64,000 bases of DNA from Thalia democratica (Eukaryota). The notes below the pieces were generated by a model. The model had not been told where the DNA came from. It did no database searches and saw nothing but the letters and a program-made list of their open reading frames with translations. This document shows, piece after piece, positions 1-64,000 of this stretch. The DNA is taken from assembly GCA_965202585.1 (NCBI GenBank), contig CBDBBG010000298.1, positions 1 to 64,000 of the forward strand, read 5' to 3'. A program made the position numbers and the translations under genes. Numbering within the stretch: the stretch's first letter is position 1; every line of letters starts with the position of its first letter.

Positions 1-711
1 AATAATTGTTTTCTTGCACTAAAGCCAAGGTTCAGGGATATTTAAGAGCGAGAGAAAACTGTCACCCGTACAAAATAAAAAACAACCACGTTTTTACATT
101 CTGCAAAAAACATTATTTAGATTAATAATAAACAGGTTCTTCTTGAGGGATATTTAAAACAGTGAAATTGTCAAGCAGGGAAATAAAACAGGGACATTTG
201 AACTTTGAAAACCGTTTTTAAGAAATGCATATTATACTTGACGAAAACGTCGTCAGATACCTTATAATAACATCATGTGTGTTTCTTAAAGTTGGTCAAA
301 ACATTAGATTTAAAGTTGACAGCCAAAACATTCACTTGTGTACAACTGACACCATTTATTACACAGCTAATTTTTTTTAGAACTGTTTTCATTTATAAGA
401 CCTTCTAAGATCAGCAACCTTCGAAACTTTTGTTAAAAATAATCAAAATCAGAAAAAAATTGTTACGTCAAACAAACAAAAAAAACACAAACCACTTAAT
501 TTTTACAAAGAAAGCTTGTTTTTCAAACAAACGAACTTAATATGGAGTTGTTGGCGTAGCAAACCGGCGCCTGGCACCTGGAACTGTCCTGACTCATGCA
601 CGGAGGTGCGGAACTCACGCAGGGCGGAGCTGGATGCCCGGATGTCATCTTCTCGATCCTGAACTGTTCCATGTGCTCCGGATTGTCGAAATTCGTCTTC
701 CAAACAAGTAC
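1..711 (-). CDS. POC1: POC1-like 3' half, copy G1 (exon 1 at 711-537 and the start of exon 2 at 18-1; cut by window edge)
   Basis: TTCAAAG|GTA CTT GTT TGG AAG ACG AAT TTC GAC (VLVWKTNFD); donor A|GTTCGT at 536; acceptor CTTTAG| at 19-20. Confidence 0.72.
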
Positions 712-759
712 CTTTGAAGTTAATAAATTATCACTTATAAACAGTAAATGTTCAATAAT

Positions 760-1395
760 TTAAAAACATTTTGCTCCGGATTTTCGGAATTTGTCTTCCA
801 TACTCATACCTATTATTAAAAAATTAAAAATGATCAAGTTATTGGCATTTATGAAGGGATTGATTTGAAATTTTTGTTATTTAAAAACTTTTGCTCCGGA
901 TTGTCGAAATTTGTCTTCCAAACTAATACCTTTGAAATGATTAAACTATCAGTTATAAAATAAAATTATTAGTAAATACTTTTTATTTGTGAGTTCCATG
1001 TGCTCAGGATTGTCGAAATTTGTCTTACAAACTAATACCTGTTGATAAGAAAAATAAAGGTAATTAAGTTACTGTCATTTATGAAGAAAAGAACTTAAAA
1101 ATTTTTATTTTTCAAGACTTTTATGCTCCAGACTGTTGAAATTCGTCTTTCATACTAAAACCTTTAAAATGATTTAATTATTACTTACAAATAAAAAACT
1201 GTAGTTGTTTTTTATTTGTGAGTTCCATAAGCTCAGAATTGTCAAAACTTGTCTTCAAAACTAATGCCTGGGTTTAAAATTGCATCAAAGTAACTAATTT
1301 GGTACACTTATTAACTAAATAATTAAAAGCTATTGTCATACTTGAATATTTTGCTATAGATTATCGAAACTTTACTTCCAAACTAGCACCCAAGT
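760..1395 (-). repeat. Degenerate ~100-120 bp repeat array; each module is a 3' splice site plus the first ~13 codons of POC1 exon 1 (also at ~19630-20270, 36140-36775, 54775-55500)
   Basis: Six decayed copies of AG|GTA(T/C)TAGTTTGGAAGACAAATTTCGACAATCCGGAGCA start near 809, 929, 1038, 1161, 1267 and 1388. Spacers are related in alternate modules (GTCATTTATGAAG-like and TTTATTTGTGAGTTCCAT recur), giving a higher-order period of ~230 bp. Confidence 0.88.
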
Positions 1396-1654
1396 TTATA
1401 AAAACAATTAGTTATCGTATCTTAAATAAGCACAAAAGAAGAATATCTCTGACTTCATGTATTGTTCGCTCAGAAGCTAATATAGAATTTTAATTCCAGT
1501 TAAAGTTGAAATCTCATCTTTGAAAAATTTCAGAAAACTAAGAAAATTTTCAAAAGAAACAACCACTTTCTATTTAATCATGATTATTTAATCATGATTG
1601 GTATACTTTAGGGCAAAAAACAATGCAACAACTAAATAACACAAAAAAAATGTT

Positions 1655-2130
1655 TTACACATGGAATTTTAACAGGCGACGATACAACGAACAAACAAGA
1701 TTAGTTCAAGAAAACCATGGCAACAACATAAAACAAGAATGTCACTCTGAACTAGTTTCATAAATTTGTTGAACTTGATTTAGAGTATAATATATGGATT
1801 ATTTAATACAAATATACATAATTTGTATTAAATATCCATCTTATAAAACTAAAAACCACAGTATAAATATGAAACTTTGTATGTTACTTTTGTACTTTTA
1901 CATTTGCTCATTATATGATGGTAGTAATTAAATATATTAAAAACTTAGAAAACAATTTAAAAACAAAAATCTTTAGAAAGCACAACAAACTAATTACTGA
2001 TTTATCACAGGTATGACCTTAATATTTAATGAGGTTGAAAACTAAGAATAAAACTTAGAATATTAATTAATTTCAGAATTTAAATTCAAACTTAAGAGTA
2101 ATTAAAATCATGGACTGGTACAAAAAAGAT
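1655..2130. repeat. Dispersed direct repeat, copy 1 (copy 2 at ~3533-4000)
   Basis: CATGGAATTTTAACAGG(C/T)GACGATACAACGAACAAACAAGATTAG... is nearly identical for ~270 bp, then only loosely alignable for ~200 bp to GACTGGTACAAAAAAGA. Confidence 0.9.
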
Positions 2131-3532
2131 TAAAAAATGGCTTTAAGATGTACAAAAAATTAACTCAAGCTTAATGTACAACGTATCTCCGACAACAATT
2201 GATATATTGTCAACACAAGACTTAAAGTTTTCAAAAACATACAATAAAACCTGGGAAAGATATAAAAATAATAATGAATGCATATAAAAATAAAACAAAG
2301 GTAAGAACAAAACTAACTGCACATTTAAAATGACTGTTTTAAGAAAAAAATATGTCATTCATGTATGTAAAAAAGACATATAACCAACGAACTTATTGCG
2401 TGAAACAAAATCAACATCATATGGCAATAAATTAAAGCAACCCAGAAAACAAAACTATCAAAAGTACGTTCACGCAACTCAAAAAAGGTGAGAAAATATT
2501 TATTCGAATTTAATTTAAAGTTTAAGCAGATTTTTGACTGTCGTATAAATTAAAATGTTTACTCATTTTAAAGATAGAATCAAAACAGTTTATTGGAAAT
2601 ATAAAAAAAAAAAGAACTGATAATGTTTTAACATTACAAATGAAAATAAGAAAGCTTCAAATCAGATATTTTGATTGTTACGTCATTTCAAAGAGTAAGA
2701 ACATGTAAAAGACTTTGGGTAAAGTTTAAAGAAAATATTTGAATTAAAATAACTAATAACATGGACAGTTTAATAATTTACGAACATTACAACATGATGT
2801 CTTATTTAAACTTTAGACTACAAACCATAAAAGTTTAAACATAGAAATTAAACATGAGTTGACCCTTACTATTTACTTTTAAACTGAATCAATATCAACC
2901 AATTTAAAATAAGAATTAAAATAAATTGAATATAAGGTCAGTCAATTAAACAAACTCTTAAAGAATATTGTAATCATTTATAAACTACTATCTTAAGTCA
3001 ATCTATTGATTTAAAAATATTTTTTAACGATGATTCATAATTTTGAAACGCTTTCTAACAGCTAAAGTTATAGTTTACTTAAATATATGAAATTGTAGTT
3101 TAATACTCAAAAATGACTCTTAACCTTGTATAAACCAAGAAAATTTAATATGATTATGAATAGGTAAATAAAATCAATAAAAATACAAACTGTTGAGTTA
3201 CACGCTCATCAGGTGTAGTACAACTACAGCTATAGAAACTGAATGGCTTTAAAATCTTCACATTTATTCACAATATTCTACGATTTGTAATATTAAGTAC
3301 AACTTTAATAAGTACTGGAAATAAGTACAACTTTTCTTAAACAATAAGGTTAAAAATAAAGCAAAAAATAAAGCAATTTCAGCTGATGACAGTAATACGA
3401 CTTAGCTTTAGAAAAGTAAAAACTAAGTAAAAAAGCTATAAAAGTCCTTAAATGGTATATTTGAAGTTGCTTTGTTTTATTTTGGACAAAAATCTAATTT
3501 AAAGTGTTTTTAATAATGACAAATTAACAATG

Positions 3533-4000
3533 TTTTAGACATGGAATTTTAACAGGTGACGATACAACGAACAAACAAGATTAGTTCAAGAAAACCATGG
3601 CAACAACATAAAACAAGAATGTCACTCTGAACTAGTTTCATAAATTTGTTGAACTTGACTTAGAGTATAATATATGGATTATATAATACAAATATACATA
3701 ATTTGTATTAAATATCCATCTTATAATACTAAAAACCACAGTATAAATATGATCTTTGTATGTTACTTATGTACTTTTAACATTTGCTCATTAAATGATG
3801 GCAGTAATTAGTTGTATTAGAAATTAAATTAAGAACAAAAATCTTTAAACAGAACAACAATTTACTTACTGATTTTTCACAAATATGATTTCAATATTTA
3901 ACGAGATTGAAAACCTAAAACGCTCAGAAATTATTAAAATAAAACTTAAAAGAGTATTCAATATAACAGACTGGTACAAAAAAGACTAAAAGTGGGTTCA
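3533..4000. repeat. Dispersed direct repeat, copy 2 (of 1655-2130)
   Basis: Direct alignment with copy 1. Confidence 0.9.
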
Positions 4001-5927
4001 TTTAAACTAAAATCTTTAGTGAATACTTTGTAAGGTAAGGAATTTGTTTAAACAAGTATGATGCAGACATTTAAAAACTAGATTTAAAGATTCAATTGAA
4101 TTTTATATTGGTAATAAACAGACTTTTTTAGTAAAATTGTCTAAGTAGATAAGGTAGTTCAAAGCAGGATTATTTGTAGTTATGAAGTGAAATTAAAGGA
4201 AAACAGTATTAAATCCGTAACAACTGCTTCACTTAAATTAAGTATAAACACATGCACAAATTTCTAATAATCTAACGTTTAATTGCATCCAAAATCAAAC
4301 CAGCCAAATAGTTCTACAGATCATTAATAATAAACAAAAACAATAATTAACATACGAATAACTTTGCAATAACTAAGAAAAAATTAGAACGTAAATGATA
4401 AAACATTAAAAGAAGCTCTTCATCAATACATCTTGACACTTTAAGCATATGTTATTAAATTTAAAAGAAAAATACCATATTTAATGAGACTATATAATGA
4501 CGTAATAATAGTGTGTAATAAGACTAAATAAATTTCAACTAAAACACCTAAACTAAATGGATAAAAAAAGATATTTCGTTACTTTAATAATGCATACAAT
4601 TTTATGTGGACAAACTAAGACGTTTATCATGAAAAATTTGAACTTGACTGAAAGTTATTTGCGCTTAAGAGAAAATGCTTTATTACTTGCACTTAAAAGA
4701 ACTAAAACTATTTACAAATATTATTAACTAAAGAGAACCCGTGGAAAAGTTTTTAAATAAACCTTGGTATTTGAATTGTAAAGTTATTTTACAGTAACAT
4801 CAACAAAACAATGAAGCGTTAACTAAAAATACATCTAAACCATGAGTAAAACAAACTTTATACTATAAAATTCACTTTTAAACCAAAATTTATCGAAGTA
4901 GAATTAAATCAAGAAAAAAATAAATTTACAATATAATAACGGATTAGACTTATAAACAAACTTTAGAACAAACTCATGAAAAGCCAATTTTTTTTTAAAC
5001 AGACTTTCAAGTAATTCTACAGTAATAACAATTAAACTTAGTAACAACATTAACTAAAACATGATCCGTTTTTGGTTGGTAAGATGACCCGTAAATAATT
5101 TAAAACTAAAGAATATAAGGCTACATAAATCCCTTCACAGTTTTTTAACCTTTTTTATATATAGATTTGAAAAAAGTACAGTAAAAAAATATAGATTCAG
5201 AAAAGTTTGAACCAAGTAGACGAGCTTTAAAACATGTAAAACTAAGGGAAATTTCCAAACTAGTTGACAGAAAATAAAACCAAATTTTATAGAAGTAAAT
5301 GGCACTATAAACAATTAAAATAAAATACGACCTCGAAATTGAAATGGTTACTTAATTGGCATAGTTTTATAAGTATTTGGTTTAGAGTCATTATTATTAG
5401 TGTAAAATAAGGTCATACTTATCGATTTTGTTTATTACAAACCGTTTATTGTTTGAAACATAAGGTAAAATATTTATTAATAATTGGAATTAATTACATA
5501 ATAGGTAAAATTCTTCTGTTCATTTAAATATGAAAAAAGGATATTTATATTAAATTGATGCTCTTTCAAACATACAAAATAAGAAGTTTCAATTCTTTTA
5601 AAGTGACCTTAACAGCAAGTTTATGATTAGATAAGACATTAGCAAAAATTATGTATGATATACACAACCTTGTAGACCAAAAACTTAAATGGCACAACAT
5701 ATACTACAGCTGAATAATAACATTAAACAATGAGTCATAAATTCTCTAAGTGGGATGTATATTTGAACTGTAATTATTACTTGAAAAGACAGTTAATCTT
5801 TTAAGTTTATAGATATCAACATCATATGAACCAGCGCAACAAGATGTTAATTAATGATTAAGTATTAATCTGTTAATTTACTTGCAGCAATGAAATATTT
5901 CAGAGTTAATTGCCATATATATATTTA

Positions 5928-6214
5928 TATCTATTATGTATATCACAGATGTTCTTGTGCTAAAACTTTATTCCGACTAACGGCGTTTCACTGCTCTCAA
6001 ATAAATTTAAGAACAGATCTACGGAGTCTATAAAATGTTAACACACATTAGAAAAAAAGCAGAAAAAAGTATGTATAATTATGTATAGTGTTTATCTAGG
6101 TAGTAACTATAAATGGACTTTATGGTTTAAAAACAAAGTTTGGGATAAAAGCGTAAAATTATAAAATTGTCTATTTAACGCCTTATAACGTTACATCTTA
6201 TCTATTATGTATAT
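5928..6214. mobile_element. 271-bp segment private to unit A, bounded by 16-bp direct repeats (possible insertion with TSD)
   Basis: TATCTATTATGTATAT occurs at 5928-5943 and 6199-6214; units B, C and D have one copy of the 16-mer and no insert. Confidence 0.55.
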
Positions 6215-6817
6215 ATACATAGTTTAATTAAGATACGCCTCGTCTAATACTTATTATGTACATATATTTAGTGTTGTTAGTGTCTATATTAATTATTCAA
6301 ATAATATGCATATTACATATACAAATATAGTGTTAGTAAAAATTACTAAGTTAAACTGTATAAGACTACCGGGTTATGACGTAACATTTATGTAAAAATA
6401 CATGAAAAATTGTGGACAAAACTGTATTTCGTTAGTGGCTAATTTTCAAAGATTGCCAAAATTTATTTCCACAAATTAAGACGTAAACATTGACTTATGT
6501 AAACGGGAAATGTACATGGAAAAATTTAGCTTTGTTTCCATCTAAGTGACATAAATATCCTACACACAATATTGCAAAGATACTACTTACAAAAGTATAC
6601 GATTTGTACTTTTAAGAATGCAATGTATTACATTAACTAACAATTATAGCATTTTTTGCCCAAACACTTTTTTTTAAAGACAAACGACGCTTAAAACTAA
6701 GTAAGTAATCTACTTACGCTCATGAGTAATTTGTACAGGCTTTATCTGTTATCAATAAATACAACGTGGTGTGAAATTTGTCTGTTATACTCAATGATTT
6801 AAATATTAGTATTAAAA

Positions 6818-7162
6818 CAGGGTCGCCACTCGTTTTTCTAAAGTTTTCCGAATTTCTTCCAGGATTTTAAAAATACACATGTTTGGGTCTATTTTTAGTT
6901 TAAAGTTAAGTTTAAGGTAAGAAACTGTGTTAAGTAGTATAAAAATATTAAAAAGATACTGTAAAGCTACTTTAAGTATGTTTTTTAATAAATTAAAACT
7001 TTTATTATGAAAAAACTTTTCTATTTATATGATAGATGTTTTGAGTAAAATCATAATTTTACTACTAAACACATATAAACCATTAAAAATTCCACATTAT
7101 TTTTAGTGGTTTTTGCCTAAATTGTCAAACTCCAGGTTTTACCAGGTAAAGTGGCAGCCCTG
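6818..7162. mobile_element. 345-bp MITE (hAT-like CAGGG termini), family member 1; also at 25426-25770, 41938-42282, 60648-60991
   Basis: TIRs CAGGGTCGCCAC / GTGGCAGCCCTG (10/12) and a perfect 6-bp flanking duplication TTAAAA (6812-6817, 7163-7168). Removing it restores homology of the flanks with 7913-8090. Confidence 0.85.
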
Positions 7163-7170
7163 TTAAAATC

Positions 7171-7256
7171 AAGTTTAGTTGCGCTAAGAAGTACGAGCAC
7201 ATTCACTCGTACATCCAAGTCATAGGGTGCCAACAAACAGAGTGACGGGGCTTAAA
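7171..7256. repeat. Diverged direct repeat containing the GTACGAG-N8-CTCGTAC stem-loop (partner at 7997-8091)
   Basis: AAGTTTAGTT...AGAAGTAC(G/T)AGCAC..ACTCGTACATCCAAGTCATA..GGTGCC..CAGAGT..GGG aligns between the two positions. Confidence 0.8.
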
Positions 7257-8091
7257 AAACAATAGCAAAACAGATCAAAGTAGTAGAAGTGAGTTGGCGT
7301 GGTGTAAATAACTCTTCATCCTTTTTTAGGACCTATTTTAAGCGCTTAAATCATTATTGGTGACTAAAACATTATTACAAAAGAATAAAAATTCAAATTA
7401 GTGCATTTAATCGTTTTCGGATTTTTAGTAGCAGATAAAAAATTAAAATTACAGTTACTTTAATGAAGTTAAATTAAACCCCAATCGTTGGAAAAGCTAG
7501 TAAAAGAAAACGGAATGGACGTTGTTTAGATCAGAGTTTATCTAAAGCGGACAATATCGCCCTTTATAGGAGGCAAAAAACAGTGAGAAATTGAAAACGT
7601 AAATGGGTAATTCGACAGTAAAGGGACTTTTTAACTCGTGATAAGGGTTAAATTTAGAAATTAGTTTGGAAAACCAATTTCAAGTTTGGAAAACAATTCA
7701 AAATGTTTAAGAACTAATCCTATAAGCTTAGAAACAGTAAGGAAATAAACTAAAAATAAAATAGTATCTCAACAAGAAGATAAAATGATTAATTCAACCG
7801 AGAATTTACAAAAAAGTTTGTACAATTGATGCAAGTGGTTTGTAAATTTACCTAACTTTATGTGGACAATTTAAGACGTAAATATTTTTTAGAAGTATTT
7901 AAAACAAGTGGCTCATGACTAATTTATATCTGTTATCTTTCATACAACATTAGAGTGAAACTAGTCTGTTGTATCTTATAACTTCTAGTGAGAATAAAGT
8001 TTAGTTATGACTTAGAAGTACTAGCACACTTACTCGTACATCCAAGTCATAACTCAAAAAGGTGCCGACCAGCAGAGTAACCGGGCCTAAA

Positions 8092-8201
8092 GGACAAGAA
8101 TTAAAAAAAAAACTAAGGGCAGGCCGGAGAGATGACAGGTGCGAAGCACCGTGTCATCTCTCCGGCCGTAGCCCTTCGATGTTTTTTTTTAATTCTTGTC
8201 C
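8092..8201. other. 110-bp imperfect inverted repeat (foldback) with a GC-GAA-GC apex; also at 26700-26804, 43212-43316, 61919-62023
   Basis: Arms GGACAAGAATT-A10-C-TAAGGGC-AGGCCGGAGAGATGACA-GGTGC / GCACC-G-TGTCATCTCTCCGGCC-GTA-GCCCTT-CGAT-G-T9-AATTCTTGTCC; loop GAA at 8143-8145. Confidence 0.9.
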
Positions 8202-8487
8202 GCTACCTCAACACTTACTAATCAAACTCATCAATACAAAACCACTCAGTTAATAATTGAAAAACTATAACTGATATTACCGTCAGGCCTTTAATGGTTT
8301 CACATCAATAAGTTAGATCACATAAGCTCAAGGTTAGTAAAAGATAACAGATAAAGACCGTACAAATACAACGCAACAACGTATATTTGTTTGGCAGTTA
8401 CGCTACTCACGGTCCATTTGACAGAAAAAGAGGGCCTTCAAGAAAAAAGGCCGTAAAGAAAAAGAGAAAAGGAAAAGATGAAAATTT

Positions 8488-8510
8488 TTTCGCCGGCGGA
8501 GCCGGCGAAA
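8488..8510. other. Perfect 10-bp-stem hairpin TTTCGCCGGC-GGA-GCCGGCGAAA
   Basis: Read directly; present unchanged in all four units. Confidence 0.85.
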
Positions 8511-8612
8511 TGCCTTAAAAAATAAATTTTAATAATCTCCATCAAAAAATCTCATCACATTTTCGGTTTGGGGGAATCCCCATTTTTTGAAAAATATGGG
8601 TGGGGGGGCCTG

Positions 8613-8870
8613 AAAAATTTAGTGCGTACCCTATTTTCGAAAACCTATTTAACTAATGCAAATAATGTTTTACTAAAAATTTAGTGCATACTTTAAGCGG
8701 GTGCGTACCTTATTTTAGAAAACCTATTAAATCAATGCAAATATTGTGTTATTAAAAATTTAGTGCGTACTTTAAGCGGGTGCGTACCTTATTTTAGAAA
8801 ACCTATTTAATTAATGCAAATAATGTGTTATTAAAAATTTAGTGCGTACCTTATGCGGGTGCGTAGTACT
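8613..8870. repeat. 79-bp minisatellite, ~3.3 copies, built on GTGCGTAC (also ~27213, ~43728, ~62433)
   Basis: AAAAATTTAGTGC starts at 8613, 8675, 8754 and 8833 (62, 79, 79 bp apart); full units carry two GTGCRTAC motifs 17 bp apart. Confidence 0.88.
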
Positions 8871-11020
8871 TAAAGAAAATCTTTACTTATAACAGAGAGA
8901 GTGTTATTAAAAAGTTAGTGTTTAATTCTTAGAATGCGTACATTATAGATGCCTTTAATTCGTTAAAATTACATGTTTAAGTTAGGGTATAAAACCAAAA
9001 ACAAATGAATACAGATACTACATCATCCTGGTTAAGTACCTAATGTTTTACATATACATGGAAAACAGTTCATCAATCTCATAGAGAGGTGTACTTTTTA
9101 ATGACAGAAAATATAAAAATATACAAATATAAAAAGAAACAGACCTTTTAAATGTGTACACTGACAAATCTATTTATATGATTTAACTGTTTTCTATGTA
9201 TACTCAAACAATAGTCAGTTAACTTGCTTACGTAAATTGATTTTACTTAGATAACCTTTTAAAAACAGTATAAAATTTAAACTAATCAAAAATAAAAAAC
9301 CACTTGAGATTCATCTAAACAATTAAAATTACTTTGATTCAAGTAGTAACTATATTCTTGTCAAATAAAACTTTAAAATGGTAAAAAAAATTTTATATTC
9401 TTGTTTAACTTCAGTTTTATACTGTTCCTACTAAAGGATATCACTTTACTTGTCATGTAACTTATTAAGCTAAAGTTTATCCATGATAGTTAAATTGGTC
9501 TCATTGTGAAGTAATTATTTAGCAATCTCATAAATACAAAGGTTACTACCATCACTACTTATTAACTGGTATACTTTAATTTACTTTATATATTCACTAA
9601 TAGACTTAAACTTTGAATGCTTACTTAATTGCTTTGTTTAATCACTGATCTCAGACAACTTATTGTGTGTTTCTTAAAGTGTGCATACAAATTAAAGGTG
9701 TTTGAACTTATCATTTCAATACATTGTTACAAACTAAAACAGTTAAACCATACTACTTTGTGTCATTAACATATGTTTATTAGCCTGTAGTTCATTTCAA
9801 AGTTTGTCAAATACTTGCATCATTTGAAATCTTTATGGCTGTATATTTATACTATTACCAAAATTGAGTCTTTACATTTGTCATATACATATAACACAAC
9901 ACAGCAAGTTGTTGATAAATGCTTATTAGTGCAAACATATGAACAAAAGAAATTATTGATAGATAAAAGAACAGAAAGAAGTTAGTGATAGAAGAAGAGA
10001 AAAATTAAACAAAGGTGAGAATAAACCTCATACACTAACAACCTTTAAATTTTGCTTGCTGTGAAGTGCTTTGTAAATATATGAGTGTAAACTTAAAATT
10101 TTGGAACATTTTGTTTACTAGCAAACCTAATCCTGATATGGTTTAACTGTTTTCTTTTGTAAAAAAATGAATAAATAAAACTTTATAACAATTAAAACAG
10201 TTTTGAAACTATTAACAATTTTGTTTTATGATTACTCTTCCTACTTATCTTTTATGCACACTTTAAGTAACTCTTATTACAAATTATTAATTTATAAATA
10301 TATAAACTACATTAATACAATCAGAACTAACCAACTTAATTTTTATGTTGTAAATAAACTTCTACACTTACATTAGCTTGCTGTCTCTTTGGGCTTCATT
10401 CATAAAAACAAAACTTCTTTACACAAGCTTATAAAGTTTACCACAAATGTTGCTACTTTTAAGTGATTTTATTTATTTTTGAGTCTTATTTAAGTTTTCT
10501 CTTAATTTAAGGTAGCCTTGTAATCTTAGGAGAATGAAGTCCAACAAAACAAATATATGTTTATGGTATCAACTCTATAAAAAGAAAGAACTAGTCTGAA
10601 TTTGTGCAAAATTTAATTAACATATAAAGCTTAATGTTATTTAAGCATGAGAACTCAAAAAATTTAATAGTAACAAAAGGACTTAAATAAATAGAAAATC
10701 TAAAACTTAAAGACAAATATCAAGATTTATTGTAAATACCCAAAAAACCTTAACTTTGTTACTAAACATTCAACTAGTATTACTGGTAACCCTAGCAAAA
10801 AATACTAAGTTTTGCACAAATTAAAACAATCTAATTAACTATTAAACAAACTAACTTGAACAGCTGCTGTAGTAGGTACTCATCTTTAATCAGAATCCAA
10901 AAAAGTGTGATCCATTGCCTAATCTTAAGATGTAGGAGAAAGCCAAAGTTACAACTTATAAAGACCTTTGAAAAAACCTAGAAGTTTAAAAATTTTACAG
11001 AGGTTCAAAAGATTTTTCAT

Positions 11021-11712
11021 AAGAATTCTTTTGAATTTTTCTCTACTCAGTTCACTTTACAATGATGTTTCAAAGATTTCAAAGACTGAAATGCAAGTTT
11101 TTAAAGCCTCTTGATGATTTTTTTTTCATCAAGTAAGCCAATTGATCTTTTCTGAACATGTCATGCTTCTAGTATAAAAGCTTGTCACAGATTTTATAAA
11201 TAAAGATACATGCATTCTGTGATGAATCAGAAAATAAAGATTTTTTCAAAGGTTTTGCATGAGAAAAATAATATAGATTATCAACATAAACTTTCAAGAC
11301 TGTTGAATGCCAAACTAAGTCAAATGCTTTCTTAAAATTACTCACACAATATAGAAATATAAGAATTCTTTTGAATGTTTCTCTACTTATTTCACTTTAT
11401 ATTGATGTTTCAAAGACTGATATGCAAGTTTTTAAAGCCTCTTGATGATTTTTTTTTGCCTCAAGTAAGTGCATTCAAGCCAATTGATCTTGCTGAACAT
11501 GTCATGTTTGTGAGTATAAAAACTTATCACAATTTTTATAAATAAAGATATATGATTCTGTGATGAACTAGAAGATTAAATAAAGAATTTTTTCAAAGCT
11601 ATTGCATGAGAAAAATAATATAAATTATCAACATAAACTTTCAAGACTGTTGAATGCCAAACTAGGTCAAATGCTTTCTTAAACTTACTCACACAATGTA
11701 GAAACATATAAG
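11021..11712. repeat. Tandem dimer of a ~340-bp sequence (also ~29629-30337, ~46111-46815)
   Basis: AAGAATTCTTTTGAAT begins at 11021 and 11361; both halves share TTTAAAGCCTCTTGATGATTTT and CAAGACTGTTGAATGCCAAACTA. Confidence 0.9.
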
Positions 11713-13731
11713 ACTTTTAGAAGATAAAATGAGCAACAATCATCAAGTTTTATCTTCAAAAATATTGACAATCAAATATAGTTTGCTTAAGTACAAAGCT
11801 CACATAAACAGTATAAAAAAGAAAAAAAAAAGTTTCAGAGTTACTTCACACCTACAGCATCTAAGGTGTTTTTACTACAAGTGCTTTTCTCAAAAGAATA
11901 TTCATTGAAAAAAATATTTTGCAAAGTACTATTTTATTGTGATGTCACATTAAAATGTAAGACTTTAGAGAATTCATAAAAACTACAAATTGAAACACTA
12001 TCTTAGCATGGCAGGGTGGTTTTTAGCTTTTTCGAAAATAAAATGCTTTATTTTACATAATGTTAAACCTTAAACTTTTTATTGTAAAAGATAAACTGTT
12101 TTAATTTCATTCTTATTATTCATTCTTTTTTAAGTTTTTCGTAGTTTCTACCTTTTTACTACATTGGCGATAACTGGTTAACATATTGTATAATATTTAA
12201 GCTACAGTAATTCATTAAGCTCGTATAAACTACATTGACAACTTTATAAAGACATATAATTTAAGCGTTTAACTCTTAATTTTACAAAATAGTTTTCTTT
12301 TTTTGTTTTTTTTGTTTTGTATAAGTTTATTACTTAACAATTTGTACAAGATTGATTATATTTAGCGAAAAGCCTTTATCTCATCAGGTAATAGCATTAA
12401 ATTTAACTTTTGCAAAATCATTTTAGTTATTATTTAATTTGAATCGTTTTGCCATATTAGCCAAAACTATACAGTTTTTGTAGTCATTGATATAACAACT
12501 TTTTGAAGCAGGTAGAAAATAAAAAAACCATATTGTGCATAGTGAGTGAATGCTAAATAAAGACACACTTATCAAAATATTTATGTCAAATTTTAAATGT
12601 GATCAAAATGAAACTTGTCAAATTCCAAGTTTGTTGGCTGACTTGTTTATAAAAACCTACGTTCTGTTTAAAAAAAATACATTAGCAATTATTACAAACT
12701 TTAACACTAGTAACCGTTAGTTTTAGTATTATTTTTTACTATTAGATCTATTTTAATGAAACATTCATACTAGTTGAAAGTTTAAAAGAATTACAATGTT
12801 AGAGCAAAAGGTCTTTCTCTATACTTAATTGTTTAAATTGGACACATTTTTTTGTTTTTAATAACAAGAACTTTTATTATTTACGTTTTTTTAAGGAACA
12901 AATTGAGATCGCTACATATTTCGAATAAGTTTTGTTTCTAAAACTATGAAAGTTAAAGATGCGTAAGACCCGGTCTAGACAGAAAAATACCAAATAGACA
13001 GAAATAATAAACTTTTAATTTTGAAATTCTAACTTAAAAGAGCAATTGCTAATACAGTTATCATGCAATCAAAAATAGCACCCTGCAGCAATTGTATAGT
13101 TTATAATTAATCTTTCTACATTCACTAATGTCAAACCTACACTTTTTAGTCTTCATTCTATTATCAACTTTCTATAGTATGTAATCAGCTTGTTTTATTC
13201 CTTAATTTAAAGCCACTAATGTTTTTTATTTTAATATAACAGTTTCACGTTCAGTTTTTTAAGAGCCTAAACCCATAGTGTTTGTTTAGTATTTTATTCA
13301 AATCATTGATTAACTTTCTAACTAACATAATTTACAACTTCTTACCTACTTGTTTTGCTTTATAGTATCTTCCATGTTTTGTTTAACTTTTATTTTTCAG
13401 ATTTAAATTGTGACTGAAGATCCATTAAAGGGTTAAACTTAGTTTCTTAAATAAAAATATTAAACAATTAATGTTGTATATTAATTATTTACTCAAAACT
13501 TTTGTTTTTATAATTTTTACTTTTAACAACTACCAAAACATGCGTTTTGAACAAGAACATAAACTTGTGAATTTTTGGGAGATTAGTATAGATTAATCTC
13601 ATAGAAAATATATCAGGTTGTTAAAAGATTTTTTTAGTGAAATGTTTTGTATTGTAAAATTTAATTTAAAACTTTATCCAAAACTGTCGAAAATATGTAA
13701 GCCAAGCAAAATTTTGTCTTTTTAATGTGCT

Positions 13732-14099
13732 CAGGGTTGCCACTGGTTTTTGATAAATTTCTTTCAGCTTTTTGAAAAGACACGTTTTTGGGTTTGATTT
13801 TAGTTTCAAATTGAGTTGAACTTTAAAAACTGTTATAAGTAGTATAACAACATTGAAAAGATACTGTAAAGCTAATTTAAATGTGTTTTTCAATAAAAAA
13901 TATTTTGATGATGACAAAGTTTTCTATTTATATGATAGATTTTTCGTTTCAAATCAATACATACTACTAAAAACGTAAAAATTGTTTAAAATTCCGAGTC
14001 TTTTTTAAATGTCTCAAATTCCAGGTATTTTTCAAGGTTTTTAGCCTAAATTGTCGAATTTTAGATTTTTCAAGGATTCCAGGTTTCGTGGCAACCCTG
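13732..14099. mobile_element. 368-bp MITE, family member 2; also at 32360-32727, 48837-49204
   Basis: Perfect 12-bp TIR CAGGGTTGCCAC / GTGGCAACCCTG with flanks TGTGCT / TGTACT (5/6). Shares internal blocks with member 1 (AAGATACTGTAAAGCTA, TTTTCTATTTATATGATAGAT, GCCTAAATTGTC). Confidence 0.85.
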
Positions 14100-14913
14100 T
14101 GTACTGATGATTTTTGTAATGCTTGAGCTTTTTAATTTGAGATTTGAGTAAATATATAAAACAGTTTACATAAGTTGATGATTAGAGTTTTTGAAAGATT
14201 TATCATGTGCGTATTTAGTATTTAGTTTAAATATAAAGTATATATCAAATAAGCTGTTGCCAAATGCACAACTAAAAAGAATTTTTACACATATCAAAAA
14301 ATATAAAAACAATTCATTAAGGTTTATAAAATTTGTAAAAGATAGTTTCATATATTTTTAGAAAAATTACTTAAACACTGTGATTGTAGGAATTTACAAA
14401 AATGTTTGATACATTAGGTAAGTAATTTATTAAATAAAAGTTCTAACATCAGAAATTTTTTTTGTAAAAAGAATTTATACAAAAACATAATAAAAGCAGC
14501 GAAAATTAATAAAATATCACTAAAGTTTGGTCGAATGTTAATAAACTGCGTAAATCTCAACAAAATTAAAGTAAAGAAATTTTGGACAACTTAATCGTTG
14601 TTAAATTAATTAAATAATCCAGGAATGATCAAAAATGTGCAAACAGAATAGTACTGCCATATGTATATGAATAAAAAATCATTTTAGTACAATAATTACA
14701 AAAAAGTTTCAACTTGTGTAAGAACAATGTTAGTAAAAGCACTTTAGGTGAAATAGACAATTTTTTTTTGTTAAAAGCTTAATTGAACTTTTAGGTTTTT
14801 TTAAATTTTCTAAAACTTTCATTTGATGTCACACAATAAACCACAATTATTATTTTTTAATAAATTTTAACTCTGAGGTTTTTAGAATCAAATTTCAAAA
14901 ACAAACAAAAAAA

Positions 14914-17900
14914 TTACTCCTCCTTATTTTCAGGTGATTCGCTTTCTTTCTGAATTTCCTCATTTTCGACCTGAATTTCTTCTTCAACCTGATTTTCCTC
15001 CTGAACTTCAAGTACTTCCTCCACGGCATCTTCCTGAATATTTTCTTCAATATTTTCATTATTTTCTTTTTCTTTTGTTATTTCTTCGACTTTATCTTCA
15101 ACTCGGTCCATCCTCTCACCTAAACTGCACATTGCCTGAAAAAATATTTATGTCTAAAAATATCGTTATTTTTTTGATTATTTATATACTCTTTGAGTGT
15201 AACTAAAAAAATGAAAAAAAATATTATTATTAAAGAGTAGATGTGAACTAATTAGGAACGATTTCGATGTTTTATAACTAAATTAATCAGTTTCATTTTA
15301 AATCATGTTCAGTCTGTTTAATAGCTAAAAATATCTTGAAACAAAAACTTATTTTATTAAAAAAAAAAACTTCGGTCGTTGCAAGTTTCACAAAATTATA
15401 ACACTTAAGTAAAATTTTAAAGAACTTAACTATGGTATGAATTGTGGTATAAATTTTCAATATACTACACACCATTTATTTTACGTTTTTAACAAAAAAA
15501 ATTATAAAAATGGAGCTTTACTATCTTAAAAAAAATCAGGCGTTGTAAGCTTCATAAATTTTTACTCGAAATTTAACAAACAGAGTAATGTTTTAAGAAC
15601 TGGTGTGAACTTCTGCTATGCCGTATTTTACTTTTTCAACAAACTACACACCAGTTATTTTACGCTTTTCATATATAAGCTAGCCACTTATTGTTTTTAA
15701 AAACAAAAACACTTGATAAAGCATGTCACAATTAAAGCAAATATATCTAACCTTTTAGTTATATCATACACACTTGGTAAGATACTTGAAAGGATCAACT
15801 AAACAGTCACGTAAACAACAAAGAAATATAGCAATTTATTTTGAAATAATAATAAGTCATGTAAATAATAACAAGTTATTTAATTTATCAAAAGTTTTCA
15901 ACAAACCCTGTTCAACAAATCGAGCTGTCCCAAAATCTGCTCCAAAATTTGATCGGTTTTATTCTTGGGATTACCCTCATTTGGGGTTGAGGCCCCTTGA
16001 TTTACCTGCGGGGACTCAGCCCTGCTGGGTTCCGGCTCTGGGGTGAGGGTCCCCGAAACTTCCGGGAGCTTCTCGGGCGGTTGCTGGGGCAACGGAGGGG
16101 GCTGGGCGGACTCCACGGTGACCACCCCGATTTTGGGGGTTTTATTTTTTACTTTTGTGGCCAGTTTCTTTCTGGCTTCGGATATTTTTGTTGACGTGGA
16201 CGCCTTCAGGTCCTCGATCGTCGAAATTGAATCCTTGGAAAAAAACATTTACATAAAAGTTTTAGTTTATATTTATAAAAATGTTTTTGCTTTATTCGTT
16301 GAAACTGAATCTTGAATTTTTTTTACTTTTATTTTGTTACTTCTGCTAATTTACTGTTTATCTGATAAACCGTTTCATTTAAAAGCAGTTTTGTACTTTT
16401 TAAAATAAACTATGTTTACAGTGTTTTTAAATATTTATGATGTCCTTATTTACTCTGTTAAAAAGTATGCAGTATTTAGTTGGTGTAAAATCTCAGATGA
16501 ACCAGAAATATATAACAACAATGTTCAACCTAAAATGATTTTATTATCAAATATTAATTAAGTAAAATGTTAATACAAATTTATCATCGCGAAATTTTCA
16601 ACTTAGTTGTTAAATGTAAAAAAGTTGTACTAAATAAATAATTATAAGGAAATATTTAATAAAATCAAACACACTTCTTCATCTGCAGCTAGTTCGTCTT
16701 CGTGGGCAACTTCTTGTAATGTTTTCTTAATTGGTTTGTTTTCTGAAAAAAAATTATAGTTGTTATGTTTTTTTAATCAATTAGGAACTTATTTTCTTAA
16801 ATTAAATGTTTTCTTATTTGGTTTGTTTTATGAATGAAAAAAAGTTTACTACTTCTTGAAAAGTTTTCTTAAGTACTTTATTTTGTTAGAAAAAATACTT
16901 CTTGCAAAGTTTTTTTTTACATACTTCTGAAAATGAAATTATATTTATAACCTATTGTTATGTTTTGTTTTATTAGATTGTTTTCTGTTAAAGTTTTATT
17001 CATTTTATTTACTTCTTACAATGTTTTATTACTTCTTGTTAAGTAGCTATATTTACCAGGAATTTATTTATTGTAAAAAAAAAATAATATCATACTTTAA
17101 TTAAAGATCAACTTTGTTATATACTAATTAAATGTTTCTTCTTTATTTATACTATGTCCTCAACAAATCAAACTTCAAACTGCAATTATACTCTAAACAT
17201 TTTATTCCTCAAGTTTAGTTTATTTCCTTGTAACATTTTATTTTATTCTTAAGAGTTTGCTACACTTGAAAGAAAAAAAAATAAACAACCTAATAAATAA
17301 TTACAAACTAGTCTGAGTTGGAATAAGTTTATTTTGATACTTTTTTGTTTAACTTCCACCTCCGACGCTATCATGACTTACACACAACTTTATGCCTACA
17401 AAACTTTATAAACACTCTAAAACTGTTTGTTCAGAACAAGATAGTTTTAAAATTTCATACAACACTACCCAGTTGTGAAAATAAAAAAAAAGCTAAAACC
17501 ACTGAACAAAGTTTAGTTATTTATATTGAAAACAACTTAAACTAGAACATAACAAGTTATAGTATGTTTTCAGCTGAAGCACTAAACTTGTTATTTTTAA
17601 CCTAAATTTATTATACTTTACGTTTATAAAAAAATTCAGCATTGAAATAAAAACTTAAATATTTTTATTTAGTAAAGCTAGTTGCAAGGCGAAAAGTTTA
17701 ACGAATTGAAATGATACAAATAATAACTTAATAAAAATTGTATGGTAACAGACAATAAAAATATGATGCAACAGAATGTTAAAGACCAAATCAATTTAAT
17801 CTCTTCAAACTTCTTAAAAAACTATAAATTTTTTAATTTCAAAATAATTTTGAGCATAAGGCTACCCTTGTAGTATTAATTTCCTTTTATAAATTTTAAA

Positions 17901-19581
17901 ACTTGAACTTTGTATATATTAACTAGTTTGAACTTAATTATAGTTGAAATGAAGTAGTTTTAATTCAACAACTATTTGATATACTTCTAATAACAACACA
18001 TGTCAATTACAACATAAGAAATAAAATAAACATAGCAAATTCATATTCTACAACATTCTAACAAAGTAAACTTCTAGCTTAAATCAACGTTTTGAATTAA
18101 AAATTAGCTTTTTTATAAGTATGCAATATGCGAATAAATGTAAATAAGATATTTTTTTGCAAAGGGTGTAAACAGTGTAAAACAGTATAAAAAATTAAAG
18201 AAAATTACTATAAAAACTGTAACTAGAAGTCTTGCTGTAAGGAACTAAATTAAAGCTTACAATTTTAAGGGATTATATGACAATTCAAAATCTGACAACT
18301 CAAATTATTAAAAAATTGTAAAAGGGTCTACATCTCAAAAAGTTTTTTGAGAAAATAAAAAATGCTTTTATAGGTCTAAATCATAAGATTTGACGGTAAA
18401 ATATATTTTATTTTATTAAAAGAGATAACTGAAAAAAAACTCAGAAGTATCAAAATTTAAAATGTCGGAATTTAAATAGTCGTGCACCCGTTTTTGATTA
18501 AAAACATTGGTCTAATTATTAAAGCTAATCCTAGACAGAAAAAAATATACTAGATACTAAGTATTAGGGTAGACTGAAACACTAGACCAGAAAACTAAGA
18601 ACTAGGGTAGACTAAAGCATTAGGGCAAAAATGACGACCTGGGCAAATCTAACACCTACCCATAGCACAATTCCACCCAATTTTTTTTATATTTTTAAAC
18701 TGTTTTTATTTTTTTTTATTTTGTATCACTATTTTCCCTAACCCTTACCCTTGGTCGGTAAGCGGTTCTCGGATTTGATCGGGTGGAAATTGATCGCGGG
18801 TTGGAACTGAGCGGTTCCCCCTTCCCATACAAGTAAGTTATTACAAGAACGCATTGTCGTTGTGAGAGTGATACTTTTACAATAATTGTTTTCTTGCACT
18901 AAAGCCAAGGGTCAGAGATATTTAAGAGCGAGAGAAAACTGTCACCCGTACAAAATAACAAACAACCACGTTTTTACATTCTGCAAAGAACATTATTTAG
19001 GTTAATAATAAACAGCTTCTTCTTCAGGGATATTTAAAACAGTGAAATTTGTCAAACAGGGAGATTCGAACTTTGAAAACCGTTTTTAAGAAATTCATAT
19101 TATACTTGACGAAACGTCGTCAGATATCTTATAATAACATCATGTGTTTTTCTTAAAGCTGGTCAAAACATTAGATTTAAAGTTGACAGCCAAAACATTC
19201 ACTTGTGTACAACTGACACCATTTATTACACAGCTAATTTTTTTTTAGAACTGTTTTCATTTATAAGACCCTCTAAGATCAACAACCTTCGAAACTTTTG
19301 TTAAAAATAATCGAAATCAGAAAAAAAAAAATTGTTACGTCAAACAAAAAAAAAACACAAACCACTTAATTTTTACAAAGAAAGCTTGTTTTTCAAACAA
19401 ACGAACTTAATATGGAGTTGTTGGCGTAGCAAACCGGTGCCTGGCACCTGGAACTGTCCTGACTCATGCACGGAGGGGCGGAACTCACGCAGGGCGGAGC
19501 TGGATGCCCGGATGTCATCTTCTCGATCCTGAACTGCTCCATGTGCTCCGGATTGTCGAAATTCGTCTTCCAAACAAGTAC
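14914..19581 (-). CDS. POC1: POC1-like 3' half, copy G2; exons 19581-19407, 18898-18749, 16742-16675, 16233-15907, 15135-14914 (313 aa)
   Basis: Exon 1 reads VLVWKTNFDNPEHMEQ..., which I recognise as the end of the POC1 WD40 domain (QVxVWKxNFD). Exons 4-5 join to LEQILGQLDLLNRAMCSLGERMDRVEDKV, similar to the Poc1 motif as I recall it ([29 protein letters not shown]). All junctions are GT-AG with matching phases (1,1,0,0); the total is 942 nt, open to TAA. Exon 2 and the exon-1 donor are the least certain parts. Functional status is unknown. Confidence 0.8.
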
Positions 19582-22500
19582 CTTTGAAGTTGATAAATTA
19601 TCACTTATAAACAGTAAATGTTCAATAATTTAAAAACATTTTGCTCCGGATTTTCGGAATTTGTCTTCCATACTCATACCTATTATTAAAAAATTAAAAA
19701 TGATCAAGTTATTGGCATTTATGAAGGGATTGATTTGAAAATTTTTGTTATTTAAAAACTTTTGCTCCGGATTGTCGAAATTTGTCTTCCAAACTAATAC
19801 CTTTGAAATGATTAAACTATCAGTTATAAATAAAATTATTAGTAAATACTTTTTATTTGTGAGTTCCATGTGCTCAGGATTGTCGAAATTTGTCTTACAA
19901 ACTAATACCTGTTGATAAGAAAAATAAAGGTAATTAAGTTATTGTCATTTATGAAGAAAAGAACTTAAAAATTTTTATTTTTCAAGACTTTTATGCTCCA
20001 GACTGTTGAAATTCGTCTTTCATACTAAAACCTTTAAAATGATTTAATTATTACTTACAAATAAAAAACTGTAGTTGTTTTTTATTTGTGAGTTCCATAA
20101 GCTCAGAATTGTCAAAACTTGTCTTCAAAACTAATGCCTGGGTTTAAAATTGCATCAAAGTAACTAATTTGGTACACTTATTAACTAAATAATTAAAAGC
20201 TATTGTCATACTTGAATATTTTGCTATAGATTATCGAAACTTTACTTCCAAACTAGCACCCAAGTTTATAAAAATAATTAGTTATCGTATCTTAAATAAG
20301 CACAAAAGAAGAATATCTCTGACTTCATGTATTGTTCGCTCAGAAGCTAATATAGAATTTTTAATTCCAGTTAAAGTTGAAATCTCATCTTTGAAAAATT
20401 TCAGAAAACTAAGAAAATTTTCAAAAGAAACAACCACTTTCTATTTAATCATGATTATTTAATCATGATTGGTATACTTTAGGGCAAAAAACCAATGCAA
20501 CAACTAAATAACACAAAAAAAATGTTTTAGACATGGAATTTTAACAGGCGACGATACAACGAACAAACAAGATTAGTTCAAGAAAACCATGGTAACAACA
20601 TAAAACAAGAATTTCACTCTGAATTAGTTCCATAAATTTGTTGAACTTGATTTAGAGTATAATATATGGATTATTTAATACAAATATACATAATTTGTAT
20701 TAAATGTGCATCTTATAAAACTAAAAACCACAGTATAAATATGAAACTTTGTATGTTACTTTTGTACTTTTAACATTTGCTCATTATATGATGGTAGTAA
20801 TTAAATATATTAAAAACTTAGAAAACAATTTAAAAACAAAAATCTTTAGAAAGCACAACAAACTAATTACTGATTTATCACAGGTATGACCTTAATATTT
20901 AATGAGGTTGAAAACTAAGAATAAAACTTAGAATATTAATTAATTTCAGAATTTAAATTCAAACTTAAGAGTAATTAAAATCATGGACTGGTACAAAAAA
21001 GATTAAAAAATGGCTTTAAGATGTACAAAAAATTAACTCAAGCTTAATGTACAACGTATCTCCGACAACAATTGATATATTGTCAACACAAGACTTAAAG
21101 TTTTCAAAAACATACAATAAAACCTGAGAAAGATATAAAAATAATAATGAATGCATATAAAAATAAAACAAAGGTAAGAACAAAACTAACTGCACATTTA
21201 AAATGACTGTTTTAAGAAAAAAATATGTCATTCATGTATGTAAAAAAGACATATAACCAACGAACTTATTGCGTGAAACAAAATCAACATCATATGGCAA
21301 TAAATTAAAGCAACCCAGAAAACAAAACTATCAAAAGTACGTTCACGCAACTCAAAAAAGGTGAGAAAATATTTATTCGAATTTAATTTAAAGTTTAAGC
21401 AGATTTTTGACTGTCGTATAAATTAAAATGTTTACTCATTTTAAAGATAGAATCAAAACAGTTTATTGGAAATATAAAAAAAAAAGAACTGATAATGTTT
21501 TAACATTACAAATGAAATTAAGAAAGTTTCAAATCAGATATTTTGATTGTTACGTCATTTCAAAGAGTAAGAACATGTAAAAGACTTTGGGTAAAGTTTA
21601 AAGAAAATATTTGAATTAAAATAACTAATAACATGGACAGTTTAATAATTTACGAACATTACAACATGATGTCTTATTTAAACTTTAGACTACAAACCAT
21701 AAAAGTTTAACCATAGAAAATAAACATGAATTGACCCTTACTATTTACTTTTAAACTGAATCAATATCAACCAATTTAAAATAAGAATTAAAATAAATTG
21801 AATATAAGGTCAGTCTATTAAACAAACTCTTAAAGAATATTGTAATCATTTATAAACTACTATCTTAAGTCAATATATTGATTTAAAAATATTTTTTAAC
21901 GGTGATTCATAATTTTGAAACGCTTTCTAACAGCTAAAGTTATAGTTTACTTAAATATATGAAATTGTAGTTTAATACTCAAAAATGACTCTTAACCTTG
22001 TATAAACCAAGAAAATTTAATATGATTATGAATAGGTAAATAAAATCAATAAAAATACAAACTGTTGAGTTACACGCTCATCAGGTGTAGTACAACTACA
22101 GCTATAGAAACTGAATGGCTTTAAAATCTTCACATTTATTCACAATATTCTACGATTTGTAATATTAAGTACAACTTTAATAAGTACTGGAAATAAGTAC
22201 AACTTTTCTTAAACAATAAGGTTAAAAATAAAGCAAAAAATAAAGCAATTTCAGCTGATGACAGTAATACGACTTAGCTTTAGAAAAGTAAAAACTAAGT
22301 AAAAAAGCTATAAAAGTCCTTAAATGGTATATTTGAAGTTGCTTTGTTTTATTTTGGACAAAAATCTAATTTAAAGTGTTTTTAATAATGACAAATTAAC
22401 AATGTTTTAGACATGGAATTTTAACAGGTGACGATACAACGAACAAACAAGATTAGTTCAAGAAAACCATGGCAACAACATAAAACAAGAATGTCACTCT

Positions 22501-25500
22501 GAACTAGTTTCATAAATTTGTTGAACTTGACTTAGAGTATAATATATGGATTATATAATACAAATATACATAATTTGTATTAAATATCCATCTTATAATA
22601 CTAAAAACCACAGTATAAATATGATCTTTGTATGTTACTTATGTACTTTTAACATTTGCTCATTAAATGATGGCAGTAATTAGTTGTATTAGAAATTAAA
22701 TTAAGAACAAAAATCTTTAAACAGAACAACAATTTACTTACTGATTTTTCACAAATATGATTTCAATATTTAACGAGATTGAAAACCTAAAACGCTCAGA
22801 AATTATTAAAATAAAACTTAAAAGAGTATTCAATATAACAGACTGGTACAAAAAAGACTAAAAGTGGGTTCATTTAAAACTAAAATCTTTAGTGAATACT
22901 TTGTAAGGTAAGGAATTTGTTTAAACAAGTATGATGCAGACATTTAAAAACTAGATTTAAAGATTCAATTGAATTTTATATTGGTAATAAACAGACTTTT
23001 TTAGTAAAATTGTCTAAGTAGATAAGGTAGTTCAAAGCAGGATTATTTGTAGTTATGAAGTGAAATTAAAGGAAAACAGTATTAAATCCGTAAACAACTG
23101 CTTCACTTAAATTAAGTATAAACACATGCACAAATTTTCAATAATCTAACGTTTAATTGCATCCAAAATCAAACCAGCCAAATAATTCTACAGATCATTA
23201 ATAATAAACAAAAACAATAATTAACATACGAATAACTTTGCAATAACTAAGAAAAAATTAGAACGTAAATGATAAAACATTAAAAGAAGCTCTTCATCAA
23301 TACATCTTGACACTTTAAAGCATATGTTATTAAAATTTAAAGAAAAATACCATACTTAATGAGACTATATAATGACGTAATAATAGTGTGTAATAAGACT
23401 AAATAAATTTCAACTAAAACACCTAAACTAAATGGATAAAAAAAGATATTTCGTTACTTTAATAATGCATACAATTTTATGTGGACAAGCTAAGACGTTT
23501 ATCATGAAAAATTTGAACTTGACTGAAAGTTATTTGCGCTTAAGAGAAAATGCTTTATTACTTGCACTTAAAAGAACTAAAACTATTTACAAATATTATT
23601 AACTAAAGAGAACCCGTGGAAAAGTTTTTAAATAAACCTTGGTATTTAAATTGTAAAGTTATTTTACAGTAACATCAACAAAACAATGAAGCGTTAACTA
23701 AAAATACATCTAAACCATGAGTAAAACAAACTTTATACTATAAAATTCACTTTTAAACCAAAATTTATCGAAGTAGAATTAAATCAAGAAAAAAATAAAT
23801 TTACAATATAATAACGGATTAGACTTATAAACAAACTTTAGAACAAACTCATGAAAAGCCAATTTTTTTTTAAACAGACTTTCAAGTAATTCTACAGTAA
23901 TAACAATTAAACTTAGTAACAACATTAACTAAAACATGATCCGTTTTTGGTTGGTAAGATGACCCGTAAATAATTTAAAACTAAAGAATATAAGGCTACA
24001 TAAATCCCCTTCACAGTTTTTTAACCTTTCTTTATATATAGATTTGAAAAAAGTACAGTAAAAAAATATAGATTCAGAAAAGTTTGAACCAAGTAGACGA
24101 GCTTTAAAACATGTAAAACTAAGGAAATTTCCAAACTAGTTGACAGAAAATAAAACCAAATTTTATAGAAGTAAATGGCACTATAAACAATTAAAATAAA
24201 ATACGACCTCGAAATTGAAATGGTTACTTAATTGGCATAGTTTTATAAGTATTTGGTTTAGAGTCATTATATTAGTGTAAAATAAGGTCATACTTATCGA
24301 TTTTGTTTATTACAAACCGTTTATTGTTTGAAACATAAGGTAAAATATTTATTAATAATTGGAATTAATTACATAATAGGTAAAATTCTTTTGTTCATTT
24401 AAATATGAAAAAAGGATATTTATATTAAATTGATGCTCTTTCAAACATACAAAATAAGAAGTTTCAATTCTTTTAAAGTGACTTAACAGCAAGTTTATGA
24501 TTAGATAAGACATTAGCAAAAATTATGTATGATATACACAACCTTGTAGACCAAAAACTTAAATGGCACAACATATACTACAGCTGAATAATAACATTAA
24601 ACAATGAGTCATAAATTCTCTAAGTGGGATGTATATTTGAACTGTAATTATTACTTGAAAAGACAGTTAATCTTTTAAGTTTATAGATATCAACATCATA
24701 TGAACCAGCGCAACAAGATGTTAATTAATGATTAAGTATTAATCTGTTAATTTACTTGCAGCAATGAAATATTTCAGAGTTAATTGCCATATATATATTT
24801 ATATCTATTATGTATATATACATAGTTTAATTAAGATACGCCTCGTCTAATACTTATTATGTACATATATTTAGTGTTGTTAGTGTCTATATTAATTATT
24901 CAAATAATATGCATATTACATATACAAATATAGTGTTAGTAAAAATTACTAAGTTAAACTGTATAAGACTACCGGGTTATGACGTAACATTTATAATTAA
25001 GTAAAAATACATGAAAAATTGTGGACAAAACTGTATTTCGTTAGTGGCTAATTTTCAAAGATTGCCAAAATTTATTTCCACAAATTAAGACGTAAACATT
25101 GACTTATGTAAACGGGAAATGTACATGGAAAAATTTAGCTTTGTTTCCATCTAAGTGACATAAATATCCTACACACAATATTGCAAAGATACTACTTACA
25201 AAAGTATACGATTTGTACTTTTAAGAATGCAATGTATTACATTAACTAACAATTATAGCATTTTTTGCCCAAACACTTTTTTTAAAGACAAACGACGCTT
25301 AAAACTAAGTAAGTAATCTACTTACGCTCATGAGTAATTTGTACAGGCTTCATCTGTTATCAATAAATACAACGTGGTGTGAAATTTGTCTGTTATACTC
25401 AATGATTTAAATATTAGTATTAAAACAGGGTCGCCACTCGTTTTTCTAAAGTTTTCCGAATTTCTTCCAGGATTTTAAAAATACACATGTTTGGGTCTAT

Positions 25501-28500
25501 TTTTAGTTTAAAGTTAAGTTTAAGGTAAGAAACTGTGTTAAGTAGTATAAAAATATTAAAAAGATACTGTAAAGCTACTTTAAGTATGTTTTTTAATAAA
25601 TTAAAACTTTTATTATGAAAAAACTTTTCTATTTATATGATAGATGTTTTGAGTAAAATCAAAATTTTACTACTAAACACATATAAACCATTAAAAATTC
25701 CACATTATTTTTAGTGGTTTTTGCCTAAATTGTCAAACTCCAGGTTTTTCCAGGTAAAGTGGCAGCCCTGTTAAAATCAAGTTTAGTTGCGCTAAGAAGT
25801 ACGAGCACATTCACTCGTACATCCAAGTCATAGGGTGCCAACAAACAGAGTGACGGGGCTTAAAAAACAATAGCAAAACAGATCAAAGTAGTAGAAGTGA
25901 GTTGGCGTGGTGTAAATAACTCTTCATCCTTTTTTAGGACCTATTTTAAGCGCTTAAATCATTATTGGTGACTAAAACATTATTACAAAAGAATAAAAAT
26001 TCAAATTAGTGCATTTAATCGTTTTCGGATTTTTAGTAGCAGATAAAAAATTAAAATTACAGTTACTTTAATGAAGTTAAATTAAACCCCAATCGTTGGA
26101 AAAGCCAGTAAAACAAAACGGAATGGACGTTGTTTAGATCAGAGTTTATCTAAAGCGGACAATATCGCCCTTTATAGGAGGCAAAAAACAGTGAGAAATT
26201 GAAAACGTAAATGGGTAATTCGACAGTAAAGGGACTTTTTAACTCGTGCCAAGGGTTAAATTTAGAAATTAGTTTGGAAAACCAATTTCAAGTTTGGAAA
26301 ACAATTCAAAATGTTTAAGAACTAATCCTATAAGCTTAGAAACAGTAAGGAAATAAACTAAAAATAAAATAGTATCTCAACAAGAAGATAAAATGGTTAA
26401 TTCAACCGAGAATTTACAAAAAAGTTTGTACAATTGATGCAAGTGGTTTGTAAATTTACCTAACTTTATGTGGACAATTTAAGACGTAAATATTTTTTAG
26501 AAGTATTTAAAACAAGTGGCTCATGACTAATTTATATCTGTTATCTTTCATACAACATTAGAGTGAAACTAGTCTGTTGTATCTTATAACTTCTAGTGAG
26601 AATAAAGTTTAGTTATGACTTAGAAGTACTAGCACACTTACTCGTACATCCAAGTCATAACTCAAAAAGGTGCCGACCAGCAGAGTAACCGGGCCTAAAG
26701 GACAAGAATTAAAAAAAAACTAAGGGCAGGCCGGAGAGATGACAGGTGCGAAGCACCGTGTCATCGACCGGCCGTAGCCCTTTGTTTTTTTTTAATTCTT
26801 GTCCGCTACCTCAACACTTACTAATCAAACTCATCAATACAAAACCACTCAGTTAATAATTGAAAAACTATAACTGATATTACCGTCAGGCCTTTAATGG
26901 TTTCACATCAATAAGTTAGATCACATAAGCTCAAGGTTAGTAAAAGATAACAGATAAAGACCGTACAAATACAACGCAATAACGTATATTTGTTTGGCAG
27001 TTACGCTACTCACGGTCCATTTGACAGAAAAAGAGGGCCTTCAAGAAAAAAGGCCGTAAAGAAAAAGAGAAAAGGAAAAGATGAAAATTTTTTCGCCGGC
27101 GGAGCCGGCGAAATGCCTTAAAAAATAAATTTTAATAATCTCCATCAAAAAATCTCATCACATTTTCGGTTTGGGGGAATCCCCATTTTTGAAAAATATG
27201 GGTGGGGGGCCTGAAAAATTTAGTGCGTACCCTATTTTCGAAAACCTATTTAACTAATGCAAATAATGTTTTACTAAAAATTAAGTGCATACTTTAAGCG
27301 GGTGTACCTTATTTTAGAAAACCTATTAAATCAATGCAAATATTGTGTTATTAAAAATTTAGTGCGTACTTTAAGCGGGTGCGTACCTTATTTTAGAAAC
27401 CTATTTAATTAATGCAAATAATGTGTTATTAAAAATTTAGTGCGTACCTTATGCGGGTGCGTAGTACTTAAAGAAAATCTTTACTTATAACAGAGAGAGT
27501 GTTATTAAAAACTTAGTGTTTAATTCTTAGAATGCGTACATTATAGATGCCTTTAATTCGTTAAAATTACATGTTTAAGTTAGGGTTAAAACCAAAAACA
27601 AATGAATACAGATACTACATCATCCTGGTTAAGTACCTAATGTTTTACATATACATGGAAAAACAGTTCATCAATCTCATAGAGAGGTGTACTTTTTAAT
27701 GACAGAAAATATAAAAATATACAAATATAAAAAGAAACAGACCTTTTAAATGTGTACACTGACAAATCTATTTATATGATTTAACTGTTTTTCTATGTAT
27801 ACTCAAACAATAGTCAGTTAACTTGCTTACGTAAATTGATTTTACTTAGATAACCTTTTAAAAACAGTATAAAATTTAAACTAATCAAAAATAAAAAACC
27901 ACTTGAGATTCATCTAAACAATTAAAATTACTTTGATTCAAGTAGTAACTATATTCTTGTCAAATAAAACTTTAAAATGGTAAAAAAAATTTTATATTCT
28001 TGTTTAACTTCAGTTTTATACTGTTCCTACTAAAGGATATCACTTTACTTGTCATGTAACTTATTAAGCTAAAGTTTATCCATGATAGTTAAATTGGTCT
28101 CAATGTAAAGTAATTATTTAGCAATCTCATAAATACAAAGGTTTGAGCTGTTACTACCATCACTACTTATTAACTGGTATACTTTAATTTACTTTATATA
28201 TTCACTAATAGACTTAAACTTTGAATGCTTACTTAATTGCTTTGTTTAATCACTGATCTCAGACAACTTATTGTGTGTTTCTTAAAGTGTGCATACAAAT
28301 TAAAGGTGTTTGAACTTATCATTTCAATACATTGTTACAAACTAAAACAGTTAAACCATACTACTTTGTGTCATTAACATATGTTTATTAGCCTGTAGTT
28401 CATTTCAAAGTTTGTCAAATACTTGCATCATTTGAAATCTTTATGGCTGTATATTTATACTATTACCAAAATTGAGTCTTTACATTTGTCATATACATAT

Positions 28501-31500
28501 AACACAACACAGCAAGTTGTTGATAAATGCTTATTAGTCAAACATATGAACAAAAGAAATTATTGATAGATAAAAGAACAGAAAAGAAGTTAGTGATAGA
28601 AGAAGAGAAAAATTAAACAAAGGTGAGAATAAACCTCATACACTAACAACCTTTAAATTTTGCTTGCTGTGAAGTGCTTTGTAAATATATGAGTGTAAAC
28701 TTAAAATTTTGGAACATTTTGTTTACTAGCAAACCTAATCCTGATATGGTTTAACTGTTTTCTTTTGTAAAAAAATGAATAAATAAAACTTTATAACAAT
28801 TAAAACAGTTTTGAAACTAATAACAATTTTGTTTTAAAATTACTCTTCCTACTTATCTTTTATGCACACTTTAAGTAACTCTTATTACAAATTATTAATT
28901 TATAAATATATAAACTACATTAATACAATCAGAACTAACCAACTTAATTTTTATGTTGTAAATAAACTTCTACACTTACATTAGCTTGCTGTCTCTTTGG
29001 GCTTCATTCATAAAAACAAAACTTCTTTACACAAGCTTATAAAGTTTACCACAAATGTTGCTACTTTTAAGTGATTTTATTTATTTTTGAGTCTTATTTA
29101 AGTTTTCTTTTAATTTAAGGTATCCTAGTAATCTTAGGAGAATGAAGCCCAACAAAACAAATATATGTTTATGGTATCAACTCTATAAAAAGAAAGAACT
29201 AGTCTGAATTTGTGCAAAATTTAATTAACATATAAAGCTTAATGTTATTTAAGCATGAGAACTCAAAAAATTTAATAGTAACAAAAGGACTTAAATAAAT
29301 AGAAAATCTAAAACTTAAAGACAAATATCAAGATTTATTGTAAATACCCAAAAAACCTTAACTTTGTTACTAAACATTCAACTAGTATTACTGGTAACCC
29401 TAGCAAAAAATACTAAGTTTTGCACAAATTAAAACAATCTAATTAACTATTAAACAAACTAACTTGAACAGCTGCTGTAGTAGGTACTCATCTTTAATCA
29501 GAATCCAAAAAAGTGTGATCCATTGCCTAATCTTAAGATGTAGGAGAAAGCCAAAGTTACAACTTATAAAGACCTTTGAAAAAACCTAGAAGTTTAAAAA
29601 TTTTACAGAGGTTCAAAAGATTTTTCATAAGAATTCTTTTGAATTTTTCTCTACTCAGTTCACTTTATAATGATGTTTCAAAGATTTCAAAGACTGAAAT
29701 GCAAGTTTTTAAAGCCTCTTGATGATTTTTTTTTCATCAAGTAAGCCAATTGATCTTGTCTGAACATGTCATGCTTCTAGTATAAAAGCTTGTCACAGAT
29801 TTTATAAATAAAGATATATGCATTCTGTGATGAATCAGAAAATAAAATAAAGATTTTTCAAAGGTTTTGCATGAGAAAAATAATATAGATTATCAACATA
29901 AACTTTTAAGACTGTTGAATGCCAAACTAGGTCAAATGCTTTCTTAAAATTACTCACACAATATAGAAATATAAGAATTCTTTTGAATGTTTCTCTACTT
30001 ATTTCACTTTATATTGATGTTTCAAAGATTTCAAAGACTGATGTGCAAGTTTTTAAAGCCTCTTGATGATTTTTTTTTTGCCTCAAGTAAGTGCATTCAA
30101 GCCAATTGATCTTGCTGAACATGTCATGTTTGTGAGTATAAAAACTTATCACAATTTTTATAAATAAAGATATATGATTCTGTGATGAACTAGAAGATTA
30201 AATAAAGAATTTTTTCAAAGCTATTGCATGAGAAAAATAATATAAATTATCAACATAAACTTTCAAGACTGTTTGAATGCCAAACTAGGTCAAATGCTTT
30301 CTTAAACTTACTCACACAATGTAGAAACATATAAGACTTTTAGAAGATAAAATGAGCAACAATCATCAAGTTTTATCTTCAAAAAATATTGACAATCAAA
30401 TAGAGTTTGCTTAAGTACAAAGCTCACATAAACAGTATAAAAAAGAAAAAAAAAAGTTTCAGAGTTACTTCACACCTACAGCATCTAAGGTGTTTTTACT
30501 ACAAGTGCTTTTCTCAAAAGAAATATTCATTGAAAAAAATATTTTGCAAAGTACTATTTTATTGTGATGTCACATTAAAATGTAAGACTTTAGAGAATTC
30601 ATAAAAAACTACAAATTGAAAACACTATCTTAGCATGGCAGGGTGGTTTTTAGCTTTTTCGAAAATAAAATGCTTTATTTTACATAATGTTAAACCTTAA
30701 ACTTTTTTTTGTAAAAGATAAACTGTTTTAATTTCATTCTTATTATTCATTCTTTTTTAAGTTTTTCGTAGTTTCTACCTTTTTACTACATTGGCGATAA
30801 CTGGTTAACATATTGTATAATATTTAAGCTACAGTAATTCATTAAGCTCGTATAAACTACATTGACAACTTATAAAGACATATAAATTAAGCGTTTAACT
30901 CTTAATTTTACAAAATAGTTTTCTTTTTTTGTTTTTTTTTTTGTTTTGTATAAGTTTATTACTTAACAATTTGTACAAGATTGATTATATTTAGCAAAAA
31001 GCCTTTATCTCATCAGGTAATAGCATTAAATTTAACTTTTGCAAAATCATTTTACTTATTATTTAATTTGAATCGTTTTGCCATATTAGCCAAAACTATA
31101 CAGTTTTGTAGTCATTGATATAACAACTTTTTGAAGCAGGTAGAAAATAAAAAAACCATATTGTGCATAGTGAGTGAATGCTAAATAAAGACACACTTAT
31201 CAAAATATTTATGTCAAATTTTAAATGTGATCAAAATGAAACTTGTCAAATTCCAAGTTTGTTGGCTGACTTGTTTATAAAAACCTACGTTCTGTTTAAA
31301 AAAAATACATTAGCAATTATTACAAACTTTAACACTAGTAACCGTTAGTTTTAGTATTATTTTTTACTATTAGATCTATTTTAATGAAACATTCATACTA
31401 GTTGAAAGTTTAAAAGAATTACAATGTTAGAGCAAAAGGTCTTTCTATATACTTAATTGTTTAAATTGGACACATTTTTTTGTTTTTAATAACAAGAACT

Positions 31501-34500
31501 TTTATTATTTACGTTTTTTTAAGGAACAAATTGAGATCGCTACATATTTCGAATAAGTTTTGTTTCTAAAACTATGAAAGTTAAAGATGCGTAAGACCCG
31601 GTCTAGACAGAAAAATACCAAATAGACAGAAATAAGAAACTTTTAATTTTGAAATTCTAACTTAAAAGAGCAATTGCTAATACAGTTATCATGCAATCAA
31701 AAATAGCACCCTGCAGCAATTGTATAGTTTATAATTAATCTTTCTACATTCACTAATGTCAAACCTACACTTTTTAGTCTTCATTCTATTATCAACTTTC
31801 TATAGTATGTAATCAGCTTGTTTTATTCCTTAATTTAAAGCCACTAATGTTTTTTATTTTAATATAACAGTTTCACGTTCAGTTTTTTAAGAGCCTAAAC
31901 CCATAGTGTTTGTTTAGTATTTTATTCAAATCATTGATTAACTTTCTAACTAACATAATTTACAATTTCTTACCTACTTGTTTTGCTTTATAGTATCTTC
32001 CATGTTTTGTTTAACTTTTATTTTTCAGATTTAAATTGTGACTGAAGATCCATTAAAGGGTTAAACTTAGTTTCTTAAATAAAAATATTAAACAATTAAT
32101 GTTGTATATTAATTATTTACTCAAAACTTTTGTTTTTATAATTTTTACTTTTAACAACTACCAAAACATGCGTTTTGAACAAGAACATAAACTTGTGAAT
32201 TTTTGGGAGATTAGTATAGATTAATCTCATAGAAAATATATCAGGTTGTTAAAAGATTTTTTTAGTGAAATGTTTTGTATTGTAAAATTTAATTTAAAAC
32301 TTTATCCAAAACTGTCGAAAATATGTAAGCCAAGCAAAATTTTGTCTTTTTAATGTGCTCAGGGTTGCCACTGGTTTTTGATAAATTTCTTTCAGCTTTT
32401 TGAAAAGACACGTTTTTGGGTTTGATTTTAGTTTCAAATTGAGTTGAACTTTAAAAACTGTTATAAGTAGTATAACAACATTGAAAAGATACTGTAAAGC
32501 TAATTTAAATGTGTTTTTCAATAAAAAATATTTTGATGATGACAAAGTTTTCTATTTATATGATAGATTTTTCGTTTCAAATCAATACATACTACTAAAA
32601 ACGTAAAAATTGTTTAAAATTCCGAGTCTTTTTTAAATGTCTCAAATTCCAGGTATTTTTCAAGGTTTTTAGCCTAAATTGTCGAATTCCAGATTTTTCA
32701 AGGATTCCAGGTTTCGTGGCAACCCTGTGTACTGATGATTTTTGTAATGCTTGAGTTTTTTAATTTGAGATTTGAGTAAATATATAAAACAGTTTACATA
32801 AGTTGATGATTAGAGTTTTTGAAAGATTTATCATGTGCGTATTTAGTATTTAGTTTAAATATAAAGTATATATCAAATAAGCTGTTGCCAAATGCACAAC
32901 TAAAAAGAATTTTTACACATATCAAAAAATATAAAAACAATTCATTAAGGTTTATAAAATTTGTAAAAGATAGTTTCATATATTTTTAGAAAAATTACTT
33001 AAACACTGTGATTGTAGGAATTTACAAAAATGTTTGATACATTAGGTAAGTAATTTATTAAATAAAAGTTCTAACATCAGAATTTTTTTTTGTAAAAAGA
33101 ATTTATACAAAAACATAATAAAAGCAGCGAAAATTAATAAAATATCACTAAAGTTTGGTCGAATGTTAATAAACTGCGTAAATCTCAACAAAATTAAAGT
33201 AAAGAAATTTTGGACAACTTAATCGTTGTTAAATTAATTAAATAATCCAGGAATGATCAAAAATGTGCAAACAGAATAGTACTGCCATATGTATATGAAT
33301 AAAAAATCATTTTAGTACAATAATTACAAAAAAGTTTCAACTTGTGTAAGAACAATGTTAGTAAAAGCACTTTAGGTGAAATAGACAATTTTTTTTTTGT
33401 TAAAAGCTTAATTGAACTTTTAGGTTTTTTTAATTTTCTAAAACTTTCATTTGATGTCACACAATAAACCACAATTATTATTTTTTAATAAATTTTAACT
33501 TTGAGGTTTTTAGAATAAAATTTCAAAAACAAACAAAAAAAAATCACTCCTCCTTATTTTCAGGTGATTCGCTTTCTTTCTGAAATTTCCTCATTTTCGA
33601 CCTGAATTTCTTCTTCAACCTGATTTTCCTCCTGAACTTCTAAAACTGCTTCCTCCACAGCATCTTCCTGGATATTTTCTTCAACATCATTTTCATTATT
33701 TTCTTTTTCTTTTGTTATTTCTTCGACTTTATCTTCAACTCGGTCCATCCTCTCACCTAAACTGCACATCGCCTGAAAAAATATTTATGTCTAAAAATAT
33801 CGTTATTTTTTTGATTATTTATATACTCTTTGAGTGTAACTAAAAAAATGAAAATAATATTATTATTAAAGAGTAGATATGAATTAATTAGGAACGGTTT
33901 CGATGTTTTATAACTAAATTAATCAGTTTTTGTGACACAATTATCATTTTAAATCATGTTCAGTCTGTTTAATAACTAAAAAAATCTTGAAACAAAAACT
34001 TATTTTATTAAAAAAAAAAATTCGGTCGTTGCAAGTTTCACAAAATTATAACACTTAAGTAAAATTTTAAAGAACTTAACTATGGTATGAATTGTGGTAT
34101 AAATTTTCAATATACTACACACCATTTATTTTACGTTTTTAACAAAAAAAATTATAAAAATAAAAGCTTTACTATCTTCAAAAAAAAAATCAAGTACTGT
34201 AAGCTTCATAAATTTTTACTCGAAATTTGACCGACAGAGTAATATTTTAAGATCTGGTGTGAACTTCTGCTATGTTGTATTTTACTTTTTCAATAAACTA
34301 CACACCAGTTATTTTACGCTTTTCATATATAAGTAGCCACTTATTGTTTTTAAAAACATAAAAAAAAACTTGATAAAGCATGTCACAATTAAAGCAAATA
34401 TATCTAACCTTTTAGTTATATCATACACACTTTGTAAGATACTTGAAAGGATCAATCAAAAAGTCACGCAAACAACAAAGAAATATAGCAATTTATTTTG

Positions 34501-35910
34501 AAATAATAATAAGTCATGTAAATAATAACAAGTTATTTAATTTATCAAAAGTTTTCAACAAACCCTGTTCAACAAATCGAGCTGTCCCAAAATCTGCTCC
34601 AAAATTTGATCGGTTTTATTCTGGGGATTACCCTCATTTGGGGTTGAGGCCCCTTGATTTACCTGCGGGGACTCGGCCCTGCTGGGTTCCGGCTCTGGGG
34701 TGAGGGTCCCCGAAACTTCCGGGATCTTCTCGGGCGGTTGCTGGGGCAACGGAGGGGGCTGGGCGGACTCCACGGTGACCACCCCGATTTTGGGGGTTTT
34801 ATTTTTTACTTTTGTGGCCAGTTTCTTTCTGGCTTCGGATATTTTTGTTGACGTGGACGCCTTCAGGTCCTCGATCGTCGAAATTGAATCCTTGGAAAAA
34901 AACAATTACACAAAAGTTTTAGTTTATATTTATAAAAATGTTTTTGCTTTATTCGTTGAAACTGAATCTTGAATTTTTTTTTTACTTTTATTTTGTTACT
35001 TCTGCTAATTTACTGTTTATCTGATAAACTGCTTCATTTAAAAGCAGTTTTGTACTTTTTTAAATAAACTATGTGTTTACAGTGTTTTAAATATTTATGA
35101 TGTTCCTGTTTACTCTGTTAAAAATTTTGCAGTATTTAGTTGGTGTAAAATCTCAGATGAACAACAAATATATAACAACAATGTTCAACCTAAAATGATT
35201 TTATTATCAAATATTAATTAAGTAAAATGTTAATAAAAATTTATCATCGCAAAAATTTTCAACTTAGTTGAGCTACATGTTAAACGTAAAAATAGTTATA
35301 CTAAATAAAAAACTCATTAATAAGGAAATATCTAATAAAACTAAACATACTTCTTCATCTGCAGCCAAATCATCTTCGTGGGCAACTTCTTGTAGTGTTT
35401 TCTTAATTGGTTTGTTTTCTGAAAAAATTATAGTTGTTATGTTTTTTTTAATCAATTAGGGACTTATTTTCTTAAATTAAATGTTTTTATATTTGGCTTG
35501 TTTTATGAAAAAAAGTTTACTACTTCTTGAAAAGCTTTTTTAACATACTTCTAAAATGATATTATATTTACAACTTATTGTTATGTTTTTTTTTTGTTGG
35601 ATTATTTTCTGTTAAACTTTTATTCATTATAACTTCTAACAATATTTTATTACTTCCTGTTAAAAAGTTATATTTACCAGGAATTTAGCTATCAAAAAAA
35701 CTATTTATTATCATACTTAAATTATATATCAAATTTTTTATATACTAGTAAAATGTTTCTTCTTCATTTATACTAAGTCTTCAATAAATCAAATTTCAAA
35801 CTGCAATTATACTCAAAACATTTTATTAAAACTTCATCTTATATCCTATTTTATGCCTCAAGTTACTACAACTTTACTCACATTACTACAAAAACTATTT
35901 GATTTTCAAA
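18881..35910. repeat. Tandem macro-repeat unit B, ending in a diverged segment that lacks ~2.2 kb present in the other units
   Basis: Colinear with unit A up to ~35230. 35230-35865 is a visibly diverged paralogue of 16560-17215, then the sequence joins directly to the equivalent of position ~525. Confidence 0.93.
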
Positions 35911-36090
35911 CCAACTTAATATGGAGTTGTTGGCGTAGCAAACCGGTGCCTGGTACCTGGAACTGTCCTGACTCATGCACGGAGGGGCGGAACTCACGCA
36001 GGGCGGAGCCGGATGCCCGGATGTCATCTTCTCGATCCTGAACTGTTCCATGTGCTCCGGATTGTCGAAATTCGTCTTCCAAACAAGTAC
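33544..36090 (-). pseudogene. POC1: POC1-like 3' half, copy G3; exons 36090-35916, 35418-35351, 34890-34564, 33772-33544; lacks exon 2; apparent +1 frameshift in the acidic tail
   Basis: Same exons as G2 minus the symmetric 150-nt exon 2, so the frame is kept. The exon-5 frame ends at 33560 (...EEISERKRIT*) because of one extra base in TGAAATTTCC; this could be a homopolymer error, so pseudogene status is uncertain. Confidence 0.65.
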
Positions 36091-39000
36091 CTTTGAAGTT
36101 AATAAATTATCACTTATAAACAGTAAATGTTCAATAATTTAAAAACATTTTGCTCCGGATTTTCGGAATTTGTCTTCCATACTCATACCTATTATTAAAA
36201 AATTAAAAATGATCAAGTTATTGGCATTTATGAAGGGATTGATTTGAAAATTTTTGTTATTTAAAAACTTTTGCTCCGGATTGTCGAAATTTGTCTTCCA
36301 AACTAATACCTTTGAAATGATTAAACTATCAGTTATAAACAAAATTATTAGTAAATGTTTTTTATTTGTGAGTTCCATGTGCTCAGGATTGTCGAAATTT
36401 GTCTTACAAACTAATACCTGTTGATAAGAAAAATAAAGGTAATTAAGTTATTGTCATTTATGAAGAAAAGAACTTAAAAATTTTTATTTTTCAAGACTTT
36501 TATGCTCCAGACTGTTGAAATTCGTCTTTCATACTAAAACCTTTAAAATGATTTAATTATTACTTACAAATAAAAAACTGTAGTTGTTTTTTATTTGTGA
36601 GTTCCATAAGCTCAGAATTGTCAAAACTTGTCTTCAAAACTAATGCCTGGGTTTAAAATTGCATCAAAGTAACTAATTTGGTACACTTATTAACTAAATA
36701 ATTAAAAGCTATTGTCATACTTGAATATTTTGCTATAGATTATCGAAACTTTACTTCCAAACTAGCACCCTAGTTTATAAAAATAATTAGTTATCGTATC
36801 TTAAATAAGCACAAAAGAAGAATATCTCTGACTTCATGTATTGTTCGCTCAGAAGCTAATATAGAATTTTTAATTCCAGTTAAAGTTGAAATCTCATCTT
36901 TGAAAAATTTCAGAAAACTAAGAAAATTTTCAAAAGAAACAACCACTTTCTATTTAATCATGATTATTTAATCATGATTGGTATACTTTAGGGCAAAAAA
37001 CCAATGCAACAACTAAATAACACAAAAAAAATGTTCTACACATGGAATTTTAACAGGTGACGATACAACGAACAAACAAGATTAGTTCAAGAAAACCATG
37101 GCAACAACATAAAACAAGAATGTCACTCTGAACTAGTTTCATAAATTTGTTGAACTTGACTTAGAGTATAATATATGGATTATTTAATACAAATATACAT
37201 AATTTGTATTAAATATCCATCTTATAAAACTAAAAACCACAGTATAAATATGAAACTTTGTATGTTACTTTTGTACTTTTAACATTTGCTCATTATATGA
37301 TGGTAGTAATTAAATATATTAAAAACTTAGAAAACAATTTAAAAACAAAAATCTTTAGAAAGCACAACAAACTAATTACTGATTTATCACAGGTATGACC
37401 TTAATATTTAATGAGGTTGAAAACTAAGAATAAAACTTAGAATATTAATTAATTTCAGAATTTAAATTCAAACTTAAGAGTAATTAAAATCATGGACTGG
37501 TACAAAAAAGATTAAAAAATGGCTTTAAGATGTACAAAAAATTAACTCAAGCTTAATGTACAACGTATCTCCGACAACAATTGATATATTGTCAACACAA
37601 GACTTAAAGTTTTCAAAAACATACAATAAAACCTGAGAAAGATATAAAAATAATAATGAATGCATATAAAAATAAAACAAAGGTAAGAACAAAACTAACT
37701 GCACATTTAAAATGACTGTTTTAAGAAAAAAATATGTCATTCATGTATGTAAAAAAGACATATAACCAACGAACTTATTGCGTGAAACAAAATCAACATC
37801 ATATGGCAATAAATTAAAGCAACCCAGAAAACAAAACTATCAAAAGTACGTTCACGCAACTCAAAAAAGGTGAGAAAATATTTATTCGAATTTAATTTAA
37901 AATTTAAGCAGATTTTTGACTGTCGTATAAATTAAAATGTTTACTCATTTTAAAGATAGAATCAAAACAGTTTATTGGAAATATAAAAAAAAAAGAACTG
38001 ATAATGTTTTAACATTACAAATGAAAATAAGAAAGTTTCAAATCAGATATTTTGATTGTTACGTCATTTCAAAGAGTAAGAACATGTAAAAGACTTTGGG
38101 TAAAGTTTAAAGAAAATATTTGAATTAAAATAACTAATAACATGGACAGTTTAATAATTTACGAACATTACAACATGATGTCTTATTTAAACTTTAGACT
38201 ACAAACCATAAAAGTTTAAACATAGAAATTAAACATGAGTTGACCCTTACTATTTACTTTTAAACTGAATCAATATCAACCAATTTAAAATAAGAATTAA
38301 AATAAATTGAATATAAGGTCAGTCTATTAAACAAACTCTTAAAGAATATTGTAATCATTTATAAACTACTATCTTAAGTCAATCTATTGATTTAAAAATA
38401 TTTTTTAACGATGATTCATAATTTTGAAACGCTTTCTAACAGCTAAAGTTATAGTTTACTTAAATATATGAAATTGTAGTTTAATACTCAAAAATGACTC
38501 TTAACCTTGTATAAACCAAGAAAATTTAATATGATTATGAATAGGTAAATAAAATCAATAAAAATACAAACTGTTGAGTTACACGCTCATCAGGTGTAGT
38601 ACAACTACAGCTATAGAAACTGAATGGCTTTAAAATCTTCACATTTATTCACAATATTCTACGATTTGTAATATTAAGTACAACTTTAATAAGTACTGGA
38701 AATAAGTACAACTTTTCTTAAACAATAAGGTTAAAAATAAAGCAAAAAAATAAAGCAATTTCAGCTGATGACAGTAATACGACTTAGCTTTAGAAAAGTA
38801 AAAACTAAGTAAAAAAGCTATAAAAGTCCTTAAATGGTATATTTGAAGTTGCTTTGTTTTATTTTGGACAAAAATCTAATTTAAAGTGTTTTTAATAATG
38901 ACAAATTAACAATGTTTTAGACATGGAATTTTAACAGGTGACGATACAACGAACAAACAAGATTAGTTCAAGAAAACCATGGCAACAACATAAAACAAGA

Positions 39001-42000
39001 ATGTCACTCTGAACTAGTTTCATAAATTTGTTGAACTTGACTTAGAGTATAATATATGGATTATATAATACAAATATACATAATTTGTATTAAATATCCA
39101 TCTTATAATACTAAAAACCACAGTATAAATATGATCTTTGTATGTTACTTATGTACTTTTAACATTTGCTCATTAAATGATGGCAGTAATTAGTTGTATT
39201 AGAAATTAAATTAAGAACAAAAATCTTTAAACAGAACAACAATTTACTTACTGATTTTTCACAAATATGATTTCAATATTTAACGAGATTGAAAACCTAA
39301 AACGCTCAGAAATTATTAAAATAAAACTTAAAAGAGTATTCAATATAACAGACTGGTACAAAAAAGACTAAAAGTGGGTTCATTTAAAACTAAAATCTTT
39401 AGTGAATACTTTGTAAGGTAAGGAATTTGTTTAAACAAGTATGATGCAGACATTTAAAAACTAGATTTAAAGATTCAATTGAATTTTATATTGGTAATAA
39501 ACAGACTTTTTTAGTAAAATTGTCTAAGTAGATAAGGTAGTTCAAAGCAGGATTATTTGTAGTTATGAAGTGAAATTAAAGGAAAACAGTATTAAATCCG
39601 TAAACAACTGCTTCACTTAAATTAAGTATAAACACATGCACAAATTTCTAATAATCTAACGTTTAATTGCATCCAAAATCAAACCAGCCAAATAGTTCTA
39701 CAGATCATTAATAATAAACAAAAACAATAATTAACATACGAATAACTTTGCAATAACTAAGAAAAAATTAGAACGTAAATGATAAAACATTAAAAGAAGC
39801 TCTTCATCAATACATCTTGACACTTTAAAGCATATGTTATTAAAATTTAAAGAAAAATACCATATTTAATGAGACTATATAATGACGTAATAATAGTGTG
39901 TAATAAGACTAAATAAATTTCAACTAAAACACCTAAACTAAATGGATAAAAAAAGATATTTCGTTACTTTAATAATGCATACAATTTTATGTGGACAAAC
40001 TAAGACGTTTATCATGAAAAATTTGAACTTGACTGAAAGTTATTTGCGCTTAAGAGAAAATGCTTTATTACTTGCACTTAAAAGAACTAAAACTATTTAC
40101 AAATATTATTAACTAAAGAGAACCCGTGGAAAAGTTTTTAAATAAACCTTGGTATTTGAATTGTAAAGTTATTTTACAGTAACATCAACAAAACAATGAA
40201 GCGTTAACTAAAAATACATCTAAACCATGAGTAAAACAAACTTTATACTATAAAATTCACTTTTAAACCAAAATTTATCGAAGTAGAATTAAATCAAGAA
40301 AAAAATAAATTTACAATATAATAATGGATTAGACTTATAAACAAACTTTAGAACAAACTCATGAAAAGCCAATTTTTTTTTAAACAGACTTTCAAGTAAT
40401 TCTACAGTAATAACAATTAAACTTAGTAACAACATTAACTAAAACATGATCCGTTTTTGGTTGGTAAGATGACCCGTAAATAATTTAAAACTAAAGAATA
40501 TAAGGCTACATAAATCCCCTTCACAGTTTTTTAACCTTTCTTTATATATAGATTTGAAAAAAAGTACAGTAAAAAATATAGATTCAGAAAAGTTTGAACC
40601 AAGTAGACGAGCTTTAAAACATGTAAAACTAAGGAAATTTCCAAACTAGTTGACAGAAAATAAAACCAAATTTTATAGAAGTAAATGGCACTATAAACAA
40701 TTAAAATAAAATACGACCTCGAAATTGAAATGGTTACTTAATTGGCATAGTTTTATAAGTATTTGGTTTAGAGTCATTATATTAGTGTAAAATAAGGTCA
40801 AACTTATCGATTTTGTTTATTACAAACCGTTTATTGTTTGAAACATAAGGTAAAATATTTATTAATAATTGGAATTAATTACATAATAGGTAAAATTCTT
40901 TTGTTCATTTAAATATGAAAAAAAAAATATTTATATTAAATTGATGCTCTTTCAAACATACAAAATAAGAAGTTTCAATTCTTTTAAAGTGACTTAACAG
41001 CAAGTTTATGATTAGATAAGACATTAGCAAAAATTATGTATGATATACACAACCTTGTAGACCAAAAACTTAAATGGCACAACATATACTACAGCTGAAT
41101 AATAACATTAAACAATAAGTCATAAATTCTCTAAGTGGGATGTATATTTGAACTGTAATTATTACTTGAAAAGACAGTTAATCTTTTAAGTTTATAGATA
41201 TCAATATCATATGAACCAGCGCAACAAGATGTTAATTAATGATTAAGTATTAATCTGTTAATTTACTTGCAGCAATGAAATATTTCAGAGTTAATTGCCA
41301 TATATATATTTATATCTATTATGTATATATACATAGTTTAATTAAGATACGCCTCGTCTAATACTTATTATGTACATATATTTAGTGTTGTTAGTGTCTA
41401 TATTAATTATTCAAATAATATGCATATTACATATACAAATATAGTGTTAGTAAAAATTACTAAGTTAAACTGTATAAGACTACCGGGTTATGACGTAACA
41501 TTTATAATTAAGTAAAAATACATGAAAAATTGTGGACAAAACTGTATTTCGTTAGTGGCTAATTTTCAAAGATTGCCAAAATTTATTTCCACAAATTAAG
41601 ACGTAAACATTGACTTATGTAAACGGGAAATGTACATGGAAAAATTTAGCTTTGTTTCCATCTAAGTGACATAAATATCCTACACACAATATTGCAAAGA
41701 TACTACTTACAAAAGTATACGATTTGTACTTTTAAGAATGCAATGTATTACATTAACTAACAATTATAGCATTTTTTGCCCAAACACTTTTTTTTAAAGA
41801 CAAACGACGCTTAAAACTAAGTAAGTAATCTACTTACGCTCATGAGTAATTTGTACAGGCTTTATCTGTTATCAATAAATACAACGTGGTGTGAAATTTG
41901 TCTGTTATACTCAATGATTTAAATATTAGTATTAAAACAGGGTCGCCACTCGTTTTTCTAAAGTTTTCCGAATTTCTTCCAGGATTTTAAAAATACACAT

Positions 42001-45000
42001 GTTTGGGTCTATTTTTAGTTTAAAGTTTAGTTTAAGGTAAGAAACTGTGTTAAGTAGTATAGAAATATTAAAAAGATACTGTAAAACTACTTTAAGTATG
42101 TTTTTTAATAAATAAAAACTTTTATTATGAAAAAAAATTTCTATTTAAATGATAGATGTTTTGAGTAAAATCAAAATTTTACTACTTAACACATATAAAC
42201 CATTGAAAATTCCATATTATTTTTAGTGGTTTTTGCCTAAATTGTCAAACTCAAGGTTTTTCCAGGTAAAGTGGCAGCCCTGTTAAAATCAAGTTTAGTT
42301 GCGCTAAGAAGTACGAGCACATTCACTCGTACATCCAAGTCATAGGGTGCCAACAAACAGAGTGACGGGGCTTAAAAAACAATAGCAAAACAGATCAAAG
42401 TAGTAGAAGTGAGTTGGCGTGGTGTAAATAACTCTTCATCCTTTTTTAGGACCTATTTTAAGCGCTTAAATCATTATTGGTGACTAAAACATTATTACAA
42501 AAGAATAAAAATTCAAATTAGTGCATTTAATCGTTTTCGGATTTTTAGTAGCAGATAAAAAATTAAAATTACAGTTACTTTAATGAAGTTAAATTAAACC
42601 CCAATCGTTGGAAAAGCTAGTAAAACAAAACGGAATGGACGTTGTTTAGATCAGAGTTTATCTAAAGCGGACAATATCGCCCTTTATAGGAGGCAAAAAA
42701 CAGTGAGAAATTGAAAACGTAAATGGGTAATTCGACAGTAAAGGGACTTTTTAACTCGTGCCAAGGGTTAAATTTAGAAATTAGTTTGGAAAACCAATTT
42801 CAAGTTTGGAAAACAATTCAAAATGTTTAAGAACTAATCCTATAAGCTTAGAAACAGTAAGGAAATAAACTAAAAATAAAATAGTATCTCAACAAGAAGA
42901 TAAAATGATTAATTCAACCGAGAATTTACAAAAAAGTTTGTACAATTGATGCAAGTGGTTTGTAAATTTACCTAACTTTATGTGGACAATTTAAGACGTA
43001 AATATTTTTTAGAAGTATTTAAAACAAGTGGCTCATGACTAATTTATATCTGTTATCTTTCATACAACATTAGAGTGAAACTAGTCTGTTGTATCTTATA
43101 ACTTCTAGTGAGAATAAAGTTTAGTTATGACTTAGAAGTACTAGCACACTTACTCGTACATCCAAGTCATAACTCAAAAGGGTGCCGACCAGCAGAGTAA
43201 CCGGGCCTAAAGGACAAGAATTAAAAAAAAACTAAGGGCAGGCCGGAGAGATGACAGGTGCGAAGCACCGTGTCATCGACCGGCCGTAGCCCTTTGTTTT
43301 TTTTTAATTCTTGTCCGCTACCTCAACACTTACTAATCAAACTCATCAATACAAAACCACTCAGTTAATAATTGAAAAACTATAACTGATATTACCGTCA
43401 GGCCTTTAATGGTTTCACATCAATAAGTTAGATCACATAAGCTCAAGGTTAGTAAAAGATAACAGATAAAGACCGTACAAATACAACGCAATAACGTATA
43501 TTTGTTTGGCAGTTACGCTACTCACGGTCCATTTGACAGAAAAAGAGGGCCTTCAAGAAAAAAGGCCGTAAAGAAAAAGAGAAAAGGAAAAGATGAAAAT
43601 TTTTTCGCCGGCGGAGCCGGCGAAATGCCTTAAAAAATAAATTTTAATAATCTCCATCAAAAAATCTCATCACATTTTCGGTTTGGGGGAATCCCCATTT
43701 TTGAAAAATATGGGTGGGGGGGGGCCTGAAAAATTTAGTGCGTACCCTATTTTCGAAAACCTATTTAACTAATGCAAATAATGTTTTACTAAAAATTTAG
43801 TGCATACTTTAAGCGGGTGCGTACCTTATTTTAGAAAACCTATTAAATCAATGCAAATATTGTGTTATTAAAAATTTAGTGCGTACTTTAAGCGGGTGCG
43901 TACCTTATTTTAGAAAACCTATTTAATTAATGCAAATAATGTGTTATTAAAAATTTAGTGCGTACCTTATGCGGGTGCGTAGTAATTAAAGAAAATCTTT
44001 ACTTATAACAGAGAGAGTGTTATTAAAAACTTAGTGTTTAATTCTTAGAATGCGTACATATAGATGCCTTTAATTCGTTAAAATTACATGTTTAAGTTAG
44101 GGTAAAACAAATGAATACAGATACTACATCATCCTGGTTAAGTACCTAATGTTTTACATATACATGGAAAACAGTTCATCAATCTCATAGAGAGGTGTAC
44201 TTTTTAATGACAGAAAATATAAAAATATACAAATATAAAAAGAAACAGACCTTTTAAATGTGTACACTGACAAATCTATTTATATGATTTAACTGTTTTC
44301 TATGTATACTCAAACAATAGTCAGTTAACTTGCTTACGTAAATTGATTTTACTTAGATAACCTTTTAAAAACAGTATAAAATTTAAACTAATCAAAAATA
44401 AAAACCACTTGAGATTCATCTAAACAATTAAAATTACTTTGATCAAGTAGTAACTATATTCTTGTCAAATAAAACTTTAAAATGGTAAAAAAATTTTATA
44501 TTCTTGTTTAACTTCAGTTTTATACTGTTCCTACTAAAGGATATCACTTTACTTGTCATGTAACTTATTAAGCTATGATAATTAAATTGGTCTCATTGTG
44601 AAGTAATTATTTAGCAATCTCATAAATACAAAGGTTACTACCATCACTACTTATTAACTGGTATACTTTAATTTACTTTATATATTCACTAATAGACTTA
44701 AACTTTGAATGCTTACTTAATTGCTTTGTTTAATCACTGATCTCAGACAACTTATTGTGTGTTTCTTAAAGTGTGCATACAAATTAAAGGTGTTTGAACT
44801 TATCATTTCAATACATTGTTACAAACTAAAACAGTTAAACCATACTACTTTGTGTCATTAACATATGTTTATTAGCCTGTAGTTCATTTCAAAGTTTGTC
44901 AAATACTTGCATCATTTGAAATCTTTATGGCTGTATATTTATACTATTACCAAAATTGAGTCTTTACATTTGTCATATACATATAACACAACACAGCAAG

Positions 45001-48000
45001 TTGTTGATAAATGCTTATTAGTCAAACATATGAACAAAAGAAATTATTGATAGATAAAAGAACAGAAAGAAGTTAGTGATAGAAGAAGAGAAAAATTAAA
45101 CAAAGGTGAGAATAAACCTCATACACTAACAACCTTTAAATTTTGCTTGCTGTGAAGTGCTTTGTAAATATATGAGTGTAAACTTAAAATTTTGGAACAT
45201 TTTGTTTACTAGCAAACCTAATCCTGATATGGTTTAACTGTTTTCTTTTGTAAAAAAATGAATAAATAAAACTTTATAACAATTAAAACAGTTTTGAAAC
45301 TATTAACAATTTTGTTTTATGATTACTCTTCCTACTTATCTTTTATGCACACTTTAAGTAACTCTTATTACAAGTTATTAATTTATAAATATATAAACTA
45401 CATTAATACAATCAGAACTAACCAACTTAATTTTTATGTTGTAAATAAACTTCTACACTTACATTAGCTTGCTGTCTCTTTGGGCTTCATTCATAAAAAC
45501 AAAACTTCTTTACACAAGCTTATAAAGTTTACCACAAATGTTGCTACTTTTAAGTGATTTTATTTATTTTTGAGTCTTATTTAAGTTTTCTCTTAATTTA
45601 AGGTAGCCTTGTAATCTTAGGAGAATGAAGCCCAACAAAACAAATATATGTTTATGGTATCAACTCTATAAAAAGAAAGAACTAGTCTGAATTTGTGCAA
45701 AATTTAATTAACATATAAAGCTTAATGTTATTTAAGCATGAGAACTCAAAAATTTAATAGTAACAAAAGGACTTAAATAAATAGAAAATCTAAAACTTAA
45801 AGACAAATATCAAGATTTATTGTAAATACCCAAAAAACCTTAACTTTGTTACTAAACATTCAACTAGTATTACTGGTAACCCTAGCAAAAAATACTAAGT
45901 TTTGCACAAATTAAAACAATCTAATTAACTATTAAACAAACTAACTTGAACAGCTGCTGTAGTAGGTACTCATCTTTAATCAGAATCCAAAAAAGTGTGA
46001 TCCATTGCCTAATCTTAAGATGTAGGAGAAAGCCAAAGTTACAACTTATAAAGACCTTTGAAAAAACCTAGAAGTTTAAAAATTTTACAGAGGTTCAAAA
46101 GATTTTTCATAAGAATTCTTTTGAATTTTTCTCTACTCAGTTCACTTTATAATGATGTTTCAAAGATTTCAAAGACTGAAATGCAAGTTTTTAAGCCTCT
46201 TGATGATTTTTTTTTCATCAAGTAAGCCAATTGATCTTGTCTGAACATGTCATGCTTCTAGTATAAAAGCTTGTCACAGATTTATAAATAAAGATATATG
46301 CATTCTGTGATGAATCAGAAAATAAAATAAAGATTTTTTCAAAGGTTTTGCATGAGAAAAATAATATAGATTATCAACATAAACTTTTAAGACTGTTGAA
46401 TGCCAAACTAGGTCAAATGCTTTCTTAAAATTACTCACACAATATAGAAATATAAGAATTCTTTTGAATGTTTCTCTACTTATTTCACTTTATATTGATG
46501 TTTCAAAGATTTCAAAGACTGATGTGCAAGTTTTTAAAGCCTCTTGATGATTTTTTTTTGCCTCAAGTAAGTGCATTCAAGCCAATTGATCTTGCTGAAC
46601 ATGTCATGTTTGTGAGTATAAAAACTTATCACAATTTTTATAAATAAAGATATATGATTCTGTGATGAACTAGAAGATTAAATAAAGAATTTTTTCAAAG
46701 CTATTGCATGAGAAAAATAATATAAATTATCAACATAAACTTTCAAGACTGTTGAATGCCAAACTAGGTCAAATGCTTTCTTAAACTTACTCACACAATG
46801 TAGAAACATATAAGACTTTTAGAAGATAAAATGAGCAACAATCATCAAGTTTTATCTTCAAAAATATTGACAATCAAATAGAGTTTGCTTAAGTACAAAG
46901 CTCACATAAACAGTATAAAAAAGAAAAAAAAAAGTTTCAGAGTTACTTCACACCTACAGCATCTAAGGTGTTTTACTACAAGTGCTTTTCTCAAAAGAAT
47001 ATTCATTGAAAAAAATATTTTGCAAAGTACTATTTTATTGTGATGTCACATTAAAATGTAAGACTTTAGAGAATTCATAAAAACTACAAATTGAAACACT
47101 ATCTTAGCATGGCAGGGTGGTTTTTAGCTTTTTCGAAAATAAAATGCTTTATTTTACATAATGTTAAACCTTAAACTTTTTTTTGTAAAAGATAAACTGT
47201 TTTAATTTCATTCTTATTATTCATTCTTTTTTAAGTTTTTCGTAGTTTCTACCTTTTTACTACATTGGCGATAACTGGTTAACATATTGTATAATATTTA
47301 AGCTACAGTAATTCATTAAGCTCGTATAAACTACATTGACAACTTATAAAGACATATAAATTAAGCGTTTAACTCTTAATTTTACAAAATAGTTTTCTTT
47401 TTTTGTTTTTTTTTTTTGTTTTGTATAAGTTTATTACTTAACAATTTGTACAAGATTGATTATATTTAGCAAAAAGCCTTTATCTCATCAGGTAATAGCA
47501 TTAAATTTAACTTTTGCAAAATCATTTTACTTATTATTTAATTTGAATCGTTTTGCCATATTAGCCAAAACTATACAGTTTTTGTAGTCATTGATATAAC
47601 AACTTTTTGAAGCAGGTAGAAAATAAAAAAACCATATTGTGCATAGTGAGTGAATGCTAAATAAAGACACACTTATCAAAATATTTATGTCAAATTTTAA
47701 ATGTGATCAAAATGAAACTTGTCAAATTCCAAGTTTGTTGGCTGACTTGTTTATAAAAACCTACGTTCTGTTTAAAAAAAATACATTAGCAATTATTACA
47801 AACTTTAACACTAGTAACCGTTAGTTTTAGTATTATTTTTTACTATTAGATCTATTTTAATGAAACATTCATACTAGTTGAAAGTTTAAAAGAATTACAA
47901 TGTTAGAGCAAAAGGTCTTTCTATATACTTAATTGTTTAAATTGGACACATTTTTTTGTTTTTAATAACAAGAACTTTTTATTATTTACGTTTTTTTAAG

Positions 48001-51000
48001 GAACAAATTGAGATCGCTACATATTTCGAATAAGTTTTGTTTCTAAAACTATGAAAGTTAAAGATGCGTAAGACCCGGTCTAGACAGAAAAATACCAAAT
48101 AGACAGAAATAAGAAACTTTTAATTTTGAAATTCTAACTTAAAAGAGCAATTGCTAATACAGTTATCATGCAATCAAAAATAGCACCCTGCAGCAATTGT
48201 ATAGTTTATAATTAATCTTTCTACATTCACTAATGTCAAACCTACACTTTTTAGTCTTCATTCTATTATCAACTTTCTATAGTATGTAATCAGCTTGTTT
48301 TATTCCTTAATTTAAAGCCACTAATGTTTTTTATTTTAATATAACAGTTTCACGTTCAGTTTTTTAAGAGCCTAAACCCATAGTGTTTGTTTAGTATTTT
48401 ATTCAAATCATTGATTAACTTTCTAACTAACATAATTTACAATTTCTTACCTACTTGTTTTGCTTTATAGTATCTTCCATGTTTTGTTTAACTTTTATTT
48501 TTCAGATTTAAATTGTGACTGAAGATCCATTAAAGGGTTAAACTTAGTTTCTTAAATAAAAATATTAAACAATTAATGTTGTATATTAATTATTTACTCA
48601 AAACTTTTGTTTTTATAATTTTTACTTTTAACAACTACCAAAACATGCGTTTTGAACAAGAACATAAACTTGTGAATTTTTGGGAGATTAGTATAGATTA
48701 ATCTCATAGAAAATATATCAGGTTGTTAAAAGATTTTTTTAGTGAAATGTTTTGTATTGTAAAATTTAATTTAAAACTTTATCCAAAACTGTCGAAAATA
48801 TGTAAGCCAAGCAAAATTTTGTCTTTTTAATGTGCTCAGGGTTGCCACTGGTTTTTGATAAATTTCTTTCAGCTTTTTGAAAAGACACGTTTTTGGGTTT
48901 GATTTTAGTTTCAAATTGAGTTGAACTTTAAAAACTGTTATAAGTAGTATAACAACATTGAAAAGATACTGTAAAGCTAATTTAAATGTGTTTTTCAATA
49001 AAAAATATTTTGATGATGACAAAGTTTTCTATTTATATGATAGATTTTTCGTTTCAAATCAATACATACTACTAAAAACGTAAAAATTGTTTAAAATTCC
49101 GAGTCTTTTTTAAATGTCTCAAATTCCAGGTATTTTTCAAGGTTTTTAGCCTAAATTGTCGAATTCCAGATTTTTCAAGGATTCCAGGTTTCGTGGCAAC
49201 CCTGTGTACTGATGATTTTTGTAATGCTTGAGCTTTTTAATTTGAGATTTGAGTAAATATATAAAACAGTTTACATAAGTTGATGATTAGAGTTTTTGAA
49301 AGATTTATCATGTGCGTATTTAGTATTTAGTTTAAATATAAAGTATATATCAAATAAGCTGTTGCCAAATGCACAACTAAAAAGAATTTTTACACATATC
49401 AAAAAATATAAAAACAATTCATTAAGGTTTATAAAATTTGTAAAAGATAGTTTCATATATTTTTAGAAAAATTACTTAAACACTGTGATTGTAGGAATTT
49501 ACAAAAATGTTTGATACATTAGGTAAGTAATTTATTAAATAAAAGTTCTAACATCAGAATTTTTTTTTGTAAAAAGAATTTATACAAAAACATAATAAAA
49601 GCAGCGAAAATTAATAAAATATCACTAAAGTTTGGTCGAAAGTTAATAAACTGCGTAAATCTCAACAAAATTAAAGTAAAGAAATTTTGGACAACTTAAT
49701 CGTTGTTAAATTAATTAAATAATCCAGGAATGATCAAAAATGTGCAAACAGAATAGTACTGCCATATGTATATGAATAAAAAATCATTTTAGTACAATAA
49801 TTACAAAAAAGTTTCAACTTGTGTAAGAACAATGTTAGTAAAAGCACTTTAGGTGAAATAGACAATTTTTTTTTTGTTAAAAGCTTAATTGAACTTTTAG
49901 GTTTTTTTTAATTTTCTAAAACTTTCATTTGATGTCACACAATAAACCACAATTATTATTTTTTAATAAATTTTAACTTTGAGGTTTTTAGAATTAAATT
50001 TCAAAAACAAACAAAATAATTACTCCTCCTTATTTTCAGGTGATTCGCTTTCTTTCTGAATTTCCTCATTTTCGACCTGAATTTCTTCTTCAACCTGATT
50101 TTCCTCCTGAACTTCTACTGCTTCCTCCACAGCATCTTCCTGAATATTTTCTTCAATATTTTCATTATTTTCTTTTTCTTTTGTTATTTCTTCGACTTTA
50201 TCTTCAACTCGGTCCATCCTCTCACCTAAACTGCACATTGCCTGAAAAAATATTTATGTCTAAAAATATCGTTATTTTTTTGATTACTTATATACTCTTT
50301 GAGTGTAACTAAAAAAATGAAAAAAATATTATTATTAAAGAGTAGATATGAATTAATTAGGAACGGTTTCGATGTTTTATAACTAAATTAATCAGTTTTT
50401 GTGACACAATTATCATTTTAAATCATGTTCAGTCTGTTTAATAACTAAAAAAATCTTGAAACAAAAACTTATTTTATTAAAAAAAAAAACTTCGGTCGTT
50501 GCAAGTTTCACAAAATTATAACACTTAAGTAAAATTTTAAAGAACTTAACTATGGTATGAATTGTGGTATAAATTTTCAATATACTACACACCATTTATT
50601 TTACGTTTTTAACAAAAAAAATTATAAAAATGGAGCTTTACTATCTTAAAAAAAAAATCAAGTACTGTAAGCTTCATAATTTTTACTCGAAATTTAACAA
50701 ACAGAGTAATGTTTTAAGAACTGGTGTGAACTTCTGCTATGTTGTATTTTACTTTTTCAATAAACTACAAACAAATTATTTTACGCTTTTCATATATAAG
50801 CTAGCCACTTATTGTTTTTGAAAACATAAAAAAAAACACTTGATAAAGCATGTCACAATTAAAGCAAATATATCTAACCTTTTAGTTATATCATATACAC
50901 TTGGTAAGATACTTGAAAGGATCAATCAAAAACAGTCACGCAAACAACAAAGAAATATAGCAATTTATTTTGAAATAATAATAAGTCATGTAAATAATAC

Positions 51001-54000
51001 ATGTTATTAATTTATCAAAAGTTTTCAACAAACCCTGTTCAACAAATCGAGCTGTCCCAAAATCTGCTCCAAAATTTGATCGGTTTTATTCTGGGGATTA
51101 CCCTCATTTGGGGTTGAGCCCCCTTGATTTATCTGCGGGGACTCGGCCCTGCTGGGTTCCGGCTCTGGGGTGAGGGTCCCCGAAACTTCCGGGAGCTTCT
51201 CGGGCGGTTGCTGGGGCAACGGAGGGGGCTGGGCGGACTCCACGGTGACCACCCCGATTTTGGGGGTTTTATTTTTTACTTTTGTGGCCAGTTTCTTTCT
51301 GGCTTCGGATATTTTTGTTGACGTGGACGCCTTCAGGTCCTCGATCGTCGAAATTGAATCCTTGGAAAAAAACAATTACATAAAAGTTTTAGTTTTTATT
51401 TCAATATTTATAAAAATGTTTTTGCTTTATTCGTTGAAACTGAATCTTGAAATTATTATTTTTATTTTGTTACTTCTGCTAATTTACTGTTTATCTGATA
51501 AACTGTTTCATTTAAAAGCAGTTTTGTACTTTTTTAAATAAACTATGTGTTTACAGTGTTTTAAATATTTATGATGTTCCTGTTTACTCTGTTAAAAATT
51601 ATGCAGTATTTAGTTGGTGTAAAATCTCAGATGAACAACAAATATATAACAACAATGTTCAACCTAAAATGATTTTATTATCAAATATTAATTAAGTAAA
51701 ATGTTAATACAAATTTATCATCGCGAAATTTTCAACTTAGTTGTTAAATGTAAAAAAAGTTATACTAAATAAATAATTTTAAGGAAATATTTAATAAAAT
51801 CAAACACACTTCTTCATCTGCAGCCAGTTCGTCTTCGTGGGCAACTTCTTGTAATGTTTTCTTAATTGGTTTGTTTTCTGAAAAAAAATTGTAGTTGTTA
51901 TGTTTTTTTAATCAATTAGGGACTTATTTTCTTAAATTAAATGTTTTCTTATTTGGTTTGTTCTTTGAATGAAAAAAAGTCTACTACTTCTTGAAAAGTT
52001 TTCTTAATTACTTTATTTTGTTAGAAAAAATACTTCTTGCAAAGTTTTTTTTACATACTTATGAAAATGATATTATATTTATAACCTATTGTTATGTTTT
52101 GTTTTATTAGATTGTTTTCTGTTAAAGTTTTATTCATTTTATTTACTTCTTACAATATTTTATTACTTCTTGTTAAGTAGCTATATTTACCAGGAATTTA
52201 TTTATTGTAAAAAGAAATTAATATCATACTTTAATTAAAGATCAACTTTGTTATATACTAGTTAAATGTTTCTTCTTTATTTATACTATGTCCTCAACAA
52301 ATCAAATTTCAAACTGCAATTATACTCTAAACATTTCATTCCTCAAGTTTAGTTTATTTCCTTGTAACATTTTATTTTATTCTTAAGAGTTTGCTACACT
52401 TGAAAGCAAAAAAAATAAACAACCTAATAAATAATTACAAACTAGTCTGAGTTGGAATAAGTTTATTTTGATACTTTTTTGTTTAACTTCCACCTCCGAC
52501 GCTATCATGACTTATATACAACTTTATGCCTACAAAACTTTATAAACACTCTAAAACTGTTTGTTCAGAACCAGATAGTTTTAAAATTTCATACAACACT
52601 ACCCAGTTGTGAAAATAAAAAAAAGCTTTAACCACTGAACAAAGTTTAGTTATTTATATTGAAAACAACTTAAACTAGAACATAACAAGTTATAGTATGT
52701 TTTCAGCTGAAGTACTAAACTTGTTATTTTTAACCTAAATTTATTATACTTATACGTTTATAAAAAAATTCAGCATTGAAATAAAAACTTAAATATTTTT
52801 ATATAGTAAAGCTAGTTGCAAGGCGAAAAGTTTAACCAACGAAGGAATTGAAATGATACAAATAATAACTTAATAAAAATTGTATGGTAACAGACAATAA
52901 AAATATGATGCAACAGAATGTTAAAGACCAAATCAATTTAATCTCTTCAAACTTCTTAAAAAACTATAACTTTTTTTAATTTCAAAATAATCTTGAGTAT
53001 GTGGCTACCCTTGTAGTATTAATTTCCTTTTATAAATTTCAAAACTTGAATTTTGTATATAATAATTGTTTTGAACTTAATTATAGTTGAAATGAATTAG
53101 TTTTAATTCAATAACTATTTGATATACTTCTAATAACAACACATGTCAATTACAACATAAGAAATAAAATAAACATAGCAAATTCATATTCTACAACATT
53201 CTAACAAAGTAAACTTCTAGCTTAAATCAACGTTTTGAATTAAAAATTAGCTTTTTTATAAGTATGCAATAGGCGAATAAAATGTAAATAGGATATTTTT
53301 TTGCAAAGGGTGTAAACAGTGTAAAACAGTATAAAAAATTAAAGAAAATTACTATAAAAACTGTAACTAGAAGTCTTTAAGGAACTAAATTAAAGCTTAC
53401 AATTTTAAGGGATTATATGACAATTCAAAATCTGACAACTCAAATTATTTAAAAATTGTAAAAGGGTCTACATCTCAAAAAGTTTTTTGAGAAAATAAAA
53501 AATGCTTTTATAGGTCTAAATCATAAGATTTGACGGTAAAATATTTTTTATTTTATTAAAAGAGATAACTGAAAAAAAACTCAGAAGTATCAAAATTTAA
53601 ATTGTCGGAATTTAAATAGTCGTGCACCCGTTTTTGATTAAAAACATTGGTCTAATTATTAAAGCTAATCCTAGACAGAAAAAATATACTAGATACTAAG
53701 TATTAGGGTAGACTGAAACACTAGACCAGAAAACTAAGAACTAGGGTAGACTAAAGCATTAGGGCAAAAATGACGACCTGGGCAAATCTAACACCTACCC
53801 ATAGCACAATTCCACCCAATTTTTTTAAATATTTTTAAACTGTTTTTATTTTATTTAAATTTTCTATCACTATTTTCCCTAACCCTTACCCTTGGTCGGT
53901 AAGCGGTTCTCGGATTTGATCAGGTGGAAATTGATCGCGGGTTGGAACTGAGCGGTTCCCCCTACCCATACAAGTAAGTTATTACAAGAACGCATTGTCG

Positions 54001-54021
54001 TTGTGAGAGTGATACTTTTAC
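35911..54021. repeat. Tandem macro-repeat unit C
   Basis: Colinear with 531-18880 of unit A; landmarks include the hairpin at 43212, MITEs at 41938 and 48837, and exon 5 at 50020-50241. Confidence 0.95.
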
Positions 54022-54723
54022 AATAATTGTTTTCCTGCACTAAAGCCAAGGGTCAGAGATATTTAAGAGCGAGAGAAAACTGTCACCCGTGCAAAATAAC
54101 AAACAACCACGTTTTTACATTCTGCAAAGAACATTATTTAGGTTAATAATAAACAGGTTCTTCTTCAGGGATATTTAAAACAGTGAAATTTGTCAAACAG
54201 GGAAATAAAACAGGGAGATTTGAACTTTGAAAACCGTTTTTAAGAAATGCATAACATACTTGACGAAACGTCGTCAGATATCTTATAATAACATCATGTG
54301 TGTTTCTTAAAGTTGGTCAAAACATTAGATTTAAAGTTGAAAGCCAAAACATTTACTTGTGTACAACTGACACCATTTGTTACACAGCTAATGTTTTTTT
54401 TTAGAACTGTTTTCATTTATAAGACCCTATAAGATCAACAACCTTCGAAAAATAATCAAAATCAGAAAAAAATTGTTACGTCAAACAAAAAAAAAAACAC
54501 AAACCACTTAATTTTTACAAAGAAAGCTTGTTTTTCAAACAAACGAACTTAATATGGAGTTGTTGGCGTAGCAAACCGGCGCCTGGTACCTGGAACTGTC
54601 CTGACTCATGCACGGAGGGGCGGAACTCACGCAGGGCGGAGCCGGATGCCCGGATGTCATCTTCTCGATCCTGAACTGCTCCATGTGCTCCGGATTGTCG
54701 AAATTCGTCTTCCAAACAAGTAC
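50020..54723 (-). CDS. POC1: POC1-like 3' half, copy G4; exons 54723-54549, 54039-53890, 51877-51810, 51360-51034, 50241-50020
   Basis: All five exons and splice sites are intact and the frame is open to TAA at 50020; ORF-track entries 51025..51375 and 50020..50238 overlap exons 4 and 5. Confidence 0.78.
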
Positions 54724-57700
54724 CTTTGAAGTTAATAAATTATCACTTATAAACAGTAAATGTTCAATAATTTAAAAACATTTTGCTCCGGATTGTCGAA
54801 ATTCGTCTTCCAAACAAGTACCTTTGAAGTTAATAAATTATCACTTATAAACAGTAAATGTTCAATAATTTAAAAACATTTTGCTCCGGATTTTCGGAAT
54901 TTGTCTTCCATACTCATACCTATTATTAAAAAATTAAAAATGATCAAGTTATTGGCATTTATGAAGGGATTGATTTGAAAATTTTTGTTATTTAAAAACT
55001 TTTGCTCCGGATTGTCGAAATTTGTCTTCCAAACTAATACCTTTGAAATGAAATATCAGTTATAAACAAAATTATTAGTAAATGTTTTTTATTTGTGAGT
55101 TCCATGTGCTCAGGATTGTCGAAATTTGTCTTACAAACTAATACCTGTTGATAAGAAAAATAAAGGTAATTAAGTTATTGTCATTTATGAAGAAAAGAAC
55201 TTAAAAATTTTTATTTTTCAAGACTTTTATGCTCCAGACTGTTGAAATTCGTCTTTCATACTAAAACCTTTAAAATGATTTAATTATTACTTACAAATAA
55301 AAAACTGTAGTTGTTTTTTATTTGTGAGTTCCATAAGCTCAGAATTGTCAAAACTTGTCTTCAAAACTAATGCCTGGGTTTAAAATTGCATCAAAGTAAC
55401 TAATTTGGTACACTTAACAACTAAATAATTAAAAGCTATTGTCATACTTGAATATTTTGCTATAGATTATCGAAACTTTACTTCCAAACTAGCACCCAAG
55501 TTTATAAAAATAATTAGTTATCGTATCTTAAATAAGCACAAAAGAAGAATATCTCTGACTTCATGTATTGTTCGCTCAGAAGCTAATATAGAATTTTTAA
55601 TTCCAGTTAAAGTTGAAATCTCATCTTTGAAAAATTTCAGAAAAATAAGAAAATTTTCAAAAGAAACAACCACTTTCTATTTAATCATGATTATTTAATC
55701 ATGATTGGTATACTTTAGGGCAAAAAACCAATGCAACAACTAAATAACACAAAAAAAATGTTTTAGACATGGAATTTTAACAGGCGACGATACAACGAAC
55801 AAACAAGATTAGTTCAAGAAAACCATGGCAACAACATAAAACAAGAATGTCACTCTGAACTAGTTTCATAAATTTGTTGAACTTGATTTAGAGTATAATA
55901 TATGGATTATTTAATACAAATATACATAATTTGTATTAAATATCCATCTTATAAAACTAAAAACCACAGTATAAATATGAAACTTTGTATGTTACTTTTG
56001 TACTTTTAACATTTGCTCATTATATGATGGTAGTAATTAAATATATTAAAAACTTAGAAAACAATTTAAAAACAAAAATCTTTAGAAAGCACAACAAACT
56101 AATTACTGATTTATCACAGGTATGACCTTAATATTTAATGAGGTTGAAAACTAAGAATAAAACTTAGAATATTAATTAATTTCAGAATTTAAATTCAAAC
56201 TTAAGAGTAATTAAAATCATGGACTGGTACAAAAAAGATTAAAAAATGGCTTTAAGATGTACAAAAAATTAACTCAAGCTTAATGTACAACGTATCTCCG
56301 ACAACAATTGATATATTGTCAACACAGGACTTAAAGTTTTCAAAAACATACAATAAAACCTGAGAAAGATATAAAAATAATAATGAATGCAAATAAAAAT
56401 AAAACAAAGGTAAGAACAAAACTAACTGCACATTTAAAATGACTGTTTTAAGAAAAAAATATGTCATTCATGTATGTAAAAAAGACATATAACCAACGAA
56501 CTTATTGCGTGAAACAAAATCAACATCATATGGCAATAAATTAAAGCAACCCAGAAAACAAAACTATCAAAAGTACGTTCACGCAACTCAAAAAAGGTGA
56601 GAAAATATTTATTCGAATTTAATTTAAAGTTTAAGCAGATTTTTGACTGTCGTATAAATTAAAATGTTTACTCATTTTAAAGATAGAATCAAAACAGTTT
56701 ATTGGAAATATAAAAAAAAAGAACTGATAATGTTTTAACATTACAAATGAAAATAAGAAAGTTTCAAATCAGATATTTTGATTGTTACGTCATTTCAAAG
56801 AGTAAGAACATGTAAAAGACTTTGGGTAAAGTTTAAAGAAAATATTTGAATTAAAATAACTAATAACATGGACAGTTTAATAATTTACGAACATTACAAC
56901 ATGATGTCTTATTTAAACTTTAGACTACAAACCATAAAAGTTTAACCATAGAAAATAAACATGAATTGACCCTTACTATTTACTTTTAAACTGAATCAAT
57001 ATCAACCAATTTAAAATAAGAATTAAAATAAATTGAATATAAGGTCAGTCTATTAAACAAACTCTTAAAGAATATTGTAATCATTTATAAACTACTATCT
57101 TAAGTCAATCTATTGATTTAAAAATATTTTTTAACGATGATTCATAATTTTGAAACGCTTTCTAACAGCTAAAGTTATAGTTTACTTAAATATATGAAAT
57201 TGTAGTTTAATACTCAAAAATGACTCTTAACCTTGTATAAACCAAGAAAATTTAATATGATTATGAATAGGTAAATAAAATCAATAAAAATACAAACTGT
57301 TGAGTTACACGCTCATCAGGTGTAGTACAACTACAGCTATAGAAACTGAATGGCTTTAAAATCTTCACATTTATTCACAATATTCTACGATTTGTAATAT
57401 TAAGTACAACTTTAATAAGTACTGGAAATAAGTACAACTTTTCTTAAACAATAAGGTTAAAAATAAAGCAAAAAATAAAGCAATTTCAGCTGATGACAGT
57501 AATACGACTTAGCTTTAGAAAAGTAAAAACTAAGTAAAAAAGCTATAAAAGTCCTTAAATGGTATATTTGAAGTTGCTTTGTTTTATTTTGGACAAAAAT
57601 CTAATTTAAAGTGTTTTTAATAATGACAAATTAACAATGTTTTAGACATGGAATTTTAACAGGTGACGATACAACGAACAAACAAGATAAGTTCAAGAAA

Positions 57701-60700
57701 GCCATGGCAACAACATAAAACAAGAATGTCACTCTGAACTAGTTTCATAAATTTGTTGAACTTGACTTAGAGTATAATATATGGATTATATAATACAAAT
57801 ATACATAATTTGTATTAAATATCCATCTTATAATACTAAAAACCACAGTATAAATATGATCTTTGTATGTTACTTATGTACTTTTAACATTTGCTCATTA
57901 AATGATGGCAGTAATTAGTTGTATTAGAAATTAAATTAAGAACAAAAATCTTTAAACAGAACAACAATTTACTTACTGATTTTTCACAAATATGATTTCA
58001 ATATTTAACGAGATTGAAAACCTAAAACGCTCAGAAATTATTAAAATAAAACTTAAAAGAGTATTCAATATAACAGACTGGTACAAAAAAGACTAAAAGT
58101 GGGTTCATTTAAAACTAAAATCTTTAGTGAATACTTTGTAAGGTAAGGAATTTGTTTAAACAAGTATGATGCAGACATTTAAAAACTAGGTTTAAAGATT
58201 CAATTGAATTTTATATTGGTAATAAACAGACTTTTTTAGTAAAATTGTCTAAGTAGATAAGGTAGTTCAAAGCAGGATTATTTGTAGTTATGAAGTGAAA
58301 TTAAAGGAAAACAGTATTAAATCCGTAAACAACTGCTTCACTTAAATTAAGTATAAACACATGCACAAATTTCTAATAATCTAACGTTTAATTGCATCCA
58401 AAATCAAACCAGCCAAATAGTTCTACAGATCATTAATAATAAACAAAAACAATAATTAACATACGAATAACTTTGCAATAACTAAGAAAAAATTAGAACG
58501 TAAATGATAAAACATTAAAAGAAGCTCTTCATCAATACATCTTGACACTTTAAAGCATATGTTATTAAAATTTAAAGAAAAATACCATACTTAATGAGAC
58601 TATATAATGACGTAATAATAGTGTGTAATAAGACTAAATAAATTTCAACTAAAACACCTAAACTAAATGGATAAAAAAAGATATTTCGTTACTTTAATAA
58701 TGCATACAATTTTATGTGGACAAACTAAGACGTTTATCATGAAAAATTTGAACTTGACTGAAAGTTATTTGCGCTTAAGAGAAAATGCTTTATTACTTGC
58801 ACTTAAAAGAACTAAAACTATTTACAAATATTATTAACTAAAGAGAACCCGTGGAAAAGTTTTTAAATAAACCTTGGTATTTAAATTGTAAAGTTATTTT
58901 ACAGTAACATCAACAAAACAATGAAGCGTTAACTAAAAATACATCTAAACCATGAGTAAAACAAACTTTATACTATAAAATTCACTTTTAAACCAAAATT
59001 TATCGAAGTAGAATTAAATCAAGAAAAAATAAATTTACAATATAATAACGGATTAGACTTATAAACAAACTTTAGAACAAACTCATGAAAAGCCAATTTT
59101 TTTTAAACAGACTTTCAAGTAATTCTACAGTAATAACAATTAAACTTAGTAACAACATTAACTAAAACATGATCCGTTTTTGGTTGGTAAGATGACCCGT
59201 AAATAATTTAAAACTAAAGAATATAAGGCTACATAAATCCCCTTCACAGTTTTTTAGCCTTTCTTTATATATAGATTTGAAAAAAAGTACAGTAAAAAAA
59301 TATAGATTCAGAAAAGTTTGAACCAAGTAGACGAGCTTTAAAACATGTAAAACTAAGGAAATTTCCAAACTAGTTGACAGAAAATAAAACCAAATTTTAT
59401 AGAAGTAAATGGCACTATAAACAATTAAAATAAAATACGACCTCGAAATTGAAATGGTTACTTAATTGGCATAGTTTTATAAGTATTTGGTTTAGAGTCA
59501 TTATATTAGTGTAAAATAAGGTCATACTTATCGATTTTGTTTATTACAAACCGTTTATTGTTTGAAACATAAGGTAAAATATTTATTAATAATTGGAATT
59601 AATTACATAATAGGTAAAATTCTTTTGTTCATTTAAATATGAAAAAAATGTTTATATTAAATTGATGCTCTTTCAAACATACAAAATAAGAAGTTTCTAT
59701 TCTTTTAAAGTGACTTAACAGCAAGTTTATGATTAGATAAGACATTAGCAAAAATTATGTATGATATACACAACCTTGTAGACCAAAACTTAAATGGCAC
59801 AACATATACTACAGCTGAATAATAACATTAAACAATAAGTCATAAATTCTCTAAGTGGGATGTATATTTGAACTGTAATTATTACTTGAAAAGACAGTTA
59901 ATCTTTTAAGTTTATAGATATCAATATCATATGAACCAGCGCAACAAGATGTTAATTAATGATTAAGTATTAATCTGTTAATTTACTTGCAGCAATGAAA
60001 TATTTCAGAGTTAATTGCCATATATATATTTATATCTATTATGTATATATACATAGTTTAATTAAGATACGCCTCGTCTAATACTTATTATGTACATATA
60101 TTTAGTGTTGTTAGTGTCTATATTAATTATTCAAATAATATGCATATTACATATACAAATATAGTGTTAGTAAAAATTACTAAGTTAAACTGTATAAGAC
60201 TACCGGGTTATGACGTAACATTTATAATTAAGTAAAAATACATGAAAAATTGTGGACAAAACTGTATTTCGTTAGTGGCTAATTTTCAAAGATTGCCAAA
60301 ATTTATTTAAGACGTAAACATTGACTTATGTAAACGGGAAATGTACATGGAAAAATTTAGCTTTGTTTCCATCTAAGTGACATAAATATCCTACACACAA
60401 TATTGCAAAGATACTACTTACAAAAGTATACGATTTGTACTTTTAAGAATGCAATGTATTACATTAACTAACAATTATAGCATTTTTTGCCCAAACACTT
60501 TTTTTAAAGACAAACGACGCTTAAAACTAAGTAAGTAATCCACTTACGCTCATGAGTAATTTGTACAGGCTTTATCTGTTATCAATAAATACAACGTGGT
60601 GTGAAATTTGTCTGTTATACTCAATGATTTAAATATTAGTATTAAAACAGGGTCGCCACTCGTTTTTCTAAAGTTTTCCGAATTTCTTCCAGGATTTTAA

Positions 60701-63700
60701 AAATACACATGTTTGGGTCTATTTTTAGTTTAAAGTTAAGTTTAAGGTAAGAAACTGTGTTAAGTAGTATAAAAATATTAAAAAGATACTGTAAAGCTAC
60801 TTTAAGTATGTTTTTAATAAATTAAAACTTTTATTATGAAAAAACTTTTCTATTTATATGATAGATGTTTTGAGTAAAATCAAAATTTTACTACTAAACA
60901 CATATAAACCATTAAAAATTCCACATTATTTTTAGTGGTTTTTGCCTAAATTGTCAAACTCCAGGTTTTTCCAGGTAAAGTGGCAGCCCTGTTAAAATCA
61001 AGTTTAGTTGCGCTAAGAAGTACGAGCACATTCACTCGTACATCCAAGTCATAGGGTGCCAACAAACAGAGTGACGGGGCTTAAAAAACAATAGCAAAAC
61101 AGATCAAAGTAGTAGAAGTGAGTTGGCGTGGTGTAAATAACTCTTCATCCTTTTTTAGGACCTATTTAAGCGCTTAAATCATTATTGGTGACTAAAACAT
61201 TATTACAAAAGAATAAAAATTCAAATTAGTGCATTTAATCGTTTTCGGATTTTAGTAGCAGATAAAAAATTAAAATTACAGTTACTTTAATGAAGTTAAA
61301 TTAAACCCCAATCGTTGGAAAAGCTAGTAAAACAAAACGGAATGGACGTTGTTTAGATCAGAGTTTATCTAAAGCGGACAATATCGCCCTTTATAGGAGG
61401 CAAAAAACAGTGAGAAATTGAAAACGTAAATGGGTAATTCGACAGTAAAGGGACTTTTTAACTCGTGCCAAGGGTTAAATTTAGAAATTAGTTTGGAAAA
61501 CCAATTTCAAGTTTGGAAAACAATTCAAAATGTTTAAGAACTAATCCTGTAAGCTTAGAAACAGTAAGGAAATAAACTAAAAATAAAATAGTATCTCAAC
61601 AAGAAGATAAAATGATTAATTCAACCGAGAATTTACAAAAAAGTTTGTACAATTGATGCAAGTGGTTTGTAAATTTACCTAACTTTATGTGGACAATTTA
61701 AGACGTAAATATTTTTTAGAAGTATTTAAAACAAGTGGCTCATGACTAATTTATATCTGTTATCTTTCATACAACATTAGAGTGAAACTAGTCTGTTGTA
61801 TCTTATAACTTCTAGTGAGAATAAAGTTTAGTTATGACTTAGAAGTACTAGCACACTTACTCGTACATCCAAGTCATAACTCAAAAAGGTGCCGACCAGC
61901 AGAGTAACCGGGCCTAAAGGACAAGAATTAAAAAAAAACTAAGGGCAGGCCGGAGAGATGACAGGTGCGAAGCACCGTGTCATCGACCGGCCGTAGCCCT
62001 TTGTTTTTTTTTAATTCTTGTCCGCTACCTCAACACTTACTAATCAAACTCATCAATACAAAACCACTCAGTTAATAATTGAAAAACTATAACTGATATT
62101 ACCGTCAGGCCTTTAATGGTTTCACATCAATAAGTTAGATCACATAAGCTCAAGGTTAGTAAAAGATAACAGATAAAGACCGTACAAATACAACGCAATA
62201 ACGTATATTTGTTTGGCAGTTACGCTACTCACGGTCCATTTGACAGAAAAAGAGGGCCTTCAAGAAAAAAGGCCGTAAAGAAAAAGAGAAAAGGAAAAGA
62301 TGAAAATTTTTTCGCCGGCGGAGCCGGCGAAATGCCTTAAAAAATAAATTTTTATAACCTCCATCAAAAAATCTCATCACATTTTCGGTTTGGGGGAATC
62401 CCCATTTTTGAAAAATATGGGTGGGGGGCCTGAAAAATTTAGTGCGTACCCTATTTTCGAAAACCTATTTAACTAATGCAAATAATGTTTTACTAAAAAT
62501 TTAGTGCATACTTTAAGCGGGTGCGTACCTTATTTTAGAAAACCTATTAAATCAATGCAAATATTGTGTTATTAAAAATTTAGTGCGTACTTTAAGCGGG
62601 TGCGTACCTTATTTTAGAAAACCTATTTAATTAATGCAAATAATGTGTTATTAAAAATTTAGTGCGTACCTTATGCGGGTGCGTAGTACTTAAAGAAAAT
62701 CTTTACTTATAACAGAGAGAGTGTTATTAAAAACTTAGTGTTTAATTCTTAGAATGCGTACATTATAGATGCCTTTAATTCGTTAAAATTACATGTTTAA
62801 GTTAGGGTTAAAACCAAAAACAAATGAATACAGATACTACATCATCCTGGTTAAGTACCTAATGTTTTACATATACATGGAAAACAGTTCATCAATCTCA
62901 TAGAGAGGTGTACTTTTTAATGACAGAAAATATAAAAATATACAAATATAAAAAGAAACAGACCTTTTAAATGTGTACACTGACAAATCTATTTATATTT
63001 TTCTATGTATACTCAAACAATAGTCAGTTAACTTGCTTACGTAAATTGATTTTACTTAGATAACCTTTTAAAAACAGTATAAAATTTAAACTAATCAAAA
63101 ATAAAAAACCGCTTGAGATTCATCTAAACAATTAAAATTACTTTGATTCAAGTAGTAACTATATTCTTGTCAAATAAAACTTTAAAATGGTAAAAAAAAT
63201 TTTATATTCTTGTTTAACTTCAGTTTTATACTGTTCCTACTAAAGGATATCACTTTACTTGTCATGTAACTTATTAAGCTAAAGTTTATCCATGATAGTT
63301 AAATTGGTCTCATTGTGAAGTAATTATTTAGCAATCTCATAAATACAAAGGTTACTACCATCACTACTTATTAACTGGTATACTTTAATTTACTTTATAT
63401 ATTCACTAATAGACTTAAACTTTGAATGCTTACTTAATTGCTTTGTTTAATCACTGATCTCAGACAACTTATTGTGTGTTTCTTGAAGTGTGCATACAAA
63501 TTAAAGGTGTTTGAACTAATCTTTCAATATATTGTTACAAACTAAAACAGTTAAACCATACTACTTTGTGTCAATAACATATGTTTATTAGCCTGTAGTT
63601 CAATTCAAAGTTTGTCAAACACTTGGATCTTTTGAAATCTTTATGGCTGTATATTTATACTATTACCAAAATTGAGTCTTTACATTTGTCATATACGTAT

Positions 63701-64000
63701 AACACAACACAGCAAGTTGTTGATAAATGCTTATTAGTCAAACATATGAACAAAAGAAATTATTGATAGATAAAAGAACAGAAAGAAGTTAGTGATAGAA
63801 GAAGAGAAAAATTAAACAAAGGTGAGAATAAACCTCATACACTAACAACCTTTAAATTTTGCTTGCTGTGAAGTGCTTTGTAAATATATGAGTGTAAACT
63901 TAAAATTTTGGAACATTTTGTTTACTAGCAAACCTAATCCTGATATGGTTTAACTGTTTTCTTTTGTAAAAAAATAAATAAATAAAACTTTATAACAATT
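54022..64000. repeat. Tandem macro-repeat unit D (partial, runs off window)
   Basis: Colinear with unit A 1 to ~10200; hairpin at 61919, MITE at 60648. Confidence 0.95.

Follow-up and report, generated by a model that had tools for sequence, protein, structure and literature searches.

The 64-kb window analyzed here (the whole 64,000-nucleotide stretch of DNA) lies entirely inside a head-to-tail repeat whose units carry four 3′ exons of a centriole gene of the POC1 type, beginning in the last blade of the WD40 propeller, and lack the remaining propeller exons. Self-BLAST resolved 3.4 units, with both ends of the window falling within units, and gave repeat offsets of 18.6–18.9 kb for a long form and 16.5 kb for a short form at 97.7–99.2% identity. 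With at least three multi-kilobase units arranged head to tail at high identity, and continuing past the region examined, the array has the form of a macrosatellite. Self-BLAST offsets and exon anchors place a partial unit (copy 0) at 1–14913, a long-form unit of 18.6 kb (copy 1) at 14914–33543, a short-form unit of 16.5 kb (copy 2) at 33544–50019 and a long-form unit cut by the end of the window (copy 3) at 50020–64000, all on the minus strand. Three of these units hold a complete gene fragment and the fourth a partial one; exon 1 is found in all four (537–711, 19407–19581, 35916–36090 and 54549–54723) and is the only exon in copy 0. The proposal of an earlier note on this DNA that POC1 3′ halves are tandemly multiplied is thus borne out, and its count of at least four copies holds for exon 1, whereas full exon sets number three in the window.

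The copies differ in sequence and in structure. Between copies the gene body is 2–4% diverged, compared with 0–1% for the rest of the unit (a 3- to 6-fold difference), which indicates that the copies are not brand new. Exon 1 of copy 0 differs from that of copy 1 at three positions, all synonymous. In copy 3 the start of exon 1 is repeated once more, as a perfect decoy of 98 bp (54724–54821). Copy 2 lacks an entire 2.2-kb stretch that bears a retroposon, and a tract of its intron 1 (35521–35827, minus strand) matches copies 1 and 3 at only ~85% identity; judged from its sequence, this tract looks like an import from a diverged copy. Unequal exchange is indicated by the structural variants that set the units apart.

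The four exons of each complete gene fragment encode, in order, the last WD40 strand (VLVWKTNFD), a linker, a coiled coil built of heptads and, at the end, an acidic tail. In copy 1, exon 1 (19407–19581, minus strand, as are the others) encodes the VLVWKTNFD strand, an ATG at 19542 and a Pro/Cys/Ser-rich stretch, between an AG/GTA acceptor and a TTAA/GT donor. Exon 2 (16675–16742) has canonical splice sites; exon 3 (15907–16233), which is kept in TARA contigs L001–L004, L006 and L007, encodes the linker and the start of the coiled coil (DQILEQILGQLDLLNR); and exon 4 (14914–15135), with an orthologue in L005, encodes the remaining coiled coil, the acidic tail and the stop codon. The corresponding exons lie at 35916–36090, 35351–35418, 34564–34890 and 33560–33772 in copy 2, and at 54549–54723, 51810–51877, 51034–51360 and 50020–50241 in copy 3. 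Exon–intron borders are AG/GT throughout, and the reading frame is open, the coiled coil intact and every splice site preserved in all three complete copies. The coiled coil, as read from the sequence, keeps an unbroken 3–4 hydrophobic spacing over ~32 residues and spans the last intron. Only one disabling change, a mild one, was found among the copies, namely a 1-nt insertion in copy 2 whose frameshift cuts off the last residues of the acidic tail. The product comprises 263 codons, or 250 when counted from the first ATG. That ATG is, as had been proposed, the in-frame codon 14 at 19542, with no earlier ATG in exon 1, but it would open a protein of 250 rather than ~300 aa.

Spliced RNA contigs confirm the three introns, with joints at 15134 to 15906, 16233 to 16677 and 16742 to 19407. 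A search for RNA runs of this species returned none; the RNA evidence comes from marine metatranscriptomes only, and its source is a sister lineage. In particular, we rejected the possibility that the contigs are this species' own because they carry L001-type differences, sharing the same 16 exon differences with the L001-type lineage; relative to the window, that lineage is 95% identical in exons and 88–90% identical in introns. In the RNA, exon 1 is joined by splicing to a WD40 exon ahead of it, as in an ordinary full-length mRNA, and this is the sole junction upstream of exon 1 in any RNA. The relative's mRNA extends at least 213 nt further upstream of exon 1, beginning with a WD40-type stretch. 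Four short RNA unitig variants covering one exon-1 segment in a single metatranscriptome fit either several expressed copies or population polymorphism.

The four-exon model departs from the five-exon, 313-aa gene that had been proposed for each unit, since the second of those five exons (18749–18820) is no exon; what had been the third is exon 2 here, and the protein has 263 aa. The RNA contigs join 16742 straight to 19407, and copy 2 is without the segment altogether. The spurious exon is enclosed in a SINE-like retroposon in intron 1 (18681–18861, minus strand), which is marked as high-copy by a DNA word depth of 104,357 in that bin, against about 250–480 around it, and whose loose ends show an A-rich tail. 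The frame stays open without the proposed exon because its 72 nt are a multiple of three. The array shows that a transposon fragment can masquerade as an in-frame exon.

The assignment to POC1 is supported by a 24-aa junction peptide composed of 10 aa from the relative's mRNA and 14 aa from exon 1 of the window. Its best match in the PDB is the last blade of a POC1 centriolar protein homolog (9qzc_AM, residues 327–347, E = 3.9e-8), with VWKTNFD matched exactly, and matches to RACK1 and Sec13 are ~100 times weaker; the peptide carries the last-blade and exit signature of POC1 (…FA.GG…VWKTNFD). The order of parts, with the coiled coil as read from the sequence, is also that of POC1 proteins in general, in which a WD40 propeller leads through a disordered linker to a heptad coiled coil at the C terminus (PMC2982836, PMC11564547). 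Searches with the exons themselves were less informative. Pfam assigned no exon to a family, and PDB sequence searches with exons 1, 3 and 4 returned nothing or, for the coiled coil, only non-significant GCN4-type zippers. HMMER, run with the longest exon as query against a set of 1.84 billion representatives, yielded fragments of close relatives (P0001 and P0002) and a low-complexity repeat protein but no annotated POC1, and the source contig of P0002, a TARA/MERC transcript fragment, was not found. Word-index searches with the exon-1 stretch, P0004 and the last exon likewise recovered genomic and metatranscriptomic fragments of close relatives only, and no full-length relative. Scans of JGI metagenomes, both by the longest exon and by a degenerate pattern for the WD40/exon-1 junction, found no relatives, three exons had no meaningful neighbor in the ESM Atlas, and nothing was found for the VWKTNFD-type motif in the literature and its supplements.

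Of the N-terminal seven-blade WD40 propeller expected of POC1, the units encode the final strand only. No propeller exons were detected in the 13.9 kb between fragments by motif, composition, Pfam and 30-nt searches, which upholds the observation in the earlier note that WD40 exons are missing from the ~14 kb upstream inside the unit. The interval 19640–33540 contains no stop-free stretch with protein-like composition or a Pfam hit, no WD/GH motif lies within an open stretch anywhere in the window, and a 30-nt piece of the relative's WD40 exon has no match in the window at up to three mismatches or by short-word BLAST. Each unit holds only the last four exons of a gene, and neither a promoter nor a first exon could be recognized. 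Mini-repeats of ~98–120 bp lie upstream of exon 1 in copy 1 (19582–20260, minus strand), each bearing a decayed version of the acceptor and the opening 38–50 nt of exon 1; such exon-1 starts account for 17 matches in the window where none is expected, and TRF reports a period of 229. A GC-richer block at 25700–27470 comprises two occurrences of a hairpin-forming motif, a foldback and 77–79-bp tandem repeats, with no coding signal. (Note that we considered the GC-rich islands at 25.7–27.3 kb as hidden exons and rejected them, given their lack of open frames and Pfam hits and their hairpin and tandem-repeat structure.) Rfam and tRNA scans of the window returned nothing.

Coding sites that vary among the array copies number 23, of which 14 are synonymous and 9 non-synonymous; copy-specific variants include C/Y at codon 46 and K/Q at codon 171. 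In the comparison of copies 1 and 3, the spectrum of changes in local introns leads one to expect 17.6 non-synonymous and stop changes where 6 are observed (P = 0.0014), and 6.7 synonymous changes, matching the 6 observed; non-synonymous changes are thus ~3 times rarer among copies than local intron divergence predicts, albeit on small counts. Pairwise dN/dS among copies is 0.17–0.26. The core of the coiled coil does not vary among copies and hardly varies across lineages (dN/dS ~0.05), whereas the longest exon, exon 3, shows one synonymous and four non-synonymous differences within the array against a dN/dS of 0.13–0.32 between lineages, so that the array copies look relaxed there. The substitution pattern at these 23 sites hints at constraint among the copies, though of a heterogeneous kind.

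We tentatively favor, at a little below even probability, the explanation that the 3′ part of a POC1-type gene was partially duplicated, that the array then grew, and that the interior copies have no job of their own. In particular, a partial tandem duplication would have copied the 3′ part of the gene, from within the intron preceding the last-blade exon through ~10 kb or more of 3′ flank, and unequal exchange would then have amplified this segment into a macrosatellite. Such an origin would leave interior units with four intact-looking exons but with neither a propeller nor a known promoter. Only a copy adjoining the WD40 exons could then yield full-length POC1, whether at the array's upstream edge, past position 64000, or elsewhere in the genome, and the interior copies would most likely be by-products of macrosatellite formation in this genome. 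That the array arose by partial duplication and that its interior copies have no independent function we infer from features that include the relaxed longest exon and, in copy 2, the frameshifted tail and diverged tract; the open frames and the surplus of synonymous differences would come from the copies being young and exchanging sequence with a functional one. Against this explanation count the depletion of non-synonymous changes, the low pairwise dN/dS, the intact splice sites and coiled coil, and the finding that a gene body 2–4% diverged has acquired but a single mild disabling change. Trans-splicing of a spliced leader, moreover, would route orphan acceptors to mature mRNA.

Several of these same observations favor a reading that we consider possible but somewhat doubtful, namely that each interior copy is a gene expressed as a 250-aa POC1 without a propeller. 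Transcription would start at a promoter internal to the unit or arise by read-through, a spliced leader would be joined to the orphan exon-1 acceptor, and translation would begin at the codon-14 AUG, which is the first past the acceptor and is in frame. This protein of linker and coiled coil would form pairs with full-length POC1 or engage coiled-coil partners such as MDM1, thereby adjusting how centrioles or basal bodies are assembled; indeed, the POC1 coiled coil mediates homo- and heterodimerization as well as MDM1 binding (PMC11564547). Expression of such a protein would accord with the scarcity of non-synonymous changes relative to local introns and synonymous sites, with frames and splice sites intact in three of three copies and with the invariant coiled-coil core. 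However, the only sequence seen upstream of exon 1 in RNA is the WD40 exon of the sister lineage, the longest exon is relaxed within the array (1:4), the tail of copy 2 is frameshifted, and gene conversion from a functional copy could import the signal of selection. Moreover, in human cells the coiled-coil region of POC1 by itself fails to reach centrioles (PMC11564547). A coiled-coil-only POC1 encoded by the array, which in the proposal of the earlier note could titrate the native protein, is plausible from the sequence. We consider about as doubtful the fuller proposal of a spliced-leader-capped 250-aa family that selection maintains and that, tunable by dosage, would either partner or antagonize full-length POC1 at centrioles or basal bodies, for example in the germline.

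We regard as improbable that the units are interchangeable 3′ modules of one gene, with WD40 exons that lie upstream of the array and are cis-spliced to exon 1 at the acceptor of the first unit or of later ones, such that several units would feed full-length POC1 mRNA. The single strand and orientation of the units, their intact exon-1 acceptors and the WD40-to-exon-1 splice of the relative are consistent with such an arrangement, as are the four unitig variants, which fit population polymorphism as well. Splicing to later units, however, would require read-through of upstream terminal exons and introns of >18 kb, the copies are 98–99% identical, so that no diversification would be gained from alternative modules, and the upstream edge of the array is not within the window. 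Least probable is an artefact, in which a single locus was collapsed or expanded in the assembly or propeller exons were overlooked by the motif, composition, Pfam and 30-nt searches through which alone they were sought, given that each copy has private substitutions and structural variants (the 2.2-kb indel, the 98-bp duplication and the diverged tract), that the sequence recurs in independent DNA runs and in TARA contig L007 (97–98% identical), and that the WD40 domain of POC1 is so exceptionally conserved (PMC2982836) that it should show in the six-frame translation, where no WD40 appears.

Like known POC1 proteins (POC1A/POC1B, Pix1/2 and Tetrahymena Poc1; PDB 9qzc), the sequence joined at exon 1 has the …FATGG…VWKTNFD seventh-blade signature, followed by a linker and, as read from the sequence, by a coiled coil at the C terminus. 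Unlike them, the array units are without all WD40 blades bar the final strand, and their linker and coiled coil gave no sequence match to annotated POC1. POC1 genes usually number one or two per genome, whereas the array holds many tandem copies. Human D4Z4/DUX4 and similar loci are genic macrosatellites, in which multi-kilobase tandem units each contain a gene. The array resembles them in its head-to-tail units of 16–19 kb, its 98–99% identity and the gene-derived segment in each unit; it differs in that the unit holds no more than a multi-exon gene's 3′ half, introns included, and in that this gene body is 3–6 times more diverged between copies than the remainder of the unit. As with truncated duplicates of the Sd-RanGAP type, a duplicate missing one functional domain could influence the pathway in which the parental gene works, although here it is the N-terminal domain and promoter that are lost, the duplicates form an array and they are known from sequence.

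The contrast in divergence between the gene body and the rest of the same unit bears on how arrays are homogenized. If the half-genes are silent, they provide a documented example of gene pieces turned into macrosatellites. Their expression, in contrast, would mean that nature has amplified a dimerization-domain-only version of a conserved core centriole protein, offering a ready test of the role of the POC1 coiled coil apart from the propeller, and spliced-leader trans-splicing would be seen to rescue promoter-less, 5′-truncated duplicates as new genes.

Self-BLAST of the window revealed a single head-to-tail macro-repeat, the colinear blocks of which are offset by 18.6–18.9 kb (long units) or 16.5 kb (one short unit) and are 97.7–99.2% identical. 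Since both ends of the window lie inside units, the array must be longer than 64 kb. The G+C content in the window is 24–32%, and fine-scale G+C indicated a few islands per unit, four of which lie in a minus-strand gene fragment, the others making up a non-coding block at ~25.7–27.3 kb. In each unit, 77–79-bp tandem repeats adjoin this GC-rich block (27223–27463, 8506–8963, 43701–44079 and 62326–62783). A conserved 28-nt motif, present twice per unit and eight times in the window (e.g. 25804–25831 and 26631–26658), lies within a near-perfect ~19-bp hairpin enclosing GTAAGT or GTGAAT (folding z-score −2.8); it had no match in Rfam and may represent a small RNA gene or the end of a transposon. 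Across all pairs of copies, divergence was 2–4% in the gene body (14.7–19.6 kb and equivalents) versus 0–1% in the other 14 kb of the unit, the intron with a retroposon diverging as much as the remaining gene body. It is possible that the non-genic block is homogenised more often, or that the genic block has extra donors elsewhere in the genome.

The gene model was built from stop-free stretches on the minus strand together with splice sites. In copy 1 (the unit at 14914–33543), exon 1 (19581–19407) begins VLVWKTNFDNPEHMEQF and is followed by a short exon 2 (16742–16675), by the longest exon, exon 3 (16233–15907), which encodes a linker with DQILEQILGQLDLLNR at its end, and by the last exon, exon 4 (15135–14914), which encodes first AMCSLGERMDRVEDKV, then an acidic tail and a stop. 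The exon borders of copy 1 are all AG/GT with consistent phases, and the exons sum to 792 nt (263 codons). Copies 2 and 3 share this exon structure; in copy 2, two 3-nt insertions keep the frame, and a single inserted nucleotide replaces the final residues of the tail; the partial copy 0 contains exon 1 only. Contigs from two marine metatranscriptome runs, aligned to 14880–20300, contained the spliced joints 15134>15906, 16233>16677 and 16742>19407, thus confirming three introns and joining exon 1 straight to the exon at 16742–16675. The open spliced fragment described in the earlier note stands, except that its exons number four instead of five and its product is 263 aa in place of 313 aa, and the in-frame ATG proposed at codon 14 (19542) is the earliest past the exon-1 acceptor in copy 1. 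Hydrophobic residues at unbroken 3–4 spacing over ~32 residues spanning the last intron suggest, by inspection, a coiled coil; a PDB search with it returned GCN4-type zippers only, none significant.

The additional exon of the five-exon model (18749–18820) was rejected, being a retroposon piece that is skipped by the spliced RNA and missing from copy 2; that frame was open only because the piece is 72 nt. The bin containing it (18681–18861) reaches a DNA word depth of 104,357, versus ~250–480 elsewhere, and loose ends of the element show an A-rich tail, which marks it as a very abundant SINE-like retroposon. The retroposon also occurs at ~53820–54000, in the orientation of the gene, and is abundant in marine RNA runs too. 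Copy 2 is without the entire 2.2-kb retroposon-bearing stretch and has a short intron there instead. An intron-1 tract of copy 2 (35521–35827) shares only ~85% identity with copies 1 and 3, the adjoining short exon differs at four synonymous sites and one non-synonymous site, and the tract resembles a patch whose source was an older or external copy. Decayed 98–120-bp copies of the acceptor plus the first 38–50 nt of exon 1 lie upstream of that exon, three to six per unit (17 matches in the window versus 0 expected). These look like slippage products, and one might speculate that they act as decoy acceptors; copy 3 has an additional perfect 98-bp duplication of the acceptor region (54724–54821), so the mini-repeat array is still changing.

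One RNA contig extends 213 nt past the exon-1 acceptor, and translation of 30 letters of the extension gave DFFATGGQDD, immediately preceding (K)VLVWKTNFD. The best PDB match of this junction peptide was the last blade of "POC1 centriolar protein homolog" (9qzc; VWKTNFD exact, E 3.9e-8), generic WD40 proteins scoring ~100 times worse. The match argues that the array fragment is the 3′ half of a POC1-type gene, an assignment that comes from the last-blade junction peptide. The relative's WD40 exon piece was not found in the window, no open stretch held a WD or GH motif, and among 318 stop-free stretches of ≥22 aa in 19640–33540 none was propeller-like or matched Pfam; the units therefore have no propeller exons. 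These searches, which looked for the very exons that would have contradicted it, bear out the earlier claim of units lacking WD40 exons and, together with the junction peptide, support its reading of multicopy, propeller-less POC1 3′ halves, an observation that was largely right.

In the longest exon, 16 positions and a 3-nt indel set the RNA contigs apart from the window, and exactly the same differences occur in four genomic TARA/ENA contigs (L001–L004; 95% identical to the window in the exon, 88–90% in introns). The RNA therefore comes from a sister lineage and not from the window's species, for which a search for RNA runs returned none. Other TARA contigs represent a window-type copy (L007, 97–98% identical), a more distant lineage (L006, longest exon) and a last exon that, flanks included, is 74% identical (L005). 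A transcript fragment (P0002) proved to be a frameshifted ORF call; the spliced transcript behind it belongs to a more distant relative. The TARA Oceans metagenome contigs (L001–L007) contain the tail exons of at least four related lineages, which places the organism in a marine plankton group with several close relatives. The tail half is clearly constrained between lineages, with a dN/dS of 0.13–0.32 in the longest exon and of 0.27 in the last exon, whose first 24 coiled-coil codons gave ~0.05.

Among the array copies, dN/dS was 0.17–0.26 (pairwise Nei–Gojobori). For copies 1 versus 3 (2.47% intron divergence), the local intron substitution spectrum predicted 6.7 synonymous differences and 17.6 that are non-synonymous or introduce a stop, whereas 6 of each class were observed (P=0.0014 for the deficit in the latter). 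The variable sites of all copies together, 14 synonymous and 9 non-synonymous, are unevenly spread: exon 1 has four and one, the short exon four and one (all inside copy 2's diverged, imported-looking tract) and the longest exon one and four, while the last exon is mixed. By these counts, the longest exon looks relaxed in the array relative to its behaviour between lineages. Two explanations would fit the data: genuine selection on the copies, or exchange with a functional copy that brought the variation in.

We favor, tentatively and at somewhat under even odds, the reading that the units are relic copies, located either next to a single functional gene or away from it; exchange with that gene could have brought in the variation. 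That a propeller-less POC1 is expressed from the array copies is less likely; real selection on the copies would suit it, as would the ATG at codon 14, but the spliced RNA is that of the sister lineage. It is doubtful that the copies serve as alternative 3′ modules of one gene. An assembly artefact or missed propeller exons are highly improbable. As to a propeller-less product, POC1 forms homo- and heterodimers and binds MDM1 through its coiled coil in human cells, where that region on its own does not localise to centrioles (PMC11564547); a free coiled-coil product, were one made, could therefore plausibly sequester partners.
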